DNA from: Methanomassiliicoccales archaeon
GTDB taxonomy: Archaea > Thermoplasmatota > Thermoplasmata > SG8-5
Reading direction: 5' to 3'
NCBI GenBank assembly: GCA_030612505.1
Contig: JAUWNU010000002.1
Span: forward strand, 1-53,787
DNA length: 53,787 bases
Part shown: positions 1 to 53,787 of the stretch, one piece after another
Layout of the letters: each line of letters begins with the position of its first letter
Position numbering within the stretch: position 1 is the first letter of the stretch
The notes under the pieces: generated by a model
What the model saw: the letters and a program-made list of their open reading frames with translations, nothing else
Told to the model about the DNA's origin: nothing
The model's database searches: none
Translations under genes and position numbers: made by a program

Positions 1-2
1 TA

Positions 3-128
3 AAACATCACAACCAGAACGGAAAATGGGAAAAATATTCTCCAGCCAGAGAACAAGGATTGACAAATCATAACTGGACAATGCGAGAATTATTGACATT
101 TCCTTATCACCAAATATCAACCAATTAG
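3..128 (+). CDS. 3' end of an ORF cut by the window edge; tail tentatively resembles a DDE transposase C-terminus
   Basis: Open frame from nt 3 to TAG at 126-128 reading ...SPAREQGLTNHNWTMRELLTFPYHQISTN*. I associate the PA..GLT.H.WT..ELL tail pattern with C-termini of IS transposases (from memory, unverified). It is absent from the ORF track because its start lies outside the window. It overlaps the 3' end of the convergent gene 117..956 by 12 nt. Confidence 0.3.
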   Translation, partial: KHHNQNGKWEKYSPAREQGLTNHNWTMRELLTFPYHQISTN

Positions 129-956
129 GGGGGCACTACCTGATTTTTCTAAAAATGCGTTTTGCAGTAGAAAACCAAAATTACCATTTTTATATTCATT
201 CTTTTTGGCATGTGTTACCAGTGCCGAATCGAAATTGCTCCCAAGCGGTTTTTCCATTATCGTTCTCAAATTCTTTTTTTGCATTGAGATAAATTCCATG
301 GCCGAGATAGAATATCTCTCAAAATTCTTTTCAATATAATCAACCAAATTTTGCTTTGCTATACCTGGATCAAATTCATCTTTATTGTATACCTGGACAA
401 ACAATCCCGGATGTTCTATGTGTCTAAATGTAGGTACTATAGCAATACTGGAGATCCTATCATAATTTTCATTGTTATCAAATGCCTCAGTAGCACTACC
501 TCCGACCTTAGAGAAAACAATAATTGGCCATATCATATTTTTATTTGGAATACAATGTTTAATGATATCGATTGCTGTAATACTGCCTCCTTTCAATTGA
601 TAATCTATAATTGGGAAATCTGATAATGAAATCATTTCTATAATCATATCTTTTTCAACTAATTCATCATTTTCATCTAGTGCCCCATTAAAGAAAAGTG
701 GTAATGGAGTAATTCCTTCTGCTTTAAATCTCCCTAACCATTTTCCAAATTCTATAAGGTCTGGGGAATCCTTTACTGAATCTTTTTTCTTTTTAATTTT
801 TTTCTTAGATTTTGGTTTTGCTGGGGGTTTTCCTGACTTAGTTTCAGCTTCAATAGGAGTAACTTCAGCGGGAATGTCCAATACGTCATAGCAATCGTCT
901 ATGATTACGGCATTTACAAGAATATCGTTTATTCTTTGTTCTAGATCCGTAGTCAT
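117..956 (-). CDS. Atypical receiver (REC)-domain protein with a Lys-rich insert and an unknown ~110-aa C-terminal domain
   Basis: Beta1-like AVIIDDCYD with an acidic pair. Putative phospho-acceptor segment FPIIDYQLKGGSITAIDIIKH followed by WPIIVFSKVG, which is the CheY-like order. A KPPAKPKSKKKIKKKKD insert follows beta1. Its ATG overlaps the stop of the upstream kinase gene (ATGA at 953-956). Confidence 0.65.
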   Translation of the reverse strand: MTTDLEQRINDILVNAVIIDDCYDVLDIPAEVTPIEAETKSGKPPAKPKSKKKIKKKKDSVKDSPDLIEFGKWLGRFKAEGITPLPLFFNGALDENDELVEKDMIIEMISLSDFPIIDYQLKGGSITAIDIIKHCIPNKNMIWPIIVFSKVGGSATEAFDNNENYDRISSIAIVPTFRHIEHPGLFVQVYNKDEFDPGIAKQNLVDYIEKNFERYSISAMEFISMQKKNLRTIMEKPLGSNFDSALVTHAKKNEYKNGNFGFLLQNAFLEKSGSAPLIG

Positions 957-3900
957 TCATTCATCACCAAATCCTCTTTGAAAACCGAAATTTTAAATTT
1001 TGGCCCCCCTAATCCTTGTGAATCTTTCCGCGTTTCAAGAGTTAAATCCCAGTCAATTGCCTTAAGAATTTCCTTTGATAGGTATAATCCTAATCCTCGG
1101 CCATTTTCTTTAGTTGAGAAAAATGGACTGAACAATAAATGTTCTGATTCCGCCCTAATTTCAGGGCCAGAATTTGATATAAACAAGTTAGAATTATCAT
1201 ATTCTATGCGAATTATTTTTTCTTTCGCTAATAGAACCCAATAAAACATATTGTCTAAGATATTACATATTACTGGAAAGAATCGACTTAATGATGTAAT
1301 CACATTCAAATCTTCAGGAACATCAATTATCACGGTAATTTTATTCCTTTTCATTCGAGGTTCAAACATCCTTATAATATCTTGTAGTGTATGATTAAGA
1401 TTTATGGGTTCACGATGACTATGCCTACTTTTATGAAGAGGTTCCAGAGCCATCAATCGAGTAGAAACAGCTCTAATTCCAGAATCTAGAACTTTCAACC
1501 AATGTTCACCATACTCGTCCATCTCATATTCATTCAATTCACGAATCGCATCTCTGATGATAATTATGTATTGTGAAAATTCATGAGTCATTATATCAGA
1601 GGTTAGGCCGATATTCGCCAATTCATATAATTCATCATTCCTTCTTGCTTGCTCCATATAAATAAGGCTGTTTTCATCATAAGTCTCTTTACTAAGATTA
1701 TCATCAATTGGTATTGAATATAACGATTTATTGAAGGCCATGTTAGTTTTATCTAAATGTTTTTCTACCTCTTTTTGTAAGTTCTGCAAATCTTTATTCA
1801 ATGATTCAACATGAGATGGGATTTCATTACTATCTATGCCCCTCTTCATAACTGTTTCTAATTCAGATATTCTACCTTTTAAAACTTCTATTTTCTCATC
1901 TAAATTATCATATTCCAATATTTTCAAAATATCCTCTTTGTTTTTATCTACATACTCATCGAAATTATTAATATGATTTTCTATAGTTTCATTATTTATT
2001 TCAAGTTTCTGGCTTGCTTTAAACAATAACTCATTTGCATCTTTGAGTCGTTGTTTTGATAACTTAATATTAGCTTCATTTGAAGTCAATCTTTTCTTTA
2101 GTTCAGAATCTAGTATCTTTAATAATTTGTTAATCTCTTTTAGAGTTTTTTTGTATATTTTTTCCATTTCAGTGTTATAATTTTCAACTTTATTTCTGAA
2201 TTTAATACCACCGTATTTAATGACCGAATCCGGAGGAATTAAAGGCTCTTTAGCAACTGTCACAATTTCTTCTTTCAGATTGTTAAGTTCTTTTTCCAGA
2301 GAATTTATCCCTATAATGTTATTTTCTTCAGAAATAGAGCGAGCTCTGTTTAGTATGCTGAAATATCCTAAATTTTCGAGCAATTCATCAGCATCAAACA
2401 CATCAATTATTTCTTCGTATTCCTTTTTCTTCTTTTTTAATTTTTCTCTTTCTTTTTTTTGTTTTTTCTCTAATGCCTCTTTTTGTTTTTTTATTCGGCT
2501 TCTTTCATCAGTACTCACTGTACGTAATTCAAAACCATCTTTCAAAAAGAGTCTTGCCATTTTCATGAGGAGATCTGTACAGGTTCCCTGGAGATAATTA
2601 TAATATTCATTTTCAATGAATCCTTCTCGACTGGTTTTTTCTTCTAATTTATAGTTCAAATCTCTTTGAAGAAATATTCTACCAAACGAGTTTCTGTGGC
2701 TAAAAATCCAAGTTCCTGCTTTTAAAGTCCGCCTTTTTTCAATGCCTAAAAAATCATTTTCAGGTTCACCATATGGTAAAATTCTAGAACTATCTATATA
2801 AACACGGATGCCTCCTTTCTCTAATCCCCTTCTTGAAATCAAACTTTGGATTTCATTCCATTCGTCTTTATTGAGATTTGTTTCGAATTCTCTACCCTCA
2901 ACATGACAAACTTCGATTTCAAAAGATCCACAATCTGAATACCTTTTCTGACCAAATTGATCCATTAATGGAAGTCCGTTTTTCAAAATTTTATTAACTG
3001 GCTCAATTAATTTATTGGGAACTCCTCTCATGAATAATTGGCCTTTGAATTTAGTGACACCATCATCATCCATTGCAATCGTGCCTTTGAATTTAATATC
3101 ATACATTTCCTCATAGTGTATTTCTTCTAAATCTTTTTCAATAAAGGGTTTTAAGTCATCTCCTTTACAATATAGTCTTGATTCGATATCTTGATTATTT
3201 AGAAGCCACATAAGTGTTTTTGAGAATCTAGACAAGGTTTGTTCATTGATAGGAAGAGTCAGATCCCAATTTGTTCTTAGAGAAGCAATATATAAAATTG
3301 TGCCAGTCTTATCCTTGCTCCATTCAATTTCTTTAATCAAATCTAATAATAGTTTGTAATTTGGTTTGAAATTATTAATCTCAATGAAAACGTTGTTAAA
3401 AAGATCAAATTGATCATCGAGAATATATTTATTCATTCTTTTAGCCTCTACAAACGGTACCCTATTTGCTTCCTGATAGTCCCTAAAATAATCTACAAGT
3501 TTATGGTCGGATTTATTTTTAGCACTAGTGAACCAACCATCTAATGCCAGATTGGATAGTTGAGCACCGACTAATTCTTCTACCAGATTATTAATGTTAG
3601 ATTTGTTAATAAATGGGACATGCTTATAAGGTATGGATACGTTTTCAAGTAAGAGATTTGGGTTTTGAAATAATCCCCAATTAATGTAGCTAATTACCCA
3701 ATGAGAATCTTTGGTTCTAGATATTATTAACAAATCTTCGCCTAAAGCATCAACTGCTAATCGACCTACACCTTTAGCACCTAACATTGGCCTACCTTTG
3801 GCAGTAGTTTTTCTGTTTTTTTTATTTGTAGTTCCAAGTACTAACCATTTGTCTAGGAAATCATCCTTTGACATTCCACTGCCGTGATCTGCCAAAACTA

Positions 3901-4024
3901 TGGCATCGTTCTCATTTTCTCCTGTTCCAAAATGCATTTCTAAATAGGGTGAATCAGCATCATGGGAGTTTTTCACCAGCTCGTTTATTGCAGTAACACC
4001 GTCTCTTATCTGCTGCCTGCCCAA
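953..4024 (-). CDS. Hybrid ATPase/histidine kinase: N-terminal GHKL (MORC/HSP90-like) ATPase, ~400-aa middle region, ~280-aa Lys/Glu coiled coil, H-box and C-terminal HATPase_c
   Basis: N-terminus: INELVKNSHDAD, ADHGSGMS, GAKGVGRLAV (GHKL N, G1 and G2 boxes). C-terminus: H-box MTHEFSQYIIIIRDAI (about nt 1571-1591), N-box ICNILDNMFYWV, SNSGPEI, FSPFFSTK and GRGLGLYLSK. The 3-kb ORF has no frame disruptions. Confidence 0.8.
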   Translation of the reverse strand: MGRQQIRDGVTAINELVKNSHDADSPYLEMHFGTGENENDAIVLADHGSGMSKDDFLDKWLVLGTTNKKNRKTTAKGRPMLGAKGVGRLAVDALGEDLLIISRTKDSHWVISYINWGLFQNPNLLLENVSIPYKHVPFINKSNINNLVEELVGAQLSNLALDGWFTSAKNKSDHKLVDYFRDYQEANRVPFVEAKRMNKYILDDQFDLFNNVFIEINNFKPNYKLLLDLIKEIEWSKDKTGTILYIASLRTNWDLTLPINEQTLSRFSKTLMWLLNNQDIESRLYCKGDDLKPFIEKDLEEIHYEEMYDIKFKGTIAMDDDGVTKFKGQLFMRGVPNKLIEPVNKILKNGLPLMDQFGQKRYSDCGSFEIEVCHVEGREFETNLNKDEWNEIQSLISRRGLEKGGIRVYIDSSRILPYGEPENDFLGIEKRRTLKAGTWIFSHRNSFGRIFLQRDLNYKLEEKTSREGFIENEYYNYLQGTCTDLLMKMARLFLKDGFELRTVSTDERSRIKKQKEALEKKQKKEREKLKKKKKEYEEIIDVFDADELLENLGYFSILNRARSISEENNIIGINSLEKELNNLKEEIVTVAKEPLIPPDSVIKYGGIKFRNKVENYNTEMEKIYKKTLKEINKLLKILDSELKKRLTSNEANIKLSKQRLKDANELLFKASQKLEINNETIENHINNFDEYVDKNKEDILKILEYDNLDEKIEVLKGRISELETVMKRGIDSNEIPSHVESLNKDLQNLQKEVEKHLDKTNMAFNKSLYSIPIDDNLSKETYDENSLIYMEQARRNDELYELANIGLTSDIMTHEFSQYIIIIRDAIRELNEYEMDEYGEHWLKVLDSGIRAVSTRLMALEPLHKSRHSHREPINLNHTLQDIIRMFEPRMKRNKITVIIDVPEDLNVITSLSRFFPVICNILDNMFYWVLLAKEKIIRIEYDNSNLFISNSGPEIRAESEHLLFSPFFSTKENGRGLGLYLSKEILKAIDWDLTLETRKDSQGLGGPKFKISVFKEDLVMNE

Positions 4025-4065
4025 CAGTTCAATAGTTCGGGCTTTTGATGAGAAGGAATGAAGTG

Positions 4066-5217
4066 CTATACAGATACCTCCACAGGTTTTTCTTCAGGTA
4101 TTATTACTTCATTAATTTGGGGCGAATATTCATCTAAAGCTTGTATTACAGTGTTAAAAACATCAACACCTAATCTTATTGGTACGGCATTACCTATCTG
4201 CCTGCCAGACGCCATCAAGCCGCCTTCAAAAATAAAATCATCGGGAAATGTTTGAAATCGAGCTGCGTGTCTAATTGTAATCCCATGATTTTTTGTGGGA
4301 TGAACAAACCGGCCTTTTGATGGATTTATGCAGCCAGTCGTAATTGTTGGACCCGGCTTTCTGGGATCAATCCGCCCATATACATCAAGATGTCCTCTAT
4401 AATTTTCATGACAGGGAAGAGTTCTATTTGATTGCAATCGGCTTCCGCCGTTTTTTGGTGTGCTTTTGAAAACCTCTATTATTCTTTCAGTATGGTTCAT
4501 ATGATTTAAGTTTGGGTCTTTTTTAGAAAGAGGTTTAAACACCACTTTGGCGTTAATCCATGCTGTTTTTTCATCCTTTTTCACCTCTTCTGATTTTGGG
4601 TTGTAATGAGTCGGCTGTGGTGGCCAGTCTAATTTTAATGGAAGGCTAGAAGATATGCCGATAATGAATACTCGCTCACGATTTTGGGGCACGCCATAAT
4701 CTTTTGCATTGAGGAGTGTAGGCCCATAAACACTGTATCCAGATTTTTTAGCCAGTTTTAGAAATTTGTTTAGATAATCAGCATGGCGAGGCCACAAAAG
4801 GCCAGACACGTTCTCTATAACGAAAACCTTTGGCTCTATAATTTTTACAAAATCAAAATATTTGATTATCAGAGTATTTCGAGGATCATCCACGCCTGCA
4901 CCTTTTATTCGGTGTGTAGAAAACCCCTGACATGGTGGGCCACCCATTAACACATCACATTCGCCAGGAAGCATGTCTGCGAGTTTCAGTAATTTATAAG
5001 GGTCAACTTCATTGATGTCATCTTCAATAAGTTCAGGTGGATTTTCCTGGCCATAAATAAAGTTTCTTCGATAAGTTTCGCAGGCATGTCTATCAAATTC
5101 AATGGCGGCCTTTACATGGATACCTACTTCTTTAGCAGCTAGGGTGAAGCCTCCTGCTCCTGCAAACAAATCGATTCCAGTGTAATAGCCATTCTTCACC
5201 TTCTTCCCTCCATTCAA
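4066..5217 (-). CDS. dcm: DNA (cytosine-5)-methyltransferase
   Basis: All canonical m5C-MTase motifs are present in order: DLFAGAGG (I), GGPPCQGFS (IV), ENV (VI), QNRERVF (VIII), RFQTFPDDF (IX) and GNAVP (X). It lies 41 nt upstream of the kinase gene on the same strand. Confidence 0.95.
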   Translation of the reverse strand: MNGGKKVKNGYYTGIDLFAGAGGFTLAAKEVGIHVKAAIEFDRHACETYRRNFIYGQENPPELIEDDINEVDPYKLLKLADMLPGECDVLMGGPPCQGFSTHRIKGAGVDDPRNTLIIKYFDFVKIIEPKVFVIENVSGLLWPRHADYLNKFLKLAKKSGYSVYGPTLLNAKDYGVPQNRERVFIIGISSSLPLKLDWPPQPTHYNPKSEEVKKDEKTAWINAKVVFKPLSKKDPNLNHMNHTERIIEVFKSTPKNGGSRLQSNRTLPCHENYRGHLDVYGRIDPRKPGPTITTGCINPSKGRFVHPTKNHGITIRHAARFQTFPDDFIFEGGLMASGRQIGNAVPIRLGVDVFNTVIQALDEYSPQINEVIIPEEKPVEVSV

Positions 5218-5652
5218 TCTGACATCTGATTATATATTATATTAATCTTATGATGGCCACATCTTTAAACTCCTTTATTATAATTTCCTTACGTTCACTA
5301 CACTATCGCTTCCACAGGCACGTTAGGGATAATAAATCTCAACCTGCCAGTCTTACAATTGCCCTATTTCCCTCTCTCGACAATTCCGAAATCACACAAC
5401 CTTTTTAGATTACTTCACAACCGAATTTTCCCCAATGGCTTTCACTGGCTTCGCAATCTGAGATCTCGATATTCTGGATGTCCTAGAAAGTGACATGAGC
5501 CTCTTTTCTCAAAAAGAAAGCTTGCTCTAAATAGAGTTAAATATCTGATTGAGAATATGAAAAATGGGAAAATTGCGATAAAGAAAATAAATGGTGAGAA
5601 TAATTGACAGATAACTATACCGAATATTACCAAAAAACAGGATTGATAACTA

Positions 5653-6930
5653 ATGAGTGAATTTGATAATTACATCGAATTGTTCAATAACTGGAAAATA
5701 ATTTCAGACACTAAAAAGAAGACATGCTGTAATTTTATCATTGAAACATCACAAGCGAGAGAGCTATCAATGGAAGAAATAGAATTGATTGCAAACGGTC
5801 TCGCCAAAAGTGGTTCTGCCTGGAAATGGCCAAACGATGTCCAACCAATAACAGATGTATGCTCTACTGGAGGGTCTGGATCAATGACAACGTTATTGTG
5901 CCCATATCTTATAGCAACTCAGAAAATTAAGATTCCACAGGTAAGTGTACTAGGGTCTATAGCGGGAGCTATTGACACATTAGGAATCATTCCGGACTAT
6001 TCCTATCAGTTGTCTCATAAGGCTATGTTGAAAGCACTTAGGACCGCTGGAATCGGGCATACATTAAATACTCCCGATATGGCCCCTGCGGATTTATTCC
6101 TTTTTAACCAACGGAAGGCACAAAATGCAGTGAATCTACCTGATTTAGTTATTTCAAGTTTATTAGCAAAAAAAATTAGTTCTGGACTTACAAAGGTTCT
6201 TTTCGATGTCCGAGTAGGTCCAGTTGGAAACTTTGGGACTACTATCGAGGAAGCCGAGCAGAATTGCAGAAAATTGATACAAGTCGGTAGAAATATTGGA
6301 ATTGATTGTACATGTGTTCTAACTAATCATGATACCGCGCCAATTCCTCTTTTTGGGAGATTGGAGAGTCTAAATGTATTATGGTCTGTAGCCAATGGAA
6401 TTGATTTAGATGCCTGGACCTTAAGCCATATTGAAACCAATATTGATATTGCAGCTATTGCATGCGAATCCATAAAAGGGGGTAGTATTAGAGGTTGGAC
6501 CGAGTCAATTCGAAAATCTATTCTAAACGGCGATGTTTTTGATTTAATAAGATATAATTTAAATAGTCAAGGAAGTAGCATAGAAAGTTTGGAAATGCTC
6601 ATAACTAAATATAATAAAACAAAAAAATATGCGATATATTCTCCTTCTGACGGTTATATTAATAGATTTGATTTTGTTAATCTCCGGAACATATTCCAAC
6701 AAGCTTATTTTGAATCCCCCATAATTAGTGGCTTCGATTCACCATTAGGAATAATCCTTAAAGTACGTGAAGGTGTTGAAGTTCATAAAGGTGATTTAAT
6801 AATGGAGTTAAGGGTCAATAATAAAGAACTTTTAAAACATACCGAAGAACTTAAAAAGGTTGTACTCATAGATAAAAAGGCAAAATCCCCCCCTCAAAAA
6901 AAGATTTTCAAGGTGATAAAAAATGGATGA
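5653..6930 (+). CDS. Divergent thymidine/AMP phosphorylase-family (glycosyltransferase family 3 + PYNP_C-like) protein
   Basis: It aligns by eye with the in-window AMP phosphorylase: CSTGGSGSMTTLL vs HSIGGAPGNKITLL; LLAKKISSGLTKVLFDVRVGPVG vs VMAKKKAVGADYFLLDIPTGPG; C-terminal GYINRFD...LKVREGVEVHKGDLIMEL vs GYVTFLD...LKKRGDHIEKDQPMFEI. It lacks the archaeal N-terminal extension. The SxR...GTxD segment is altered (VSVLGSIAGAIDTLG). Confidence 0.8.
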   Translation: MSEFDNYIELFNNWKIISDTKKKTCCNFIIETSQARELSMEEIELIANGLAKSGSAWKWPNDVQPITDVCSTGGSGSMTTLLCPYLIATQKIKIPQVSVLGSIAGAIDTLGIIPDYSYQLSHKAMLKALRTAGIGHTLNTPDMAPADLFLFNQRKAQNAVNLPDLVISSLLAKKISSGLTKVLFDVRVGPVGNFGTTIEEAEQNCRKLIQVGRNIGIDCTCVLTNHDTAPIPLFGRLESLNVLWSVANGIDLDAWTLSHIETNIDIAAIACESIKGGSIRGWTESIRKSILNGDVFDLIRYNLNSQGSSIESLEMLITKYNKTKKYAIYSPSDGYINRFDFVNLRNIFQQAYFESPIISGFDSPLGIILKVREGVEVHKGDLIMELRVNNKELLKHTEELKKVVLIDKKAKSPPQKKIFKVIKNG

Positions 6931-9900
6931 ACCTAATTATTCTTGCTTTCTGCACCCTCGCATTAGATCACAAGATCATCCAGATATTTGTCCAGAGTGC
7001 GGAAAATCATACACCGCTCCATTAGATGAGCCTCCTAAGTCGATAAAGGGAATGAATGTCATTAAATCTCTTGACAGGGGCTTCTATGGCGTGACATATC
7101 TCGTTAAGAATCCTATTACTCAAGGATTATTTACCATGAAAGTGATTCCAAAAAAAACTTATTCGAAAGAAGAAGGTTACAACAAAGATTTCAACCAAGA
7201 GATACAAAATCATAAAAAAGCTTCCGATAAAGAAATGACTGTTCCAAAACTCATTGATGCAGGAGAATGTGAGCTAGAAATTAGTGATTATACAATAAAT
7301 TGTTATTTTATGCAACTAGAATACATAGAAGGAGTCAGTCTTGAAGAATTCAAAAATTCGGGTGTGATTTCAGCCACTAGAATTTCTCAGGTCGCATATG
7401 ATTTATTTGAATTTCTATGGCAATTAGAAAAAGAGATGTTACATCACAACGATCTTCATAGTAGAAATATTGTAATCAAAACAGACTCTGTTGAATTTGG
7501 TAGAATAAATGCATTGGATAAAACTATTAGAACTTATGTAATTGATTTAGGTTCTGTCAGTGATAAGAATAGATCCGGTTGCGAGCATTATCGTGATATT
7601 ACCTGGATTGTACAACATGTCGGAGATATGATTTTCACATATTTGAAAAGAAATGATATTCCAGATAAAGAACTAAGGGTATTATCACGCCTTAATTCTT
7701 TAGTTCAACATTGTTTAGGAGAAGAGTATATAAGGGAAATTACACCAGAGGATTACTGTAATCAGATTAGAGATATCGTTAAACAAGGTGAAAATCCCTG
7801 GGCTCAACCTAAAGAATTAGTGACTCCAGGTGATCATTATAACGCTCAAACAATGCCCACGTATTATGCATCACACCTTTTTTGTGATCCTGAAAATAAA
7901 TGGTTTAACAATTTGATAAAACCTGGTCCGATACTTTTGACAGGGATGAGAGGATGCGGAAAAACTATATTGTTAAAATCGGTTCATTTTTTAGCCAGGG
8001 CGCAAAAATGTGAGGGAGAAGATACAGAAAAGTTCCTAAAGAGATTGGAAAATGAAAAGCATGTTGCATTTTTCGTTTCTTGTTCAGCTTTGTTAACGGA
8101 TCCAAAGAGCAAAAAATTGCACTTTCCTAATCATAAGCTCATTCTTGCTTTTTCATTGGATTTCATAAGGTGTGTTCGTTTTTGTGAATTAGAAAAAATC
8201 GGAGAAATTAATTATAAACAACTCGAACACCTTTGTAATACGCTGAAATTACTTATTCCATGGTTTGAGAAACCCTCTAATATTAACGATACTAATGCTA
8301 TTGAAAGGAGCATTGAAAAAGCAATTTTAAGAGCAAGGAGTATTAAGGATAATGAAGCAAGTGAACTCAATGTTCATAAAGATTTTGATAGGTTAGCTTC
8401 AATTATCCAAAGTTCTATAGATATCTGGAATAACAAACATATATTGTTTTTACTTGATGACGTTTCAGATCGTTACCTTCGTCAAGACAATGTAGATGAA
8501 GTTTTGAGTCAACTATGTCATCAAGCATCCAGATTTTCCTTTAAAATATCAACAGAAACACCTTCTCTAAGATTGAGGACTGGTGGTGGAGAATTTAGTC
8601 GTCTTGATAGGGACTATGAAGAATTTGATTTAGGAAATGAAGTTATGCAGGAATTGAAACATTCAAATTCAACATTTGTAGAGGATATGTTAAGAAAACG
8701 ATTAGATATCACCCCTCAATATAAGGGTTTATCTCCAAAATATATTTTAGATCAACAACCACTAATCGAAGTCGCTAGGAATTTAGTGACGAGATCTGGT
8801 AAACGAAGAGGAAGTTATTGGGGCATCAATGTCCTAGGAACCTTATCTACGGGTGATATTGGGGATTCCATTCTAATGTTTCATCGCATGCTTCAAAAGA
8901 TGACTCCAACAGATAATTCTGTCTCTAGAGAAGATCAAGATTCTGTTATATTCGATTTTTCTGAAAGAAAATTACGAAAACTTGCAATTCAAGACAAATG
9001 GCTTTATGACCATGCTATAGCGTTTGCCCAGGCGAGTCAATTGGAACTTAGAAAAAGTTATTCCCCTGAGCGGGGGAAACAACAAAGGATAAGACAATAT
9101 AACGAGGTATTTTTGAAGGTTGATCCAGAAGGGGCAGATGATATATTCGATAAGATTAATAGATTGGTGGAAATGGGTATATTTATTTATGCGGGAGGGA
9201 CACCTCGTTCTAAAGGACCAAAGCAAAAAGCCTCCTTATATCTCAAGCTAGCTTATCGAAAGATACTGGGAGTGACCAACCTCATGCCAATAAGTTTCAT
9301 GGATAGATTCGAGATATCTGGAGATAACCTTATCAGCTGGCTTAACAATCCAACGGCCAATAAACTTAGAAAGACAGTTGGTGCAAAACAAATTGAAATG
9401 GATAAAGTAACATTGAAAGTAATTGAGGAAACTGACTGGATAGAACAGGATGAAAAAATCATTATAGAACATAAACTAGTAATGGATAAATCAACTCAAT
9501 CTAGATTGTTATTATACAATAAACCCGAAGAAACTGCCTCTATGATCAAATGTAAATTACCTTTCACAATTGAGACAGAAACTCTTCGTTCTCTCAAGAA
9601 AACCGATATAAAAAATAAACACATAATTGGGGCCCTCGGTTTTGAAGATAGAAGCATAGGAACATGGAAGAATATATTGTCTATTGATAAACCAAGTGGG
9701 GTGACCTTCATTGGCTATAAAATAAAAGGATTTAGTGATGAAATATGTGACCTTCTTGAGAAGGAATCTATTCCCTTTGATATCGTTAATTATGACGATA
9801 TATTTTGTTTTAAAGAAAATGAGATAGATAAAGAAAAGATTAAGAATTTTGTAAAAGAACTTCCAACTAATGACATAATATTAGATGTGACTTCTCTGAC

Positions 9901-10579
9901 TAAGCCTTTGATTTTTCTTCTTACTTTTGAAATTCTTAGGCGAAATGGAAGGCTTAATGTAATTCACACTCTCGCGGATGAATATTTACCGAATTCTAAT
10001 GAGGTTTCTGAGGTCTTGAGTCTGTTAGAGGAAGAAGATGCACCCATATTTTTTAAAAAGGCAGACGAATTAATACCTGGCGAATATCCCGAAGAGAGGA
10101 TAACAATCTGGCAGAATAGAGACCCTTGCTCAAATGTCTATTTAATATGCTTCATTTCATTGAAATACTCTAGAGTTCAGAAACTCTTAGAAGAATTGCC
10201 CGTTGATTGTCTTGATATAATTTATCCACTGAGTTTAGATGGAAAAGATTCAGCAAAGAGCAAATTCGCAGAAGAAATAGCAAATACATTTGTTCATGAG
10301 ACGGGGAATATATGGGCTACAGGGTCTAACGATCATGTAGAAGCCTTTCAAAAATTGAAAGAGCTCTATACTAAATATGCGTTAGAAGCAGGAAATAATG
10401 TTGAAATTGGCCTTACAGGTGTAAAAATACACATGGTTGCTGCAGGGATGTTAGCGTCAATTGCAAACATTTCTGGGGTATATTACACACCAGCTAGTTT
10501 TGATCCCGAGAAGTATACCAAGGGCACAGGAAAGACTAATTTTACAACAATAGAAATAAATAAATATAATCCTTATTAA
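6923..10579 (+). CDS. 1218-aa multidomain protein: Zn ribbon, Ser/Thr protein-kinase-like domain, P-loop NTPase (STAND/ORC-like), wHTH-like region, C-terminal Rossmann-like domain
   Basis: CFLHP..CPECG ribbon. Kinase motifs GFYGVTY (Gly loop), FTMKV (Lys), HHNDLHSRN (catalytic loop) and IDLG (DFG-like). Walker A GMRGCGKT at 7943-7966 and Walker B ILFLLDD at 8441-8461. The C-terminal ~330 aa (from about 9620) alternates beta/alpha-like segments and has DVTSLTKP and LTGVKIH loops. There is an 8-nt overlap (ATGGATGA) with the upstream gene. Confidence 0.85.
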   Translation: MDEPNYSCFLHPRIRSQDHPDICPECGKSYTAPLDEPPKSIKGMNVIKSLDRGFYGVTYLVKNPITQGLFTMKVIPKKTYSKEEGYNKDFNQEIQNHKKASDKEMTVPKLIDAGECELEISDYTINCYFMQLEYIEGVSLEEFKNSGVISATRISQVAYDLFEFLWQLEKEMLHHNDLHSRNIVIKTDSVEFGRINALDKTIRTYVIDLGSVSDKNRSGCEHYRDITWIVQHVGDMIFTYLKRNDIPDKELRVLSRLNSLVQHCLGEEYIREITPEDYCNQIRDIVKQGENPWAQPKELVTPGDHYNAQTMPTYYASHLFCDPENKWFNNLIKPGPILLTGMRGCGKTILLKSVHFLARAQKCEGEDTEKFLKRLENEKHVAFFVSCSALLTDPKSKKLHFPNHKLILAFSLDFIRCVRFCELEKIGEINYKQLEHLCNTLKLLIPWFEKPSNINDTNAIERSIEKAILRARSIKDNEASELNVHKDFDRLASIIQSSIDIWNNKHILFLLDDVSDRYLRQDNVDEVLSQLCHQASRFSFKISTETPSLRLRTGGGEFSRLDRDYEEFDLGNEVMQELKHSNSTFVEDMLRKRLDITPQYKGLSPKYILDQQPLIEVARNLVTRSGKRRGSYWGINVLGTLSTGDIGDSILMFHRMLQKMTPTDNSVSREDQDSVIFDFSERKLRKLAIQDKWLYDHAIAFAQASQLELRKSYSPERGKQQRIRQYNEVFLKVDPEGADDIFDKINRLVEMGIFIYAGGTPRSKGPKQKASLYLKLAYRKILGVTNLMPISFMDRFEISGDNLISWLNNPTANKLRKTVGAKQIEMDKVTLKVIEETDWIEQDEKIIIEHKLVMDKSTQSRLLLYNKPEETASMIKCKLPFTIETETLRSLKKTDIKNKHIIGALGFEDRSIGTWKNILSIDKPSGVTFIGYKIKGFSDEICDLLEKESIPFDIVNYDDIFCFKENEIDKEKIKNFVKELPTNDIILDVTSLTKPLIFLLTFEILRRNGRLNVIHTLADEYLPNSNEVSEVLSLLEEEDAPIFFKKADELIPGEYPEERITIWQNRDPCSNVYLICFISLKYSRVQKLLEELPVDCLDIIYPLSLDGKDSAKSKFAEEIANTFVHETGNIWATGSNDHVEAFQKLKELYTKYALEAGNNVEIGLTGVKIHMVAAGMLASIANISGVYYTPASFDPEKYTKGTGKTNFTTIEINKYNPY

Positions 10580-10736
10580 TGTTACTTATGGGTTGCTGAA
10601 AATAAAGCATCAACCAAACTCCCTTGGCAAGTTGTTTTTCTCTGGGCCTGCGATTTGTTCAATTCTTAAACAAACAATTGTAATTATATAAAATAAATGA
10701 AAAGGGGTGGATGAAAGTGTTGTTAATTTAATGCTT

Positions 10737-11150
10737 TCAAGACTCCGACAACTCGATTATCAAATCGAAATCTTCTTTTTCAATTTCGAATAAGTATGCC
10801 TGCATTGACATTTTCATTGCTCGTTGCATATTATCGGAAAGACCATGGCATTCTTTCAATTCTCTGAGTTTAACTGAATTGTTTATTAACTTCACATCGT
10901 TGAGTTTAACTATCAATCGAGAGTCACCCATCTCCATCTTAGAAGCTACTGACGATTTTGCTACGAAAGATGATTGCCATTTTTTAGATGTCAATGAATA
11001 TGTCAAATAGTGCAATACTTTATCTCCTGGCCTAATATTTTTCAACATATTACGATATCTAAGGGTATTTGGGGCATGGAGACCTTTTTCACCTGATATT
11101 TTTGGCTCGATGGAGAAGTCTCCACTTGCAACTTCAATCCAATAGTTCAT
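10737..11150 (-). CDS. EVE/PUA-like domain protein (possible modified-base reader)
   Basis: Pattern MNYWIEV...RYRNMLKNIRPGDKVLHYLT...SVKLRELKE...LFEIEKEDFDLI resembles the EVE-domain consensus (xYWl...RN..a...m.pGD.vlfY...l..lk...l..it.eef..i). Recognised by eye only. Confidence 0.5.
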   Translation of the reverse strand: MNYWIEVASGDFSIEPKISGEKGLHAPNTLRYRNMLKNIRPGDKVLHYLTYSLTSKKWQSSFVAKSSVASKMEMGDSRLIVKLNDVKLINNSVKLRELKECHGLSDNMQRAMKMSMQAYLFEIEKEDFDLIIELSES

Positions 11151-11372
11151 GCTCTCTCTTCATGGTGTGCAATTATAATATCTTTTTGAGACTGAGTGAT
11201 AAAAGTTTTTTCCTGATTAATGTATCAACTCCTTTTTCCCTATAATTGCAGGCCTTCCCCCCCAACCCCCCGCTCAACCTACCTCCCCTAACGATTGAGG
11301 CATAATCGGAGGACTGGTGTTGAGGTTGAATTCCATATTTTACAACTATTGGTGTGTTCCCCCAATCTACCT

Positions 11373-11530
11373 GCCGATGGCGACCACCTCCCCGCGCTCA
11401 CGCACGGGGCATCCAAAGTTTGAAAGAAAAAATAAATAACTTGTCACCTCATCCAATTCTAAACAAATTGGATGGTACAACCCCGCCCTTACAGACGGGG
11501 CATGATTGGCTAGGCCAGTGTTAGGGTTGA
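11373..11530 (-). repeat. Structured intergenic repeat, copy A (composite: two GC-clamped hairpins plus central hairpin; minimal loops)
   Basis: The reverse complement reads ccaatcatg-CCCCGTCTGTaagGGCGGGG-ttgtac-CATCCAATTtgtttagAATTGGATG-aggtgaca-T-rich-CCCCGTGCgtgaGCGCGGGG-aggtggtcgccatcggc. The architecture matches copies C, E and F. Confidence 0.8.
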
Positions 11531-11690
11531 TGGGTGGTGGGTGAAAGTGTAACTATTTCAGGCCACATTCAGTAATTGATAATGATTCCAGAAATGCCCT
11601 CTAACATTGATTTGAACATTGACGATAATAGGTTGGCTGGCATGGTTGAGTTGGTGGCTAATCAGAAGCAATTCGGCCAATCCTAGCGGA

Positions 11691-11810
11691 CTAACAACTT
11701 ACATCTGAACTGCCGCAACTTGCGCAATCTTGAACAGCTTGTCCATGATGTTTTGTACCTTTCCATCTATTCCCACATTTATTACATGTGTATGTAGTAC
11801 TTCTTGGAAT
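11691..11810 (-). CDS. Possible 39-aa zinc-ribbon protein (FmdB/CxxC_CxxC-like) with a non-canonical ATT start
   Basis: The minus strand reads GAGGTGAaaaaATT CCA AGA..., giving (M/I)PRSTTYTCNKCGNRWKGTKHHGQAVQDCASCGSSDVSC*. It has two CxxC pairs and an MP..Y.Y.C-type start, with a GGTGA RBS 4 nt upstream. No ATG/GTG/TTG is available in this frame. Confidence 0.3.
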   Translation of the reverse strand: MPRSTTYTCNKCGNRWKGTKHHGQAVQDCASCGSSDVSC

Positions 11811-11987
11811 TTTTTCACCTCAAAGAACAATACTAATTTTTAATTTAAACATTTCTAGTAATTTTTACCATGCTAATAAACAATACGCTTTATGTCAAAT
11901 AATATGTGTAGCACCCTCTTTGCAACACTCTGGATTCATGCAACACTTCCAAGTCAAACACCCGAATACGCAAAAGAACCGCCTATT

Positions 11988-14900
11988 CTAGGACACCTCA
12001 AACCACACCGTATTCCAATTTGTACCAACAATGCCCACTTCAACTCTGACATAATACCAGCCAGTGGTTGAAATATATGAATAAACACTTTCAGTAGCCC
12101 CAACACTTTCGGAAGAGTCTATCTCTGTTTGACTAGGATTATAGAGGTATAAATCAGGGTCTCCTGCAGCATTTCCTGTCATGTTCGCCCAGAAATATTC
12201 TCCTGCAAACAGAATTATTTGATAATAATCTCTTGAATCAAGGAACGCAGTAATATCCTCAGACCAAGCTTCACCCGGGTTCACTGTTCTTGCTGAAGCG
12301 AAGCCACCACCTGTGTCTGATGTGGCATATGTTCTACTATATACTTCATTTGAATTCGCATATTGACCTCCAGTCTCATTTACTCGAACGATAAAATGAT
12401 ATTGTGTTTGTGGAGTAAGACCACTAATTGTTACGGCTGTGCTTGTTAGAACTGTTAGTTTTCCAATATATGTCGCAGGGCCAGGAGTGAATCCAGAACT
12501 TGTGGACAGGTATATATCGTATGAAGCAAAATCACTGTTTCCATTGTCATATTGAGACCAAGAAATATCAATTTTATCTCCCGCAGAGGTTGGATTATAT
12601 GGTCGATTTAACACGACTGGTGTGGGGTCATTATTTACTAGGATCCATGTATCATTACTTCCAGGCGCTAGTTCATAATTTGAATATGAGTCTATAGCTC
12701 TTGAATAAAACTCATAATACCCCTCTCCACCTGTGGATGCAGAGTTAAAACTCCAAGCCCAAGGTGCTGATGTATCATCTCCATATTTCTGCCATGCCGC
12801 AGAATCCTTACTATACCACAATTCAACGGCATCAATTACAGAAGCGTCGCTGGCAGTGGCCGTTACTGTAAAGGTGATTAAACTCGTTGTGCTGGAAAGA
12901 GAATCAACCGAAGAAAGAGGGTCTGTAAAATCACCAGTCGTAAATTCTACATACCTATCTCCTGCAAGGCTGTTTCCTGCAAGATCCTCAAAGCCAGCAC
13001 CATCTAAATCCGCATAGTAGTTTGTTAATTCATTAAGTGCATTATATGTGCCCCTAAGTTCTTGATTACCGTTCCATGCCCAAATAACCCCAGGTAAATT
13101 TGAGACGGGTGTTCCTTGCTCTAGCATAGGCTCACTAAAATCTATTCTATAATAATCTGCAAACAGTGGAAATCCAGTTGTTTCATCAACTGGGCTAGTA
13201 ATTGGAATCCATGGCAATCCTATATCTGCTATATATGGGCCAGATTCTATGTCTGCAAGAGTGGATGGGATAGGTTCATTTGGTGTTCCCATAGCCCTAG
13301 CATTCCAATAATATGTTCCAGAAATAGGTAATGGACTATCTGGTGTCCAAGGTTCGTCCCATGGATTTGGAGGGAAAGATGAATAAGTCTCTTCTCCCCA
13401 TTTTGTCCAGGAAGTTCCACCATCATCAGACCAGTAAAACCACACCTCGTTCGTGTTAAAATGAGTATATTCTATCTCGGGCAAAGGATCATTGGTCAAT
13501 GTTGTATTTGGGCCAAGTACTTCTGCATATGGCGATACGCTCACTACGTATGGGCCAGCTTCAATGAAACTGGCATCAGTTGGTACTGGTTCATGATTGA
13601 CGTATCCCATTGCTCTTGCGTTCCAATAGTATGTTCCTGAAGATGGTAAATCAGACGAAGGAGTCCATGGATTATCCCAACCGTTCCAGCCCCAGTCATC
13701 TCCCCAATAAGTCCAAGTTGTCCCTCCATTATTCGAATAATAGAATTCAATACTAACTGGCCCCTTACTATATTCATAAGAAAGTTCTGGTCTTGCATCT
13801 AATGTACCATTTGAAACAGGTCCAGTAACATTAGCAATTGGTGCTACACTTATGCGTACTGATATGAAATGTTCTAAAGAATATCCTTTGAAGTCATGGA
13901 CTCTTATGGTTATATTGTAATCCCCATTTCCTTTTAAACTAATATAATCTTGAACAAGCCACCACCACCATGTGTTCTCAGAATCCCAAATACCATTCGA
14001 TAAGATTGGCGCAGGAATTGGGATATCCCAACCAAGACTTAGGATGTCAAATATATTCGTTCCATCTTTTTCAATAGTAATCTCTGCCCATAATGCCATA
14101 TCTGGATTATCTTGACAATCTATTCGAATATTAAAATCGTCAATGTTCACTGTGGCATTTGGCACTGGTTCAAGTACAGAAATTATTGTAGGCGTATTTT
14201 GAATATCGTTAATTTCAAAGGCTAAGATGAAGCCAGGCGGTATCAAACCAGAATCTAGCACACCATCAAGGAAATCTGTTAATGGGTCAGTTACATTAGA
14301 CATTCCTGAAATTTCGTCGGTTAGCCCATTCATTGTTTCAGCAGACGAGAAATCTGATTGATTTTTAAGAAATCCATTAACATTATCAATACTTACAGCA
14401 AAGTCTATGTACATGCCTCTAACTTGTGTTACATTAAAAGAGTAATATGTTGGCCCTTGGCCTGTAGCAAGATAGAATATTGGTATCTGGTAGATGTCAG
14501 TAATACTATTGAATTGAAGCCCATCATATACACAGAAGTCAAGAGGGAAGGCTTGAATTGCAGTAGTTATCACATTAGTTAATGGTTCTCCTGGCGGAAC
14601 ATTTTCCGCTATTGTTTTCAGAGTAGTACCAAAGGTTATAGCATCCAAATTAACATATGCCCAGCCTTGAGAATTCAAATCAACATTACCGTCCTTGAGG
14701 TCTTTGATTGTCACATTCTGGATATCACCAGTAACCTCGGAATATTCATCGACTACCATAATTGGAATATGGGCAAGATCCGCTGAACAAGAGAAGTAAG
14801 TCGCAGGATCATACAAAACGCCTTTAAGGTTCAAATATCTGAATCCAGAAGCCATTCTATCATAGTCTGGAATAATAGCTATTGTGGCATAGTTCCAGGC

Positions 14901-16319
14901 TGGGGTGCCATCATTGTTAAGAACTTCGGGCAAGGCTTCATCGAGTAATAATACAAATGCAGGGTTCTTAAATGTGGTAAGCGTCCTCAAGGCATCTACT
15001 GTGGTTTCGGGAATAGAGAATGCTTCCCCCAGGCTTTGTATCAATGTATCTAAGTCAATTACAATCCCATAACCCTCTACTTCGGTGCTTTCTACAAGAG
15101 TGTTTGTATGAACTGCCTCAACAGAATCCCAGACCTCAGTAACAGAACGAATATTGTAAGATGCAGGAGTAACATCCAGAATAATTCCTACATTAATTTC
15201 AAATGAGAAACTCAATCCTAAATCAAACGAATTTCCCAACAGTCCAGTAACCTTATTTGTCAAGTTGGATAAATCGGATTTGGAAACCTCGATATTACAG
15301 ATTCCAGGGAAGGAAGAAAACTCATCAACTGAATAGAGCAAGAACCATAGTTTGGTGTTATCAAGTGTATTATCTGCCTCTGCAACTATAGCAATGCCCT
15401 CTCCAATTTCACCAACAACATCCTTTACCCATTCTGCCCCGTCTGAGCAAAAAGCAGATGCTAAACAATCAATATCAGTAGGCGTGATGGTATCAATAAC
15501 ATCCCCGGAGATTGATTGTGGATTATTGTAGGATAAATTATTTACAATAATAAACTTAGAAGCCAATCCACTGAAAACAAAGCTAAAATTCTGAGCTAAA
15601 TCTGCAATCTTACCAAGGTCAATGTCACCAAACACGGATGAAGCATATGTTTCTGCCATGGCAATAAGCGCACTTTCATCAAACACTGTGCCTTCCACAC
15701 TTACACTGTTGAAAAATGTAGGATATGATTCATGTGGAGCCACCCAGATGTAATCATCTGTTCCAGTTGTCCCAATCCCAAAGGTATAGTTTCCATATAC
15801 CAAACTAAGTGAGGTAAATGACACCTCTATATTTGTAAATAATGAGTTGATAATCGAATCTAATTCATTGACATCAACATCATCAATATCTGCAGACACT
15901 ACTTCATCCAGAACAAAAGAACTTCCTGAGGATGAAATGTTGAATTTACCTCCTGTAATTTCTGAAAATGAAGCGGATGTTGAAATCTCAAAGGTTTGCA
16001 TCTGGTCAGCCGTTTGATTTTCCAAATACCCAACAAAATAATATGAATTACTTCTGGTGCCAGAATCAATATATTCAGATGGAACTATTGCACCAATATA
16101 GCTGGGATTGTTGTTAACATCGTCATTACCCCCCCAATCTGGTGAAGAGATTAACATAAGACTGCCCCCTAAAGCTGCAAGAAGAATGATGATGACAATA
16201 ATAGCTGCAATAAACTTCTTCTTTTTTTCAGAATCTTCCTTCTTGCTGGAATGTTTTAACTCAGATACTGGCTCTTCCTCAACCGCTTCCACAGGAGTTT
16301 CTACTAAATTTTCTTCCAC
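11988..16319 (-). CDS. Giant N-terminally anchored surface protein with Asp-box (BNR) repeats, FN3-like and PPC-like C-terminal domains
   Basis: N-terminal TM segment FIAAIIVIIILLAALGGSLMLI. Tandem ~100-aa repeats contain YSNNGGTTWTYW / WSDDGGTSWTKW (SxDxGxTW) and GTYYWNARAMG. FN3-like segment YDIYLSTSSGFTPG...LTPQTQYHFIVRV. PPC-like tail DSRDYYQI...DPDLYLYNP...GWYYVRVE. Confidence 0.85.
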   Translation of the reverse strand: MEENLVETPVEAVEEEPVSELKHSSKKEDSEKKKKFIAAIIVIIILLAALGGSLMLISSPDWGGNDDVNNNPSYIGAIVPSEYIDSGTRSNSYYFVGYLENQTADQMQTFEISTSASFSEITGGKFNISSSGSSFVLDEVVSADIDDVDVNELDSIINSLFTNIEVSFTSLSLVYGNYTFGIGTTGTDDYIWVAPHESYPTFFNSVSVEGTVFDESALIAMAETYASSVFGDIDLGKIADLAQNFSFVFSGLASKFIIVNNLSYNNPQSISGDVIDTITPTDIDCLASAFCSDGAEWVKDVVGEIGEGIAIVAEADNTLDNTKLWFLLYSVDEFSSFPGICNIEVSKSDLSNLTNKVTGLLGNSFDLGLSFSFEINVGIILDVTPASYNIRSVTEVWDSVEAVHTNTLVESTEVEGYGIVIDLDTLIQSLGEAFSIPETTVDALRTLTTFKNPAFVLLLDEALPEVLNNDGTPAWNYATIAIIPDYDRMASGFRYLNLKGVLYDPATYFSCSADLAHIPIMVVDEYSEVTGDIQNVTIKDLKDGNVDLNSQGWAYVNLDAITFGTTLKTIAENVPPGEPLTNVITTAIQAFPLDFCVYDGLQFNSITDIYQIPIFYLATGQGPTYYSFNVTQVRGMYIDFAVSIDNVNGFLKNQSDFSSAETMNGLTDEISGMSNVTDPLTDFLDGVLDSGLIPPGFILAFEINDIQNTPTIISVLEPVPNATVNIDDFNIRIDCQDNPDMALWAEITIEKDGTNIFDILSLGWDIPIPAPILSNGIWDSENTWWWWLVQDYISLKGNGDYNITIRVHDFKGYSLEHFISVRISVAPIANVTGPVSNGTLDARPELSYEYSKGPVSIEFYYSNNGGTTWTYWGDDWGWNGWDNPWTPSSDLPSSGTYYWNARAMGYVNHEPVPTDASFIEAGPYVVSVSPYAEVLGPNTTLTNDPLPEIEYTHFNTNEVWFYWSDDGGTSWTKWGEETYSSFPPNPWDEPWTPDSPLPISGTYYWNARAMGTPNEPIPSTLADIESGPYIADIGLPWIPITSPVDETTGFPLFADYYRIDFSEPMLEQGTPVSNLPGVIWAWNGNQELRGTYNALNELTNYYADLDGAGFEDLAGNSLAGDRYVEFTTGDFTDPLSSVDSLSSTTSLITFTVTATASDASVIDAVELWYSKDSAAWQKYGDDTSAPWAWSFNSASTGGEGYYEFYSRAIDSYSNYELAPGSNDTWILVNNDPTPVVLNRPYNPTSAGDKIDISWSQYDNGNSDFASYDIYLSTSSGFTPGPATYIGKLTVLTSTAVTISGLTPQTQYHFIVRVNETGGQYANSNEVYSRTYATSDTGGGFASARTVNPGEAWSEDITAFLDSRDYYQIILFAGEYFWANMTGNAAGDPDLYLYNPSQTEIDSSESVGATESVYSYISTTGWYYVRVEVGIVGTNWNTVWFEVS

Positions 16320-16404
16320 TCTTCCACCTAACTACCTATATGATTTGTTTCTCTTTTTAATCTATCTAATACTTTTTATCACCACCCCCCTGGCTGAACT
16401 CCTC

Positions 16405-16555
16405 CAGGGGCCTTCCCCCGCTCTACATGCCGGTTGCGACCACCTCCTCGCCCTCCACAGCTGAAATCCTTCGGCTTTCAGCCTACTTCACACGAAGCAT
16501 CGTGTTCACAGACGGGGCATGATTGGCTGGGCCGGTGTTGGTTGCGCCTATCGCC
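16405..16555 (-). repeat. Structured intergenic repeat, copy B (single unit with 72-nt three-way-junction insert at 16446-16517)
   Basis: The reverse complement reads ccaatcatg-CCCCGTCTGTGA-ACACGAtgctTCGTGT-gaagtagg-CTGAAAgCCgaaGGaTTTCAG-ctgtgga-GGGCGAGG-aggtggtcgcaaccggcatg. Confidence 0.8.
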
Positions 16556-16577
16556 TATACGCTATTTGAGATTCGAT

Positions 16578-16994
16578 TTATATCTTAATCATGCCTTTTT
16601 CTTTGAGATAATTCCCTGGGCCAGATACACTAAAGGCTATAGCTAGCATGTCTTCAAGAGGTTCCTGTATTGATTCCTCTGATTCTAATCTAGAAATAAG
16701 GAGTTTTAATGAATCACCTAGTTTATTGAATATGTTTTCATCAAAATCCATTGTTTGGTCACCCGCTTTTAACCTCTGAATTCTTTCATTTAGTGTTTGA
16801 TGACAGGCTTGTAATACAAAATCTGCCAACAAGACATCTTTTGAAAATGAATAACGATAAGTTCTGCTGGTTATTCCATATGCTGCGGTGAAGTAATACA
16901 ATTTCTTTTCAACATTGGGCTCTTTCCTCATCATTCTCTCCACTGTTTTAAGTTCATTGACAAGCTCTTTTCTAAAGAATTTAGTTTGCGACAT
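16578..16994 (-). CDS. Hypothetical helical protein, coupled to the upstream wHTH gene
   Basis: 138-aa ORF that overlaps the 3' end of 16981..17490 by 14 nt. No recognisable motifs. Confidence 0.55.
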   Translation of the reverse strand: MSQTKFFRKELVNELKTVERMMRKEPNVEKKLYYFTAAYGITSRTYRYSFSKDVLLADFVLQACHQTLNERIQRLKAGDQTMDFDENIFNKLGDSLKLLISRLESEESIQEPLEDMLAIAFSVSGPGNYLKEKGMIKI

Positions 16995-17490
16995 ACATAT
17001 CCTCTCCTAGGCCTATTGGCCATGTTACTCCAAATGCGGGGGCTTTTTTTGGTTCACTATTTCCACACCATTGAAGAATTCCTAAATCTGATACCTCGGG
17101 TGAAAATTCAGGCATTTCTGGCTTTGCTTCTACAGATGTTGTGGCTGCGGATGGCTTGGGTGCATGTTGTTTCCAATAGTCATGAATTTCATGTAGTGTT
17201 TCTTCTCCCAAAATGTGCTCAATGATGGTATTGTTGAAATTCTCAATTGCAATGACAAAAGGAGAATCTGGATTGATTTGATAATAATCATTTCCTCCTC
17301 GTCTTTGGGAAACTTCCATGATTCCCCACTCAACAAATTTCTTAATCACATTGTTTGCTGTTGGTCTTGATACCTCTGCTTCCTCTGCAAGTTCTGAGAT
17401 ATTGAAATCCATGTCCTTTAATGGTAACAAGAATTCCAAAATCTTTAATTCACAATTGCCCCCGAGTATTCCTTCAAATGGCCCTGCCAA
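16981..17490 (-). CDS. Winged-helix (MarR/ArsR-like) DNA-binding protein
   Basis: ISELAEEAEVSRPTANNVIKKFVEWGIMEV...YYQIN fits an HTH plus wing pattern. The C-terminal half is unknown. Confidence 0.65.
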   Translation of the reverse strand: MAGPFEGILGGNCELKILEFLLPLKDMDFNISELAEEAEVSRPTANNVIKKFVEWGIMEVSQRRGGNDYYQINPDSPFVIAIENFNNTIIEHILGEETLHEIHDYWKQHAPKPSAATTSVEAKPEMPEFSPEVSDLGILQWCGNSEPKKAPAFGVTWPIGLGEDMYVAN

Positions 17491-17557
17491 GTTATCACCA
17501 ACTTCTCATATAGTGTTGTGGTATATAAATATTTTTACCCTGTGTGTAAAATTGATT

Positions 17558-17842
17558 TTACAGTGCTCTTTCCCTTCCCATGGTTACATTATACCCATGA
17601 GAACCAAGTGCGGTTGATGCTTTTGTCTTGTCAAGAATATAGTATTTGATATCTTTTTTTCTAATCTGTGATATGTAACCTTCATTAAGTAAAGCTTGAA
17701 TGTGTGGCTTGATTTTAGTAAATTTTCTTGAATATATCCTTTCAAGCTTTTTACTATTATATCCACTGGACGGTGTAAAATTTCTATTTGTATAAAGTAG
17801 ATTCAATATCCAAAGCTCCTCTTTCCCAAGTCCACAACTCAT
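17558..17842 (-). CDS. Small wHTH-like protein immediately downstream of the type IIG enzyme
   Basis: 94 aa with KPHIQALLNEGYISQIRKKDIKYYILD (recognition helix plus wing pattern). It starts 15 nt after the restriction-modification gene stop on the same strand. Confidence 0.5.
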   Translation of the reverse strand: MSCGLGKEELWILNLLYTNRNFTPSSGYNSKKLERIYSRKFTKIKPHIQALLNEGYISQIRKKDIKYYILDKTKASTALGSHGYNVTMGRERAL

Positions 17843-17857
17843 AACTATTCCTCATTC

Positions 17858-20800
17858 CTAAGTGGCTTCCCCCTCCACAATCCTAATCTCATCCTCAGTA
17901 AGATTGTACAACTCATAAACCAGCCCATCAATCTCCCTATCAGCCGCATCAATCTGCCTCTGCGCCCTGGTTTCAGCGTCCGGCGTGCTGGCCTCTTTAA
18001 TGTCCTTGTGTAGTTTCAGCATCCTCTCAACAAGCTTCACCATTTTGTCATGCCTGGCCACATCATTTTTGTCGTCAAAGTTGATGGTGCGGATTGGGAT
18101 ATTTTTGATGTATTGCTTATTGTATGCATAATACCCACCACTAAATTGACTACTTATAAGTTTAATATACCAATCAAATAAGTTTGAATTCAAAAGCCCT
18201 GTAAGATATAGATATTTTAATGATTTATATTTCTCATTAAGAGTAATTCCATATCCTCCACCGCCTCCACCACCACTTCCAACAAAATAGTAGAAATTTG
18301 TTTCATCAAAATAAAATGAGCCATGGCTGGCAATACTTGGTGTTAGAATTTTCATTTGTTCCATTTCGCTTAAATTTTGTGTTCTTCCAAAAGCATACCA
18401 TTTATCATGCTTCCATTTTCCTCTTTCTCTGGATTCTAGTTTTAAGCGATTTTCATTCAGATATTTCCAGATATTTGGAAATTCTTTTTCCATTTCCTTG
18501 ATAGGAATTAATTGCGCTTTATTTTCTACTAATTTATAAGGAAATAATATTGATTTAGTAATGTTTGAAACATGATATCGTTTAAGATTGACAGAACCTT
18601 TGCATAATGGATGAATTAGTTCTTTCTCTAATGTATAAGTGCTTCCTGTAGCTTCTGACCTATACTTGCCAGTGGACTCCTTTTTCATTATAAATACTGG
18701 GTCCGCTCCAGTAATCAATCCTTGGAAAATTTTACTTGTAACATCTTCTAATTTTATTGGTATGTCGTTTAAGCGTTCAAATAAATCACTTCCTGGACCA
18801 ACAATAAAATTCCATTCATCAGCCCCAGATGGATGATTAATTGAACCCTTTTTTGCATCCTTTTGTAATTTCCAGGAGAGTAAATCATTAACGTCAATAT
18901 AATTGAATTTGTTATTATCTTTTCCTGTAAGAAACAAAAGGCAAGTGTATGTTGTAGCCCCATCAAAAATTTGCAAATCATTGAAGTTGACAATTTCATC
19001 CAGATGCTTGCCCTCACTGATTAATTCTCGAATGGGCTGGCCATACTTTGCCTGGAAGAATTTATGGGGGCAAATGTATCCCATTTTTCCATTCTTGTTG
19101 ATTAGTTGAAGGGCCTTTTCTATGAAAACAACATAGATGTCATAATTTCCCTTGCTGGCGGATTTGTAAACTCTCTTATAATGCTCCACTTCGACAGGGG
19201 CCCACTCTTTCATTGTCTGGATGCGAATATAAGGCGGATTCCCAACCACCGCATCAAACCCTCCGGCCTTCATAATATCGGAAAACTCTTCCTGCCAGCT
19301 GAACGGATTAATCCTGTTAAGTTCATCATCTCGCTCATCATCATTCATGTCCTGAAGATGGTCGATTATGTCGAAATCGATTAGTGAGTTTCCGCACTTT
19401 ATGTTGCTGCCCAGGTCTGGTAATGCTGGCTCCTTGAACCAGGATTTCACATTGGCAATGGATTCTTTACTCTCTCCTTCAAGAGCTTTTAGAAGTAGGT
19501 TTAATTTGGTAACTTCAACTGCCTGGCCGTCAATGTCCACGCCGTGAATATTGTTCAGTAAAATTCGTTTCTTTTCCTGTAATGTTAATTGCCATTCGTC
19601 CTTTCGCTTTTCGAATACCTGGTCCTTGTGCTTTTTTGGGCTATTGGCCATATACCATTCAAGATGCTTGTTCAGCATTTTCTGGTAGGCTACTATCAGG
19701 AATGAGCCGGAACCGCAGGCAGGGTCCAGGATTTTGATTTTAGCCAGTTCGTCCAGATTCTTGCCTTCGCAGAGCTTTACCACTGTGTTTTCTACAATGT
19801 ATTCCACAATGTAGGTTGGCGTGTAATAAACTCCGCCAGCTTTCTTGACCTCTGGCTTTTCCTCGATCTTGGCAGTTTTTCCGCTGGCTGATAATTTGAT
19901 AACCTTGCCTAAGAATTGTTCATAGACCTGGCCTAAAATATCTGCCGGAATAACATCAAACTGATACGGTGAATTTGGATAATACAAGTCCCACAGAATG
20001 CTTGCTAGTACTTTGTCATCAACAATTAGCTTGCGCATTAATCGGTCCGGTTTTGTGCTTCTTGATTTGTCATGTGTGAAATGGAATAATCCAGAATTAT
20101 ATTTTGCATCTGCCAGTTGAAAGACATCTATCATATGTCTGTAAATATCTTTCTTGTTCATCATTATGTCATAAAGCTGATTCTCTGGCTCTGTTTTTCT
20201 GTCCTCACAAATACGCAAAAATAGAATTCTATCAATAAGCCTCTGAACTGCAAAATTCACTTCCTCGGTGGTGAATTCATTATTCTTGGCAATATTTTTA
20301 GCCAGTTCCTCACGCCAACCTTCTATTTCCTTGAGAATTTCTGCGTCAACCTCTGATGTTCCACGCTTCTTTGCCTGGGCATATTTGTCGAATGAACCCT
20401 TGAGAATTGCATCCTTTGTGAATATAGCAACAAGTTCATCCCAGCGTTCTTCCAGTTCATCGAAGGAGATGTAAAGAATTCTGCCCTTTGTCGGGTCATC
20501 AGTTCTAACTGGCCTGAACCTGCAATCATAAACTGAAATATCTTCAAAATTTGTGAGAATGGATAATGGTAATTTTGCGCTCCAGGCATATCTTTTCAAC
20601 TGGAATGCTGGCATCTTATCCGAGCATATGTCAACCGATGGCTTTTTTGCTTCAACGAAGAACTTGGTAGTGCCGCTTAACCTGAAAGAATAATCTGGGG
20701 TTTTTATGCTGCCTTCGACTTCCAATGATTCTTCGGTTACAACATCTCGATACTGGGGCGCATTTCCTTGGGTATTGTCAACGTCCCAATCCAGTGCCTT

Positions 20801-20920
20801 AAAAAGAGGGTCTAAAAATTCAATTCTTACATCTGCCTCCCTGTAGCTGGATGACCTGTACTGCTTGCGGTTGTTTTTGTACCGTTCAACAAGTTTTGAA
20901 ATCTCTTCCGGTGCTGCCAT
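17858..20920 (-). CDS. Type IIG restriction-modification enzyme (fused PD-(D/E)xK nuclease + N6-adenine methyltransferase + target recognition domain)
   Basis: N-terminal TPDYSF...FFVEAKKP (D...ExK). MTase motif I ILDPACGSGSFLI and motif IV GNPPYIR. A long C-terminal specificity region completes 1020 aa. Confidence 0.9.
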   Translation of the reverse strand: MAAPEEISKLVERYKNNRKQYRSSSYREADVRIEFLDPLFKALDWDVDNTQGNAPQYRDVVTEESLEVEGSIKTPDYSFRLSGTTKFFVEAKKPSVDICSDKMPAFQLKRYAWSAKLPLSILTNFEDISVYDCRFRPVRTDDPTKGRILYISFDELEERWDELVAIFTKDAILKGSFDKYAQAKKRGTSEVDAEILKEIEGWREELAKNIAKNNEFTTEEVNFAVQRLIDRILFLRICEDRKTEPENQLYDIMMNKKDIYRHMIDVFQLADAKYNSGLFHFTHDKSRSTKPDRLMRKLIVDDKVLASILWDLYYPNSPYQFDVIPADILGQVYEQFLGKVIKLSASGKTAKIEEKPEVKKAGGVYYTPTYIVEYIVENTVVKLCEGKNLDELAKIKILDPACGSGSFLIVAYQKMLNKHLEWYMANSPKKHKDQVFEKRKDEWQLTLQEKKRILLNNIHGVDIDGQAVEVTKLNLLLKALEGESKESIANVKSWFKEPALPDLGSNIKCGNSLIDFDIIDHLQDMNDDERDDELNRINPFSWQEEFSDIMKAGGFDAVVGNPPYIRIQTMKEWAPVEVEHYKRVYKSASKGNYDIYVVFIEKALQLINKNGKMGYICPHKFFQAKYGQPIRELISEGKHLDEIVNFNDLQIFDGATTYTCLLFLTGKDNNKFNYIDVNDLLSWKLQKDAKKGSINHPSGADEWNFIVGPGSDLFERLNDIPIKLEDVTSKIFQGLITGADPVFIMKKESTGKYRSEATGSTYTLEKELIHPLCKGSVNLKRYHVSNITKSILFPYKLVENKAQLIPIKEMEKEFPNIWKYLNENRLKLESRERGKWKHDKWYAFGRTQNLSEMEQMKILTPSIASHGSFYFDETNFYYFVGSGGGGGGGYGITLNEKYKSLKYLYLTGLLNSNLFDWYIKLISSQFSGGYYAYNKQYIKNIPIRTINFDDKNDVARHDKMVKLVERMLKLHKDIKEASTPDAETRAQRQIDAADREIDGLVYELYNLTEDEIRIVEGEAT

Positions 20921-20975
20921 ATTCTCCCAGACCCAGAATAGAGGTTTAGGATATTAAGATTGGCGAGAAATGCAT

Positions 20976-21268
20976 CAATCCAACCAACTCCCGAACACAC
21001 GAGAACAATCCAGCCAACACGACCATGCCCCGTGCGTGAACACGATAATTCGTGTGAAGTAGGCTGAAAGACCGAAGGATTTCAGCTGTGGAGCGCGGGG
21101 TTGTACCTCCTGATTGTCTGAATCAGGAGAGTTGACACGTCTCTTTTTTCTTTCTAAATTCAGAAACCCCGTCTGGATTGAAATGTATTCGTATTTGGAG
21201 GGCGGGGAGGTGCCGCCACAAACGGCCAACCACCGGGAACACCTAAATCAACGGCCAATCCCAAGAAT
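20976..21268 (+). repeat. Structured intergenic repeat, copy C (composite; unit 1 with 73-nt insert at 21028-21100)
   Basis: ...caacacgaccatg-CCCCGTGCGTGA-ACACGAtaatTCGTGT-gaagtagg-CTGAAAG..TTTCAG-ctgtgga-GCGCGGGG-ttgtac-CTCCTGATTgtctgAATCAGGAG-agttgaca-T-rich-CCCCGTCTGGA...GGAGGGCGGGG-aggtgccgcc. Confidence 0.8.
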
Positions 21269-21358
21269 CAGCCCAGCAGTTCTCAATTTGGTAATTCTCA
21301 ATCTTAATTCTTTCCTTCGGCTGAACCCCCCGCAGGCCTTCCCCCGCCCAACCTACAC

Positions 21359-21403
21359 CGCAAATTTGACAATTAAATTATAGTAATCTATGTCAAATCT
21401 GCG
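21359..21403. repeat. Palindrome cgcaaaTTTGACA-N19-TGTCAAAtctgcg (copy 1)
   Basis: 13-nt arms (12/13 complementary) with a 19-nt AT-rich spacer. The same arms recur at 26910-26954. Confidence 0.75.
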
Positions 21404-21450
21404 TCTCTCCTATTTTTGACTATAACTTTATTTTAAGTTTCAAAAATATG

Positions 21451-21534
21451 ATGCCGATGGCGACCACCTCCCCGCCCTCCGCTTCGCTTTAGACGGGGCA
21501 TGATTGGCCAGGCCGTCTGAGGGTTGCGCCTACC
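21451..21534 (-). repeat. Structured intergenic repeat, copy D (single unit, short loop)
   Basis: The reverse complement reads ggtaggcgcaaccctcagacggcctggccaatcatg-CCCCGTCT-aaagcgaagcgga-GGGCGGGG-aggtggtcgccatcggcat. Confidence 0.75.
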
Positions 21535-21680
21535 TTCTTCTTATCATAACCCACCGCCCAAATCCTAAACACTCGATTAATTGACCCCGGCTAATTAACT
21601 ATCCTCGGGGATAAAGTCGGTTTGAAAATAGTATATTAGGATCAATAATGGGACTTTGGGGTCAAGCTTGAATGCTTAGC

Positions 21681-22349
21681 TCAATCTGTGTCCCTACAAA
21701 GGAATATTGATTTTTTCTTAACGGTGGCATCTTCTTCATAGGTGAAAGAGAAGTAATCAGAATTTCCTATTTTCAATGCTTTTACTATTTTATCCAGTTT
21801 TTTCACTGCATTGCCACTGCCAAAAAGTATCAATAAGTCTGGTTGTAGTGATTTCAAGCGAATGTCTAACTTTTTAATGATTTCTTCCTCTTTGTCTTGG
21901 TTCGATACTAATGTTGCATATCTCTCAACATCATCTAAAAGAATTTTCAATTTTTCTTTTATTTCTTTTGGTTTCATCTCATTCATAACCAACCTTTGAA
22001 TTAAATTGAATATAATTCCATTCTGTATGAGAGCAACAATTAACACACCCTTCTTTTTGTGGTCTTTTCTTATCTTGTCCAAGCATTTCATAACCTTTTC
22101 ATCTTTACCTTCATTCTTTCTTAGCCATATTCCTGTTTTGGCAAGTTTTTGATGGGTTTTATCAGTGAAATGTTTTCTGTATAATTTCATTTCTTTTGAT
22201 TTAGCTATCTCTCTCAAATCAACTAATTCAGAATCATCTGGAAGAAATCCAAGTTCTCTTGCCTTAATTTTCAATGCGTGGCTTCGTATTTCATCAGCAG
22301 TAAAATCAAGTGATGCCTTAATACCCTTTTCTATAATGTCTTCTTCCAC
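21681..22349 (-). CDS. Hypothetical protein (Lys/Glu-rich, no recognisable domain)
   Basis: 222-aa ORF with a GTG start that overlaps the stop of the upstream 79-aa ORF by 1 nt. Repeat copies C/D and E flank it. Confidence 0.55.
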   Translation of the reverse strand: MEEDIIEKGIKASLDFTADEIRSHALKIKARELGFLPDDSELVDLREIAKSKEMKLYRKHFTDKTHQKLAKTGIWLRKNEGKDEKVMKCLDKIRKDHKKKGVLIVALIQNGIIFNLIQRLVMNEMKPKEIKEKLKILLDDVERYATLVSNQDKEEEIIKKLDIRLKSLQPDLLILFGSGNAVKKLDKIVKALKIGNSDYFSFTYEEDATVKKKSIFLCRDTD

Positions 22350-22588
22350 TATATTTCCCCATATTCTTCCGTATATGAAATTAAGCTATATGGGTCATTG
22401 TTTATTATTACTGTACTTCCGCCTAAAAGAACCAAAGATTCCATCAAAACATATTCCCCTGTGTATTTGTCCTTTACTTTTCTCGATTTCTCATTGTAAA
22501 TATATGTTCCATCTGTGTCATAACCGAGTTCTTTCAATAATGCTTCTTTTGAATTTTTTGAAACATCGTTGAGATTTATTATTTCCAT
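22349..22588 (-). CDS. Hypothetical small protein, first gene of a two-gene cassette
   Basis: 79-aa ORF coupled to 21681..22349. No motifs recognised. Confidence 0.5.
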   Translation of the reverse strand: MEIINLNDVSKNSKEALLKELGYDTDGTYIYNEKSRKVKDKYTGEYVLMESLVLLGGSTVIINNDPYSLISYTEEYGEI

Positions 22589-22804
22589 CTTCTCACCTTA
22601 AATTAATTGATTGGGGATTTCCAGCCCCCTATTAAATCTTTCTCTCTTCCTTCCCAGACATGATTCTAACGAATCCATCATACCTATATGATAGACAGGT
22701 AATTTATACTTTTTGATTGGTTACACTATTTTTGAAGTAATCATAAATTCGTCTTAGTACCGGGCACGCATATTTCATGAATTTACAAATTATAGGCGTT
22801 GCGT

Positions 22805-22966
22805 CTACCTTCTGATCTTTCGACCATATTTTCTGCCAACTTTCTTGCCGACTTTTCCACCTATATGTGAACCGACTGGTCCGCCATATTTTACACCAAC
22901 TGCGCGACCTGCTGCTTCACCAACTTGGCCGCCAGCTTTTTGATAGGTCTTGGGTTTTTTTGCCAT
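22805..22966 (-). CDS. 53-aa Gly/Lys-rich basic peptide
   Basis: An internal ATG at 22964-22966 (minus strand) is preceded by AGGAGG 5 nt upstream. Sequence MAKKPKTYQKAGGQVGEAAGRAVGVKYGGPVGSHIGGKVGKKVGRKYGRKIRR. The longer track ORF (to 23197) runs into repeat copy E and is unlikely to be coding there. Confidence 0.5.
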   Translation of the reverse strand: MAKKPKTYQKAGGQVGEAAGRAVGVKYGGPVGSHIGGKVGKKVGRKYGRKIRR

Positions 22967-23045
22967 GAATATTTCCTCCTTTAGATTGATATTCATAGGA
23001 TGGCTTATAAAGGTTGATTGGGGGTGGGCGAAAGTATAGGGCATG

Positions 23046-23311
23046 CAACCAACCGAACACACAAGAACAATCCAGCCAACACGAACATGCCCCGTCTGTG
23101 TGAGCATTGCCTGCAATGCGAGCGAGACTGTTAACCGAAGGTTCAGTCGAAGAGGGCGGGGTATATGTGCCAGATTTGTGGAAGCTGGCAGTGACAAAAG
23201 GCCATTCGGATACCTCGTCCGTTAGGGCGGGGAGGTTCTAGCATATCATCGATACCGTCAACCCAGGGAACATCTCAACCAAGGGCCAGGCCGTCTTATG
23301 GTTACGCCTAC
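23046..23311 (+). repeat. Structured intergenic repeat, copy E (composite, sequence-divergent; unit 1 = 23090-23161, 72 nt)
   Basis: The architecture is the same but the stems differ: CCCCGTCTGTGTGA-GCATTGCctGCAATGC-...-CTGttAACCgaaGGTTCAG-...-GGGCGGGG-tatatgt-GCCAGaTTtgtggAAgCTGGC-agtgaca-...-GGGCGGGG-aggtt. Confidence 0.7.
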
Positions 23312-23511
23312 TTTTTATACTTTCACCAACCCCCAAAGTCTGTTTATATACATCGGTGGGAATAGCAGAAATATGAAGATTGAGAATGAGGAAAATATCG
23401 ATACGCCGCCCATAACGAAATTGCCTCCTGGCCGAGATACACTTTCGGGGGCAGCCGCAGTTGCCAGTTAGCCGAAAGCATTATATATTCTGTGTTACAA
23501 TAGTAATATAA

Positions 23512-23745
23512 GTGGTTACCATGGCAACAACAAAAACATTGAATGTGAGAATAACCGAAAGCCAGCATGAAGAATTGGGCGCGCTTGTAGAGCGAGGAGA
23601 TTATGTGTCCAAGGGAGAGTTCATTCGAGAACTATTGCGCGAGAAGTTCGACGATTTCTCCTCTTATCTGCACGAAAAAGCTGCGGCAGATAGAGATAAG
23701 CATGTTTCTCTAGAGGATTACGGCAAGTCCAGAGGATTAGAATGA
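23512..23745 (+). CDS. Ribbon-helix-helix (CopG-like) antitoxin
   Basis: KTLNVRITESQHEELGALVERGDYVSKGEFIRELLRE. There is a 4-nt ATGA overlap with the downstream toxin gene. Confidence 0.8.
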   Translation: MVTMATTKTLNVRITESQHEELGALVERGDYVSKGEFIRELLREKFDDFSSYLHEKAAADRDKHVSLEDYGKSRGLE

Positions 23746-24002
23746 GCTATTCTGTCTTTCTTCATCCGGATGTCGAGGAATATTTGGATTCGCTTTCCCA
23801 GAGCGAGAGAAAGAGATGCTACATAAGTTTGAAAAAGCTGGCCCTTGACCCATACAAAACCAGGTCTGGTTGTGACATAAAGAAGATGAAAGGTAAAAAG
23901 GTGTATTATCGGTTGCGTGTCGGAAATAACAGGTTTTTATACGTGATATCTGGCAATGAAGTTTTTGTCGAAGAAGCTTTCAAACGCGGAAAAGAATACT
24001 AG
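23742..24002 (+). CDS. relE: RelE/ParE-family type II toxin
   Basis: 86 aa. KKMKGKKVYYRLRVGNNRFLYVISGNEVFVEEAFKRGKEY matches the RelE-type yRlRvG.yRiiY...i.hR..aY pattern. Confidence 0.8.
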   Translation: MSYSVFLHPDVEEYLDSLSQSERKRCYISLKKLALDPYKTRSGCDIKKMKGKKVYYRLRVGNNRFLYVISGNEVFVEEAFKRGKEY

Positions 24003-24115
24003 TCAACAATAGCCAACCACCGGGAACACCTCAATCAACGGCCAATCCATGGAACACCTCAATCAACGGCCAGCCCTGAGAATTACGCCTCCCCAATTAT
24101 CACCCCCGATTCTCA

Positions 24116-24158
24116 TCGCCCCGCCCTTATATCCTCCAACGGAGTTTGTTGGGTTATG
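24116..24158 (+). promoter_or_regulatory. Shared promoter module (TATA-like ttatat ~25 nt upstream of ATG), copy 1
   Basis: tcgccccgcccTTATATcctccaacggagtttgttgggttATG is nearly the same as 25838-25879 (ccgccccaaccTTATACccccagacaaagattgttgggttATG). Here it precedes only a 19-codon ORF. Confidence 0.4.
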
Positions 24159-24303
24159 AATGATATAACAAGAATTGTTAATTTTGTACAAGATAATGGA
24201 ACATACAAATATTGAAAGGTAATAATTGATTGAAAATTATTTGTATATCTTATGCGTATATATTTTAACATTAAATAACGAGGAGTTAACGGGAAGTGAA
24301 ATT

Positions 24304-25662
24304 ATGTTAGTGTTAATGAGATTGTATGCAAAAAGTGGGGTGTCTGAACTATGGAATGCCATTGAATTTCAAAAGAGAAATCTATATTGGAAAGAGATCA
24401 ATCCATTATACGCCATCCAGCAGGAGAGAAAGAGGTACTTAAGCATGGTTTTGGACATTAAAAACTTCGAGTCCTTCCAACGGTTGTTTCTTAATAATAT
24501 TGCCACCATGACCCCGGTTAAGAAAATCATGACCATTCCTATAATGTCCCCGATTTATTTTCCCCTTCCAAAGGATCACCCGACAGATTTTATCAGGTAC
24601 CAGGTTTTCTTGAGGGTATCTCCAGAAAAGTACAATGAGGTTTACTCAAAGATTATAACTCTTAAGTATCCAGAAGACATTATCGTGACATATCTTTCTC
24701 ACTCATTTGGAGATGATGACATGATTATATCGTTATTGGCTAGAGACAGGGAAACTGCGCTTGATTTCGTAAACGATTCCATTGGGAAGATTGACGGTGT
24801 TTTTGCTCATGACACATCGCGTGTTATTAGAAGTGAATATCTCCTACCACCTGATAAGGCACAGGCACATAAGGCACGCTTCCTATATTCAACACCTGCG
24901 GGTAAGAAAGGTGAGTTCTCGAACCCAGATGCATACGAAAAGTACATTAAAGAGCGAACTCCGGTAACAGTAATAGTTAGACTCTTCGCCAAAAAATCAC
25001 TATCCAAACTCTGGGCTGACATAGAAAACCACATACCAAAATTCGAATCAAAAGAACTTGTTCCACTCTATGCCTCTCAGCAAGAAGAACAGGATTATAT
25101 TTCCGTTATTTTCGAGGCAACGAACTTCGAGGTTCTAAGAGATGTGTTGACAAAGAATATTCCTACATTAGTTGACGTGAGAAAAACCAGGACCATCCCC
25201 ATGTTAGAGCCATGCTATTATCTCATGCCAAAGAAACACCCAGAGAATTTGGAGAGATACCTAATCAACATACAAGTAGAACCCAATCTATTTCAACAAG
25301 TTCGCTCAAAGATTGTTAGTCACAACAATCCTGACAATGTTTTCTTGTCCTATATTGGATATGTATTATCAGGAGACGATGACATTATACTTTCGATTCT
25401 TGCAGATTCACAGAAGACAGCTCGAACATTCGCAAAGGAAGTTTTTGAACAAATGGAAGGGGTTCACACATATGATATCTCCAATCAATTGAAAACAAGA
25501 AGATTGGCTTCAAAGAGCAGGTGGAAACAACACCAAGGAAAATATCTCTCGAGTTATGATAAACAACATAGGAAAGATTATGACCGTAGATTTGACTGGA
25601 CCGATGACTACTATGAATATGCCCTGATGTCTGGGGCTTATCATCTGGATATGGAAGAGTAG
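24304..25662 (+). CDS. Internally duplicated protein made of four RAM/ACT-like (Lrp/AsnC ligand-binding-type) modules, no HTH
   Basis: The two ~215-aa halves align: MLVLMRLYAKSGVSELWNAIE.. vs VTVIVRLFAKKSLSKLWADIE..; YLSHSFGDDDMIISLLARDRETALDFVNDSIGKIDGV vs YIGYVLSGDDDIILSILADSQKTARTFAKEVFEQMEGV. I chose the ATG at 24304 because the repeat unit starts there. The longest ORF starts at 24226. Confidence 0.7.
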   Translation: MLVLMRLYAKSGVSELWNAIEFQKRNLYWKEINPLYAIQQERKRYLSMVLDIKNFESFQRLFLNNIATMTPVKKIMTIPIMSPIYFPLPKDHPTDFIRYQVFLRVSPEKYNEVYSKIITLKYPEDIIVTYLSHSFGDDDMIISLLARDRETALDFVNDSIGKIDGVFAHDTSRVIRSEYLLPPDKAQAHKARFLYSTPAGKKGEFSNPDAYEKYIKERTPVTVIVRLFAKKSLSKLWADIENHIPKFESKELVPLYASQQEEQDYISVIFEATNFEVLRDVLTKNIPTLVDVRKTRTIPMLEPCYYLMPKKHPENLERYLINIQVEPNLFQQVRSKIVSHNNPDNVFLSYIGYVLSGDDDIILSILADSQKTARTFAKEVFEQMEGVHTYDISNQLKTRRLASKSRWKQHQGKYLSSYDKQHRKDYDRRFDWTDDYYEYALMSGAYHLDMEE

Positions 25663-25837
25663 TAAATTCGTTTTCACTAATTATTAGTTGCGAGCGAAGC
25701 GGAGGGGGCAGGGCTAGGAAACTTTATGAAAACAGATAATAATTGTGTTTGCGAGGCCGCCTAATGAATGAAATGAATTAGGTTGGGTCTTTCACCACCA
25801 ACGGCCTACCAGGTCTATTATCGCCAATGATACCCAC

Positions 25838-25879
25838 CGCCCCAACCTTATACCCCCAGACAAAGATTGTTGGGTTATG
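25838..25879 (+). promoter_or_regulatory. Shared promoter module, copy 2 (drives 25877..26248)
   Basis: See 24116..24158. The TATA-like ttatac lies ~25 nt upstream of the ATG, consistent with a leaderless archaeal mRNA. Confidence 0.4.
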
Positions 25880-26248
25880 AAAGAGCCAAAGTTCGACTTC
25901 TCCAGGCCAACCGGCGATATAGGTCTGCTCCTGCTTGTGATGAGCCTTATTGCCTATGCTGTCTGGCTCGTTATTTCTATTCAGAATATCTGGTCTTCCA
26001 ATGCTGCTGAAAAGAATTATTTTATTGTGGTCAGTATTGTGCTGATCATTGCTCTGGTCCTTCTCTCCATCAATTATCGCCATGTCAAAAAATTAAATAA
26101 AAAGATACCTGAGTGGATTGTGTTCAAAGGGGATTCAAAGCAGGTACTTCCTCCGCTGTGCCAGAAATGCCGGTATCCTGCAAGATGGGCAGTCGAGTTT
26201 GATTCCTGGTATTGCGATAAATGCAATTATTTGGCTGGCCCATTTTGA
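25877..26248 (+). CDS. Small membrane protein (2 TM) with C-terminal zinc ribbon
   Basis: Hydrophobic segments IGLLLLVMSLIAYAVWLVI and YFIVVSIVLIIALVLLSI. C-terminal CQKCRY...YCDKCNY. Confidence 0.6.
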   Translation: MKEPKFDFSRPTGDIGLLLLVMSLIAYAVWLVISIQNIWSSNAAEKNYFIVVSIVLIIALVLLSINYRHVKKLNKKIPEWIVFKGDSKQVLPPLCQKCRYPARWAVEFDSWYCDKCNYLAGPF

Positions 26249-26864
26249 ATCTTTATTTCTTCAGCATATAATCTCAAACATTGAAAAATAAGTAGAGCGA
26301 GGTTTGGGACTTGCGTCCCATGTTGGAGAGAGAAACCCCGCCCGTGGGGAAGAGTTTATCGTGATTTTTCTTGATTTCTGCCCACGTAATAACTTCCTGT
26401 TTCCCATAGGGATATTGACCAGGGCATATTAATAATTAACATGCTAATTATTGCTATATGCAGCACTTTCGCAGAAAAAGAAAAAAAAGAACGGAGATGA
26501 TGTTTATGAACCTTCATAAAAAAATGAAGGGAGTTCATCGTAATGGCGAGGAGTTTGCAAAGAAATCATGCAAACCCCTCTGATAGGTCGTTGGGGTGGG
26601 ATTAACTTATGATAATGAAACATATTCTTGAGCCTATATATACCCTCTTTGAACATTCTCAATTTTGATAAAATGCATACACTAGTAATTTACTGCCGCA
26701 CATAGCTGATAGGATGAATCTTAGATTCATCCCTTTTCATGGGCTGGATGAAAGCGAGGGGCAGTAAACAGAGGAATCCGCCACACCCGCAGCAAAAAAT
26801 TCGAAATTTTTGTTTAGAATTCACAGGCATGTGGCTTATTGAGGTAAACATACAGTCATAACAT

Positions 26865-26954
26865 AACTTTGACAATTGATGAATAAATATTCGTCAAAGT
26901 TAAGTTAAACGCAAATTTGACAAACATGATGATGACTTAAATGTCAAATTTGCG
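26865..26954. repeat. Two adjacent TTTGAC-N19-GTCAAA palindromes (26865-26901 and 26910-26954)
   Basis: aacTTTGAC-N19-GTCAAAgtt has perfect 9-nt arms. cgcaaaTTTGACA-N19-TGTCAAAtttgcg has perfect 13-nt arms, the same arms as at 21359-21403. Confidence 0.75.
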
Positions 26955-27122
26955 ACATAAAGGAACTGGCATCTATATCATCAACCAGAAACGCCAGCTC
27001 CTTTAGGGGCTGGTAGTTTACGAAATGACAACTCATTAAACATGCACAACTCTTTTTTCTTTTTTTGTTATCCAAAAAATAAAATATGTGTAGAATATTG
27101 TTTAGCATTAGTGGTGAAGACT

Positions 27123-27833
27123 ATGAACAAAAACACTGAAATAAATAAGATAAAATTAGAATGGCTTGGCCATTCTTGTTTTAGAATTGAGATTGCCAAT
27201 GAGTCTTTTTATTTTGATCCAGTAAGAAAGAACGTTGTATTGGGAACCTCTCTGGAACCTCTAAAGGAAAAGAAGGCATCTGCGATTTTCGTCTCACACG
27301 AACATTGGGACCATTTCAATACTGAAACCATATTGGCTCTTTGTTCCCCTCAGACCAAAATATATTGCCCCATGGATGTTGCTGGCCCCCTGTCATATGG
27401 AATGACCTTTGAAGGCAGCAGTCCCGAAGAACTCCAAAAACTCACCAGACAAATCACCCCTGCCCAAAAAGAAGATATTATCAAGATTAATGATGTACAA
27501 ATCAAATGTTTAGAGGCTTCAGAGGGCTTATCATTCTTGATAGTTCACGAAGAGAGAAAATTACTATTCATGGGAGACTCCACAGCAACAAATGATATGA
27601 TAAAAGAGAAACCAGATATTGTTTTATTCCCAGTATGGGCGGTAAAAGGTGAGGAAGCAAAGTTGGAAGAGTTCCTAGACCTTGCAAGGGAAAGTCTCTG
27701 TATACCCATGCATTATTACAATTCGCCAGATGCCCTGCCTCAGTTTCGTGTGGATCCGCAAGAGATTCAAGAGTTATTGTCTAATAAGGTAAATATGAAA
27801 ATTCTGGAGAAAAACAGAATATATGAAATCTAA
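27123..27833 (+). CDS. Metallo-beta-lactamase-fold hydrolase
   Basis: VSHEHWDHF (HxHxDH) and LEWLGHSCFRIE. The ATG at 27123 is preceded by GGTGA; the longer track ORF starts at 27042. Confidence 0.8.
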   Translation: MNKNTEINKIKLEWLGHSCFRIEIANESFYFDPVRKNVVLGTSLEPLKEKKASAIFVSHEHWDHFNTETILALCSPQTKIYCPMDVAGPLSYGMTFEGSSPEELQKLTRQITPAQKEDIIKINDVQIKCLEASEGLSFLIVHEERKLLFMGDSTATNDMIKEKPDIVLFPVWAVKGEEAKLEEFLDLARESLCIPMHYYNSPDALPQFRVDPQEIQELLSNKVNMKILEKNRIYEI

Positions 27834-27920
27834 ATTCAAGATTAATCGAAGCAAGCTTGATTGTTGAATTAGGAGGCATATTCATAAATACAAGTAAACC
27901 AATATTTACAGAGGTTGGCC

Positions 27921-28832
27921 ATGAACATACAAGAGACTTCTGTCAAGATAGAAGATATGACAATCCGCGGAGCCGGACGAATTGCCAGACATGCCTCATT
28001 GGCGCTGAAGGACTATGCTAGCTCTTATTCAGGTAATGACCTGGAAGAATTTCTTCAGGGCCTCGATAAAGCCGCAGTTAGATTGATTTCCACAAGGCCA
28101 ACAGCTATTTCACTCTTCAATGGAGTGCAATTAACTCTAAAAGGTGTTAAAGAGGAATCTGAGTTGGAATCTGCCAGGCAATTACTAATAAAAAATTCTG
28201 ATGCTTTCTGCGAACTGTCAAATTCAGCATATGGCAAGATGGCCAGTTATGGTCCAGACCTGGTTCCGGAAACCGGAAAAAAGGCAATAACAATCTGCAA
28301 TTCCACTGCCGCAATATCTGTCATCAAGGCAGCATACCAGGCAGGAAAAATTACTGGTGTTTATGCATGCGAGACCAGGCCGAAAAAGCAAGGTCTTATT
28401 ACTGTTCGTGAGCTGGCAGAGGCCGGTGTTCCAGTAACCTTAATTGTTGACTCGGCAATGAGATATGTCATGCCCCAGGTTTCTATTGCTTTCATTGGAA
28501 CCGATTCTCTGGAATCCGATGGCAGCGTTATTAATAAAATTGGAACCCAGATACTTGCAGTAACCGCTAGAGACTTCAATGTTCCGGTTTATTCATGCAC
28601 TGAAACCTACAAGTTCTTGCCGCCAAGCAAGGCAGGCCAGCGAGTTCAGATCGAGCTAAGGCCTATAGACGAGATTATTGCTCCCGAGGAACTGCCGGAT
28701 GGCGTGGAGGTCTACAATCCCGTATTTGATAGGGTGCCGCCGGAGCTCATTACCGGCATAATTACTGAGGTCGGGGTAATCAAGCCCTCCCAGGTATCCA
28801 GCATCTCTGAGAGATATCTTGAGGGAATTTAA
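27921..28832 (+). CDS. Ribose-1,5-bisphosphate isomerase (eIF-2B alpha/beta/delta-like family)
   Basis: IRGAGRIARHA...ICNSTAA...ETRPKKQG...VDSA...IGTDS pattern of the e2b2/MtnA family. It is adjacent to the AMP phosphorylase. The ATG at 27921 follows GAGG; the track start at 27915 is TTG. Confidence 0.8.
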   Translation: MNIQETSVKIEDMTIRGAGRIARHASLALKDYASSYSGNDLEEFLQGLDKAAVRLISTRPTAISLFNGVQLTLKGVKEESELESARQLLIKNSDAFCELSNSAYGKMASYGPDLVPETGKKAITICNSTAAISVIKAAYQAGKITGVYACETRPKKQGLITVRELAEAGVPVTLIVDSAMRYVMPQVSIAFIGTDSLESDGSVINKIGTQILAVTARDFNVPVYSCTETYKFLPPSKAGQRVQIELRPIDEIIAPEELPDGVEVYNPVFDRVPPELITGIITEVGVIKPSQVSSISERYLEGI

Positions 28833-28852
28833 ATTTACAGGAGGTATATAAT

Positions 28853-30382
28853 ATGAAATATAAAATTAAAGAAATAAATGTGGATGCAGGCGAATTTACT
28901 ATAATACTGAATAGTGCAGACGCGAAAGAATTAGGAGTTCGTTCGCTGGACCGGGTTAAGGTGATCGCTGGTGAGCATACAATAACCTGTATTGTGGAAA
29001 CTTCTGATTCAGTGGTTTCCCAGGGTGAGATAGGCATTCTCTGCAAGGCCTTCGAAAAGCTAAAGGCTTGTGACGGCGGAGATGTTGATGTCATACCCAC
29101 TAGCAGGCCCCATTCTGTTGAATTGATTAAGAAAAAGATCGAAGGCCATGTATTAACTTCTGATGAAATTCGGGAGATAATTACTGACATTACCAAACAC
29201 AATCTCACAGATATCGAATTAACAGCATATGTTGTGGCATGCCAGCTTAATGGCATGAACCTGGATGAAACAACCGCCCTAACAAGGTCCATGGTTGAGA
29301 CCGGCGATACAATTGAGTTAGATAAATCGCCAGTGTTCGACTTTCACAGCATCGGCGGCGCACCCGGGAATAAAATAACACTGCTGGTTGTGCCAATAGT
29401 TGCCGCTGCCGGATTATACATTCCAAAAACATCTTCCAGGGCAATATCCAGTGCCTGCGGAACTGCTGATATTTTTGAGACCATTGCCCGGGTAAGTCTA
29501 GAAATCGACGAGATAAAGCACATAACCGAGGAGATTGGTGGGGTAATTGCCTGGGGCGGGCATGTGAACTTTGCTCCTGCTGATGATTTGATTATTCGCG
29601 TGGAATATCCGCTGAGCATTGACCCCTACAGCCAGTTAATTGCCTCGGTCATGGCTAAAAAGAAAGCAGTAGGCGCAGATTATTTCCTGCTGGATATCCC
29701 AACTGGCCCTGGAACAAAAGTCGAGGACTATGAGCTTGCCCACAAGTATGCCAATGATTTTATTGAAATTGGAAGAAGACTGGACATGAAGGTTGAATGC
29801 GCAATTACCTACGGCGGCCAGCCACTTGGACGGCATATTGGACCCAAACTGGAGGCACAGGAGGCCATGCAGATTCTTGAGGGAAAAATTACCCGGAGCA
29901 GCGTTATTGAGAAGGCTGTTTCCATGGCAGGCATACTCTTCGAAATGTCTGGCATGATTAATGGCAAGCAGAAAGCCCGTGAGATTCTGGAAAATGGTCA
30001 GGCACTTGCCAAGATGCGGCAAATTCTCAAGGCCCAGGATGGCGATCCTAATTTGAAATCTGAAGATATCAAGCCAGGTGAGTTCAAGGCAGTAATAACA
30101 GCTAACCAGGATGGCTATGTCACGTTTCTTGATAATAAGAAACTTGTGCGACTGGCTAGAACCGCAGGTTCCCCCAGGGACCACGGCGCTGGACTTGTGT
30201 TCCTGAAAAAGCGTGGCGACCACATAGAAAAGGACCAGCCAATGTTCGAGATCCACGGCGACAATGAAAGAAAAGTTCTCGAGGCAGCAGCCCTGTCAAA
30301 TCGCCTGAAACCCTATACTGTTGAGGGAATGATAATCGAGCATATTCCCAGCACCACCAGGCCAGTAGAATACGAGGATTAA
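28853..30382 (+). CDS. deoA: AMP phosphorylase (archaeal thymidine-phosphorylase family with N-terminal extension)
   Basis: 509 aa. HSIGGAPGNK, SSRAISSACGTADIFE, VMAKKKA and a PYNP_C-like C-terminus. GGAGG lies 8 nt upstream. It is paired with the R15P isomerase, as in the archaeal AMP (pentose bisphosphate) pathway. Confidence 0.9.
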   Translation: MKYKIKEINVDAGEFTIILNSADAKELGVRSLDRVKVIAGEHTITCIVETSDSVVSQGEIGILCKAFEKLKACDGGDVDVIPTSRPHSVELIKKKIEGHVLTSDEIREIITDITKHNLTDIELTAYVVACQLNGMNLDETTALTRSMVETGDTIELDKSPVFDFHSIGGAPGNKITLLVVPIVAAAGLYIPKTSSRAISSACGTADIFETIARVSLEIDEIKHITEEIGGVIAWGGHVNFAPADDLIIRVEYPLSIDPYSQLIASVMAKKKAVGADYFLLDIPTGPGTKVEDYELAHKYANDFIEIGRRLDMKVECAITYGGQPLGRHIGPKLEAQEAMQILEGKITRSSVIEKAVSMAGILFEMSGMINGKQKAREILENGQALAKMRQILKAQDGDPNLKSEDIKPGEFKAVITANQDGYVTFLDNKKLVRLARTAGSPRDHGAGLVFLKKRGDHIEKDQPMFEIHGDNERKVLEAAALSNRLKPYTVEGMIIEHIPSTTRPVEYED

Positions 30383-30419
30383 TCAAAAAAACTATTTACT
30401 TCGGCGTGATACTCCTATC

Positions 30420-30779
30420 ATGGAAGAATCACCAATAGGCTTCATGATACATGGCTTTAGCAAGGATGAGACCCAGCTAGTTCATGAATTCCTTCAGACC
30501 CTTGCAGGCTGCGAGATTATTCCAATCTCTGCCACTGGCATGGAAACTCTTCGTGTTGCGGAAATTTTGAACTCTGCGCCCTATGATAATTTTGCCAGTT
30601 CTGAACCGAAGATACTAATGTTCCTTGGGTTCGGGGATGATAAGATAGGCGCTGCAATGAAGCATTTTCCTGGAGAAAAGCCAATATTCTGTTCGCCCAC
30701 AGAGCAGAACCTGCAGTGGACCCTGGAATATCTTATCGAGCATCTGCTTGAGGAACGGGCATCGTTCAGCAAGAAATAA
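30420..30779 (+). CDS. Hypothetical small protein
   Basis: 119-aa ORF on the same strand just after deoA. No confident motif. Confidence 0.55.
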   Translation: MEESPIGFMIHGFSKDETQLVHEFLQTLAGCEIIPISATGMETLRVAEILNSAPYDNFASSEPKILMFLGFGDDKIGAAMKHFPGEKPIFCSPTEQNLQWTLEYLIEHLLEERASFSKK

Positions 30780-30809
30780 AAATATAAGCTTCCAGTACAT
30801 TCCCTATAC

Positions 30810-31550
30810 ATGAGAGAGGACTATCCATTGCCCGAGCAGGCAATGGACGATTATCCACTGCCCAAGCAGGCCACGGATGAACATCCATCACCCCAGCAGG
30901 CAATGGATGAACAGCTATTGCGCGGCAGGGATTGGAAGCTGATTCCTAATCTTTTGACATTATTCAGACTAATTATTGTAATTCCATTTATCTGTGCTCT
31001 CTGGGTTCATGAATATTACTTGGCGATTTTTCTTCTCTGGATTGCGGCGCCTACTGATATGTTGGACGGCATAATTGCCAGACGTCTTAACCAATGTTCA
31101 AGCCTGGGGCAGGTTCTGGACCTTTTTGTCGACCGAATACTTACCCTGCCAGCAGTGTTTATTATCTGGTATCAGGGCTATTTCACCGGTCAACCTCTTT
31201 ACCCCTGGCTGGCAATATTCTGGGCTGTGGTATTGATTGCAACCGATGCCACAATCATGGTTGGCGTATTGCGGTTCATTCCTCGGAAACTGGCCGATCA
31301 GAAACTAGAATTTCCTGAGCCCTCGACATTTGTCAAGCTCACCTATCCAGTGCAAATAATCGCACTCAGTTTCGTCATCGGTGTGCCGACCTGGGAGTTC
31401 AAGATTTTTTCTACCGTGGTATTCTCCGGCTATCTGATTCTGGCAAGCATCATGACCATAATGGCTGGAATCCTGTACATGAGGGTGGCTGGCTGGTTGT
31501 TTAAATCCGGAGGCACGCCCCTCAAGCCTGAGGAAAAGCCCCCTGAGTGA
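30810..31550 (+). CDS. CDP-alcohol phosphatidyltransferase with an N-terminal decapeptide-repeat tail
   Basis: Signature D-x2-DG-x2-AR-x8-G-x3-D-x3-D appears as PTDMLDGIIARRLNQCSSLGQVLDLFVDR. Multiple TM segments. Confidence 0.85.
   Translation: MREDYPLPEQAMDDYPLPKQATDEHPSPQQAMDEQLLRGRDWKLIPNLLTLFRLIIVIPFICALWVHEYYLAIFLLWIAAPTDMLDGIIARRLNQCSSLGQVLDLFVDRILTLPAVFIIWYQGYFTGQPLYPWLAIFWAVVLIATDATIMVGVLRFIPRKLADQKLEFPEPSTFVKLTYPVQIIALSFVIGVPTWEFKIFSTVVFSGYLILASIMTIMAGILYMRVAGWLFKSGGTPLKPEEKPPE
30819..30908 (+). repeat. 3 x 30-bp in-frame tandem repeat
   Basis: gactatccattgcccgagcaggcaatggac / gattatccactgcccaagcaggccacggat / gaacatccatcaccccagcaggcaatggat, encoding DYPLPEQAMD DYPLPKQATD EHPSPQQAMD. 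Confidence 0.9.
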
Positions 31551-31651
31551 TCCTTTCTTCTCGGGGATATGACAAGGAGGTTCAAAAATAAGAAAAAAAG
31601 GGCAGCCAAGCTGCCCATTGGGGGCGGGAACTGAGAAGTTCCCAAAGGAAT

Positions 31652-33115
31652 TCACCATTTCTTTGGAGAAGTTTTCCTGATTGTTATCACCGAGATTGCA
31701 ATGACTCCCACAACTATGCCCACCATGACATAAAGGCCAATGAGACCGCCAATAACTTCCAGTGGTCCAAGATTAACACCGATGTCCAGGAAAAGTGCAT
31801 TGGAAATATAGCTGGGGTCATGGAATATGTCGTGGCCCATTGGGTAAATGTAGCCGCCCAGGAATAGAATTCCATGTACGTATCCATCATGATTTTCTCC
31901 TTCCCAGTCTATATTTTGACCGGCGTGAATTTGGAAGTACATTTCCTTCTCTTCGCCATCAACTGTCACATTGCTTACCCAGTTCATTTCGCCGACCTTC
32001 TGCCAGTTGTCCCTGAAGATGATAACATCCTTTGAAAGGCGGGTTGATTCCTCTGGTATTGTGTCGGTTGCTGTGACGTCTCCTTCTGAGCCAGTGAATG
32101 TCTCAAGCTCTGCTATTCCGATTGCATCCTCGGCTGTGGCATTGAGGAACTGAACATCCATCCAGTCCTGCACAAATGTAGGGATAAATGTTCCGAATGC
32201 TGTGGCTGTTTCCAACATGAGCAAGTTATCCTGGGATTCATAGTCCCAGTCCTTTATCCAGTGGTCGAACTTGAACTCGGTTGTAAGGCTTGTTCCGGTG
32301 TATGTTCTTGATTCCATCTCTGTTGAAGCAATTGGTGCTCCGTCTGCATATGTGACCCTGTACCATGGAACACTTACATTGAACTCGTCCAGTACTGTGC
32401 CAAGATGGAACTGGAAGGCAATATCGTGAACCTTTCCGTCTGCCTCGGTTCCTGCTCTTGAACCATCTTCATTCTCTGCTGGCTCATTGTCCCATATCTT
32501 ATCGTATAGAACATTCTTGGCACTGAGTGTGAAGGTCCATTCCTTCTCTGTTGTTCCAAGGGTCCTTGTTTCCTCTATCTCCGAGCGCTCCCATGACCTG
32601 TTTAAATCTACTATCTTATACACTGGCTCCAATGAACCAAGTGCGAAATCGTCAATTGTTCCGCCTGCTCCCTGGAAATCGAAGAGGCCGTTTCCAGCGC
32701 CGTATCTCTCGCCGCTGAATGGCTCCAGATATCCGTCATCACTGAACTCGATTAACATGGCCAGCTTCTGAATGTAAATTGTCAGCACTGGTATCCCGGT
32801 TGCAGGAACCATCATTGCTCCATCTTCATTCCGAATCTCTGCGCCGCCAAGGAATCTGAGATGGGCTGATACGATTGTTACGGAATTTGAATGCGTCTCA
32901 TTGCCGTAAACAACTCCGAACCAGGCTGTAGAATCGCCCTTGGTCATGTTCAATGCCACATAGTCGCCTCCCTCCCACTCGGTGGTGGAGCCAACTTCTA
33001 TGGCCAGATGATCTTCAATACTCAATACTTCGGCCCTGACAGTGGTTGCAGGTCCAAAGGCGCACAGTCCCAGCATGAGAGCGGCGAACACCGCCCCAAA
33101 CATTATTATTTTCAT
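31652..33115 (-). CDS. Secreted protein with signal peptide and C-terminal TM anchor
   Basis: N-terminal MKIIMFGAVFAALMLGLCAFGPATTVRAE. C-terminal VIGGLIGLYVMVGIVVGVIAISVITIRK. Confidence 0.75.
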   Translation of the reverse strand: MKIIMFGAVFAALMLGLCAFGPATTVRAEVLSIEDHLAIEVGSTTEWEGGDYVALNMTKGDSTAWFGVVYGNETHSNSVTIVSAHLRFLGGAEIRNEDGAMMVPATGIPVLTIYIQKLAMLIEFSDDGYLEPFSGERYGAGNGLFDFQGAGGTIDDFALGSLEPVYKIVDLNRSWERSEIEETRTLGTTEKEWTFTLSAKNVLYDKIWDNEPAENEDGSRAGTEADGKVHDIAFQFHLGTVLDEFNVSVPWYRVTYADGAPIASTEMESRTYTGTSLTTEFKFDHWIKDWDYESQDNLLMLETATAFGTFIPTFVQDWMDVQFLNATAEDAIGIAELETFTGSEGDVTATDTIPEESTRLSKDVIIFRDNWQKVGEMNWVSNVTVDGEEKEMYFQIHAGQNIDWEGENHDGYVHGILFLGGYIYPMGHDIFHDPSYISNALFLDIGVNLGPLEVIGGLIGLYVMVGIVVGVIAISVITIRKTSPKKW

Positions 33116-33255
33116 TTTTTATTCCTCCATTTTATTTTTCCATTTTTTACTTGTTGAGAGAAATATGCCGGATTAGGGGTATATAAACCCCCGAATCTCT
33201 TTTCCTGCACAATGTTTCTGAGGGTTTTTTATACCAAAAACTCGGATTTAGTACT

Positions 33256-34062
33256 ATGAAAAAGGATGTTAGAGCTGTTGAGAATCCCATATCTGCAATG
33301 TTCGACCTTTCGGAAGATGTGGCGCAGCAGGCCCCTAATATCAAGAGCCTGGTGCATTATGCATCTGCTTTTATTATTGTCTGGCTGATTATTAATGTTT
33401 TTCTTGGATTAGCATTATTAGTAACCGGGCAATTATTTCTCATGCTCATAATGCTGGTGCTGTTCATCATGGGCGTTACATCGCTGATCTTACTTAGACG
33501 GATCAATCACTTTTTCAAATATTTTGTGGCCAGGCAGCGGGCAATTACCGCAGTTCGGCAGATGGACCCAATGGTCTATGCCCCTAAGGGAAATAACGTG
33601 ACAGAAAGACTGGTGACATATTTCAGGGCCAGCCTTCCAGCCTTCCAGCGAAAAGAGGTTGAAGTTGCTATGCCAGGTATTGTTCAGGGAGTGCACGGCA
33701 CAGAATACCGTTTTGACGCGTACATCAAGGAGCCAGCAAGTGGGGCATGGAAGTCCATGGGCCTTGGGGCACATGGGTTCAGTGTTTTTATCAAGGCCTT
33801 CAAAGAACCACCAACTGTGAAAGATCTTCAAGCTCTGAAAAAGGCAGTGGAGGACGTCAGCCAGCGCACCGGTATCCCACCAGTGCGGGTAATAGCACTC
33901 TGGGAGCGGGACGAGGACCAGATTATCTCCGATGCAGCATACAACTTTGTAATGAACAATCAGGTGGAAATAAAGTTCAAGTCCAGGAAGCTAAAATGTG
34001 CAATGGAGATTGTTTCCGAGACCGAAGGTTCATATGATTTTATCCCGTATATTGTTCAATGA
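33256..34062 (+). CDS. Membrane protein (2 TM) with a cytoplasmic C-terminal domain of unknown function
   Basis: TM segments FIIVWLIINVFLGLALLV and LFLMLIMLVLFIMGVTSLILL. The C-terminal YRFDAYIKE...FSVFIKAFKE is weakly reminiscent of a D...(E/x)K nuclease-fold pattern (speculative). Confidence 0.6.
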   Translation: MKKDVRAVENPISAMFDLSEDVAQQAPNIKSLVHYASAFIIVWLIINVFLGLALLVTGQLFLMLIMLVLFIMGVTSLILLRRINHFFKYFVARQRAITAVRQMDPMVYAPKGNNVTERLVTYFRASLPAFQRKEVEVAMPGIVQGVHGTEYRFDAYIKEPASGAWKSMGLGAHGFSVFIKAFKEPPTVKDLQALKKAVEDVSQRTGIPPVRVIALWERDEDQIISDAAYNFVMNNQVEIKFKSRKLKCAMEIVSETEGSYDFIPYIVQ

Positions 34063-34089
34063 ATTAGGCCGCTAGAATCGAAGGCTGAA

Positions 34090-34330
34090 CCAATCATGCC
34101 CCGTCTGTGAGCACGATACTTCGTGCGAAGTAGGCTGAAAACCGAAGGGTTTCAGCTGTGGAGGGCGGGGTTGTACCATCCAATTTCTCTGAATTGGATG
34201 AGTTGACACCGATTCTTTTTCTTTCAAACTTTGGATGCCCCGTCCGTGAACACGATTTTTCGTGTGAAGTAGGCTGAAAGCCAAAGGGTTTCAGCTGTGG
34301 AGGGCGGGGAGGTGGTCGCCACCGGCATGC
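34090..34330 (+). repeat. Structured intergenic repeat, copy F (composite; both units carry the 72-nt insert: 34099-34170 and 34238-34309)
   Basis: ccaatcatg-CCCCGTCTGTGA-GCACGAtactTCGTGC-gaagtagg-CTGAAAaCCgaaGGgTTTCAG-ctgtgga-GGGCGGGG-ttgtac-CATCCAATTtctctgAATTGGATG-agttgaca-T-rich-CCCCGTCCGTGA-ACACGAttttTCGTGT-...-GGGCGGGG-aggtggtcgccaccggcatg. Confidence 0.85.
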
Positions 34331-34372
34331 AGCCCATGGAACACTGCCCACCAGGGGTCAAGCCCTGGAACC

Positions 34373-34804
34373 TCACTCCCCATCAAACCAGTAAGGCATA
34401 TTGCGGAACCGATAATGATCCTTGATCTGCTCCCTGTAAAGCTCATTGTAGAATGCATTGAACTTTCTGATATGCAGCACACCTTCCTTGGTAATGAATA
34501 TCCGATAACGGCCGTCAATCTTCTCCATGTGGATGAACCCGTCCTCTTTCAGCCACCCTATAACTTTCTCGGTCATGTAGTGATTCGACTTAATTTCGTG
34601 TTTGATGTCCTCTTTTGACAGCGGTTTTGCATGTTCTTCCAGAAGATTATCAAGTTTATCTTCCAGGCCAGACTGATAAATATCTATGCCAAGTTCTGAG
34701 ACTAACCTGTTTAGAACGAAGCAGCCGTATATCTTGCTGTCCTTGTAACGTCTCTCCTCTGGCATCGTGTTGATATTGTTCATCTGATATAAGAGAATTA
34801 TCAA
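34373..34804 (-). CDS. Winged-helix DNA-binding protein
   Basis: EKVIGWLKEDGFIHMEKIDGRYRIFITKEG (helix plus wing). Confidence 0.6.
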   Translation of the reverse strand: MIILLYQMNNINTMPEERRYKDSKIYGCFVLNRLVSELGIDIYQSGLEDKLDNLLEEHAKPLSKEDIKHEIKSNHYMTEKVIGWLKEDGFIHMEKIDGRYRIFITKEGVLHIRKFNAFYNELYREQIKDHYRFRNMPYWFDGE

Positions 34805-34870
34805 TACTGATTTTCATTATTGAGAATATTCTGCAACCCCTTATATTCTCCCGACTTAATTTGCCTTCTC

Positions 34871-35047
34871 ATGGAAATGGAAGAATATGATATTATGGAA
34901 AAACCCACATATGAAACCTTCAGAAGTCAGAACGGCTCCTGGGTCGAATGTTCCGGCTGCCGAGCAATAATGTACGATACCTTCGGCAATTGCTGGTCCT
35001 GCGGCTCTGCCATGACCGAAGAAAATAAAGTGCCAGTTATTTTGTAA
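34871..35047 (+). CDS. Small zinc-ribbon protein
   Basis: MEMEEYDIMEK...ECSGCRAIM...NCWSCGSAM has two CxxC pairs. I preferred the ATG at 34871 over the TTG at 34820. Confidence 0.45.
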   Translation: MEMEEYDIMEKPTYETFRSQNGSWVECSGCRAIMYDTFGNCWSCGSAMTEENKVPVIL

Positions 35048-35104
35048 TCGTCTGTTTAAATTGGCACTTTTTTGTTATATTTAATGTAATATATATTTAA
35101 TAGG

Positions 35105-36250
35105 TTATTTTGTTAAAACTATGCCAAGTATCATAAACCCGGAAACAGCATAGGCCAGTCTCACATCTCCAGTGGTAAACAGCACAATGGCGCAAAGCAC
35201 CGCGCCTAAAATTCTACCGGTGTTCAGCAGCAATTCCCTGGTTAAAGATAAAGAAGTTTTCTGCTTTTCCATACGGTCGCTAGCCATGGCAAAAAGTAAT
35301 ATTGGAATCATGGGCAGTACAAGGTATAGTCCGCATATTAGAATCAGGAACCATGCAAGGTCCGGAGCTATGGATACAAGCATGACAAGCGGCGCAGCCA
35401 GTAATGCGGCAATTTGGACATATCTATGCCTTTTACCTTTTTTATCGGATACTCTGGCAACAATAATAGAGGCAATTCCGCCGGCCAGGGCAAATAGTGC
35501 GAAAACATAGCCCAGATTAGCTTCTCCCTCAATAAAAATCATTGAAATCAGAGGAATAGTGGTGAACCAGATGCCTTCCTGGCCTCCTTCGAAGAAAAAG
35601 CCTGCTGCAAGTCTTGGCTTCATTCTTTTTAATGTCAGGCGGCCTTTCATTGGTTTTGAAACAGTGTTCGGGCTGATGATTATCAGTATAGCATTGCTCA
35701 GAAGCGCTATAAATGCGCATCCGAATAGAAAGACATATCCCAGACCGTCAATAAGATAACCGCCGATTATAGGGCTTATAAGGCCTATTATCGGGAACAC
35801 CAGAAAGAAGTATCCGATGCTTTCCCCGCGATTTTGCTTGCTGGTGGTGCGGAGCATCAGCACATTGAATGGAACCCAGAAGCATACTATGTAAAACCCG
35901 AAGAATATTGGAGCAACAAATAGCAGCCAGTACCCCTCCATAAAAGTAAAGCTCAGATAAAACAAACTCACTGTAATCATGCCCAGGGCCATCCATCTCT
36001 TTGGACGGCCGAAGCCCCTTTTTGCGAATACCAGGCACAGAATACTGGCAGTTATGAACCCGATTAAATAGAATAGGGATGCCTCGAAAACAGAAAATCC
36101 TGTGTTCACCAAATATACAATACTAAAAACACCGGCCAGAGTTCCTGCCAGTGTCACAAGCGATTCAATTGTTATTAGATGGGCAATGTCCTTGCGCATG
36201 AGGCGGGATTGCCTGGCAGTATATCTAAATATGCGGTATGGTATTTCCAA
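35105..36250 (-). CDS. MFS-type transporter
   Basis: 381 aa with ~10-12 hydrophobic helices and an MFS-like loop motif (ARVSDKKGKR). Confidence 0.8.
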   Translation of the reverse strand: MEIPYRIFRYTARQSRLMRKDIAHLITIESLVTLAGTLAGVFSIVYLVNTGFSVFEASLFYLIGFITASILCLVFAKRGFGRPKRWMALGMITVSLFYLSFTFMEGYWLLFVAPIFFGFYIVCFWVPFNVLMLRTTSKQNRGESIGYFFLVFPIIGLISPIIGGYLIDGLGYVFLFGCAFIALLSNAILIIISPNTVSKPMKGRLTLKRMKPRLAAGFFFEGGQEGIWFTTIPLISMIFIEGEANLGYVFALFALAGGIASIIVARVSDKKGKRHRYVQIAALLAAPLVMLVSIAPDLAWFLILICGLYLVLPMIPILLFAMASDRMEKQKTSLSLTRELLLNTGRILGAVLCAIVLFTTGDVRLAYAVSGFMILGIVLTK

Positions 36251-36476
36251 TCATGAGCTGCCACTTTTTTCTTTTTACTGCTCACTGCGCTGGCTCACCC
36301 TCCTGCGTCAAACCAGGGTTTGACAAAATAGATGCGTCCTGGGAAGTTTGGCCAACGCATCTAAAAAAGAAAAAAGACGGACAAAATAAGAAAACTCGGG
36401 TGAGCATGCTCGTTCGCAGAAGTGGTTGTTTCCCAAATTCATTAATAGGCTTAATCTCAATTACTAGTTGATATAA

Positions 36477-36836
36477 ATGAGCTGCCTCAATGAACTCTTC
36501 CAGCCAATATGCCAGGAAGTGCAAACCCAGTTGAAGAAGTATCTCAGCGGCATCTTAACTGCTGGCTTCATCAAACCATACATGCCGCAGCACTGGGTGT
36601 TTATCACAGAGCAGGAAACCATCACTTTCATGGTTGACAAGAAGGGCAATACCTCGGTGGAAGATGGGGAAAGTGAAACACCGGACGTAACAATAAAAAT
36701 TGACCATGATTTTCTCTGCCAGGCCCTGAAGACTCGGGAAAAGCCGGACTTTGAGCCGAAACATTTTGATATTAGTTTTCAGACGAAGAAGGGTGAGACT
36801 GCGTTTGGGTATTTGAGAAAGCATCTGGGGCTTTAG
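36477..36836 (+). CDS. Hypothetical protein, possibly SCP2-like
   Basis: ITFMVDKKGNTSVEDGESETPDVTIKIDHDFLCQAL resembles the SCP2 sterol-carrier fold pattern (weak). Confidence 0.45.
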   Translation: MSCLNELFQPICQEVQTQLKKYLSGILTAGFIKPYMPQHWVFITEQETITFMVDKKGNTSVEDGESETPDVTIKIDHDFLCQALKTREKPDFEPKHFDISFQTKKGETAFGYLRKHLGL

Positions 36837-37123
36837 AAATATGCTTTCTCCACTATACTGTCAGATAGTTGAATGCAACTTGCAACATTAATTAACAGAG
36901 CATTCGACAATGGCATGAAAACGAATGAAAGATAAATCAAATACCATACTACTCGCAACATATTCACAGCAATCGTTGGATTCGATAGTTAAATCAAATT
37001 AGATATAGAATCCGACCTGATTGAGCAATTTCCCAATAAACATAATCAAAAAATTCCGTAATCTCGTAACCAGCATTCTAAAGACAAAGAGATTATGGTG
37101 AGAAAACATTTGGGGCTTTGAAA

Positions 37124-37206
37124 GTACTTTCGCTGACCCAAAATTCCAGTTTATATACATCAATTATCTATTATTAATTGATGGTTGCACTGGACAAGAT
37201 AGCAAG
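37124..37206 (+). repeat. Direct repeat copy 1: duplicated promoter, 5' hairpin and first 8 codons of the radical-SAM gene
   Basis: gtactttcgctgacccaaaattccagTTTATATAcatcaatta...taattgATGgttgcactggacaagatagcaag. The first 43 nt are identical to 38277-38319. TATA at 37150-37157 and ATG at 37181. Confidence 0.85.
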
Positions 37207-37302
37207 ACTGGCCAATTCATTAATGCCTACTCTATTGACGTATGGCCACGCCCCCATTGGATTTTAGAAAGATTTAAATAAAATTGTGGCCATACAGGGT
37301 AT

Positions 37303-38238
37303 ATGGTGAGCATAGAAAAGATAAAAAGAGGCGATAAAACATATTTCTATATCAGCAAGAATTTTAGAACAGACAAGAATAAATGGAAAAAGATACGAAA
37401 GTATGTGGGAAATGAGGAGCCAACAAAGGAACTGGTAGCAAAGATAGCAAAAGACATAGAGGAAGAAGCAAAGGCACTGGGCCTGATAAAGGAGTTGCAG
37501 GAATTCAAATATATCACCGACCATGAGGCCGAAGTTCTGGAGGATGTAAGGCAGGATTACATGGGGTGGTGGAATACCTTGCCCGACGAGTCAAAGAAGA
37601 AGTATCTCGATGATTTTCTGGTCCGATTCACTTACAACTCAAATGCAATAGAGGGCAATACATTGAGCCTGAGAGATACGCATTTGATACTGCAGGACAA
37701 TATAATTCCCACAGATGCGACAAGCTATGAGTATCACGAGGTCGTTAATAGCAGAAAATGCATGGATTTTGTAAAAAAATACTCCGGCGATCTGAACAAG
37801 ACCTTCGTTCTCAAAGTACATTTATTATTGAGTGAAAATACCTCGATAAAAATGACTGGCAAATACAGGGACCATGATGTTATCATAGGCGGTTCCGAGC
37901 ATATTCCCCCGCCATACATGGAAGTCCAGAAATTGATGGATAGTTTCTTTGTATGGTACAATAATAACAAGAAAAAGCTGCATCCTTTGGAATTGGCCTG
38001 TCTGGTTCACACAAAGTTCGTAAGGATACATCCATTTAGTGATGGCAATGGAAGAACATCAAGGGTTCTGACCAATTTTATACTTTATAAATACGGATAT
38101 CCCATGTTCATCATCGAGAACAAAAACAGAAATATTTACTACAAGGCCCTGGAATCATCGGACAGTGGAGATGAGCGGACATTTGTAAAGTTCATATTCG
38201 ATAATTTGATTGGCCAGCTCAAGGAAAGGGTGGCATAA
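37303..38238 (+). CDS. fic: Fic/DOC-family protein (AMPylase-type)
   Basis: Canonical HPFxxGNGR motif appears as HPFSDGNGRTSR. N-terminal wHTH-like segment. Confidence 0.9.
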   Translation: MVSIEKIKRGDKTYFYISKNFRTDKNKWKKIRKYVGNEEPTKELVAKIAKDIEEEAKALGLIKELQEFKYITDHEAEVLEDVRQDYMGWWNTLPDESKKKYLDDFLVRFTYNSNAIEGNTLSLRDTHLILQDNIIPTDATSYEYHEVVNSRKCMDFVKKYSGDLNKTFVLKVHLLLSENTSIKMTGKYRDHDVIIGGSEHIPPPYMEVQKLMDSFFVWYNNNKKKLHPLELACLVHTKFVRIHPFSDGNGRTSRVLTNFILYKYGYPMFIIENKNRNIYYKALESSDSGDERTFVKFIFDNLIGQLKERVA

Positions 38239-38276
38239 TTAATATCTTATTATAAACAATGAAATTGTGGTGTTTA

Positions 38277-38360
38277 GTACTTTCGCTGACCCAAAATTCC
38301 AGTTTATATACATCAATTAACTACAGTAAATTGATGGTTGCACTCGATAAGATAGCAAAG
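38277..38360 (+). repeat. Direct repeat copy 2 (native promoter and start of the radical-SAM gene)
   Basis: See 37124..37206. TATA at 38303-38310 and ATG at 38334. Confidence 0.85.
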
Positions 38361-39557
38361 TTGGCAGTAGGCAGTCAATTCGACACCACTGGCCCTGATA
38401 TTTATTCCAGCCCTATCGATTTAAAAAAGGTTGATATTCTGGGGCAGGGAACAAAGCATGATACCTGCGCTTCCACTGCCTCAAAGCGGAAAGTGCAAGA
38501 GTCACCTGGCAGGATTGGTGACGTAATGTCATCAGGCATATGCCATGCCTTTGCTCCAGACGGCCGCTGCGTGTCGCTGTTCAAAACTCTATTCACGAAT
38601 GCGTGCCAGCATAATTGTTCGTATTGTCCAAATAGCACTAAAAGTTCCGGCGCTGGGATTGTGAGTTATACTCCCGAGGAACTGGCCAGGATTACTATCC
38701 AGCTCTACCGGGCCAATACCATTGAAGGGCTTTTTCTGAGTTCTGGGGTGGCCGGAGATGAAACAAAGATGATGGACCAGATGATTGAGGCAGTAGAATT
38801 ATTGCGGCATAAATATAATTTTGCAGGATATATTCATTTGAAGATACTGCCAGGTACTTCCCACAGCCACATAAAACATGCCATGGAACTGGTTGATAGA
38901 GTTAGTTTGAATATTGAAAGTCCCAGCAAGAGCCACATGCATGAGCTTTCCAGCACGAAAGATTATCAAAACGACATTTTGCAGCGCCAGAGGTATATCC
39001 GCGATCTGGTTTCAAAAGACCGGCTTCCGGCAGGCCAGACAACTCAATTCATTGTTGGCGCCGCAGATGAATCTGACAAGGAAATATTCACCCGGATGTT
39101 GTATGAGTACAATGTCATGAACCTGAAAAGGCAGTACTTTGCTGCCTTTCAATCAGTGAATGGCACAGAACTTGAAAAGAACAAGTCACAGCCAAGATGG
39201 CGCGAGAATCGCCTTTATCAGATTGACTGGCTTCATAGAATTTACAAGTTTGATAGAAAGGAAATGAATTTTGCTTTCAATGATGATGGCTTTCTGGGAA
39301 ACAGAGATCCAAAATGGACAATCGCAACAAATATTTTTGACGGGCCAGTGGATCCCAATACTGCAAGTCATGAGGAGCTTTTGAGAGTTCCAGGCATAGG
39401 CCCGAAAAGTGCGTATCGGATAGTTAATATCCGCAAGAAAGAGCCAATTGTGAAGAAAGTTCAATTGAAACGTATTGGCGTGAGAGTGAATCATGCAAGA
39501 ACATTCCTCAAGCTCAATGGCTGGCAGGATACTACTTTGAAGGGGTATTTGCAATGA
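38334..39557 (+). CDS. Putative DNA modification/repair radical SAM protein with C-terminal helix-hairpin-helix
   Basis: CQHNCSYC (CX3CX2C) and ELLRVPGIGPKSAYRIV (HhH). I preferred the ATG at 38334 because a TATA box sits ~25 nt upstream of it, inside the longer track ORF (38259). There is a 4-nt ATGA overlap with the next gene. Confidence 0.85.
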   Translation: MVALDKIAKLAVGSQFDTTGPDIYSSPIDLKKVDILGQGTKHDTCASTASKRKVQESPGRIGDVMSSGICHAFAPDGRCVSLFKTLFTNACQHNCSYCPNSTKSSGAGIVSYTPEELARITIQLYRANTIEGLFLSSGVAGDETKMMDQMIEAVELLRHKYNFAGYIHLKILPGTSHSHIKHAMELVDRVSLNIESPSKSHMHELSSTKDYQNDILQRQRYIRDLVSKDRLPAGQTTQFIVGAADESDKEIFTRMLYEYNVMNLKRQYFAAFQSVNGTELEKNKSQPRWRENRLYQIDWLHRIYKFDRKEMNFAFNDDGFLGNRDPKWTIATNIFDGPVDPNTASHEELLRVPGIGPKSAYRIVNIRKKEPIVKKVQLKRIGVRVNHARTFLKLNGWQDTTLKGYLQ

Positions 39558-40147
39558 GCCCATTTCCCACTAATTTTTTGAAAATACTGGAACTTCATGA
39601 AAAGTGCAATTCCACTGTTCTAAGAAAAGCATCTGATATCTGTCCAAATGATGTGGATATTTCCATGGACCCGGAGGTCATAAAAATTCGAAGAATGGTG
39701 AACAGCGTTCTCGGGGAGAACCATATGATGAAGTCCTTTGTGAGATTAAAGCCCCAGGGCCAGAAAGTATTATTCGGTTACATGAAGCCCCAGCATGATG
39801 TCTGGCTATTGGTTTCAACATTCTTTGCCCACCGTTTTCCTGATACTGTAATTGTTCTTGGAAATAATACCAAGAGCTGGGTAACTATCTATGACGGAAA
39901 CACCATAAAGCACTCCCAGGCAAAGTCCCTGACTAGTACTTTGAAAGAACTAGAAGACATCTTTGGGGAGAGTGACGTCGAAGAACCAAAGGAGCTATGG
40001 GATACATATTACTGGAGCCAGTACCGCCCAGAAGCTAAAAATACGAAATATTTCAAGCAGAATGTGCGGCAGAAGTACATGAAGGCAGTGGGACTTCATG
40101 CTGATACTGACAGCGGCCTCAAGACACTGGATGATTTTACTGATTAA
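39554..40147 (+). CDS. DUF4130-like partner of the DNA-repair radical SAM protein
   Basis: It is translationally coupled to the radical SAM gene. Size (~200 aa) and pattern MMKSFVRLKP...LFGYMKPQHDV...FFAHRF fit the family usually found in this pair (recognised from memory). Confidence 0.7.
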   Translation: MSPFPTNFLKILELHEKCNSTVLRKASDICPNDVDISMDPEVIKIRRMVNSVLGENHMMKSFVRLKPQGQKVLFGYMKPQHDVWLLVSTFFAHRFPDTVIVLGNNTKSWVTIYDGNTIKHSQAKSLTSTLKELEDIFGESDVEEPKELWDTYYWSQYRPEAKNTKYFKQNVRQKYMKAVGLHADTDSGLKTLDDFTD

Positions 40148-40149
40148 AT

Positions 40150-40599
40150 TTACCTCTTCAGCCTGTTAAAGAATTTACTCAGCTTGGTTCCTTTGGATAT
40201 GTGAACATATTCTTCCCATCTCTCCTGGGCTTTTGCATCCTCATCAGCGTCAAACCCATCCTCTGGAACTTCTTTCAGGCCCTGCAGTTCATCAGCATCC
40301 AGCCAGACCCCTCGGCATTTCAGGCAGACATCCACTTCTACGTCTTCTGCCTTCTCCAGGTCCATGAGATTTCTGCATCTGGGGCATATTAAGGGGCTGT
40401 GGGATTTGAGACCTATATCTTTCGTCAGGTAGTCAGTAACCTCTTTGTCCTTTATGAGCTTCTTCAGCTCTCCTCTATCCAGCCAGATACCATTGCATTT
40501 TGGGCAAATGTCTATTTCTATATTGGGGCCGAATATTTCCTCTTCCACAACTTTCATTTCCACCCAGCAGCGAGGGCATTCGATTTTCTCACTTGACAT
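40150..40599 (-). CDS. Double zinc-ribbon protein (two TFIIB-type zf units)
   Basis: CPRCWVEM...CPKCNGIWLDRGELKKL and CPRCRNLM...CLKCRGVWLDADELQGL. Confidence 0.7.
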   Translation of the reverse strand: MSSEKIECPRCWVEMKVVEEEIFGPNIEIDICPKCNGIWLDRGELKKLIKDKEVTDYLTKDIGLKSHSPLICPRCRNLMDLEKAEDVEVDVCLKCRGVWLDADELQGLKEVPEDGFDADEDAKAQERWEEYVHISKGTKLSKFFNRLKR

Positions 40600-40673
40600 G
40601 AGTGGGGGATGTGATGATATGATTAAGAAGTTTGTGGAATAATTTCATTAAATGCAAATGCTTCATAGGCGCA

Positions 40674-41261
40674 ATGGAGATTACCGAAACCTTGTATGTC
40701 AAAACCCGTAAGGAATTTCGCACATGGCTGAAAAAGAACCACGCCGCAAAAAAAGAAATCTGGCTTATTTACTACAAGAAACACACTAGCAAGCCAAGAA
40801 TTCCCTATGATGATGCAGTTGAGGAGGCCATTTGCTATGGGTGGATTGACAGCACTGTGAAGAGAATTGATGAGGAAAAGTACTGCCAGCGTTATACTCC
40901 CAGAAACAAAAAAAGTCAATGGTCTGCTCCAAATATTAAACGCTTAAAAATAATGCTGGACGCTAATAAAATGACTCAAGCTGGCCTGGAGAAAGTGCCA
41001 GATATAGTAATGGAAGCTGCCAGGACCGGAAATATCCAGCAAGTTGCGCCAATGATTCCAGATGACCTTGAACCGCCTGAAGAACTTTTGAAGGCACTGG
41101 CAGCCAATAAATTAGCACAGAAGAACTGGGATGATTTTACACAGTCCCGTCGCAAACAAATTATATGGTGGATAATGGATGCCAAGCGTGCTGAAACTGT
41201 GGAACGCCGTATTATCAAGGCAGTTCAGCTTGCCGAAGAAAATGTGAGAATCGCAATGTGA
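40674..41261 (+). CDS. YdeI/OmpD-associated family protein
   Basis: FRTWLKKNH...EIWLIYYKK...IPYDDAVEEAICYGWIDS...RYTPRNKKSQWS. I preferred the ATG at 40674. Confidence 0.65.
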   Translation: MEITETLYVKTRKEFRTWLKKNHAAKKEIWLIYYKKHTSKPRIPYDDAVEEAICYGWIDSTVKRIDEEKYCQRYTPRNKKSQWSAPNIKRLKIMLDANKMTQAGLEKVPDIVMEAARTGNIQQVAPMIPDDLEPPEELLKALAANKLAQKNWDDFTQSRRKQIIWWIMDAKRAETVERRIIKAVQLAEENVRIAM

Positions 41262-41265
41262 TATT

Positions 41266-43437
41266 ATGAAATTTCAGATGCCTGGCCTTATTGGCCGGAA
41301 GGAGGAGATGAAAACTCTAAACAATGCTCTGAGCCAGGCAGCCCAGGGTAAGGGCAGCACAATCATGCCATTGATAGGCCTGGAGAATAAGGGACTTGGG
41401 GAAATGCTGGACGAGATTTATCCTGGGCATTCATTCCCTGCCTCATTCACCAGCCAGATAATTCAACAATGCGATGGCAATCCATTTTTCTTTCTTGAAT
41501 TACTGCGGCAGATCTGGGTGGACGGAAATGTAATCCAAGAGAATGGCAAGTTCAGCCTGGTTGACCATACTTATGCGGTACCTGCCTCGATTGAGGATAT
41601 TATTTTGAAGAGACTGGCTAGTCTGGATTCACAGGCAATGTCCCTGGCAGAATATTCTTCCTGCATTGGAAGGACATTCAGGCGTGAAGAGGCAATGTCT
41701 ATTGAAAGTGTTAGGGAACCGGAAATAACCATTCAAAAATTAATTGACAGTGGAATAGTCCTGTCAAATAATGGAACAATAGAGTTCAGCCATGCAATAT
41801 TTCAGGATGTGATATATTCTGGAATAACTGGACGATGGAAAATGGCCTATCACAAACATCTTGGAGAATTCTACGAATCAAGTTTTGAGGAGCGTCCTTC
41901 GGAAGTTATCTATCAACTGGCTAGACATTTCTTCAGAAGCAGGGAGCATGATAAGGCATTCAAGTACTGCATTGGTGCCGGAGAGAAGGCAGAAAGTGCA
42001 TTTGCAGCCGAACAGGCACTTAATTTTTACAATGATGCTTATTCACTAATTTCGAAGCTCAGGGATGCTGGCAAGATAGCAGATGCAGAAAAATTCCTTC
42101 CTGTACGGCTGGGAGACCTTCTTAATTTCACAGGTCAACTTGACAATGCTCTTGAGAATTATGAGCTGGCACTCACAAAGGAAAATGATGCCAGGAAGAA
42201 GGCATCAATTTTTAGAAAGATTGCCGAGGTTAATTATCGCAGGGGAGAATACGAAAAAAGTCGCAGGGCAAGCGATTCTGGCCTTGAAATTCTGGATGGC
42301 CAGATATGCGTGGAAGCCGAAAAACTTTACAGCACCCTTGGCTGGACTTACATAAGAACTGGCAGGCATGTGGAAGCCCTTGAGCTCCTAAAAAAAGGTC
42401 TTGAAATTGCCACTGAATGTGATGATAAGGAAGGCATAGCCAGTGTTGAACATAATATGGGGAGTGTCATGCTGCATAAGGGCCAGTATGAGAAAGCTAT
42501 AGCTCATTTTGATAAGGCACTAGCCATCCGTGAGGAAATTAATGATGTCTGGCATAAATCATCAAGTTTGAACAATCTGGGAAACAGTTACATGGGCCTG
42601 GGGGACATGATGAAGGCCCTGGAATACTATGAAATGAGCGTTGAGAATTCCCGAACCATTGGGGATAATCGTGCTCTTTCCATATCACTTACAAACATGG
42701 GCAATGTTCTTGCCTGCCTGGGAGACCTAAATAAGGCAATGGACCATTATGTCCAGAGTCATGAATTGAAGGTGAAATTTGACGATAAGTGGGGTATCAG
42801 CACAATTCTGGAGAATATTGGCACATTGCATTTCGCCTTCGGAGATATGGATAAGGCCCTTGAGTATTATCAAGAAAGCCTTGCCATAAGAGAGAAAATA
42901 AATGATGTGTCTGGAGTATCTTTATCTCATATCAATATTGGAGAAACATATCATTACACCGATGAGCCTGCAAAGGCATATGAACATTATACCCAGGCAA
43001 TTGAGATTGCCACGGAAATTGACGAAAAATGGCTTGTGATAGTTGCAAATTATCGGATTGCTGAGTCATTGCTAGCTCTGGGAAAGATGGAAGATGCCCA
43101 CAAGTATGCAAACCTCGCACTGGAAACATCCATTGAAACCAATTCAAAATCCGAGGAGGCCAGGAGCCGCCAGGTACTTGCAAACATTCACAAAGTTGAG
43201 GGGAATTATGAACTTGCCCTTGCAGAGTTTGACCGGGCCAGGATCATTTATGACGAAACCCTGGAAAAGGGAGAGCAGGCCAAAATAGTCTATGACTATG
43301 GATTACTGCATCTGGAAATGGGCGAAGTTGATACTGCAAAGCAAGAATTAAATCAGGCCCTGAAGCTCTTTCATGAGGCTGGCGGGAAGTTCTTTGCCGA
43401 TAAATGCCAGAAGACGCTTGATGAACTGAAAAATTAA
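41266..43437 (+). CDS. TPR-repeat protein derived from a STAND (AAA_16-type) NTPase but lacking the P-loop core
   Basis: N-terminal LIGRKEEMKTLNNALSQAAQGKGSTIM (the pre-Walker-A segment) runs directly into the post-NTPase helical region (CDGNPFFFLELLRQI...ILKRLASLD). About 10 TPR units follow. Confidence 0.8.
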   Translation: MKFQMPGLIGRKEEMKTLNNALSQAAQGKGSTIMPLIGLENKGLGEMLDEIYPGHSFPASFTSQIIQQCDGNPFFFLELLRQIWVDGNVIQENGKFSLVDHTYAVPASIEDIILKRLASLDSQAMSLAEYSSCIGRTFRREEAMSIESVREPEITIQKLIDSGIVLSNNGTIEFSHAIFQDVIYSGITGRWKMAYHKHLGEFYESSFEERPSEVIYQLARHFFRSREHDKAFKYCIGAGEKAESAFAAEQALNFYNDAYSLISKLRDAGKIADAEKFLPVRLGDLLNFTGQLDNALENYELALTKENDARKKASIFRKIAEVNYRRGEYEKSRRASDSGLEILDGQICVEAEKLYSTLGWTYIRTGRHVEALELLKKGLEIATECDDKEGIASVEHNMGSVMLHKGQYEKAIAHFDKALAIREEINDVWHKSSSLNNLGNSYMGLGDMMKALEYYEMSVENSRTIGDNRALSISLTNMGNVLACLGDLNKAMDHYVQSHELKVKFDDKWGISTILENIGTLHFAFGDMDKALEYYQESLAIREKINDVSGVSLSHINIGETYHYTDEPAKAYEHYTQAIEIATEIDEKWLVIVANYRIAESLLALGKMEDAHKYANLALETSIETNSKSEEARSRQVLANIHKVEGNYELALAEFDRARIIYDETLEKGEQAKIVYDYGLLHLEMGEVDTAKQELNQALKLFHEAGGKFFADKCQKTLDELKN

Positions 43438-43447
43438 ATGTGAGGGT

Positions 43448-44131
43448 ATGAATAAAAATAATATTATAAAAAAGATTAAATCTTTAAAAAGCCAGAAGAA
43501 CATAGACGGCATGGCCAGGTTCGGAATTAATCCCCGAAATAATTACGGTGTTTCAATTTCAGTTCTAAGGCCCATGGGCAAGGAAATTGGCAAGAACCAT
43601 GAACTTGCCATGGAATTGTGGGATACAGATATTCATGATGCAAGATTACTGGCAACTGTCATAGGTGAGCCCGAGAAACTTACCGAGACCCAGATGGAAA
43701 AGATGGTAAAGGATTTTGACTCCTGGGATATTTGCGATGGAGTATGTTCCGGTCTATTCCGACATCATCCCCTGGCCTATGAAAAAGCAATTGAATGGAG
43801 TACCAGAGAGCCAGAGTTTGAAAAACGGACTGCATTTTCCCTCATGGCCACACTTGTGGTTATCGATAAAAAAGCATCAGACTCGAAGTTTGAGCAATTT
43901 CTCCCAATCATAAAAAGAGAAGCTATTGATGAAAGAAATTATGTTAAAAAAGCAGTAAACTGGGCCCTTCGTGGCATTGGAAAACGCAATCTGGCCTTGA
44001 ACAAAAAGGCATTGAAGGTCGCAAAACAATTGCAGAAGTCAAAGTCAAAATCAGCTAGATGGGTGGGAAATGATGCTGTTCGAGAACTGGAAAGTGAAAA
44101 GGTTCAGGAAAGGCTGGTCAGTAAGAAATAA
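43448..44131 (+). CDS. DNA alkylation repair protein (AlkD-like HEAT-repeat family)
   Basis: GMARFGINPRNNYGVSISVLRPMGKEIGKNHELAMELWDTDIHDARLLAT and KKAVNWALRGIGK. Confidence 0.7.
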   Translation: MNKNNIIKKIKSLKSQKNIDGMARFGINPRNNYGVSISVLRPMGKEIGKNHELAMELWDTDIHDARLLATVIGEPEKLTETQMEKMVKDFDSWDICDGVCSGLFRHHPLAYEKAIEWSTREPEFEKRTAFSLMATLVVIDKKASDSKFEQFLPIIKREAIDERNYVKKAVNWALRGIGKRNLALNKKALKVAKQLQKSKSKSARWVGNDAVRELESEKVQERLVSKK

Positions 44132-44133
44132 TA

Positions 44134-46164
44134 CTATCTGGCAGAATAGAATTCCTTCAATTCCCTTTTCAAATTATCCGGGCGTTTAATTTTTATCTCC
44201 TTCGGAAAATAGCTACGGTACTTCCCATCGCCATATCTCAGGTCCATGAGCATAACAACAGCTCTATCGGTTTCCGAACGAATGCATCTGCCCATGCCCT
44301 GCATAACTTTGTTCATTGCCGGCGAGGTATAGCCATATTCTTTCCCTTTGCCAAGGCCGAATTTCCTGTCGTAATAATATTCAAGCTGTGTTTGCTCAAG
44401 TGATGGGGGAGCCAGTGGCAGTCCCACAATAATGACACAGCCCAGAAGATTATCCCTGTAATCGATTCCCTCGGAAAGTGAGCCAGCCATTACTCCCAGG
44501 AGCATTCCGCCGCCCATGAACTGCAGCTTTCTCAGATGCCGGAGCATTGATTCCTTCTCACCTTTGCTGGACTTTCTTGTCTCCACAAGCAATTCCTTGG
44601 AGCAACCTAGTTCTTCTATTGCCTGAACTACCTCCCATTGAATATTGTATGAGGGAAAGAAAACCGCTATGTTTCCTGAGACCTCATCTGAAGCAGTTTT
44701 AATATTTTTAGCTATTTTCATGTACATCTCTTTGGAACGTTGCCTGTAAAGCGTGCTGACATCGGTGATTGCATAGACTGGCCTGTTCTCCGGCGGAAAC
44801 GGGCTTCGATAATTCCCAAGAATGCTGTCCTTGCCAGTCAAGCCAAGAATATCAGCATACATCTTTGTTGGATGCAATGTGCCGCTCATGAGGATGCTGG
44901 CATACGCGTCATTGAATATCTTGGCACTGACACCCGACGGGTCAAGTAACCTGAAAAAAATCTTTGATTTATCCTTGCGGCTGATAACCCGGATCATGCT
45001 GGGATGCTCCATAATGAACCCTTCAATGAAGCGGCTCAGGTCAAAGGCTGCACTTGATGTGCCATCAGCAAGCTTCTTATCTCCGATAATCATTAATTTC
45101 TTGACAAAATCGTCAATATTACATTTTCCATCAAGTGTCTGGCTCAGTGAATTTTCAATAATAAAAACAAAATCATCCTGCAATATCAGCATTTCATTAC
45201 CATCCTCAACCCTGTCAAGCAATTTGCCAAGGCCAGTTCTTATGAGGGAAATCTGCCGCACCATGACCTTGTCCCTTCGGGCCTCGGACATTGCCTCTTC
45301 CAGGCGATTAACAGTCATTTCCATGCTATTGTGTGAACGAATTCTATCAGGCAAATTATGAGCTTCATCAACAATTATTATGCAATCTTTCAGTTCCAAT
45401 TCCAGCATTTTCAGCATTGTGGCGCTTACATGGCTGTAAAACACATAATTATAATCACAGATTATGATATTCGCACCGGCTCCGGCCTCAACCGCTGCCC
45501 TGTGTGGACAAACTCCAGAACTGGAAGCCAATCCTTTTAATTCATCCACATGCAAAATACTGGTTCTTATCTTCCTGTCCAGTCCATTTACTTTTGTGGT
45601 GTGGTATCTGCATGTCTTATTTTTCTGCTCTATCCGGCAGAGTGCATTAAAAACAACATGATATTCTGAGGAAATATCCCTGGGACACATGTCCTGTTTG
45701 TTCACAATGTCCACGGCAGTAATCTTGGTGCCGTACCTGGCCTTGATCAGACGAATAGTCTCAATGGCTATCTTGTGCTGCGACTGTTTTGAAGTGAGGA
45801 ATAATATTTTCTTGCCGGTTTCAAGGGCCATTTCAATTGCTGGAACCAGAACCCCCACGGTTTTTCCTATGCCAGTTGGCGCATAGGCCACTAAAGTTTT
45901 CCTTTCCTCAATTGCCAGGGCAACATCTTCTATGAACTGTTTCTGGCCGTCACGAATATTCTCATAGGGAAAATAAGGAATTTTAGTAGGCGAACTTTTC
46001 CACTCTTTCAGGTCTTCAAATTCATTTTCCGGAGTATAGGTCTTGAAAGCACTGGCATCCTTACATCTGGGGCAGTAGGTTTCGAATTTACCTTTAACCT
46101 TTTTCTTGCGGAGCATCCCATTGCACTTGTCGCAGAACATTCTAACAGGCCTGGAAATGAACAT
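44134..46164 (-). CDS. xpd: XPD/Rad3-family (DinG-like) 5'-3' DNA helicase with N-terminal zinc ribbon
   Basis: Walker A APTGIGKT and DEAH box VDEAHNL. Cys residues of the FeS domain (CPRD...C...C). N-terminal CDKCNG...CPRCKD. Confidence 0.9.
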   Translation of the reverse strand: MFISRPVRMFCDKCNGMLRKKKVKGKFETYCPRCKDASAFKTYTPENEFEDLKEWKSSPTKIPYFPYENIRDGQKQFIEDVALAIEERKTLVAYAPTGIGKTVGVLVPAIEMALETGKKILFLTSKQSQHKIAIETIRLIKARYGTKITAVDIVNKQDMCPRDISSEYHVVFNALCRIEQKNKTCRYHTTKVNGLDRKIRTSILHVDELKGLASSSGVCPHRAAVEAGAGANIIICDYNYVFYSHVSATMLKMLELELKDCIIIVDEAHNLPDRIRSHNSMEMTVNRLEEAMSEARRDKVMVRQISLIRTGLGKLLDRVEDGNEMLILQDDFVFIIENSLSQTLDGKCNIDDFVKKLMIIGDKKLADGTSSAAFDLSRFIEGFIMEHPSMIRVISRKDKSKIFFRLLDPSGVSAKIFNDAYASILMSGTLHPTKMYADILGLTGKDSILGNYRSPFPPENRPVYAITDVSTLYRQRSKEMYMKIAKNIKTASDEVSGNIAVFFPSYNIQWEVVQAIEELGCSKELLVETRKSSKGEKESMLRHLRKLQFMGGGMLLGVMAGSLSEGIDYRDNLLGCVIIVGLPLAPPSLEQTQLEYYYDRKFGLGKGKEYGYTSPAMNKVMQGMGRCIRSETDRAVVMLMDLRYGDGKYRSYFPKEIKIKRPDNLKRELKEFYSAR

Positions 46165-46197
46165 TGGTACATAAAGGGTAGGTGGGGGTTAACGAAA

Positions 46198-46809
46198 CTA
46201 AACCTTTCCCCAAATAAACTTCTGCGCCCCTGCATCTGGAACCGTGGCAATGTATGCGTACAATCTTTCTTTTCTAATATCCTCAATCTCCAGAATCGAT
46301 TGAGTAAATTCCAATGCGTCATAAAATCTTGATGTAAGTTGTTGAATATGTGCATCATCTGCCCTTCTTGAGCTGGTGATTATTGCCACAAAGACCTTTA
46401 CCGGGTTCCGGCCTTCCAACATTAGTAACTTCGTAAGGTCTTGGGCAACTGCCCTGGTATTGTAGAGTTCCGGGCCTTTCCATTCTATGTGAATTCTCGG
46501 CCTGTCCTTGATAACATAATCGAACTTTCCCCGCACTCCGCGGTCCAGCGCCAGCTTCTGCGTGGTCTTTGGCCGATTGAGGTTGAACTCCCTCCAGGAA
46601 TAGGCCGCATTTGTGGGGTGTTCTGGAACCAGTATCAGATCCTTCCAGGGGTCGATTCTTTGCTTTGTGTAATGCCTGGTTGCCAGTGCTGAAAATTGAT
46701 GGTGAAAGAATTGCTCATTTAAGATATGGCGTCGGTCACCGTTTTTAACTATTTTCTCAGTCCTGGTCAGGATATTGCTGAATATTGATTCTAATTCGCT
46801 AATCTTCAT
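46198..46809 (-). CDS. Hypothetical protein with PD-(D/E)xK-like motif, immediately upstream of xpd
   Basis: VPEHP...GKFDYVIKDRPRIHIEWK fits E...D...ExK. It stops 33 nt before the xpd start on the same strand. Confidence 0.55.
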   Translation of the reverse strand: MKISELESIFSNILTRTEKIVKNGDRRHILNEQFFHHQFSALATRHYTKQRIDPWKDLILVPEHPTNAAYSWREFNLNRPKTTQKLALDRGVRGKFDYVIKDRPRIHIEWKGPELYNTRAVAQDLTKLLMLEGRNPVKVFVAIITSSRRADDAHIQQLTSRFYDALEFTQSILEIEDIRKERLYAYIATVPDAGAQKFIWGKV

Positions 46810-46872
46810 GTCTGCACCAACTGAGAATGTGCATAGGAATAGAAATAAATGCCGCTTTACCTATTATGTACT

Positions 46873-47478
46873 ATGGTCATTGAGCAGATTCTTGTGGGAC
46901 ATGACAATTTTAGCTATCTAATATACTGCCAGGAAACAAAGCTGGCTGCCCTTGTTGACCCAGGGAGCAATGCCTCCAAGGCAATGGGTCGGATAGGCCA
47001 TAAGGGTCTTGACATGAAATACATAATCAATACCCATCATCATATGGACCACACTGCAGAGAACAGCAGGGTGAAGCAGGCCTACAAATGTGGAATTATT
47101 GCCTCTGACCTGGAAAAAACAATGTCCTATGACACGCCAGTGGAAGACGGAGAAACAATGAACCTGGGCAATGTGAGCATGAAATTCCTGCAAACTCCTG
47201 GCCATACTCCCGGCTGCCTGTGCATCATTGTTGATGGGAAATTTATACTAACCGGCGATACTCTGTTCATTGGTGACTGCGGCAGAACCGATCTTCCAGG
47301 TGGCAGTAATAAGCAGATGTTTGCCTCACTCCAGATGCTCAAGTCCCTGCCTGATGAACTGATAGTTTACCCGGGACATGATTATGGCAATAAGCCCTAT
47401 GACTCTCTGGGAAATCAGAAGCTGACAAATAAAACGCTCCTGGCAAAAAATCTGGATGCATTTTCAGTGATTCCTTGA
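46873..47478 (+). CDS. Metallo-beta-lactamase-fold hydrolase (glyoxalase II-like)
   Basis: INTHHHMDH, TPGHTPG, GDTLFIGDCGRTD and PGHDY. Confidence 0.85.
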   Translation: MVIEQILVGHDNFSYLIYCQETKLAALVDPGSNASKAMGRIGHKGLDMKYIINTHHHMDHTAENSRVKQAYKCGIIASDLEKTMSYDTPVEDGETMNLGNVSMKFLQTPGHTPGCLCIIVDGKFILTGDTLFIGDCGRTDLPGGSNKQMFASLQMLKSLPDELIVYPGHDYGNKPYDSLGNQKLTNKTLLAKNLDAFSVIP

Positions 47479-47491
47479 TATGTTGAATCTC

Positions 47492-48115
47492 TTATTTTTT
47501 CTTACTATGAAGGTCTATGGCCCTTATGTTTGTCTCATACTGTTTTCTGGTAATCTTGCCGCTCTTTAATGCTTTCATTTGTTCACCTTTTTTCCTGGAT
47601 AGTTCAAGATTAGCTTCAATGATCTTTTTAGCATCTAGGACCTGTTGTTTTTCCTGTGCGACCTTGGCTTTGACCTTATCAAGTTTCTTTTGTTCTTTAA
47701 CCAAGTATTCCCTGTGCTCTATGTTTGACAAAAATGAAAGAGCAAATGCAGTTGACCTTGTCAATTTACCTTCCCATTTGCTTCGCACTATGCCTGTATA
47801 AATCATTACAAAGAATGAAAAGGGTCCAACTATACCTATGACGATTGCCATTGGAGAAGTTACATAGCTCATTCCATCGAAAAATGAATTAAATGAATTT
47901 ACATGCAAGTTTGCATATTGCTTCCCTGTTTCAATCGCAATAACAACCAGGCCCCAGAAGAAAATTATCTGCCACACAATGTTCCAGAATGCCCAAAAAT
48001 TAGCTTTTATAGCGTATTTCTTGATATCTTCCTTGTGGGTCTCGTACCTGGTAGCCTCTCTTTCATTCATTTCCAGGTTTTCCGCTATGGCTTCAACATC
48101 CTCAAAGTCGCCCAT
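47492..48115 (-). CDS. Membrane protein (3 TM) with C-terminal coiled coil
   Basis: Hydrophobic segments FWAFWNIVWQIIFFWGLVVIAI and MAIVIGIVGPFSFFVMIYTGIV. Lys/Glu-rich tail. Confidence 0.6.
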   Translation of the reverse strand: MGDFEDVEAIAENLEMNEREATRYETHKEDIKKYAIKANFWAFWNIVWQIIFFWGLVVIAIETGKQYANLHVNSFNSFFDGMSYVTSPMAIVIGIVGPFSFFVMIYTGIVRSKWEGKLTRSTAFALSFLSNIEHREYLVKEQKKLDKVKAKVAQEKQQVLDAKKIIEANLELSRKKGEQMKALKSGKITRKQYETNIRAIDLHSKKK

Positions 48116-48513
48116 ATGATATCAGTCACCTATATGCTTGACATATCTAATACTTTTTCTGTGATTTTGCCTCTCAATCAATGGTTAAATTTATTAGTAA
48201 AAAACAGCATTCAACTTTGGTGATATAATGGGAATCTTCAGCAAAAAAAAGGAAGAGAAGCAAAAAGATAAGGAAGTTGTTGCAAGTACCGGCGAAGTGA
48301 GGGCTCCCCACGCTAAAGCAGCGGCATCCCTTCCGTTATCTGATTGAATGACATGATTAGATTAATTATGTGGTCATTCAATCTTAATCAGGGATGCTTG
48401 TGCTTTGAGATGTGAGTCCTTTGACTGAACTATTCGTCGCCTTTCATCCGCAGACCTAAAGGTCGCGGCATTCAGGCGAGACATGTTCAGTAATCGAAGA
48501 TGCCGGAAAGAAG

Positions 48514-48720
48514 GTGGCCGAAGGTGCAAAACAAATAATCGATGATATGGAAGGCACACTTGATGGAGTTGGAGATCAGGTTGCTGATGCAGGAAAGAAG
48601 ATCATTGATGGTGCAGTAGAGATTGCAGGAGACATTAGCGAGGATTTGGGTGAAGCCGCTAACAAGGTTGAAGAGGTTGGAAAGAAGGTTATTGACAAGA
48701 CAAAAGAAGCTCTTGATTGA
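48514..48720 (+). CDS. Small acidic repeat protein
   Basis: Repeated AGKKIIDGA / VGKKVIDKT motif. GTG start; the repeat pattern continues upstream in frame (VIEDAGKKV), so the start is uncertain. Confidence 0.4.
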   Translation: MAEGAKQIIDDMEGTLDGVGDQVADAGKKIIDGAVEIAGDISEDLGEAANKVEEVGKKVIDKTKEALD

Positions 48721-48900
48721 GAAAAATAGCTTCTTTTAACTTATATTTTTAGCATACTAATTTGTTTTTCGTAATACTTTTCAGGGTTTTTGTACTTAAT
48801 GAAACAGCTAATTCACAAGAATTATCTTTATTGCCTAATTATTTGACTGTTAAAAATATGCGCATACGAAATTAAAAAACGTAATATTAAATGGAAAATT

Positions 48901-48923
48901 AATTGGGGCGGCTAAGCCCCAAT
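48901..48923 (-). terminator. Hairpin just downstream of the cDPG synthetase-like gene stop
   Basis: AATTGGGGCggctaaGCCCCAATT forms a 9-bp perfect stem, followed on the minus strand by an AT-rich tract. Confidence 0.3.
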
Positions 48924-48926
48924 TAT

Positions 48927-50243
48927 TTAGAAATCCTTCAGAACATCTTCCATGTCTGGTTTGGAAATCTCTTTTAGATTGTAATATACCCTGACAATTG
49001 GTTTGTTAACCGTCAGTACGCGGTTCAGGTCTATTGGAGTTCCTGCCAGGACAATGTCGCATGGTGTTGCGTCGATGCTTGTCTTCAGGTCTGCTATCTG
49101 TTGGTCAGAGTATCCCATTGCTGGAAGGAAGCTCTTTCCCTTCATGTGGGAATATTTCTCAAATGTATCCTTGATTTCTCCTACAACATATGGCAGTGGA
49201 TCAACTGTCTCGCCTGCTCCAAACTCCTTTGCTGCAACAGTTCCTGCGCCATAGGACATCTCACCATGTGTCAGTGTTGGGCCGTCCTCGATGACAAGCA
49301 CTTTCTTGCCCCTTATTGCTTCTGGGTCGTCAATGGAAACCGGGGATGCTGCCTGTACCACTATTGCATTGGGGTTGGCGAATTTCGCGTTTTTCAGTAC
49401 CTGCTCAACATCTTCTGGCTTGGCGGTATTGACCTTGTTCACAAGAATAACATCTGCCATTCTCAGGTTTACCTCGCCTGGGAAATATGCAAGCTCATGT
49501 CCGGGCCTGTGCGGGTCCACGATTGTGATATACAAATCCGGCTTGTAGAATGATGTGTCATTGTTTCCGCCGTCCCAGATGATTATGTCTGCCTCCTTTT
49601 CTGCCTCGGCCAGGATTGCTCCGTAGTCAACGCCAGCATAGACAACTATGCCCTTGTCGATGTGAGGTTCATACTCTTCGCGCTCCTCGATGGTGCATTC
49701 ATGTTTGTCCAAATCTTCGTAAGCAGCAAATCTTTGTACTGCCTGTTTTGCAAGGTCGCCGTAGGGCATAGGGTGGCGGATTGCAACTACTTTCTTGCCC
49801 TTTGCCTTGAGAATTTCAATGACCCTGCGAGTTGTCTGGCTCTTTCCACAGCCGGTCCTGACTGCGCAAATTGCGATTATTGGAACCTTGGACTTTATCA
49901 TTGTCCTTTCTGCGTCCAGCAAAATAAAATCCGCACCGTGAGCGTTCACAATTGCAGACTTGTTCATGACCACAGGATATGGTACATCGCTGTAGGAGAA
50001 TACAACCTCGTCAACATTGTGCTTCTTGATGAGGTCAACAAGTTCTGATTCGTCATGAATTGGAATTCCGCTTGGGTATAATTTTCCTGACAGGGATGGG
50101 GGATACATCCTGCCGTCAATATCTGGGATCTGTGCCGCGGTAAAAGCCACTACCTCATAATCCTCATTGTCCCGGTAAACCACATTGAAATTGTGGAAAT
50201 CCCTTCCAGCTGCGCCCATTATCAATACTTTTTTTCTTGCCAT
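48927..50243 (-). CDS. cpgS: Cyclic 2,3-diphosphoglycerate synthetase-like protein
   Basis: KVLIMGAAGRDFHNFNVVYRDNEDYEVVAFTAAQIP...VVFSYSDV and P-loop-like TGCGKSQT match my memory of this family. GAGGTGA RBS. Confidence 0.7.
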   Translation of the reverse strand: MARKKVLIMGAAGRDFHNFNVVYRDNEDYEVVAFTAAQIPDIDGRMYPPSLSGKLYPSGIPIHDESELVDLIKKHNVDEVVFSYSDVPYPVVMNKSAIVNAHGADFILLDAERTMIKSKVPIIAICAVRTGCGKSQTTRRVIEILKAKGKKVVAIRHPMPYGDLAKQAVQRFAAYEDLDKHECTIEEREEYEPHIDKGIVVYAGVDYGAILAEAEKEADIIIWDGGNNDTSFYKPDLYITIVDPHRPGHELAYFPGEVNLRMADVILVNKVNTAKPEDVEQVLKNAKFANPNAIVVQAASPVSIDDPEAIRGKKVLVIEDGPTLTHGEMSYGAGTVAAKEFGAGETVDPLPYVVGEIKDTFEKYSHMKGKSFLPAMGYSDQQIADLKTSIDATPCDIVLAGTPIDLNRVLTVNKPIVRVYYNLKEISKPDMEDVLKDF

Positions 50244-50549
50244 ACGCTCACCTCTAATATCGTGATGTGGCGGGGATAATGCTCGACCTTTATGAATTTA
50301 ACCACTGAACCCCGGTTTTAGTATTGAAAAATCTGATTTTGTGAGATTATAAGAGTGCTGGCTATGCGAAAGTAAAAAAAAGCTATGTTTGCGAACCTCC
50401 ATTATCTATATACACTATTATAATCTAATACTAAAGCAAATAAGAAAAAAAAGGGGGAGGTTAATCTTGAGTTTTCTTGTTCTGCAGTATTTCAAAGCCC
50501 CTTTGATCTTTGAAACGCTACACTTTTTTGGGCTAAGGTTCAAGCGAAC

Positions 50550-51380
50550 TTACATCCGTTCAAATAACCCGCCCATTTCAACCAAATTCTGGTCAGACGG
50601 CATTGGGTAGGCCTGTGGTGTCAGGTCTGCATCTGCGTGAACACCAATGTCAGTACCCTGATACCCCATTGTGTCTCCAACAGATACCAGTTCCATCTCA
50701 TTTTGGTAGGCCAGCACTTCATTTGCCAATGCGGCAAGGTAGGATTGTCCCATTGTGTCGGTAACATCTTTGATTATCTTCACAACCATCTTGTCCATTA
50801 TTTGAAATGCTTTGTTCAATGAAACATCACCGAATTTCATCAGTGCATCATTGTCCAGGGCTATTGTGCTGTCTGTGAACTGGCGCAGGGTCTCGATTTC
50901 TGCTTCAGCCCTTTCTCTTCTTGAAACTTCTGCGCTAAAAGGTAGTATTCCAATACCGAAGGTGACCATCCCTAATCCCTTGGCTGTCTCTGCTACCATT
51001 GGCGCAATTCCTGCTCCGGTTCCGCCTCCGAAACCAGTCACAATGAATGCAATGTCCTTGGAGATAAGGCAAGACCTTATGTCGTCTTTTGCCAGTTCCG
51101 CACTTTGCTCTGCTACCTCGATAAATCCTCCGGAATCCTTTCCGAAAGTGATTGTTTTTCCAAGGCAAATCTTTCTGTCAGCTTCCACCGACTGGAGACC
51201 AGCCATGTCAGTGTTTATCGCTATTCTTGGCACACCTCTCAGATGCTCGCTCATGCGACTTACGGTGTTGCAACCAGCTCCACCACATCCAATAATTACC
51301 ATGCGCGGCTCGGTCATGCCGCCGGTTATTATGTCTAATATTTCTGTTTCCATCCTGTCTCTTTCCGATGCTAGGCTCAT
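50550..51380 (-). CDS. Short FtsZ/tubulin-superfamily GTPase lacking the canonical C-terminal domain
   Basis: GCGGAGCNTV (T1), INTD, GGGTGAG (tubulin signature) and LDNDAL (T7). Only 276 aa. Confidence 0.8.
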   Translation of the reverse strand: MSLASERDRMETEILDIITGGMTEPRMVIIGCGGAGCNTVSRMSEHLRGVPRIAINTDMAGLQSVEADRKICLGKTITFGKDSGGFIEVAEQSAELAKDDIRSCLISKDIAFIVTGFGGGTGAGIAPMVAETAKGLGMVTFGIGILPFSAEVSRRERAEAEIETLRQFTDSTIALDNDALMKFGDVSLNKAFQIMDKMVVKIIKDVTDTMGQSYLAALANEVLAYQNEMELVSVGDTMGYQGTDIGVHADADLTPQAYPMPSDQNLVEMGGLFERM

Positions 51381-51985
51381 CGTATTTCCTCCTTGTTGTT
51401 TTATTAAATATACGCCACGTCCTAATACCGCTGCTTTCGGGCCAAACCCGAAAGCAGAGCAACCTTCTGGTTTGCGGATGCAAGGCCGCCCATCAAAATG
51501 ATAGATGTCATTTTATTGGGTTGGCGTGTGTTTAATAAGGGCTCCCACACATTTGATGTGATACCCCAATGCTTTAGCTTTGGGGGGCCCTCTGATAGTG
51601 GGATAGAGACCTTACTTTCAGGGTAGGCGCCTAATGCATTTTTTCGTTATGCCTTAGGCGATAAGTGAGGGTCCAACATCGGGCTTTCACCGATTAGATA
51701 AATCTGATACGGTAGTTGTGCCTTAAAATAAAGGTGAGTGCATCCCATCCCTTTGACAGCTAAGACAAGCATGGTCTTTTTCAGTTTTCTGCAGTCCATC
51801 CCTAAACTGCGGAAAGTAGTTAATTTATACACGAGCCAGACAGCGATGTTGAACACTTTATGACTTTTTAATAGGTGTTCAACATATAGATTACGAACCT
51901 GGCATTTATCTGTGCTGGTTCGTAACTATTCTATGTGATTTACCTGAGAGTTTGGTCTCTTTCCCTTTGCGTGTGAATTGTTCGA

Positions 51986-52372
51986 TTATTTGGTTATTAT
52001 CTGTCGAGAGGTGCTGCTCTCCAGGTTGGCCTCTATATTATCTCCAGCAATGATCTTCAAAGCATCCATGCTCTTGACAAGTTTCTTAATGCTTCCATCG
52101 GTTAAGAACCGTGTTATTATCTTTGTCAAGGCTTCTTCTTTTGAATCATAGTATCCCCGTTTCACTAATCCCTCAATTGTCTTTAGCTCCATTGAATCTA
52201 GTTTCACGGTTATTGTGTCTTCTTTTTGCTGGGTGTTGATCTGAGTGCGAACGGCAGTTCTCAAAAAATCACTCCGGTTAGAGTATTTTTCTTCCTTTAC
52301 CAGAGCATCGATTTCATTAATCATTTTGTTTTCTAATCTTGCCGAAATCCGCTCGTCAACCTGTTCTTGCAT
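51986..52372 (-). CDS. Ribbon-helix-helix (CopG/NikR-like) regulator
   Basis: ISARLENKMINEIDALVKEEKYSNRSDFLRTAVRTQI. Confidence 0.65.
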   Translation of the reverse strand: MQEQVDERISARLENKMINEIDALVKEEKYSNRSDFLRTAVRTQINTQQKEDTITVKLDSMELKTIEGLVKRGYYDSKEEALTKIITRFLTDGSIKKLVKSMDALKIIAGDNIEANLESSTSRQIITK

Positions 52373-52608
52373 CTTTACTTAACCCCTTTTGTCCGACAGA
52401 TATTACGTTTATGTTGAACAAACATGACAGTATATAGCAAGATAGTATATAAACCTTTTTAATTTGTTCGACAAATGTCATACAATGCATTATACTAATG
52501 CTTTATTTGAAAATACTGGCCTAATGGTAAAACCATGTTTCCGGCAAAAATGAATATCCAGAATTTTATTGTGAAATGCCTCTTCCTGACAGACCGAGCA
52601 AATATATT

Positions 52609-52854
52609 TCATCTAACTTTCTCCCTCCATTCAACTATGTCAATTACTTGATATTCTTCTCGAACCGTGACGAATGGACATCCCATGGATTTATGAAAAT
52701 CAAAGCAGTCATGGCCTTCGGCTTTAATGCATCTGGAACACTCTGAGACCACTGCAAAGAGCAGCATTTTTTCCAGCCTGGTGAACTCGTTTAACCCCAG
52801 TTCCTGATGTTCCTGGGATGTTTCATCCACTGTGATCTGCGTCATACTTGACAT
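52609..52854 (-). CDS. Small Cys-rich protein, second gene of an RHH operon
   Basis: 81 aa with CSRC...HDC...H...C. It starts 4 nt after the stop of 52859..53251. Confidence 0.5.
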   Translation of the reverse strand: MSSMTQITVDETSQEHQELGLNEFTRLEKMLLFAVVSECSRCIKAEGHDCFDFHKSMGCPFVTVREEYQVIDIVEWREKVR

Positions 52855-52858
52855 ATAA

Positions 52859-53251
52859 TTATCTCCTTGCCAGTTGTTTTACTGTTTTACTCATCTGCGA
52901 TTTGGCACTGTCCTTTCGGACATTCTCTGCAGTGATGCTCTCCATTGTCGGTTTCCTGTTCAGATGGTAATCCTCAATATCCCGGGTCCAGAAGTCTAAA
53001 GCTTGTTTGATAACATCATCAATATCTGTTGCATCGCTGTTCATTATTGCCATGTCAACCTTATCTGCCAGTCTATTTGGAATATTCACGTTTATCTTGG
53101 TGGAGTTCCAGCCGTCCTTCTGTTCATCAACAAAGCAGGCTATTGCATCCCTGATAGCCTCGCTCCGACTCTGGCCGCTGCGCTGCGCTATAATATCAAG
53201 TTCTTCAAGCAGCTCTGGCTCCACTCTGACATCAGCCCTTTCCTTCCTCAT
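52859..53251 (-). CDS. Ribbon-helix-helix domain protein
   Basis: VRVEPELLEELDIIAQRSGQSRSEAIRDAIACFV. Confidence 0.7.
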   Translation of the reverse strand: MRKERADVRVEPELLEELDIIAQRSGQSRSEAIRDAIACFVDEQKDGWNSTKINVNIPNRLADKVDMAIMNSDATDIDDVIKQALDFWTRDIEDYHLNRKPTMESITAENVRKDSAKSQMSKTVKQLARR

Positions 53252-53387
53252 TTTCCACCCTTAATGCACACAAAAGCGCACACATTCTTTTTATAGTTAC
53301 CGGATAGTAATAGCATTGGGCCTATATAACTATTTTGATAGAAAATCATAAATAACCCGGTATGAATCAATATCCACATGCGTTCAT

Positions 53388-53787
53388 CCAGAATAATTCT
53401 CGGATTGCTGATTATCACATTACTAGCCAGCTCCGCTCTTGCAGTTCCAGCCCTGACATATCCCAGGGTAACGCCAACCACCGGAGGTCCTGGCACAATA
53501 TTCACTTTCACTGTTCATTATGCTGGAGATGAGCCAGTTCTTATGGAGATTTATCTGGGAGATGAGGCCCACACAATGCTGGAAGTTGATCCCAGCGATG
53601 TAAATTACACTGATGGAAAAGGCTATTATTTTGAGAGCCAGCTTTCAGAGGGCACCACCATCTATTATTTCAAGGCAACAATTGCCTCAGGAGAAGAAAT
53701 CCGCACAATCGCTTCAACGATTCATGTTGGCTCAGACGATTTTGGCTTCGACCATCTGGACGTGGTTCTGGCAGTGTCATTCTTCAT
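53388..53787 (+). CDS. 5' part of a secreted protein (runs off the window)
   Basis: ATG at 53388 gives MRSSRIILGLLIITLLASSALAVPALTYPRV... (signal peptide) and the frame stays open to the window end. It is not in the ORF track because it has no stop. The antisense track ORF 53248..53511 is probably spurious. Confidence 0.55.

What the first reader, a model, noticed from the sequence alone, without database searches (positions are those of the whole stretch)
117..5217. m5C methyltransferase + dual-GHKL histidine-kinase hybrid + atypical receiver protein in one operon
Three same-strand genes lie close together: a 41-nt gap, then a 4-nt ATGA overlap.
- The first is a complete Dcm-type methyltransferase with no recognisable cognate endonuclease or Vsr.
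- The second is a 1023-aa protein with an N-terminal MORC/HSP90-like GHKL ATPase, a long Lys/Glu coiled coil, an H-box (MTHEFSQ) and a second GHKL module of histidine-kinase type (N, G1, F and G2 boxes).
- The third is a receiver-like protein whose REC fold is interrupted by a poly-Lys insert. It ends in an unassigned ~110-aa domain.

GHKL/MORC-type ATPases are known components of RM-like conflict systems, and kinase-plus-receiver defence (Detocs) is known. A fusion of both ATPase types, coupled to a methyltransferase and a REC-effector of unknown fold, is not something I recognise. Inference: this is a methylation-linked two-component abortive-infection or restriction-like module in which the REC C-terminal domain is the effector.
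Basis: partly seen in the sequence, partly recalled or inferred. Interest (0 to 1): 0.8.

Follow-up and report, generated by a model that had tools for sequence, protein, structure and literature searches.

The report
Known methylase-kinase-receiver module, receiver truncated
The three genes are a divergent, probably archaeal copy of a methylase-linked "two-component-like" module already described in 2021, and in this copy the receiver gene has lost its conserved C-terminal half, so it is an ordinary and probably disabled member rather than a new system.

Summary
The gene layout is real. On the minus strand there is a complete C5 cytosine methyltransferase (5217..4066), a 1023-aa protein (4024..953) and a receiver-like protein (956..117). 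The gap is 41 nt and the overlap is ATGA.

The 1023-aa protein has four parts:
- a MORC-like GHKL/S5 module;
- a coiled coil;
- an H-E-F H-box;
- a histidine-kinase catalytic domain.

The combination is not new. It is the HEF_HK (PF19191) / Response_reg_2 (PF19192) module linked to C5 methylases, described by Bellieny-Rabelo et al. 2021 (PMC8011034). In 16 of 16 intact loci I surveyed, the kinase, a receiver-like gene and a Dcm gene lie together.

A relative, "Ambrosia", has a homologous kinase N-terminal module. A 2025 preprint reports that it defends against phage.

The new point concerns the receiver gene. In all 19 full-length relatives it is 549-651 aa and ends in a conserved domain with no Pfam or PDB sequence match. 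Here homology stops at residue ~272. Seven unrelated codons and a stop follow. Two assemblies end 29 and 140 nt past that point, which suggests a repeated element. Vsr or nuclease absence cannot be judged, because the contig ends 116 nt after the stop.

Verdict: new member of a known kind, probably defective. Interest is low.

The parts
4066..5217 (-). C5 cytosine DNA methyltransferase (Dcm type), 383 aa, complete
   Evidence: PF00145 E 8e-67 and TIGR00675 E 4e-52. PADLOC MTase_II E 4e-88. 64% identical to the Dcm of the homologous module in archaeon BMS3Abin16.
4025..4075 (-). In-frame stretch upstream of the kinase's TTG. It encodes ...IALHSFSSKARTIEL, which matches the family's conserved N-terminal arm (MGxFKTKARAVELLGRKQ). 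No ATG, GTG or TTG lies between the stop at 4096..4094 and 4024.
   Evidence: Read from the sequence and compared with alignment A3 and the BMS3Abin16 N-terminus. Initiation is either non-canonical or the N-terminal arm is lost. This is unresolved.
3665..4024 (-). Kinase residues 1-120: N-terminal MORC/MutL-type GHKL ATP-binding domain (E15, N19, D46-G-S-G, G82-A-K-G-V-G)
   Evidence: PF13589 E 1e-17. These residues are invariant in 31 homologues. N19 aligns with AbrB N40, whose mutation to Ala abolishes Ambrosia defence.
2525..3664 (-). Kinase residues ~121-500: MORC-like middle (S5/transducer-like) region with the invariant motifs LPYGEPENDF and EEKTSREG
   Evidence: Much of the AF2 model for this region has block pLDDT 80-93, with weaker stretches (about residues 160-200 and 400-440, block pLDDT 50-69). 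Foldseek hit to MORC2-DNA 9cdh_B over 525 columns, E 1e-8. Homologous to AbrB residues 22-397, BLASTP E 4e-26.
1625..2524 (-). Kinase residues ~501-800: long Lys/Glu-rich helical (coiled-coil-like) connector
   Evidence: Almost continuous helices from 500 to 769 in the model at lower confidence; residues 770-783 are unstructured and below pLDDT 50. Poorly conserved in alignment A3. Weak LmuB-like (SMC coiled-coil) PADLOC hit, E 8e-6.
1427..1624 (-). Kinase residues ~801-866: DHp / H-box of HEF_HK type; phospho-acceptor candidate H814 in MTHEFSQ
   Evidence: PF19191 E 1.6e-4 (22.5 bits against a cut-off of 24.1). H814, E815 and Q818 are invariant in 31 homologues, nearly all of which carry PF19191. 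Foldseek matches to HK853 and CpxA DHp-CA.
953..1426 (-). Kinase residues ~867-1023: histidine-kinase catalytic (CA) GHKL domain. N box, F box and G2 box are present; the G1 box is N-S-G-P-E.
   Evidence: PF02518 E 9e-11. Block pLDDT 80-91 over about residues 870-960 and 67-83 in most later blocks, with dips at 971-976 and the extreme C-terminus. ThkA CA domain 3a0t TMt 0.72. The G1 variant is shared with the BMS3Abin16 homologue.
342..956 (-). Receiver-like protein residues 1-205: Response_reg_2-type REC domain (D20, D21, D118 in IIDYQL, S149, K192) with a variable Lys-rich loop after strand 1
   Evidence: PF19192 E 8e-4. 49% identical to P0122, which carries PF19192. Conserved columns in A4 and A6. 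The secondary-structure order in the P0122 model is (beta-alpha)5-like, with block pLDDT about 54-80 outside the low-confidence loop after strand 1.
141..341 (-). Receiver-like protein residues 206-272: start of the helical linker that in full-length relatives leads to the conserved C-terminal domain
   Evidence: tblastn of P0122 aligns residues 1-266 to 956..141 and nothing beyond. See also alignments A1 and A4.
1..140 (.). Unrelated DNA that ends the receiver gene (7 codons GSAPLIG, stop at 119..117). It is probably the edge of a repeated or mobile element. A new ORF (MSIILALSS...) starts at ~97 on the minus strand and runs off the contig.
   Evidence: No frame resembles the C-terminal parts of P0122, P0123 or P0124 (z < 1). 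An identical Logan contig ends at window 112, and this contig ends at 1. That is 29 and 140 nt past the break, close to k-1 for k=31 and k=141 (the k values are from my own knowledge). No copy was found elsewhere.

Best explanation
This is a divergent, probably archaeal member of the known HEF_HK / Response_reg_2 module, a two-component-like pair that travels with a C5 cytosine methyltransferase in restriction-modification and defence neighbourhoods.

How the intact module most likely works (inferred, not shown):
1. The N-terminal MORC-like GHKL/S5 ATPase of the large protein acts as the sensor, probably by ATP-dependent clamping on DNA.
2. The signal passes through the long helical connector to the DHp/CA core, which phosphorylates H814.
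3. The phosphate moves to the Asp of the adjacent receiver (D118 here).
4. That switches on the receiver's conserved C-terminal output domain (motifs LCIxPxCxxxRPxKV ... YxSKxGVEE). Its function is unknown; it may be an effector or a regulator.
5. The Dcm marks the host's own DNA, and a Vsr, where present, repairs the resulting T:G mismatches.

In this window the receiver gene is cut at codon ~272 by unrelated DNA, probably a repeated mobile element. The output domain is therefore missing. The copy is most likely a disabled remnant that keeps an intact methylase and kinase.
For: Family membership:
- Domain hits.
- 620 homologues of the large protein, nearly all listed ones with PF13589+PF19191+PF02518.
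- 50%, 49% and 64% identity of the three proteins to the Dcm-kinase-receiver-Vsr locus of archaeon BMS3Abin16.
- Published description of the module (PMC8011034).

Synteny:
- 16 of 16 loci with a full-length kinase have a 549-651-aa receiver-like gene directly downstream and a Dcm next to the pair.
- Vsr is present in 6 of them and HNH in 2.

Fold:
- DHp+CA and MORC2 matches.

Defence role of a relative:
- AbrB's N-terminal 400 aa are homologous to this kinase: BLASTP E 4e-26, phmmer E 1e-28.

Truncation:
- The four closest relatives are 573, 574, 605 and 330 aa.
- The C-terminal ~300 aa are found nowhere in the window.
- The downstream frames are unrelated.
- A second assembly is 100% identical and stops 29 nt past the break.
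Against: - No experiment exists on this family's phosphotransfer or output.
- Both Pfam hits that define the family are below the gathering cut-offs in this copy.
- The mobile-element idea rests only on where two assemblies stop. No second copy of the 140 nt was found in the window, GTDB genomes, JGI metagenomes or plasmids.
- The two assemblies may come from the same reads.
- Ambrosia's receiver is only 209 aa with a separate HNH effector, so a short receiver can be functional.
- The kinase lacks a canonical start for its conserved N-terminal arm, which I could not explain.
- The G1 box lacks the usual Asp.
Confidence: 0.7

Rival explanations
1. The 279-aa protein is a complete, functional short receiver, like Ambrosia's 209-aa AbrC. 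It would signal to a separate effector encoded just beyond the contig end, namely the ORF that starts at ~97 on the minus strand. On this reading the system is a natural split or module-swapped variant, not a broken one.
For: - All receiver catalytic residues are intact.
- AbrC is short and works with a separate HNH.
- A new ORF starts 19 nt after the stop.
- A second case exists where the receiver half is kept and the rest replaced. P0125 in L035 is identical to P0124 up to residue 236, then has an unrelated tail followed by an unrelated 336-aa ORF.
Against: - All 19 full-length relatives, including the three closest, carry the C-terminal domain.
- Homology ends abruptly 7 codons before the stop, inside the helical linker rather than at a domain border.
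- The pattern of assembly ends suggests a repeat.
- The downstream peptide is hydrophobic and matches nothing tested.
Confidence: 0.15
2. The kinase-receiver pair is a transcriptional switch, not a phospho-activated effector. It would turn on the methylase or restriction genes during infection, as the Ambrosia authors propose. The receiver's C-terminal part would then be a DNA-binding output.
For: - Ambrosia reporter genes are induced on infection, and the authors predict a winged helix in AbrC.
- Bellieny-Rabelo et al. also speculate that the pair regulates R-M systems.
Against: - No HTH or other DNA-binding family hits any of the receiver-like proteins that were scanned against Pfam full-length: the window protein and the L002 and L004 proteins. 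The C-terminal ~150 aa of 15 relatives also hit nothing.
- Most loci have no separate nuclease to regulate. Only 2 of 16 have HNH, and there is no hit to any other nuclease seed.
- The C-terminal domain has invariant Cys, Pro, Cys, Arg and Gly positions, more like a catalytic or metal site.
- None of this is decisive.
Confidence: 0.25
3. The truncation is an assembly artefact. A chimeric join or collapsed repeat in a metagenome assembly produced it, and the real genome has an intact 570-600-aa receiver gene.
For: - The contig ends 140 nt after the break.
- The sequence comes from metagenome-type assemblies.
- The break cannot be checked with reads here.
Against: - Two assemblies made with different methods agree base for base over 10,845 nt, including 29 nt past the break.
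- A chimeric join would not normally be reproduced by a k=31 assembler.
Confidence: 0.1

Closest known systems
HEF_HK (PF19191) / Response_reg_2 (PF19192) two-component-like module linked to C5 methylases and paraMORC ATPases (Bellieny-Rabelo, Pretorius & Moleleki 2021, PMC8011034)
   Same: - Same three-gene core and same order: Dcm, then HATPase_c_3+HEF_HK+HATPase_c ('group 1'), then the receiver-like gene.
- Same H-E-F H-box.
- Same receiver with loop insertions.
- The closest relative's locus is followed by Vsr.
   Different: - This copy and its nearest relative are archaeal or probably archaeal, whereas the paper reports bacteria.
- It is only ~30% identical to the bacterial kinases.
- Both Pfam hits fall just below cut-off.
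- The G1 box is N-S-G-P-E.
- The receiver gene is truncated at ~272 of ~573 codons.
Ambrosia anti-phage system of Pseudomonas aeruginosa (bioRxiv 10.1101/2025.09.30.679545): AbrR (XRE), AbrA (N6A MTase), AbrB (HATPase), AbrC (REC), AbrD (HNH)
   Same: - A methylase, a dual-GHKL kinase-like protein and a receiver in one cluster.
- AbrB's first 400 aa are homologous to residues 1-471 here (E 4e-26), including the essential Asn (N40 in AbrB, N19 here).
- The receiver Asp is essential.
   Different: - AbrB is 747 aa, so it lacks most of the ~300-aa connector.
- AbrC is a 209-aa receiver without the large C-terminal domain and is not significantly similar to Response_reg_2 (hhalign probability 0.3%).
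- The methylase is N6-adenine type.
- It has a separate HNH and an XRE regulator, and neither is seen here.
Detocs (DtcA kinase, DtcB buffer receiver, DtcC receiver-effector)
   Same: The same idea: a cytoplasmic kinase phosphorylating a receiver fused to an output domain, used for defence.
   Different: - No PADLOC Detocs model hits any of the three proteins.
- Detocs has no methylase, no MORC-type sensor and a second 'buffer' receiver.
Prokaryotic MORC / paraMORC GHKL ATPases of restriction-modification systems (Iyer, Abhiman & Aravind 2008, PMC2292703)
   Same: - An N-terminal GHKL plus an S5-like module.
- Association with cytosine methylases and Vsr.
- The fold matches MORC2.
   Different: paraMORC1-5 as described have no DHp/CA kinase core and no partner receiver.

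Membership tests
HEF_HK / Response_reg_2 module (PMC8011034) | Large soluble protein with HATPase_c_3 + HEF_HK DHp (His-Glu-Phe) + HATPase_c | tested here: met
   PF13589 E 1e-17 and PF02518 E 9e-11. PF19191 E 1.6e-4 (22.5 against 24.1 bits). H814-E815-F present and invariant in 31 homologues that carry PF19191. Solubility was not tested.
HEF_HK / Response_reg_2 module (PMC8011034) | Adjacent downstream gene with a Response_reg_2 receiver domain and conserved Asp, Asp-Asp, Thr/Ser and Lys | tested here: met
   PF19192 E 8e-4 (20 against 27 bits). 49% identity to PF19192-bearing P0122. D20/D21, D118, S149 and K192 conserved. 4-nt overlap with the kinase gene.
HEF_HK / Response_reg_2 module (PMC8011034) | Full-length receiver-like protein (549-651 aa in my survey) with the conserved C-terminal domain | tested here: not met
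   The window protein is 279 aa and homology ends at residue ~272. The C-terminal part is absent from the whole window.
HEF_HK / Response_reg_2 module (PMC8011034) | Linkage to a C5 cytosine methyltransferase | tested here: met
   The Dcm lies 41 nt upstream on the same strand. The same linkage holds in 16 of 16 surveyed loci.
Ambrosia | Five-gene set: XRE regulator, N6-adenine methylase, AbrB, AbrC and HNH AbrD | tested here: not met
   The methylase here is C5 type. No AbrA, AbrC or AbrD match was found in window 1..12000. The sequence downstream of the receiver is unseen.
Ambrosia | AbrB-type dual-GHKL protein | tested here: met
   BLASTP E 4e-26 over residues 1-471 against AbrB 22-397; phmmer E 1e-28. 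Only the first 400 aa of AbrB were available.
Ambrosia | Protection against phage | not testable with these tools
   Needs a plaque assay.
Detocs | DtcA, DtcB and DtcC proteins | tested here: not met
   No Detocs model among the PADLOC hits. The receiver-like protein has no PADLOC hit at all.
Classical type II restriction-modification | A cognate restriction endonuclease next to the methylase | tested here: inconclusive
   No nuclease domain in the three proteins or the flanking genes. The contig ends 116 nt after the receiver stop. PADLOC 'REase_II' hits (E 5e-6) match only the GHKL region.
MORC / paraMORC GHKL ATPases | An N-terminal GHKL ATP-binding domain followed by an S5-like transducer | tested here: met
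   Foldseek hit to MORC2-DNA 9cdh_B, 525 columns, E 1e-8, TMt 0.47. Conserved E15, N19, D46xGxG and GxxGxG. ATPase activity was not tested.
Class I histidine kinases | A DHp helix with the phospho-acceptor His, plus a CA domain with N, G1, F and G2 boxes | tested here: inconclusive
   The fold and the H, N, F and G2 boxes are met. The G1 box has Asn in place of the adenine-binding Asp, and Glu in place of the second Gly, in this subfamily. Autophosphorylation was not tested.

The most novel reading that the evidence does not exclude
The receiver-like proteins of this family may evolve by swapping whatever follows the receiver half. On this reading the window is a live variant: a stand-alone receiver that signals to a new, unseen effector gene just beyond the contig end.

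A parallel case exists in L035. There the same receiver half as P0124 is followed by an unrelated tail and an unrelated 336-aa ORF.

If true, this would be a natural example of effector exchange at a fixed junction in a methylation-linked, MORC-sensed two-component defence module in Archaea.
Probability: 0.12. Interest if true: 0.45.

Novelty: new member of a known kind. Interest (0 to 1): 0.22.

Why it matters
As a discovery it matters little. The architecture was described in 2021, has its own Pfam families, and has an experimentally supported relative.

Three modest points remain:
1. This copy and the BMS3Abin16 locus extend a module reported from bacteria into (probable) Archaea.
2. The receiver's conserved C-terminal domain is present in every intact relative but matches no Pfam family and no PDB sequence. 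It is the real open question for the family, although it is not in this window.
3. The case is a warning for sequence-only reading. A gene at a contig edge looked like a complete 'receiver + small effector' protein, but it is the front half of a much longer gene.

Tried and rejected
- Word-indexed search with the 279-aa protein found only itself. The full HMMER scan then gave the four relatives.
- A profile search with six receiver-like proteins returned only two proteins.
- The AF2 model of the full-length relative P0122 had only a 5-sequence alignment and was poor: pLDDT 52, with the C-terminal domain below 50. Its Foldseek search gave no hit below E 1e-3, so I draw nothing from it.
- A profile of the C-terminal domain from 15 relatives gave no credible hit against PDB sequences (best E 0.065; RecR E 0.48). 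It also hit no Pfam family and no PADLOC model.
- I considered that the ORF downstream of the stop is the frameshifted continuation of the receiver gene, because of a vague 'ILVLWLEN' versus 'ILISEEN' resemblance at the right distance. Alignment scores of all three frames are no better than shuffles (z < 1), so I rejected it.
- I looked for other copies of the last 140 nt, to test the mobile-element idea. None were found in the window, in GTDB genomes or JGI metagenomes with an exact 26-mer, or in plasmids with blastn.
- Promoter and terminator scans were no better than shuffles, and the host is probably archaeal anyway.
- No Rfam family and no tRNA was found in the window.
- The WASA Vibrio paper's 'paraMORC3' is a Shedu variant and is not this system.

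Full report
**1. The observation**

Three ORFs lie head to tail on the minus strand:
- 5217..4066, 383 aa;
- 4024..953, 1023 aa counted from a TTG;
- 956..117, 279 aa.

The first protein is a complete C5 cytosine methyltransferase (PF00145 E 8e-67, TIGR00675 E 4e-52).

The second has HATPase_c_3 at residues 11-116, a HEF_HK H-box region at 805-866 and HATPase_c at 916-1005. I predicted its structure from a 31-sequence alignment (mean pLDDT 71, with the two ATPase regions mostly well modelled and the connector much weaker). Foldseek results were as follows:
- The C-terminal part matches the DHp+CA cores of HK853, CpxA and ZraS (E 1e-11 to 1e-9).
- The N-terminal ~500 residues match human MORC2 bound to DNA (9cdh_B, 525 columns, E 1e-8).

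The third protein is receiver-like. Its PF19192 hit is weak (E 8e-4). However, it is 49% identical to a protein that carries PF19192. The acidic pair, the phospho-acceptor Asp (D118 in IIDYQL), S149 and K192 are all conserved. The Lys-rich insert sits in a loop that varies across the whole family.

**2. It is a known module**

PF19191 (HEF_HK) and PF19192 (Response_reg_2) were defined by Bellieny-Rabelo et al. 2021 (PMC8011034). That paper reports:
- 91.6% linkage of the two genes over 644 regions;
- HATPase_c_3+HEF_HK+HATPase_c as the main architecture (174 of 222);
- a dominant C5-methylase neighbour, frequent Vsr and some HNH;
- derivation from the paraMORC ATPases of Iyer et al. 2008 (PMC2292703).

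My own searches agree. The large protein has at least 620 homologues, and almost all listed ones have the same three Pfam domains. I surveyed one genome per species plus two further loci. All 16 loci with an intact kinase have a 549-651-aa receiver-like gene directly downstream and a Dcm beside the pair, in four different arrangements. Vsr is present in 6 and HNH in 2.

The closest relative is the Dcm-kinase-receiver-Vsr locus of archaeon BMS3Abin16. Its three proteins are 64%, 50% and 49% identical to those here.

The rest of the window carries a Rad3/XPD-like helicase, a TrmB-type regulator and an AMP-phosphorylase-like protein. This also suggests an archaeon, but that is an inference.

The module sits in a low-GC stretch (31-35% against 40-48% elsewhere). 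Other defence-type genes lie nearby.

**3. An experimentally tested relative**

A 2025 preprint (10.1101/2025.09.30.679545) describes 'Ambrosia' in P. aeruginosa. It consists of an XRE regulator, an N6-adenine methylase, a 747-aa HATPase_c_3+HATPase_c protein (AbrB), a 209-aa receiver (AbrC) and an HNH nuclease. [quoted passage not shown] The genes are induced on infection.

The first 400 residues of AbrB are homologous to residues 1-471 of the window's kinase (BLASTP E 4e-26). AbrB N40 aligns with N19 here. AbrC is not significantly similar to the Response_reg_2 proteins.

Proteins of AbrB size occur in other genomes. In Lysinibacillus one sits with an AbrD-like HNH. They also occur on eight IMG/VR contigs.

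The window's family is therefore a sister of Ambrosia. It has a longer connector and a much larger receiver protein instead of a short receiver plus HNH.

**4. What is different here: the receiver gene is cut short**

Every full-length relative is 549-651 aa. Each ends in a ~150-aa domain with invariant Gly, Cys, Pro, Cys and Arg in the motif LCIxPxCxxxRPxKV, and a terminal YxSKxGVEE motif.

The window protein aligns only to residues 1-266/272. It then has seven unrelated residues and a stop. The missing part is nowhere in the 53.8-kb contig. None of the three frames of the last 140 nt resembles it.

The window is the whole contig. A second assembly (Logan, SRR12623519) is identical over 10,845 nt and ends at window 112. 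The two contigs therefore stop 29 and 140 nt beyond the homology break. That is what de Bruijn assemblers with k=31 and k=141 do when they run into a repeat. The k values are from my own knowledge of Logan and MEGAHIT defaults, so this step is inference. I could not find another copy of the 140 nt.

The most economical reading is an insertion of a multicopy element into the receiver gene.

Vsr or a nuclease cannot be declared absent. Homologous loci place them exactly where the contig ends.

**5. Other oddities of this copy**

- The family's nearly invariant N-terminal arm (MGxFKTKARAVELLGRKQ) is encoded in frame upstream of the TTG as ...FSSKARTIEL. No ATG, GTG or TTG lies between the preceding stop and position 4024. 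An ATA overlaps the Dcm stop codon. Initiation is either non-canonical or the arm is lost.
- The G1 box of the kinase domain is N-S-G-P-E. The BMS3Abin16 protein has the same variant, so this is a subfamily trait and not decay.

**6. Mechanism**

Shown:
- the domain composition;
- conservation of the catalytic residues of both ATPase modules, the His and the receiver Asp;
- strict gene linkage;
- the defence function and residue requirements of a homologous but differently built system.

Inferred:
- The MORC-like module senses DNA.
- It drives His autophosphorylation through the connector.
- The phosphate is passed to the receiver Asp.
- That activates the conserved C-terminal output.
- The Dcm protects the host's own DNA.

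The domain has no Pfam, PDB-sequence or PADLOC match, and my structure model of it was too poor to use.

In this window the output is missing, so the module is probably inactive as a whole. The methylase may persist as an orphan.

**7. Verdict**

I rate this a new, divergent, probably archaeal and probably defective member of a known kind. Interest is low.

Noticed in passing
window 5653..6930 (+) and 6923..10579 (+): These two genes are divergent from the Dcm operon and overlap each other by 8 nt. The first is a 425-aa thymidine/pyrimidine-nucleoside-phosphorylase-like protein (TIGR02644 E 9e-34, far below cut-off). The second is a 1218-aa protein with a protein-kinase domain, an ORC/CDC6-like AAA domain and a CARF-like C-terminus. 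It matches PADLOC model PDLC01925 'CARF6--CARF_STK_AAA' end to end (E 1.6e-238). The same pair sits next to the module in the second assembly. A nucleoside-phosphorylase partner for a CARF-kinase protein may be worth its own look.
   Followed up: partly
window 4025..4096 (-): The kinase's conserved N-terminal arm is encoded in frame upstream of the first canonical start codon. An ATA overlaps the Dcm stop. Either a start codon was lost or initiation is non-canonical.
   Followed up: partly
window ~1162..1176 (-), kinase residues 950-956: The G1 box of the histidine-kinase ATP-binding domain reads N-S-G-P-E instead of D-x-G-x-G. The BMS3Abin16 homologue shares this, but the 30 bacterial homologues aligned do not.
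   Followed up: partly
L035 1182..3243 (SDBS01064019) versus L011 / P0124: This is a second locus where the receiver half is retained but the rest is replaced. P0125 (330 aa) equals P0124 up to residue 236 and then diverges. An unrelated 336-aa ORF with no Pfam or PADLOC hit follows.
   Followed up: partly
L027 6821..13343 (Eubacterium plexicaudatum ASF492): The whole Dcm-kinase-receiver-Vsr module is present but broken into about a dozen short ORFs. It is either a decayed copy or a low-quality assembly.
   Followed up: no
window 17858..20920 (-): A 1020-aa type IIG restriction-modification enzyme (Eco57I E 1e-49, MmeI_Mtase, TaqI_C, HSDR_N-like N-terminus). It supports the view that the left ~21 kb of the window is a defence island.
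   Followed up: no
window 10737..11150 (-): A 137-aa EVE-domain protein (PF01878 E 2e-8), a reader of modified bases, lies between the CARF-kinase gene and a 1443-aa fn3/Big-domain surface protein.
   Followed up: no
window 38259..40147 (+) and 37303..38238 (+): A radical-SAM protein with its linked TIGR03915 partner, a putative DNA modification/repair pair (TIGR03916 E 2e-100, 336.7 bits, just under the 343.5-bit cut-off). A Fic-like 'mobile mystery protein B' relative lies just upstream.
   Followed up: no
window 1..11000 versus the rest: GC content is 31-37% over the first ~11 kb and 38-49% over most of the remainder. This is consistent with horizontally acquired DNA.
   Followed up: no
L031 7956..11562 (Lysinibacillus sp. 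RS11); L036-L043 (IMG/VR): A 769-aa AbrB-like protein (E 2e-45 to Ambrosia AbrB) has an AbrD-like HNH downstream, which suggests an Ambrosia-like locus in a Firmicute. AbrB-related proteins (537-822 aa) also occur on eight viral or proviral contigs.
   Followed up: partly

Follow-up and report, generated by a model that had tools for sequence, protein, structure and literature searches.

Locus Organization

The window analysed here is a stretch of 53,787 nucleotides from a Methanomassiliicoccales archaeon (GCA_030612505.1 JAUWNU010000002.1:1-53787). It contains two overlapping genes, referred to as gene A and gene B, and a divergently oriented gene for the cytosine methyltransferase Dcm. The features of the locus and the evidence for each are as follows.

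117-956, minus strand: Response_reg_2 protein, co-oriented with Dcm and downstream of it
953-4024, minus strand: GHKL (HATPase_c_3)-HEF_HK-HATPase_c protein, co-oriented with Dcm and downstream of it
4066..5217, minus strand: Dcm, C5 cytosine DNA methyltransferase (Pfam DNA_methylase, E=8e-67; PADLOC MTase_II, E=3.5e-88)
5218..5652, no strand: intergenic region between the divergent Dcm (minus) and gene A (plus), with one unsupported 63-aa ORF
5653..6930, plus strand: gene A, 425 aa, protein of the thymidine phosphorylase/pyrimidine-nucleoside phosphorylase (TP/PyNP) fold (profiles, AF2 model, residue conservation)
6923..10579, plus strand: gene B, 1218 aa, composed of the five parts below
6923..7042, plus strand: Zn ribbon, residues 1-40, C8, H11, C23 and C26 (Cys conservation)
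7043..7822, plus strand: eukaryotic-type Ser/Thr protein-kinase domain, residues 41-300 (Pfam Pkinase, E=5e-9)
7823..9406, plus strand: ORC/Cdc6-like AAA+ (STAND-like) ATPase, residues 301-828 (Pfam PF24389, E=1e-23)
9407..9541, plus strand: linker, residues 829-873, predicted disordered (pLDDT <50 in the model)
9542..10579, plus strand: tandem CARF, two Rossmann-like units, residues 874-1218 (PADLOC CARF6 models, Foldseek, motifs)

The ORF coordinates and the 8-nt overlap between the two genes (ATGGATGA) are exactly those of the original prediction, which also named the flanking genes correctly: Dcm with a GHKL/histidine-kinase operon to one side, an EVE gene to the other. The GC contrast it described, 25-32% against a background of 45-52%, is real but was overstated; gene A has 35.8% GC and gene B 34.5%, compared with 36.8% in the leftmost 21 kb and 42.9% elsewhere in the window (about 35% against 43%). 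Dcm is also the first gene of the GHKL-histidine kinase/response regulator operon, whose two other genes (117..4024, minus strand) are possibly a companion module and not part of the core. The GHKL-histidine kinase protein is found again beside genes A and B at loci L109, L116 and L118, the last of which also has the Response_reg_2 protein (Pfam), and other GHKL proteins occur near the pair at about 15 loci. No remnant of Vsr is present in 5218..5652, and a Vsr tblastn search of the window returned nothing significant. A type IIG restriction-modification (R-M) system is present in the window, in which no CRISPR-related Rfam match was found, nor any cas genes among the proteins scanned.

Domain Architecture of Gene B

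Gene B is a full-length member of a protein family that has already been described. The combination of a Zn ribbon, an S/T/Y kinase, an AAA+ ATPase with an arginine in the P-loop and a CARF domain, in the same order as in gene B, was reported for the protein alone, and kinase-mediated signalling was suggested for it (Makarova et al. 2014, Front Genet 5:102, PMC4012209). The family is represented in PADLOC as CARF6--CARF_STK_AAA, and this model (PDLC01925) matches gene B at E=1.6e-238 over residues 4-1211 and profile positions 2-1185 of 1187. The claim that the system is undescribed therefore fails for the large protein. The expectation that PADLOC would leave the pair unassigned is borne out for gene A, which no model matches, but not for gene B, which has a full-length model. 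Phosphorylase or Dcm neighbours are not mentioned in the text or supplements examined (Makarova et al. 2014, PMC4012209). The searchable literature, which did not cover the 2020 CARF classification (PMC7498327), yielded no account of the Dcm/TP-like linkage, and nowhere in it is a TP-family protein linked to defence.

The ribbon, kinase, NTPase and alpha/beta C-terminus originally assigned to gene B are all correct. C8, C23 and C26 of the Zn ribbon are invariant in the family. The kinase domain scores 36.3 bits against Pfam PF00069 (cutoff 31.7) and has all of its motifs, namely GFYG, K73, HHNDLHSRN with D177 and N182, and IDLG with D208. G53, K73, D177, N182 and D208 are invariant in the gene B proteins of loci that contain gene A (75/75) and present in 12-13 of 13 from loci that do not. 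Its nearest solved structures are the bacterial PknB-type kinase 4eqm and CDK2, and it has weak PADLOC matches to mad6 and PD-T4-6. The ATPase scores 84.4 bits against PF24389 (cutoff 27), is followed by helical and winged-helix-like modules within residues 301-828, and has an invariant Walker A (GMRGCGKT, with the arginine in the P-loop) and Walker B (LLDD); Foldseek matches it to ORC4/5 and RdrA. The linker is poorly conserved, with a mean identity of 14-18%.

Motifs and the structural model identify the C-terminal domain as CARF, with putative nucleotide-ligand binding. A CARF-type fold had been guessed from two loops, and both HMM and structure comparisons confirm it. Conserved features are GFE.R at 906-910, D988-x-T990-xxx-K994 and G1166-x-K1168, of which the second (DVTSLTK) conforms to the CARF signature [DN]x[ST]xxx[RK]; across the family D988 is kept in 88/88 proteins, T/S990 in 88/88 and K994 in 85/88. 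The best Foldseek matches are Can1 (6sce, E=2e-5), Cam1, Cad1, Csm6, ring nucleases and Csa3. The match probability is 1.0 for Can1, Cam1, Cad1-CARF, Sso2081, Sis0455 and Csa3, with target-normalised TM values of about 0.4-0.57 for small single-CARF targets and 0.30 for Can1.

Gene A Has a Thymidine-Phosphorylase Fold with a Remodelled Active Site

By its profiles and structural model, gene A belongs to the thymidine/pyrimidine-nucleoside-phosphorylase family and has the complete three-domain fold. Its match to NCBIfam TIGR02644 covers residues 36-402 (E=9e-34) at 117 bits, below the cutoff of 409, and it likewise scores below the cutoff of the TP equivalog (115.8 bits, cutoff 269) and the gathering score of Pfam Glycos_transf_3 (21.8 bits against 27). 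A profile of the gene A family matches solved PyNP and TP structures at E=2e-52 to 2e-39, and the AF2 model (pLDDT 92.5) has Foldseek TM values of 0.80-0.83 to PyNP/TP structures (1brw, 2wk5, 4x46). Gene A had been taken for a paralogue of the AMP phosphorylase encoded at 28853-30382 of the same window, but the two are not close; since they share 22% identity (E=2e-11) and bacterial PyNP scores better, gene A is not a local paralogue. Its identification as an AMP phosphorylase was rejected because it scores 93 bits against TIGR03327 (cutoff 535; 661 bits for the genuine enzyme) and, as had been observed, lacks the archaeal N-terminal extension.

The Gly-rich loop has lost its Arg and Thr, as predicted, with R112 and T120 of BsPyNP corresponding to L100 and A106 of gene A and two residues deleted from the loop. 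The Lys-His preceding STGG is missing too; the STGG loop itself is retained. Lys81, His82 and Thr120 (BsPyNP numbering), which we take to be the phosphate/catalytic residues of TP/PyNP, are retained in 0/110 members of the gene A family. These positions read I/V/L/F, A/P/C and G/A in all 110, and V69, C70 and A106 in the window's protein. The pyrimidine-binding Arg168 (109/110), Ser183 (110/110) and Lys187 (110/110) are conserved, as R154, S169 and K173 in the window's gene A, and the family has new invariants of its own (S77, R187, N193, R236, E238 and H259). In the phosphate site S71 and T80 are invariant, and most members have Lys at 96 and Arg at 102; judged by these residues, the site is remodelled, not destroyed. 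Gene A is predicted to have kept thymine/uracil-type base recognition and to have lost canonical phosphorolysis.

Linkage of Genes A and B with Dcm

A survey of about 125 loci from more than ten bacterial and archaeal phyla places gene A directly upstream of gene B, with overlaps of -8, -4 or -1 nt, at 36/38 genome loci found via gene A. Starting from gene B, gene A is upstream at about 51 of the 65 metagenome loci that could be assessed (~78%). The pairing is far beyond chance and the genes are translationally coupled. The co-occurrence anticipated in the original prediction is thus seen across phyla and within defence islands; gene A is found there, and not in salvage operons with intact catalytic residues. 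Neighbouring defence genes include BrxL, MzaB/MzaC, type II and type IV restriction enzymes and GmrSD. Phage records and viral contigs yielded no homologues.

The two-gene definition of the system did not hold, as Dcm, initially taken for a flank, is the most constant partner of gene B. Among the genome loci about 33 of 38 have it within a few kb of the pair, as do 28 of the 35 metagenome loci that could be assessed, and in many cases it abuts gene A on the same strand. It is adjacent in ~80-87% of loci and not found nearby in ~13-20%. Vsr is adjacent in ~57%. Gene A is missing from ~20% of gene B loci and is almost never found without gene B, from which it follows that Dcm and gene B are the core and gene A is a dedicated accessory. 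Gene B proteins from loci lacking gene A are interspersed among the others and keep the kinase, Walker and CARF motifs, with single substitutions at some motif positions in one of 13 proteins. Their scattered occurrence indicates that gene A is an accessory and not an obligatory signal source. A second cassette has gene A relatives behind a CapP-like M78 protease without gene B, which fits the expectation for a portable effector.

The regularity of this linkage bears on whether gene B could instead be an ancillary effector of a type III CRISPR or CBASS system encoded elsewhere, its CARF domain sensing cyclic oligoadenylates made elsewhere in the genome, with Dcm and the TP-like gene as mere island company. 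Its C-terminus is structurally closest to the cA4/cA6-binding CARF proteins Can1, Cam1, Cad1 and Csm6, and the PADLOC model name places the family in a CARF catalogue centred on CRISPR signalling. This explanation is nevertheless highly improbable, as the linkage of Dcm, Vsr and gene A is too regular for chance. Across the ~125 loci no cas or cyclase family is recurrent within 5-10 kb, no cas genes were seen among the window proteins scanned, and makers of CARF ligands (Cas10, CD-NTase) do not recur in the cassette neighbourhoods. Type III systems are probably also uncommon in the groups of some hosts of the cassette, such as Sphingomonas, Arthrobacter and Chitinophaga.

The association with Vsr raises the alternative that the cassette serves 5-methylcytosine upkeep and not defence, with genes A and B regulating Dcm or handling one of its by-products, e.g. 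thymine from 5-methylcytosine deamination or methylated-nucleoside turnover. The pair depends on Dcm in the way Vsr does, being present where Dcm is, in some operons (L016 and L025) it separates Dcm from Vsr, and gene A keeps a thymine-type base pocket. Upkeep is very unlikely, however, given that a 1218-aa CARF/STAND/kinase protein is of the conflict-system type and not of the repair type, and that the cassette has a patchy distribution, a composition suggesting horizontal transfer and defence-gene neighbours. Moreover, most natural Dcm-Vsr pairs lack genes A and B, and Dcm is absent altogether from some loci.

Similarity among gene A proteins follows that among gene B proteins (Spearman 0.74), whereas Dcm similarity does not follow gene A (rho 0.003) and barely follows gene B (rho 0.11). 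The one exception comes from a Mantel test, in which Dcm type correlates weakly and positively with the CARF region of gene B (rho 0.30, p about 0.01). That signal would suit a classical R-M-like or BREX/Pgl-like system, in which gene B, perhaps in a complex with Dcm, would use its ORC-like ATPase and winged helix to inspect DNA for unmethylated Dcm sites and would block the replication of unmodified DNA, the CARF domain being a mere allosteric modulator. Pgl/BREX type 2 and MADS are likewise built around a methylase, a kinase and an ATPase, gene B has weak kinase and ATPase matches to the MADS models mad6 (E=4e-11, kinase core only) and mad8 (E=4e-3), and DNA binding is a property of ORC-like ATPases. 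Yet very different Dcm lineages are exchanged without a matching overall change in gene B, no hypervariable target-recognition-like region is seen in gene B, and no nuclease, helicase or PglZ-type partner is present. Gene B was also rejected as MADS MAD6, with 21.7 bits against the NCBIfam NF047741 cutoff of 460, and this kind of system appears unlikely.

Proposed Mechanism

Domain identities, intact catalytic and ligand motifs, linkage, co-evolution of genes A and B and island context are established directly. Read together, they tentatively suggest that this locus carries a copy of a widespread 5-methylcytosine-linked cassette, most likely for defence against mobile elements. Its core, Dcm (usually with Vsr) and gene B, would form a methylation-linked, ligand-gated STAND-like kinase system. 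The tandem CARF would bind a small phosphate-bearing nucleotide ligand, binding would drive an ATP-dependent conformational or oligomeric change in the ORC/Cdc6-like AAA+ module, and output would come from the N-terminal Ser/Thr kinase, which would phosphorylate proteins of the host or the invader and arrest growth. Self/non-self discrimination or the trigger would be provided by Dcm. Because Dcm lineages are freely swapped, what gene B needs is probably C5 methylation or the methylating act and not a particular recognition sequence. Several observations count against this reading. Neither a nuclease nor any other classic effector is present, no enzyme known to make CARF ligands recurs in the neighbourhoods, and ~13-20% of loci have no Dcm close by. 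Co-evolution with the methylase would also be expected of an R-M-like reader, and gene B lacks it apart from the weak CARF-region signal.

In the direction of control that we infer, gene A is a second output arm that, once gene B fires, would attack thymine nucleosides or nucleotides and deplete their pool. By analogy with RADAR, Cad1 and Detocs, a thymine-nucleos(t)ide-directed effector is plausible. The remodelled site could equally serve ligand binding without catalysis, or signal synthesis or removal.

The last option, signal metabolism with the kinase as sole output, is possible but rather doubtful. Gene A would either make the CARF ligand or its precursor, e.g. (deoxy)ribose-phosphate or an unusual nucleoside or nucleotide, or destroy the ligand and so, as type III CRISPR ring nucleases do, set a threshold or switch the response off. 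CARF domains sense ligands, a cyclase is absent nearby, gene A is the operon's only small-molecule enzyme besides Dcm, its coupling to gene B is tight in both translation and evolution, and its phosphate site keeps invariant S71 and T80. Its accessory status (~78% of gene B loci) fits an off-switch because ring nucleases are likewise optional. The CARF signature is intact in gene B proteins without gene A, however, so gene A is not an obligatory ligand source; gene A similarity does not covary with the CARF region of gene B; and gene A also occurs beside the CapP-like protease, where there is no CARF protein. We know of no TP-fold enzyme that makes or degrades a second messenger, which is a further point against it.

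A more elaborate, and improbable, version is a cyclase-free CARF pathway in which the trigger is tied to 5-methylcytosine and the TP-fold enzyme edits the sensed nucleotide. Dcm would mark host DNA, or burst into activity on unmethylated incoming DNA; infection would release or create a small nucleotide sensed by the tandem CARF; and the TP-fold enzyme would make this signal or clear its background levels. If true, the pathway would represent a new second-messenger class, put the thymidine-phosphorylase fold to a new catalytic use and give a DNA methylase a ‘labelled-self’ logic of a new kind.

Comparison with Known Systems

Unlike the CARF proteins of type III CRISPR-Cas, gene B has no recurrent cas association in the ~125 loci. 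Operons regulated by CapH/CapP resemble the cassette at three loci, where a TP-like gene follows the CapP-like M78 protease (PADLOC capP, E=1e-10 to 3e-13), but they have neither gene B nor Dcm, and their gene A relatives share ~31% identity and are not the window's copy. Pgl/BREX type 2 (PglW/X/Y/Z) and MADS (mad1-8) likewise combine a methylase, a kinase and a P-loop ATPase with no obvious nuclease; their methylases, however, are N6-adenine enzymes, and they comprise many more genes (PglZ etc.) and have no CARF and no TP-like gene.

The analogy to Detocs (DtcA/B/C) drawn in the original prediction stands as a concept, a phosphotransfer-linked sensor coupled to a nucleoside-phosphorylase-type enzyme, and does not extend to the machinery. 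Detocs signals through a His-Asp two-component relay made up of a histidine kinase (DtcA), a buffer (DtcB) and a receiver-PNP effector of the PNP_UDP_1 fold (DtcC), whereas the cassette has a Ser/Thr kinase, a TP fold, no His-Asp phosphorelay and no receiver on gene A; the Detocs models in PADLOC match neither gene.

With TP/PyNP enzymes (DeoA, Pdp; PDB 1BRW, 1AZY, 2WK5) gene A shares the three-domain fold, STGG and the pyrimidine-binding Arg/Ser/Lys, and it differs in its lost catalytic residues, the Gly-rich-loop deletion, its own invariant set and a context of defence islands in place of nucleoside salvage. RADAR (RdrA ATPase and RdrB adenosine deaminase) and Cad1 (CARF-adenosine deaminase) likewise pair a large sensor, of the STAND/AAA+ or the CARF type, with a co-opted nucleoside-metabolism enzyme. 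Gene B has no sequence-level membership in either, its ATPase having a weak Foldseek match to RdrA (8hrb, E=2e-3) and its CARF matching Cad1. Where those systems use a deaminase the cassette has a TP fold, to which gene B adds a kinase and the cassette as a whole a methylase linkage.

Genomic setting

Two co-oriented ORFs lie where the original prediction had placed them. The first, gene A, encodes a protein resembling thymidine and pyrimidine-nucleoside phosphorylases (TP/PyNP), and the second, gene B, encodes a large protein with Zn-ribbon, kinase, ATPase and CARF modules. They share an orientation and overlap by 8 nt, ATGGATGA.

Features of the window
117-4024, minus strand: GHKL-HK and Response_reg_2 proteins, in an operon with Dcm
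4066-5217, minus strand: C5 cytosine methylase (Dcm), upstream of gene A on the opposite strand
5653-6930, plus strand: gene A, 425-aa ORF
6923-10579, plus strand: gene B, 1218-aa ORF
10737-11150, minus strand: EVE (PUA-like) domain gene, convergent with gene B (Pfam E=1.6e-8)
16578-17490: HTH genes, preceding the IIG restriction-modification fusion
17858-20920, minus strand: Eco57I/MmeI-type IIG restriction-modification fusion, 1020 aa, within the low-GC island at 1-21 kb
27915-30382, plus strand: ribose-1,5-bisphosphate isomerase (IF-2B family), directly 5' of AMP phosphorylase; archaeal AMP-salvage pair, which marks the host as an archaeon

On its own strand, Dcm is followed by a 1023-aa GHKL-HEF_HK protein (HATPase_c_3 at the N-terminus, then HEF_HK, with HATPase_c at the C-terminus) and then by the Response_reg_2 protein. 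Downstream of gene B come the EVE gene, a large fn3/Ig surface protein, an HTH gene and the Eco57I-type IIG restriction-modification gene. EVE (PUA-like) domains can read modified bases; a search for the EVE gene beside other A-B loci gave 0 matches. The 30 kb on the right are ordinary archaeal chromosome and include ribose-1,5-bisphosphate isomerase, AMP phosphorylase and XPD helicase. GC content is 35.8% in gene A, 34.5% in gene B, 36.8% across the left 21 kb and 42.9% in the rest of the window, so that the compositional contrast claimed earlier is real, but far smaller than was claimed. Scans of the window for tRNAs, Rfam families and CRISPR features that could mark island borders gave none, and no Vsr remnant turned up in the spacer at 5218-5652.

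The large protein belongs to a known CARF family

Gene B is a known, computationally described family. The PADLOC model "CARF6--CARF_STK_AAA" covers the protein end to end (E=1.6e-238), and its name points to the 2020 CARF classification. Makarova et al. (2014; PMC4012209) set out this order of Zn ribbon, S/T/Y kinase, AAA+ and CARF domains and suggested kinase-mediated signalling for it, so the view that gene B was undescribed does not hold. Within the protein, residues 46-189 form a Pfam protein-kinase domain, for which the nearest solved structures are bacterial PknB-type kinases and CDK2, and residues 304-595 an ORC-CDC6-like ATPase. A structure model of residues 296-1218 (pLDDT 88.8, pTM 0.82) resolves into an AAA+ module, helical and winged-helix-like modules, a disordered linker (829-873) and two Rossmann-like units. 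In Foldseek searches the best PDB matches are CARF proteins, led by Can1 and followed by Cam1, Cad1, Csm6, the ring nucleases Sso2081 and Sis0455, and Csa3, while the ATPase part matches ORC4/5 and RdrA. Pfam, PADLOC and Foldseek thus bear out the domain reading made by eye, including the CARF guess drawn from two loops.

The motifs of gene B are highly conserved across 88 scored family members. Invariant or nearly so are the Zn-ribbon cysteines, the kinase residues G53, K73, D177, N182 and D208, the Walker A (GMRGCGKT) and Walker B (LLDD) motifs, and the CARF motifs GFE.R, D988-x-T/S-xxx-K994 and G1166-x-K1168. Short homologues of 783-797 aa were considered as variants lacking CARF domains and rejected, one being a gene B that stops close to the end of its contig, the other a split gene.

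Gene A keeps a base pocket and has a rebuilt catalytic site

Gene A is a full-length member of the TP/PyNP fold. Residues 36-402 match NCBIfam TIGR02644 (E=9e-34), although the protein scores far under every curated family cutoff, and no PADLOC model matches it. Its AlphaFold model has a pLDDT of 92.5 and aligns with PyNP and TP structures at TM 0.80-0.83. Among proteins of solved structure, a profile of the subfamily matches PyNP 7m7k at E=2e-52, PyNP 1brw at 1e-49 and E. coli TP at 2e-39, but archaeal AMP phosphorylase at just 1e-26. Gene A had been described as a divergent paralogue of the AMP phosphorylase in the same window (28853-30382), itself a genuine enzyme of that kind (TIGR03327, 661 bits). 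This origin can be set aside, since the two proteins share 22% identity and gene A scores better against bacterial PyNP.

The active site was compared in an alignment of 110 non-identical family members with B. stearothermophilus PyNP as reference. Arg168, Ser183 and Lys187 in PyNP numbering, the pyrimidine-binding residues, are essentially invariant (R154, S169 and K173 in gene A). The position of PyNP Lys81 is hydrophobic in all aligned members, that of His82 is Ala, Pro or Cys, and that of Thr120 is Gly or Ala. Relative to PyNP the Gly-rich loop has lost two residues, and S77, R187, N193, R236, E238 and H259 appear as new invariant residues. The phosphate site is kept in part, with S71 and T80 invariant and Lys 96 and Arg 102 present in most members. 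Judged by textbook residue roles, gene A probably still binds a thymine- or uracil-type base and appears strongly constrained, and it should be unable to act as a canonical phosphorylase.

Genes A and B form a conserved pair

A motif search for gene A returned 38 genome loci from Thermoplasmata, Bathyarchaeia, Bacteroidota, Actinomycetota, Acidobacteriota, Planctomycetota, Desulfobacterota, Nitrospinota, Alphaproteobacteria, Bacillota, Zixibacteria and Omnitrophota. A full-length gene B homologue lies directly 3' of gene A in 36 of them, usually with an overlap of 8, 4 or 1 nt. Searching with gene B gave 80 metagenome loci; of the 65 that could be assessed, about 51 have gene A directly in front of gene B. 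The expectation that the two genes recur as neighbours is therefore borne out from both sides. Similarity among A proteins tracks similarity among B proteins (Spearman 0.74). The Zn ribbon was the only region of gene B that tracked gene A, which is trivially explained by linkage given that the ribbon is physically adjacent to gene A.

Gene A is a dedicated but dispensable accessory of gene B, since B proteins lacking it are interspersed with those accompanied by it and have almost all of their motifs intact. Gene A is almost never found without gene B. The exception is a small group of about 31% identity, in which a CapP-like M78 protease and a P-loop protein precede the TP-like gene. In L004:171-2352, L006:444-3755 and L019:55-2228 (L numbers label the loci compared) the protease gene (PADLOC capP, E=1e-10 to 3e-13) overlaps the TP-like gene, and neither gene B nor Dcm is present. 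In L006 a P-loop protein of 378 aa, which matches AAA_28 weakly, comes before this pair.

Phage records and viral contigs searched for the family yielded none, and one non-mobilisable Loktanella megaplasmid carries gene B with Dcm-NaeI and without gene A. In L045 and L046 gene B is broken up into several ORFs, in L028 and L005 insertions or IS elements interrupt it, and in L132 it is divided into ORFs of 797 and 350 aa. These decayed or interrupted copies suggest that the cassette may be inactivated frequently, as are costly defence genes.

A cytosine methylase is the missed partner

When the neighbouring ORFs of all loci were clustered into families, one family dominated: C5 cytosine methylases, present in 34 of 46 loci in the first set and in 28 of the 35 assessable loci in the second. 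The cassette had been proposed as a two-gene system, and Dcm is the partner that this proposal missed. In many loci (L010, L012, L015, L016, L025, L027, L030-L032, L034, L035 and L038) the methylase is encoded on the strand of gene A and adjoins it, the two genes overlapping or standing no more than 10 nt apart. About 72 of 126 loci have Vsr, the order Dcm-A-B-Vsr occurs in L016 and L025, and Dcm is kept in 11 of 15 loci lacking gene A. The working unit is Dcm (plus Vsr) with gene B, usually accompanied by gene A.

The Dcm proteins come from quite different lineages, and their similarity is uncorrelated with that of gene A (rho 0.003) and barely correlated with that of gene B (rho 0.11). The cassette thus probably depends on C5 methylation in general and not on one methylase. 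A restriction-modification logic that reads a particular sequence fits poorly with methylases exchanged so freely. In a windowed residual correlation over 30 loci, with overall B similarity removed and Mantel permutation applied, the CARF region (residues 875-1218, window 9545-10576) correlated with Dcm similarity (rho 0.30, p ~0.011), most clearly at residues 1111-1170 (p ~0.001), and other regions of gene B gave no positive signal. The signal is modest and may stem from a functional link or from confounding by composition or taxonomy, so no conclusion is drawn from it.

In three of the loci that lack Dcm (L013:8529-9815, L078:1426-3129 and L011:6140-9154) the gene next to A-B encodes an AspBHI-like restriction enzyme twice and a GmrSD-type enzyme once. 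The substrate of AspBHI-type enzymes is 5mC-modified DNA, and that of GmrSD-type enzymes is DNA with modified cytosines. Cytosine-modification genes thus accompany the cassette even without a methylase, in three loci and so in small numbers.

The remaining neighbours are typical of defence islands and include BrxL, type II enzymes, AspBHI-like and GmrSD type IV enzymes, UvrD/PD-(D/E)XK and HerA. MzaB-MzaC occur in L030 and L035, where A-B lies between Dcm and the MzaB/MzaC homologues (L030:14835-19096 and L035:10895-12373; PADLOC E=6e-98 and 2e-166), which places it within or next to an Mza-type defence system. GHKL ATPases, MzaB-MzaC among them, recur in about 15 loci. A GHKL-HEF_HK protein of the type seen in the window adjoins A-B in L109, L116 and L118, two of these three without a nearby Dcm, and the Response_reg_2 protein was met again in L118 alone. 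The GHKL-HK and Response_reg_2 genes look like a separate GHKL/two-component conflict module travelling with the cassette.

Proposed mechanism and comparison with known systems

The evidence comprises intact kinase, ATPase and CARF motifs in gene B, an intact base pocket with a rebuilt catalytic site in gene A, the translational coupling and co-evolution of the two, and their linkage to Dcm and Vsr. Gene B may act as a STAND-type switch, in which a ligand at the tandem CARF would trigger ATPase-dependent activation and the kinase would serve as output. Gene A would be a second output arm attacking thymine nucleosides or nucleotides. The main rival reading makes gene A a producer or remover of the CARF ligand, like a ring nuclease. 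The role of second output arm is preferred because gene A depends on gene B while gene B does not depend on it, because gene A is portable to a CapP-type cassette, because B proteins without gene A keep the CARF site, and because co-opted nucleoside enzymes are common effectors, as in RADAR, Cad1, Detocs and dCTP deaminase. No cyclase recurs in the neighbourhoods of the cassette, so the ligand could be a cyclic oligoadenylate from a source in trans, which is possible but unsupported.

Neither a phosphorylase nor a Dcm neighbour is mentioned in the 2014 text or in the supplements examined, and the 2025 CRISPR classification paper refers to no kinase and no phosphorylase. Searches for CARF6/kinase, for CARF with thymidine phosphorylase, and for phosphorylase with Dcm and kinase in anti-phage contexts returned nothing relevant, and a TP-family protein was never linked to defence in the literature searched. 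The Dcm-(Vsr)-TP-like-B cassette and its rebuilt TP site were found without description in that literature, the 2020 CARF classification lying outside its scope. The original observation is confirmed and its interpretation partly supported. The cassette is built on a CARF-sensor protein with a putative role in defence and has real experimental appeal. It is a three- or four-gene operon available in cultivable Bacteroidota, Actinomycetota and Sphingomonas, with carriers such as Mucilaginibacter sp. R-33, Kordia jejudonensis, Chitinophaga chungangae, Arthrobacter sp. 260 and Sphingomonas sp. OK281, and the invariant residues of both proteins supply clear point mutants.

CARF proteins are known to receive the cyclic oligoadenylates that type III CRISPR produces, and Can1 itself has tandem CARF domains, as does gene B. 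Here a CARF/STAND/kinase protein is spread over more than 10 phyla of bacteria and archaea, and no cyclase adjoins it; its companions are a C5 DNA methylase in most loci and usually a TP-fold protein with a rebuilt catalytic site. If this is a defence system, it would represent a CARF pathway whose ligand comes from another source, the first case of the TP fold serving immunity, and a new wiring of DNA methylation to an abortive or kinase response.

Follow-up and report, generated by a model that had tools for sequence, protein, structure and literature searches.

The window, i.e. the whole 53,787-nt stretch of DNA that was analysed, carries six copies of a GC-clamped intergenic repeat, at the positions and in the orientations given in the first-pass annotation (minus strand for A, B and D, plus strand for C, E and F). 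Copies do lie at most cassette boundaries between 10.7 and 23.5 kb, in a defence island. Repeat density is six copies per 54 kb in the window and 0 to 1 per 6.5–21 kb in the loci of relatives. At 84–290 nt, the elements are too short to encode a transposase, and all their sense frames have stop codons.

All copies are built from a few modules. A left flank of ~33 nt, ending in ...GGCCnrGCCAATCATG, is followed by an 8-bp GC clamp (CCCCGTCT/GGGCGGGG), the apex of which is either short (6–27 nt) or a 53-nt three-way junction (hereafter M). In dimers, clamp 1 is followed by TTGTAC, then by a variable hairpin called H2, AGKTGACA and a T-tract, after which the clamp is repeated in direct orientation, while the monomers (i.e. 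B and D) consist of the left flank, a single clamp and the right flank. A 19-nt right flank (AGGTGGTCGCCAYCGGCAT) closes all copies. The architecture proposed initially (ccaatcatg or caacacgaNcatg, CCCCGYC...GRCGGGG, ttgtac, H2, agttgaca, T-tract, second clamp and aggtggtcgcca) is indeed shared, but it is not universal: the single-clamp monomers B and D have neither H2 nor a T-tract, and dimer E has no T-tract. Moreover, the outer helices that had been named H1 and H3 are one and the same GC-clamp module, repeated in direct orientation. In A, C, E and F, as in three dimers from elsewhere (L136, L138 and L144), clamps 1 and 2 (CCCCGYS...SRCGGGG) share one strand.

Copy F (34066–34332, +) is a full dimer. 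Its left flank (34066–34098) begins 3 nt after the stop codon of a 268-aa gene and is followed by clamp 1 with M (34099–34170), TTGTAC, H2 and AGTTGACA (34171–34208), the T-tract (34209–34237), clamp 2 with M (34238–34309) and the right flank (34310–34332). Beyond copy F, repeat-related sequence extends as far as ~34372, where the convergent gene has its stop codon. Copy C (20976–21268, +) is a dimer with a U-type left flank (20976–21027), clamp 1 with M (21028–21100), TTGTAC, H2 (CTCCTGATT/AATCAGGAG) and AGTTGACA (21101–21137), the T-tract (21138–21166), clamp 2 (21167–21207) and a variant right flank with one 28-nt U unit (21208–21268). Copy A (11371–11531, −) is a dimer with two short clamps and comprises, in order of coordinates, the right flank (11371–11389), clamp 2 (CCCCGTGCGTGAGCGCGGGG; 11390–11409), the T-tract and linker (11410–11449), H2 (CATCCAATT/AATTGGATG; 11450–11474), clamp 1 (11481–11500) and the left flank (11501–11531). 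Copy E (23046–23314, +) is a diverged dimer that contains a U-type left flank (23046–23089), clamp 1 with a diverged M (hairpins GCATTG/CAATGC and GACTG/CAGTC; 23090–23161), H2 (GCCAG/CTGGC; 23169–23189), clamp 2 (CCTCGTC...GGCGGGG; 23213–23232) and a U-like unit (23256–23283), adjoined by an inverted left-flank fragment (23284–23314).

Monomer B (16390–16558, −) consists of a right-flank extension with the hairpin CCCCTGG/CCAGGGG (16390–16425), the right flank (16426–16445), a clamp with the M three-way junction (16446–16517) and the left flank (TAGGCGCAACC...GCCAATCATG; 16518–16558). An isolated fragment read from the sequence at 21318–21375 (−; GTAGGTTGGGCGGGGGAAGGCCTGCGGGGGGTTCAGCC) is related to this extension. 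Monomer D (21452–21535, −) is simpler, with a right flank (21452–21469), a clamp with a 15-nt apex that contains GCGAAGC (21470–21498) and a left flank (GTAGGCGCAACC...GGCCAATCATG; 21499–21535).

Three diagnostic patterns of the repeat are matched 4, 3 and 4 times in the window, whereas 100 dinucleotide-preserving shuffles for each give an expectation of 0.00, which excludes a chance origin, and the clamp motif occurs nowhere else in the window outside the six copies. Scans of genome and metagenome collections returned chance matches only. Four further copies are present in other metagenomes: a dimer (L136) whose H2 is GGCCAGAA/TTCTGGCC, a diverged dimer (L138), a degenerate dimer (L144) from a relative with 67% identity in the 268-aa protein and a remnant (L152). 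The repeat is thus present in genomes other than this one. The copies also differ in their flanks.

We then compared the site of copy F among relatives. It is filled in the window and in L138 and empty in L137, which has a 110-nt, hairpin-bearing spacer instead, and in L144–L151, which have a 0-nt spacer. In L142 and L143 a different downstream gene follows without an element, and synteny breaks exactly at the copy F site. Because the site is filled in one relative and empty in two others, the element behaves as an insertion. A deletion in L137 could produce the same pattern, but the 0-nt spacer in the outgroup L144 argues for insertion. In either case, elements have been inserted into or lost from intergenic DNA. 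In the sole filled/empty pair (L138 versus L137), only 'TAG' is repeated at the junctions, where it overlaps the stop codon. At the left boundary, T precedes (T)AGGCSGC in four of the five definable ends, with no longer motif, and no conserved 4–5-nt target is demonstrable there. Terminal inverted repeats are absent from nine copies, where the best local match between the 90-nt left side and the reverse-complemented right side is 5–10 nt, i.e. at chance level; the element ends themselves are defined from few copies. In assemblies from the same population, breaks fall within copies A and F, which is multi-copy behaviour.

The H2 variants had been quoted exactly in the first-pass annotation. In total, H2 has four sequence variants, and Watson–Crick pairing is kept in 48 of 48 pairs, compared with only 3–5 of 5–9 positions when non-cognate arms are combined. 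In the clamp/M module, 98.4% of alignment cells are paired and both sides have changed in 7 of 23 pairs, against 2.1 ± 1.1 in shuffles (0 of 500 reach 7); sliding the partners as a control leaves 40–50% of cells paired and zero compensatory pairs. RNAalifold predicts the same structure from an independent alignment. Thus, the covariation holds, and the initial claim that selection acts on a folded single strand rather than on primary sequence is supported. The fold is also strand-specific. Sense-strand clamps contain 17 G–T/U pairs versus one A–C, so that wobbles occur almost only on one strand, and the minimum free energy of the sense strand is lower by 8–24 kcal/mol in all nine copies tested. 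This strand difference is much clearer with RNA than with DNA parameters; the latter give a weak fold in which the copy D clamp is not formed (z-scores +0.5 to −3.4), and the modelled energies fit RNA better than single-stranded DNA.

Six of the ten copies (A, B, D, F, L136 and L138) lie just 3′ of a co-oriented gene, while C, E, L144 and L152 do not. The better-folding, wobble-carrying strand usually corresponds to the sense strand of the adjacent upstream gene. Four copies (F, L136, L144 and L152) stand alone at ordinary chromosomal locations. The open reading frames of the 54-kb window and the loci examined in other genomes include no transposase, RAYT, TnpB or integrase. A search of Rfam 15, which covers IS605-related motifs, HEARO and ribozymes, gave no gathering-score match in the window and four loci, and at E < 5 just two irrelevant chance matches, both outside the elements. 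No TATA/BRE-like promoter was recognized upstream of, within or beside the conserved left flank. Separately, the organism's promoter-like repeats carry TTTATATA.

Taken together, these copies probably represent modular hairpin repeats of a non-autonomous, lineage-specific family that is hosted by uncultured Thermoplasmatota-like archaea and is comparable to PATEs and REP/BIME. Their closest likeness is to such transposase-free hairpin elements, which makes them a new lineage-specific family of a known kind; they are not a new class of RNA gene. Two readings had been offered initially, i.e. small-RNA genes and MITE/REP-like elements mobilized as hairpins. The second is the better supported by the filled and empty sites, the assembly breaks, the coexistence of dimers and monomers and the lack of terminal inverted repeats. 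A classical MITE was rejected because terminal inverted repeats are absent and no clear target-site duplication is seen.

We suggest that the basic unit is a GC-clamped hairpin with a free yet always structured apex, set between asymmetric left (~33 nt) and right (~19 nt) ends, and that full elements place two direct hairpins around the core TTGTAC–H2–AGKTGACA–T-tract. Monomers B and D would then be the product expected from recombination between two direct clamp repeats. We speculate that the elements spread by an enzyme acting in trans that recognizes the hairpin on single-stranded DNA (a HUH/Y1 transposase of IS200/IS605–RAYT type). Most copies are presumably transcribed as 3′ UTRs, so that base pairing may be maintained in the RNA as well, with the hairpins and U-tract as possible 3′-end stabilizers or terminators. 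Clustering at the cassette boundaries of the defence island may reflect repeats that accumulate and recombine in accessory DNA.

PATEs are palindrome-associated transposable elements of Haloquadratum walsbyi and other haloarchaea, of IS200/IS605 type but without a transposase (PMC3119063). The repeats resemble them in (i) the absence of terminal inverted repeats, (ii) two similar near-terminal palindromes in direct orientation, (iii) a left end longer than the right, (iv) a length too small for a protein-coding gene, (v) 'terminal-only' versions formed by deletion between palindromes (here B and D), (vi) extra small modules inside palindromes (here M in the clamp apex) and (vii) clustering in accessory DNA (PMC3119063). 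By contrast, no known IS605-type transposon has ends that match the repeats, a conserved 4–5-nt target is not demonstrated for them, the host phylum is Thermoplasmatota-like rather than Halobacteria, a three-way junction of 53 nt forms the apex insert, and both the covarying internal H2 and the wobble-rich clamps are more in keeping with RNA than with single-stranded DNA.

The repeats share with REP/BIME elements short GC-rich extragenic palindromes that lie mostly downstream of genes, are transcribed as RNA hairpins (here presumably) and form mosaic composites with defined linkers (PMC3733652, PMC2817692). With regard to the tag that REPs carry at one end (GTAG or CGTC), CGTC is inside the clamp 5′ arm (CCC-CGTC) and not at its end. 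GTAG is directly 5′ of hairpin b in five of seven M modules, the exceptions being E1 and L138, and also marks the left terminus of D and that of the inverted fragment of E (G-TAGGCG). One survey lists REP families in bacterial phyla only (PMC3733652). REPs in BIMEs alternate in orientation, whereas both clamps of every dimer here are direct repeats; moreover, the window and the loci of other genomes contain no RAYT, and the flanks are much longer and conserved. Pneumococcal BOX elements (boxA–boxB(n)–boxC) are modular, strongly folding, intergenic Gram-positive repeats with exchangeable modules in variable number and no known transposase. The repeats are similar in all these respects, but BOX elements are unrelated in sequence and host and have no paired direct GC clamps.

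A possible, although unlikely, alternative is that the copies are cis-acting RNA elements, the conservation of which is explained by RNA function and not by mobility: GC clamps and H2 at mRNA ends would block 3′-to-5′ decay, the U-tract after H2 would terminate archaeal RNA polymerase, and copies would spread passively by recombination. This agrees with the far stronger pairing under RNA parameters, the 17-to-1 wobble bias on the sense strand, the six of ten copies directly 3′ of co-oriented genes, the T5–T6 tracts on the sense strand of A, C, F and L136, and the position of copy F, 3 nt past a stop codon in place of the hairpin-bearing spacer of L137. However, the T-tract is missing from B, D and E, and C, E, L144 and L152 are outside 3′ UTR positions. 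Nor would RNA function alone account for flanks that are conserved yet asymmetric, for the series of dimers and monomers or for the near-identical copies at unrelated loci and in different genomes.

It is improbable that the copies, instead of being junk repeats, work as RNA or single-stranded-DNA devices, i.e. stand-alone omega-RNA-like guide modules acting in trans or hairpin-based cassette-exchange sites. In the former case, an RNA-guided nuclease of this lineage would use the modules, with the variable, invariably paired H2 and the three-way-junction apex as specificity or scaffold elements; in the latter, a recombinase unrelated to IntI would operate a system that assembles archaeal defence islands.

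We give little credence to dimers being PATE-type IS200/IS605 derivatives that still encode a guide-RNA scaffold (TnpB omega-RNA). Such a scaffold would start at H2 and pass through clamp 2 and a small GGTGG-TCG-CCAYC hairpin before reaching the right end, and flanking DNA would supply the guide. PATEs carrying omega-RNA are documented (PMC10055086), and the interval from H2 to the right end has a structured, covarying, strand-specific RNA-like fold of ~110–165 nt that ends at the right boundary. However, neither tnpB nor tnpA is seen in the window or in the loci of other genomes, Rfam has no IS605-related or HEARO match even at E < 5, most of the scaffold is missing in monomers, and a T5–T6 tract in mid-scaffold would tend to terminate archaeal transcription.

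Integron-like sites analogous to attC are highly improbable. Here, folded single-stranded hairpins at cassette 3′ ends would serve a site-specific recombinase encoded elsewhere, and the defence island would have been assembled one cassette at a time. Integrons are known in Archaea, and attC sites also conserve structure over sequence, fold strand-specifically, lie at cassette 3′ ends and vary in central length (PMC9668308). Most cassettes in the 10.7–23.5 kb interval are bordered by copies, the ends of the copies are conserved around a variable yet always paired centre, and synteny breaks exactly at the copy F site in L142 and L143. By contrast, there is no IntI or other recombinase in the 54 kb, orientation is mixed (C and E opposed to A, B and D), two direct hairpins per site do not match attC anatomy, and F, L136, L144 and L152 are solitary, outside arrays. 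Moreover, the R/L core sites (GTTRRRY/RYYYAAC) are absent by sequence reading at the ends GCCAATCATG and AGGTGGTCGCCAYCGGCAT, and neither of the two GTT motifs present (GTTGTAC and GTTGACA) conforms to GTTRRRY.

The reading preferred in the first-pass annotation, i.e. independent small-RNA genes that have promoters of their own and terminate at the oligo-T tract, is now hardly credible: structure is strong, covarying and strand-specific and oligo-T follows H2 in four copies, but the left flank has no TATA/BRE-like promoter, the T-tract is internal and followed by conserved structured sequence, B and D lack H2 and, like E, the T-tract, modules are freely gained and lost, the element is present or absent at orthologous sites, and no Rfam family matches.

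Apart from the six copies, two tandem 28-nt U units (GGAACACCTCAATCAACGGCCAATCCAT) without clamps lie at 24012–24076 (+); in their 3′ half they are similar to the left flank described above.

The first-pass annotation reported six intergenic repeats in both orientations, and reading of the six regions together with a repeat search bears this out. Copies A (11371–11531), B (16390–16558) and D (21452–21535) lie on the minus strand, and copies C (20976–21268), E (23046–23314) and F (34066–34332) on the plus strand. The repeats are real and far exceed chance expectation: the 8-bp GC-rich hairpin stem (hereafter clamp) occurs ten times in the window, always within the six copies, and three diagnostic patterns match 4, 3 and 4 times against 0.00 expected in dinucleotide-preserving shuffles. 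When all copies were used as blastn-short queries against the window, no additional one emerged; the sole extra match is a 61-nt run of flank-related units (24012–24072).

The proposed shared architecture stands for the module order of the full form, copy F. On its sense strand, the left flank (ending in ...GGCTGAACCAATCATG) is followed by the first clamp (CCCCGTCT...GGGCGGGG), TTGTAC, a variable hairpin (H2), AGTTGACA, a T-tract (TTCTTTTTCTTTCAAACTTTGGATG), the second clamp and the right flank (AGGTGGTCGCCACCGGCAT). The two outer helices that had been described separately, however, are a single module used twice in direct orientation, and B and D are not dimers but monomers, with a single clamp between the left and right flanks. 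The clamp apex is either short (YGTDAG; in D a 15-nt loop with a GCGAAGC mini-hairpin) or carries a 53-nt insert (M) that folds as a three-way junction in the order TGTGA, hairpin a, GAAGTAG, hairpin b (CC-GNA-GG tip) and TGTGGAG. Compared by eye with consensus motifs, neither K-turn, C/D-box nor hammerhead fits this junction. The element ends are asymmetric: where definable, similarity begins at (T)AGGCSGC, 33–34 nt 5' of clamp 1 (B, D, an inverted fragment in E, F and L136, a copy from another metagenome), and ends at CGGCAT, 19 nt 3' of the last clamp (D and L136). Protein-coding origin is ruled out by stop codons in every sense frame and by gain and loss of 53-nt modules. A 28-nt unit (GGAACACCTCAATCAACGGCCAATCCAT) whose 3' half resembles the left flank (GGCCnnGCCAATCATG) occurs singly to the right of C (21225–21261) and E (23256–23292) and as two tandem units after the RHH operon (24012–24076); the unit may serve this repeat system as a protein-binding module.

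Further copies came from protein-anchored retrieval and not from DNA-pattern scans. Two more assemblies of the source population (L132–L135) share 99.7–100% identity with the window, and two of their contigs terminate within A and F, as expected for a multi-copy repeat. Searching the antisense translation of copy F against the protein database led, via a spurious ORF, to L136, a dimer 3' of a wHTH gene; joining every translated frame into one 1087-aa protein query yielded no further copy. Orthologues of the 268-aa gene just 5' of copy F, whose named homologues belong to Thermoplasmatota/Thermoplasmata MAGs, reveal that the element was inserted or lost at this site. In L138 (81% protein identity) the site is filled by a diverged dimer, an insertion of ∼290 nt that separates the stop codon from the old spacer; its hairpin a is GCTACGA/TCGTAGC, its hairpin b (CTGAGAACC-GTA-GGTTTTCAG) has a G-U pair on the sense strand, and its clamp 2 (CCTTGTG...CGCGGGG) has three wobbles. 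The 110-nt spacer stands alone in L137 (82%), there is zero spacer in L144–L151 (67%), and another downstream gene follows without the element in L142 (81%) and L143 (90%). Because of these filled, empty and rearranged states, we read the element as a derived insertion and the site as a rearrangement point. Distant relatives carry a degenerate dimer with clamp loops like that of D (L144, 13135–13260) and a degenerate copy (L152, 8068–8100). Upstream of the former, L144 contains more strong GC-rich hairpins without an Rfam match (12920–13100; e.g. GGCCTTTCGC-TCGTACGG-GCGAAAGGCC), and it has a tRNA gene at 14087–14159.

The genome-contig scan with the right flank gave 11 matches, all taken as chance: the two archaeal ones (L129 and L130), whose surroundings were read, sit in UvrA coding DNA, and nine are in GC-rich bacterial genomes. 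The flank sequence GGCGGGGAGGTGGTCGCCACCGGCA (34306–34330) is identical to DNA for the UvrA motif GGEVVATG in these two GC-rich Methanomicrobiales MAGs, which looks like a coincidence and gave rise to the false positives of the genome scan. GGAGGTGGTC is also a near-perfect Shine–Dalgarno sequence (complementary to the canonical 16S 3' terminus). A role as ribosome-binding site plus start of a small ORF is rejected: the ORF exists only in F (24 codons), B stops immediately, and an ATG is missing from A, D and L136. Metagenome-contig scans gave 0 matches with one pattern and, with the other, 2 chance matches in GC-rich bacterial genes. Viral-contig scans gave zero matches with three patterns, the fourth being too unspecific, and blastn against plasmid and phage collections gave zero.

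The suggestion that selection acts on a folded strand is supported by fully paired H2 variants and by compensated pairs in the clamp/M module. H2 has four variants: CATCCAATT/AATTGGATG (A and F; one pair shorter in L138), CTCCTGATT/AATCAGGAG (C), GCCAG/CTGGC (E) and GGCCAGAA/TTCTGGCC (L136). All 48 of 48 pairs are Watson–Crick, whereas arms taken from unlike variants pair at only 3–5 of 5–9 positions; C and F differ at four positions per arm, all four compensated. These pairs were counted by hand, since the MAFFT alignment was structure-inconsistent for L136 and E and the covariance-model alignment A6 included antisense matches. For clamp/M, a covariance model trained on five near-identical copies recovered the diverged copies L138 (E 1e-8) and clamp 1 of E (E 6e-9). 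In its alignment, which is fitted to the model, 98.4% of cells are paired (92.0 ± 1.0 in shuffles) and both sides change in 7 of 23 pairs (2.1 ± 1.1 in shuffles; reached by 0 of 500). Sliding the partners by 1–3 columns leaves 40–50% paired and zero compensatory pairs. RNAalifold on an independent MAFFT alignment again returned the three-way junction and 7 compensated pairs. The covariation is clear within a small sample (seven M modules, five of them close relatives), its statistic being below R-scape grade. Clamp position 7 changes from C-G to G-C in clamp 2 of A, L136 and L138 and in clamp 1 of C.

These elements form a modular repeat family with pairing selected on one strand. On the sense strand, the clamps contain 17 G-T/U pairs, which become 17 mismatches on the opposite strand, and one A-C pair. 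Thirteen of the 17 wobbles are one inherited position, and four are independent (clamp 2 of E, two in clamp 2 of L138 and clamp 2 of L144) against the single A-C (B). With RNA parameters, the sense fold beats the antisense fold by 8–24 kcal/mol in all nine copies tested, in runs that used 40 mononucleotide shuffles; for copy F, z = -4.4 (sense) versus -3.1 (antisense). With DNA parameters, the sense advantage drops to 1–5 kcal/mol and the clamp of D fails to form. Wobbles and modelled energies thus indicate a strand-specific fold that RNA energetics describe better. The CC-GNA-GG and GCGAAGC tips are also classic stable DNA mini-hairpins, so the fold may act as RNA or as DNA.

The window, an entire archaeal contig of 53.8 kb, encodes an AMP phosphorylase adjoining a ribose-1,5-bisphosphate isomerase, as well as an XPD helicase, a TFIIB-type zinc ribbon and an FtsZ/tubulin-family GTPase. 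Its first 23 kb (1–23 kb) are a defence island with a type IIG restriction-modification enzyme (954 bits), a C5 methyltransferase, an EVE protein, small regulators and a 1218-aa protein (6923–10579; kinase plus ORC/Cdc6-like NTPase) that matches PADLOC CARF_STK_AAA end to end (E 1.6e-238). A 425-aa gene without family assignment (5653–6930) overlaps the latter upstream, and the window contains no CRISPR-Cas locus. Copies A, B, C/D and E separate most of the island's cassettes, and copy F does lie between convergent genes, in ordinary chromosomal context.

Much work exists on the transposase-free structured hairpin repeats of bacteria (REP/BIME and BOX). For Archaea, the literature consulted describes them in haloarchaea only, as PATEs, and a full-text search turned up no publication that deals with both Thermoplasmatota and MITE-type intergenic repeats. 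PATEs are non-autonomous relatives of IS200/IS605 elements (PMC3119063; PMC10055086). By published description, they resemble the present elements in having similar palindromes near both termini that are oriented alike, a left end longer than the right, no inverted repeats, "terminal-only" derivatives from deletion between palindromes, small modules within palindromes and build-up in accessory DNA (PMC3119063; PMC10055086). Like REP/BIME, the elements have GC-rich hairpins 3' of genes and a mosaic build, but BIMEs alternate REP orientation (PMC3733652) and these do not. Of the REP motifs GTAG and CGTC, CGTC sits inside the 5' clamp arm instead of at its end, and GTAG directly precedes hairpin b in 5 of 7 M modules, the exceptions being clamp 1 of E and L138. 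The elements are a new lineage-specific form of an already known element kind, and a dispersed PATE/REP-like hairpin repeat is, on this comparison, the probable reading. It agrees best with the annotation's alternative of hairpin-mobilised REP/MITE-like elements, except that a classical MITE is ruled out: zero copies have terminal inverted repeats, and one filled/empty pair has no clear target duplication. Within this reading, IS200/IS605-type mobilisation has about an even chance. A hairpin-recognising single-strand transposase acting in trans would disperse the elements (none of the 57 ORFs scanned, which take in the window's long non-overlapping ones, has an integrase or transposase domain), and clamp-to-clamp deletion would yield monomers. 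Six of ten copies (A, B, D, F, L136 and L138) sit immediately downstream of a gene in their own orientation. Transcription of the sense strand as part of 3' UTRs, in which the clamps and U-tract could stabilise or terminate transcripts, would explain why pairing is kept; the mobility and RNA levels are compatible.

That the elements are purely cis-regulatory RNA, which the position of these six copies would also suit, we regard as unlikely. PATEs bearing an omega-RNA are improbable. Rfam gave no relevant match at gathering score or E < 5, which rules out ribozymes, HEARO, IS605 motifs and known archaeal sRNAs. Integron-like sites are very improbable; attC sites likewise conserve "structure, not sequence" and lie at cassette boundaries, but here no integrase or core site accompanies the elements, they face both ways, and some copies stand alone. 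Autonomous sRNA genes, suggested at first from the T-rich tract, are not supported and just as improbable.

The clean modular anatomy, clear covariation, strand-specific wobbles and filled/empty orthologous site make this family a workable case for RNA selection (3'-end formation or mRNA stability in archaea) versus single-stranded DNA selection (transposase recognition). Metagenome assemblies of the lineage break at the repeats, which also bound defence-island cassettes and can therefore serve as markers in binning and in tracing how the island evolved. Their importance would rise sharply if they were guide-RNA modules or cassette-exchange sites.

Several other features were observed. Compared with L135, the window has nine SNPs within 70 nt of the type IIG gene (20192–20261), perhaps because strains vary in a specificity region; the two sequences are otherwise identical over 13.6 kb, save a 30-nt repeat-unit indel. 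A CDP-alcohol phosphatidyltransferase gene carries an in-frame 30-nt tandem repeat at its 5' end (30823–30921; 3.3 copies), with one extra unit in L132, from the same population. The palindromic operator-like motif CGCAAATTTGACA-N19-TGTCAAATYTGCG occurs between C and D (21359–21403) and upstream of a metallo-beta-lactamase-fold gene at 27042 (26909–26955), and is probably a transcription-factor site common to both places. Promoter-like repeats containing a TTTATATA box (37123–37212, 38276–38365, 23313–23354, and also 24096–24163 and 25817–25884) are duplicated upstream of Fic, radical SAM, the RHH operon and other genes, the first two sharing 89% identity over 90 nt.

Follow-up and report, generated by a model that had tools for sequence, protein, structure and literature searches.

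A nested palindromic repeat of archaeal intergenic DNA that resembles bacterial REP and BIME elements

The DNA analysed here, a stretch of 53,787 nucleotides taken from a metagenome assembly and referred to throughout as the window, derives from an uncultured Thermoplasmatota archaeon of cold-seep sediment. Cold-seep metagenome runs contain DNA near-identical to the window, which carries genes for AMP phosphorylase and ribose-1,5-bisphosphate isomerase (27915-30382), Lrp/AsnC regulators and further archaeal genes. The closest named relatives of the AMP phosphorylase come from MAGs designated "Thermoplasmata / Thermoplasmatota archaeon" (~75% identity), as compared with ~55% identity to Methanomassiliicoccales. 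No tRNA genes are present in the window. Since the G+C content of the window is 32-47%, a set of G+C-rich repeats is conspicuous in the intergenic spacers between 11.3 and 34.3 kb. These repeats are built around a small palindrome, the host hairpin, which occurs ten times in the window and which in five instances encloses a further pair of hairpins, giving a folded unit of 72-73 nt that we call the module; all five modules and all of the host hairpins are intergenic. Contigs of this lineage often break at these repeats.

We built a covariance model (R1) from the four typical copies of the module, with the structure written out, and scored every position of the 53.8 kb on both strands. The model returned exactly five full-length matches in the window, with lengths of 72, 73, 72, 72 and 72 nt, and these are the same five units, at the same positions and on the same strands, that an earlier sequence-only reading of this DNA had listed. 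Typical copies score 99.7-103.2 bits with E values of about 1e-26. In the reference copy, D (34099-34170, plus strand, 72 nt, 102.6 bits), the outer stem (34099-34106 paired with 34163-34170) is followed by GTGA (34107-34110), hairpin 1 (34111-34126, with the G-C variant of the closing pair), the linker GAAGTAG (34127-34133), hairpin 2 (34134-34156) and the linker TGTGGA (34157-34162). Copy E (34238-34309, plus strand, 72 nt, 103.2 bits) follows D at a distance of 139 nt, in equal orientation, as the second hairpin of the double composite that the two share. Copy A (16446-16517, minus strand, 72 nt, 99.7 bits) lies in a single-hairpin composite flanked by two co-directional minus-strand genes and has one C·A mismatch in its outer stem. 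Copy B (21028-21100, plus strand, 100 bits) is 73 nt long owing to one extra A in hairpin 2, and takes the first hairpin position of a double composite; its outer stem is the variant CCCCGTGC/GCGCGGGG, in which a C-G pair has been replaced in compensatory fashion by G-C. The remaining match, copy C (23090-23161, plus strand, 72 nt, 44.1 bits, E 5e-10), keeps the architecture of the typical copies. It departs from them by compensatory changes to three pairs of hairpin 1 and to one basal pair of hairpin 2, by a first junction that is longer by 2 nt, and by the linkers GAGCGAGA and TCGAAGA. The module therefore exists as two subfamilies, the typical one and a divergent C type, that share an architecture and differ in sequence.

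Folding of the five copies bore out the proposal that the unit is a discrete three-way junction of constant length. In four copies the shared junction is the minimum-energy RNA fold (RNAfold), the exception being copy A, which departs from it around hairpin 1. In the junction, an outer stem of 8 bp leads through GUGA to a hairpin of 6 bp with four loop nucleotides; a linker of 8 nt then precedes a second, imperfect hairpin, which is closed by GAA or AAA, and a linker of 6-7 nt completes the unit. The z-scores of these four folds are -5.1, -4.3, -4.6 and -2.65, and that of copy A is -1.5. Hairpin 2 is an imperfect palindrome of 23-24 nt with a purine-purine mismatch (G·A, A·G or G·G); the mismatch is as previously described, while the stem is one pair longer, gaining a further G-C pair (A-U in the divergent copy), and copy B has its extra A here. 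The divergent copy, termed copy E in the earlier account and copy C here, does show the reported covariation in hairpin 1, which folds as 6 bp closed by a CCUG loop. With DNA parameters, hairpins 1 and 2 form on both strands in all five copies (z -1.6 to -4.6), whereas the outer stem of copy A stays open on both strands and that of the bottom strand forms only in part. The top strand folds better than the bottom strand by 10-12 kcal/mol, and the T·G wobbles are confined to one strand, the sole C·A being that of copy A.

The stems covary, as had been claimed from inspection of the sequence. In a model-guided alignment of the five sequences, 99.1% of cells are base paired; sliding the partners lowers this to about 44%, with values of 36-46% over shifts of 1-3 columns. 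Six pairs have changed on both sides, as against 1.7 ± 1.0 in shuffles, and none of 500 shuffles reached the observed values. Hairpin 1 accounts for four of these compensatory pairs; the base of hairpin 2 and the outer stem contribute one each. Because they come from only five sequences in an alignment that was fitted to the model, these pair statistics are supportive and fall short of conclusive. The covariation is reinforced by a metagenome copy in which a C-G pair of the outer stem is replaced by T-A (CCCTGTGC GTAA GCGCAGGG).

The outer stem is an independent repeat, since it also occurs closed by GTGA, by GTAA, or by a 13-nt or 25-nt loop; the suggestion that the module behaves as an optional insert thus held up. 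The host consensus is (ATG)CCCCGYSY - loop - RSGCGGGG, an 8-bp stem with a T·G wobble that is fixed in this lineage. This wobble occupies stem position 6 and keeps to one strand throughout the intact host hairpins of the window; distant relatives have a C-G pair there. The ten host hairpins comprise five with the module, two with a tetraloop, two with other inserts and one that is degenerate, and the covariance-model search that found the modules placed the five "empty" outer stems at 15-20 bits. Those with tetraloops are CCCCGTGC GTGA GCGCGGGG (11390-11409, minus strand, 19.7 bits) and CCCCGTCT GTAA GGGCGGGG (11481-11500, minus strand, 17.7 bits). A third (21470-21498, minus strand, 16 bits) has the 13-nt loop AAAGCGAAGCGGA, which contains a GCGAAGC mini-hairpin and has a similar counterpart in the relative L129; a fourth (21167-21207, plus strand) has a 25-nt AT-rich hairpin insert, GGATTGAAATGTATTCGTATTTGGA, which is distinct from the module and of a type that recurs in contigs of the metagenome runs X1 and X3. 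The degenerate hairpin (23213-23232, plus strand, 15.1 bits) occupies the second position of the composite that contains copy C. In relatives that encode a 65-67% identical orthologue of a neighbouring 268-aa protein, the host hairpin is present with loops of 4 or 13 nt and without the module, which makes the host hairpin older and more widespread than its insert. In contigs of the source metagenome (run X1), the halves of the stem are joined by GTGA, GTAA and at least six other short fillings; the sides of these joints, at most 38 nt long and within repeated sequence, are too short to prove orthology.

Host hairpins, most often closed by GTGA or GTAA, are dispersed over intergenic spacers and are combined with short motifs into composites of 150-320 nt. 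The motif set consists of a left flank (..GGCCAATCATG), an optional linker (ending ..TTTGGATG), a second host hairpin and a right flank (AGGTGGTCGCCAYCGGCATG..). The whole composite that holds copies D and E is about 314 nt long (34063-34376, plus strand), and its linker (34171-34237, plus strand) is made up of TTGTACC, a variable hairpin (ATCCAATT..AATTGGAT), GAGTTGACA, a T-rich tract and CTTTCAAACTTTGGATG. Equivalent linkers lie at 11410-11480 (minus strand) and 21101-21166 (plus strand), and the linker hairpin covaries among copies (TCCTGATT/AATCAGGA in the composite of copy B).

Within the module, the part inside the host stem can be regarded as a unit of its own. This inner cassette of 52-56 nt, composed of two hairpins and purine-rich linkers, sits in the apical loop of the host stem, always after GT(G)A and, in all five copies, in the same orientation relative to the asymmetric stem. 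The module may occupy the first host hairpin of a composite (B and D), the second (E) or the only one (A), and other composites have none. Typical modules are 0.89-0.92 identical to one another, as compared with 0.42-0.76 for their 40-nt flanks; conversely, the 5' flanks of copies B and C are 0.90 identical and their modules just 0.63. The loops had been said to vary freely, and in the typical copies variable columns are indeed confined to loops and the mismatch: all six singly variable interior columns are among the 10 that belong to a loop or the mismatch (hypergeometric 9e-6 for classes drawn up post hoc). The sole paired change within the typical module is compensatory, and the unpaired junction strands are invariant among typical copies. 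Where contigs from four other metagenomes depart from copy A, they do so at these same loop and mismatch positions, and contigs from X1 deviate from copy D in the pair that closes hairpin 1 (on both sides) and in the mismatch.

Read depth in the source metagenome suggests a copy number in the tens for the module. In X1, depth over the repeat and module is 225-840, as compared with about 15 for unique flanks (15-55x). The divergent subfamily reaches a depth of 70-120, against about 15-18 for unique sequence (4-7x), and is therefore also multi-copy; it is found as well in X2, X3 and X5. At least nine runs, from eight studies of cold seeps, marine settings or sediments, contain 31-mers of the module. 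Searches of wider scope gave little: the module pattern GAAGTAGGCTGN{10,20}CAGCTGTGGA had no match in 185,579 reference genomes (one per species), its five matches in JGI metagenome contigs were all unrelated coding sequence, and nothing was found in viral contigs, plasmids or phages. A genome scan with the right flank of the host, GSGCGGGGAGGTGGTCGCC, returned single chance matches in high-GC bacteria, with no hairpin context among the matches listed, and is uninformative on archaeal relatives. Further copies sought through spurious ORFs called over the repeat yielded no candidates, and exact-protein look-ups with the neighbouring genes returned the same organism only.

Comparison of orthologous sites, which the sequence-only reading had proposed for copies with and without the insert, revealed turnover at the level of whole composites. 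In the relative L010, whose neighbouring protein is 94% identical, the same two genes lie ~105 nt apart and the entire 314-nt composite of copies D and E is absent; it is likewise absent in relatives at 81-90% identity. This shows that composites turn over rapidly between relatives, and gain or loss of the module alone is not thereby demonstrated. Some contigs of close relatives terminate at the repeat (L007 and L126), and among the relatives' contigs, in which either the whole composite is missing or the contig ends at the repeat, no filled and empty pair differing by the module only was found at one orthologous site.

Amongst the systems we compared, bacterial mosaic repeats of the REP/BIME type match this anatomy most closely. 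REP, BIME and REPIN systems are the textbook case of long-lived, domesticated bacterial mobile DNA. The archaeal repeats have in common with them short, extragenic, imperfect palindromes in tens of copies, with conserved stems, free loops and a central stem mismatch; mosaic intergenic composites with other motifs; placement inside the loop of a small GC-rich palindrome of which there are empty versions too; and restriction to one lineage with turnover between close relatives. In bacteria, REPs of the GTAG type are inserted in the loops of small GC-rich palindromes of which empty copies are abundant, and the GTAG-23 elements of Thermomicrobium roseum lie inside CCGSSCC(n3-4)GGSSCGG (PMC3733652). 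REPs of the GTAG superfamily are imperfect palindromes of about 20-40 nt with a conserved unpaired head, GTAG or CGTC; they are frequently arranged as inverted dimers, head-to-head or tail-to-tail, and a single-copy RAYT gene is associated with them. The likeness to REPs noted previously, a GTAG ahead of an imperfect palindrome, applies to four of the five copies, in which GTAG lies immediately 5' of hairpin 2 with its central mismatch; the divergent copy has CGAG there. Inverted dimers, a further point of comparison, are lacking: copies D and E are direct repeats 139 nt apart, and the window contains no inverted pair of modules. Other differences are the archaeal host and the arrangement of two unlike hairpins in tandem on one strand, which together with the host stem form a three-way junction. 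Among the ~40 window ORFs scanned we found no RAYT, Y1 or any other transposase. In a survey of Y1 transposases, REP-associated (RAYT-type) subclasses were reported from bacteria only and not from Archaea, in which the IS200-type subclass 1.1 was reported (PMC6006769).

The module also shares features with IS200/IS605 elements and with PATEs, which are non-autonomous IS200/IS605 derivatives described in haloarchaea and cyanobacteria (PMC3119063). It has no TIRs of its own and no clear target duplication (at most a 2-nt GA ambiguity at its ends), it has hairpins near both ends on one strand, it is inserted 3' of the fixed word GTGA in all five copies and in one orientation, its right end (CTGTGGA) resembles the left target (CTGTGA), and its folding is that of one strand with G·T pairs. 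The ends of IS200/IS605 elements carry hairpins that are similar to each other. Here the hairpins are dissimilar, the 52-56 nt of the cassette are far below the size of known PATEs, the target is the loop of another hairpin, and no tnpA or tnpB gene was found near the modules among the window ORFs scanned. A palindromic repeat unit as a specific insertion target recalls IS1397, ISKpn1, ISPa11 and ISPpu10, insertion sequences that target REP or BIME palindromes. ISPpu9 is documented as inserted in REPs (PMC8450116). These are full-length insertion sequences with transposase genes, unlike the 56-nt non-coding cassette. The module does not fit the pattern of a MITE, as its ends (ACACGA... and ...CTGTGGA) are not inverted repeats and the inverted repeat that flanks it is the host stem, which exists without the insert.

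Matches to known RNAs were also sought. The idea that the junction forms a kink-turn did not survive closer comparison. A kink-turn consists of a Watson-Crick C stem, a 3-nt bulge and tandem sheared G·A and A·G pairs. The archaeal host, the three-way junction and the GA dinucleotides, which are conserved in all five copies on both strands beside a G-C-rich stem, are in keeping with a k-turn or k-junction, whereas the bulge measures 2 nt in the typical copies and 4 nt in copy C, and the nucleotide that follows the GA already pairs inside hairpin 1. The eighth stem pair covaries (U·G or C-G), and hence its base cannot be counted towards the bulge. Rfam 15 gave no match in the window at gathering score, and permissive filters (E up to 10) gave only chance-level matches (E at least 1.6, 10-16 bits), none containing a k-turn. 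A 13-bit match to a C/D-box snoRNA sits in a linker, outside the module, and is not conserved in copy B. By eye, the junction strands do not fit the hammerhead motifs CUGANGA, GAAA and NUH, there is neither an R''/R' core nor an integrase as for an integron attC site, domain V of group II introns lacks a counterpart to its bulge or AGC triad, and a ribosome-binding site with ATG in the right flank is discounted by the stop that immediately follows the ATG in copy A.

Our best explanation of the 72-nt unit is that it consists of two nested layers, a host palindrome and an inner cassette, of an intergenic mosaic repeat family. The analyses above demonstrate the nesting, the modular independence of the two layers, the conservation of structure, the strand asymmetry, the copy number and the restriction to a single lineage. 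Taken as a whole, it appears to be a lineage-restricted, archaeal variant of the nested palindromic repeats of REP/BIME type, and it has probably spread by strand-specific insertion into loops. Given its REP-like anatomy, fixed orientation, GTGA word, and lack of TIRs and of a clear target duplication, we favour the view that the cassette is a non-autonomous mini-element which a hairpin-reading enzyme, acting in trans, copies into hairpin loops; to this view we assign a little less than an even chance. What we infer here is that the cassette moves, that insertions and not losses produced the pattern, and that an enzyme of this kind is at work. Copying into the hairpin loops of host units would be strand-specific and would depend on single-strand folding, and the likeliest machinery would be a hairpin-recognising enzyme of the HUH/Y1 "peel-and-paste" type or some other loop-targeting recombinase. 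The stems, linkers and purine-purine mismatch would be kept because that machinery reads them, leaving the bases of the loops free. Transcribed copies would fold into a stable three-way junction, with possible incidental effects on 3' ends or on the stability of the RNA. To our knowledge no mobile element as small as 52-56 nt has been described. Loop-confined variation is explained no less well by purifying selection after insertion, through a function for the host, than by selection for transposability.

A serious alternative, which we consider less probable than a mini-element, is that the module is a functional RNA domain. Composites would be transcribed as 3' UTRs, operon spacers or small RNAs, with the junction as an optional peripheral domain that replaces a GNRA tetraloop; selection at the level of the host would maintain it, for instance as a protein-binding platform, a stabiliser or a terminator element. 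Peripheral domains replace GNRA tetraloops in many structured RNAs, and the host stem is closed by loops of GNRA type (GUGA and GUAA). The G·U wobbles on one strand and the better folding of the top strand speak for an RNA, as do two subfamilies with one architecture and differing sequences, and changes that are compensatory or restricted to loops, together with invariant junction strands, form the pattern of a selected tertiary fold or protein-binding site. ORF maps place the folding strand mostly in sense, downstream of or between co-directional genes (S1, copy A, the 21470 hairpin and copies D and E), the double composite has a hairpin followed by a T-rich tract in the manner of a terminator, and a CAUGCC/GGCAUG helix is able to enclose the whole composite. 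Against this, none of the RNA runs searched for the sequence contains it, and Rfam offers no matching family even with the cutoff relaxed to E 10. Copy B runs antisense to the genes on either side, and copy C lies in a divergent spacer, upstream of a TATA-like box. Mosaic presence, tens of copies and absence at the orthologous sites of close relatives are marks of selfish repeats, and DNA parameters yield the same fold as RNA parameters. GAA loops closed by C-G, and the GCGAAGC mini-hairpin, are classic motifs of stable hairpins in single-stranded DNA.

Dedicated mobility might be dispensed with altogether if the 72-nt form were an old allele of the host hairpin, from which loops were deleted by replication slippage across the hairpins at the 2-nt GA microhomology, while gene conversion or template switching among the dispersed composites moved apical parts from one context to another; the long form could then be ancestral and the tetraloop forms derived by deletion. 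The ends of the insert are ambiguous by 2 nt (GT/GA...TG/GA; joint 34247-34300), which fits microhomology deletion, and the three longer fillings (the module and the 13-nt and 25-nt loops) all end in GGA, suggesting an ancestral ...GGA-GGGCGGGG. The family is a mosaic of short shared motifs, as frequent recombination predicts, and no transposase was found in the scan of window ORFs. Yet the module occurs in four combinations of flanks whose shared homology is limited to the two 8-nt halves of the stem, one of them extended by ATG (8-11 nt). We estimate homology of 8-11 nt to be very short for homologous gene conversion. The narrow lineage of the module, as opposed to the older host hairpin, points to gain and spread over ancestral presence, and the very low divergence of typical modules next to diverged flanks would demand continuing homogenisation. 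We regard this account as improbable, more so than a functional RNA. Chance similarity, or an artefact of metagenome assembly, in which repeats can be mis-joined, we hold to be scarcely credible: the model gives four copies E values near 1e-26 and the remaining one 5e-10, the locus of copy A recurs in an independent ENA assembly (L125, 99.7 bits, equal to copy A) and in a Logan contig, and module words are present in at least nine runs from eight studies.

The nested repeat resembles bacterial REP and BIME elements and is one for which there is no known archaeal counterpart or transposase. It is a concrete and delimited substrate, comprising a covariance model, two subfamilies and a host hairpin in empty and filled states, with which to seek a REP-type system in archaeal MAGs. 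The finding bears on how intergenic "structured RNAs" in metagenomes are read, because compensatory changes alone cannot separate RNA function from the recognition of single-stranded DNA, and it bears on assembly, many contigs of the lineage being broken at these repeats. A bolder claim, which we think doubtful, is that the cassette is either the smallest known strand-specific mobile element (~56 nt, non-coding, with two hairpins), homing into GNRA-type loops of a resident repeat and driven by an unrecognised archaeal counterpart of REP/RAYT systems or by a new loop-targeting recombinase, or a new class of archaeal structured RNA domain spread on a repeat scaffold. A cognate enzyme or a discrete RNA, if found, would sharply raise the significance of this repeat family.

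The gene content of the window places its repeats within a defence or variable island, the segments of which span 953-11150, 17858-20920, 23512-24002 and 37303-38238. One gene of the island encodes a protein of 1023 aa that has two HATPase domains, and another (4066-5217) a C5 cytosine methylase. Further products are a kinase/ORC-CDC6-like STAND protein (6923-10579), a protein with an EVE domain (10737-11150), a type IIG restriction-modification enzyme of Eco57I/MmeI-like type (17858-20920) and a Fic/Doc protein (37303-38238). Judged by position and size, the two small genes at 23512-24002 resemble an antitoxin/toxin pair; a Pfam scan of the second ORF of this pair returned zero matches.

A 90-nt segment is duplicated in the window (37123-37212 vs 38276-38365, 89% identity), one copy sitting upstream of the Fic gene, the second where the radical-SAM DNA-repair ORF begins. 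Both a small palindrome and a TTTATATA box lie within this segment, and a related 42-nt piece (23313-23354) directly follows composite C, the mosaic repeat element that holds a divergent module copy. The duplicated segment has the appearance of a shared promoter or leader cassette. The radical-SAM 'DNA modification/repair' protein, which matches an NCBIfam model labelled 'rSAM_link_UDG', is followed by a DUF4130 protein (together 38259-40147), and genes for a DNA alkylation repair protein (43448-44131) and a DinG/Rad3 helicase (44134-46164) lie nearby.

Elsewhere in the window, adjacent genes encode AMP phosphorylase and ribose-1,5-bisphosphate isomerase (27915-30382), a pair that constitutes the archaeal AMP salvage pathway; another, divergent pyrimidine-nucleoside-phosphorylase-like gene (5653-6930) lies within the defence island. 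The 5' end of a CDP-alcohol phosphatidyltransferase ORF carries three 30-nt tandem repeats (30816-30921), which specify a repeated acidic, proline-rich N-terminal stretch.

Repeats were also observed in relatives. The contig L129, on which the orthologous neighbour protein shows 67% identity, carries a repeat family of its own that is based on the same GGGCGGGG hairpin (12920-13260 and 18500-18590), with T(G)CATGGCT(G)AGCAATCTCATT as the right flank and a perfect 10-bp hairpin, GGCCTTTCGC..GCGAAAGGCC, close by. A separate palindromic family, CGCAAATTTGACA...TGTCAAAT(C/T)TGCG, occurs at 21359-21403 of the window, and a related copy is found in L010, a relative with a 94% identical neighbouring protein, at 1150-1195, in the spacer where the window carries composite D/E (the element with two module copies). 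Finally, the motif GGAACACCTCAATCAACGGCCAATCC is arranged in tandem with a 28-nt period at 24012-24076, and its dispersed copies adjoin composites (21225-21261 and 23256-23292); this motif belongs to the same mosaic as the composites.
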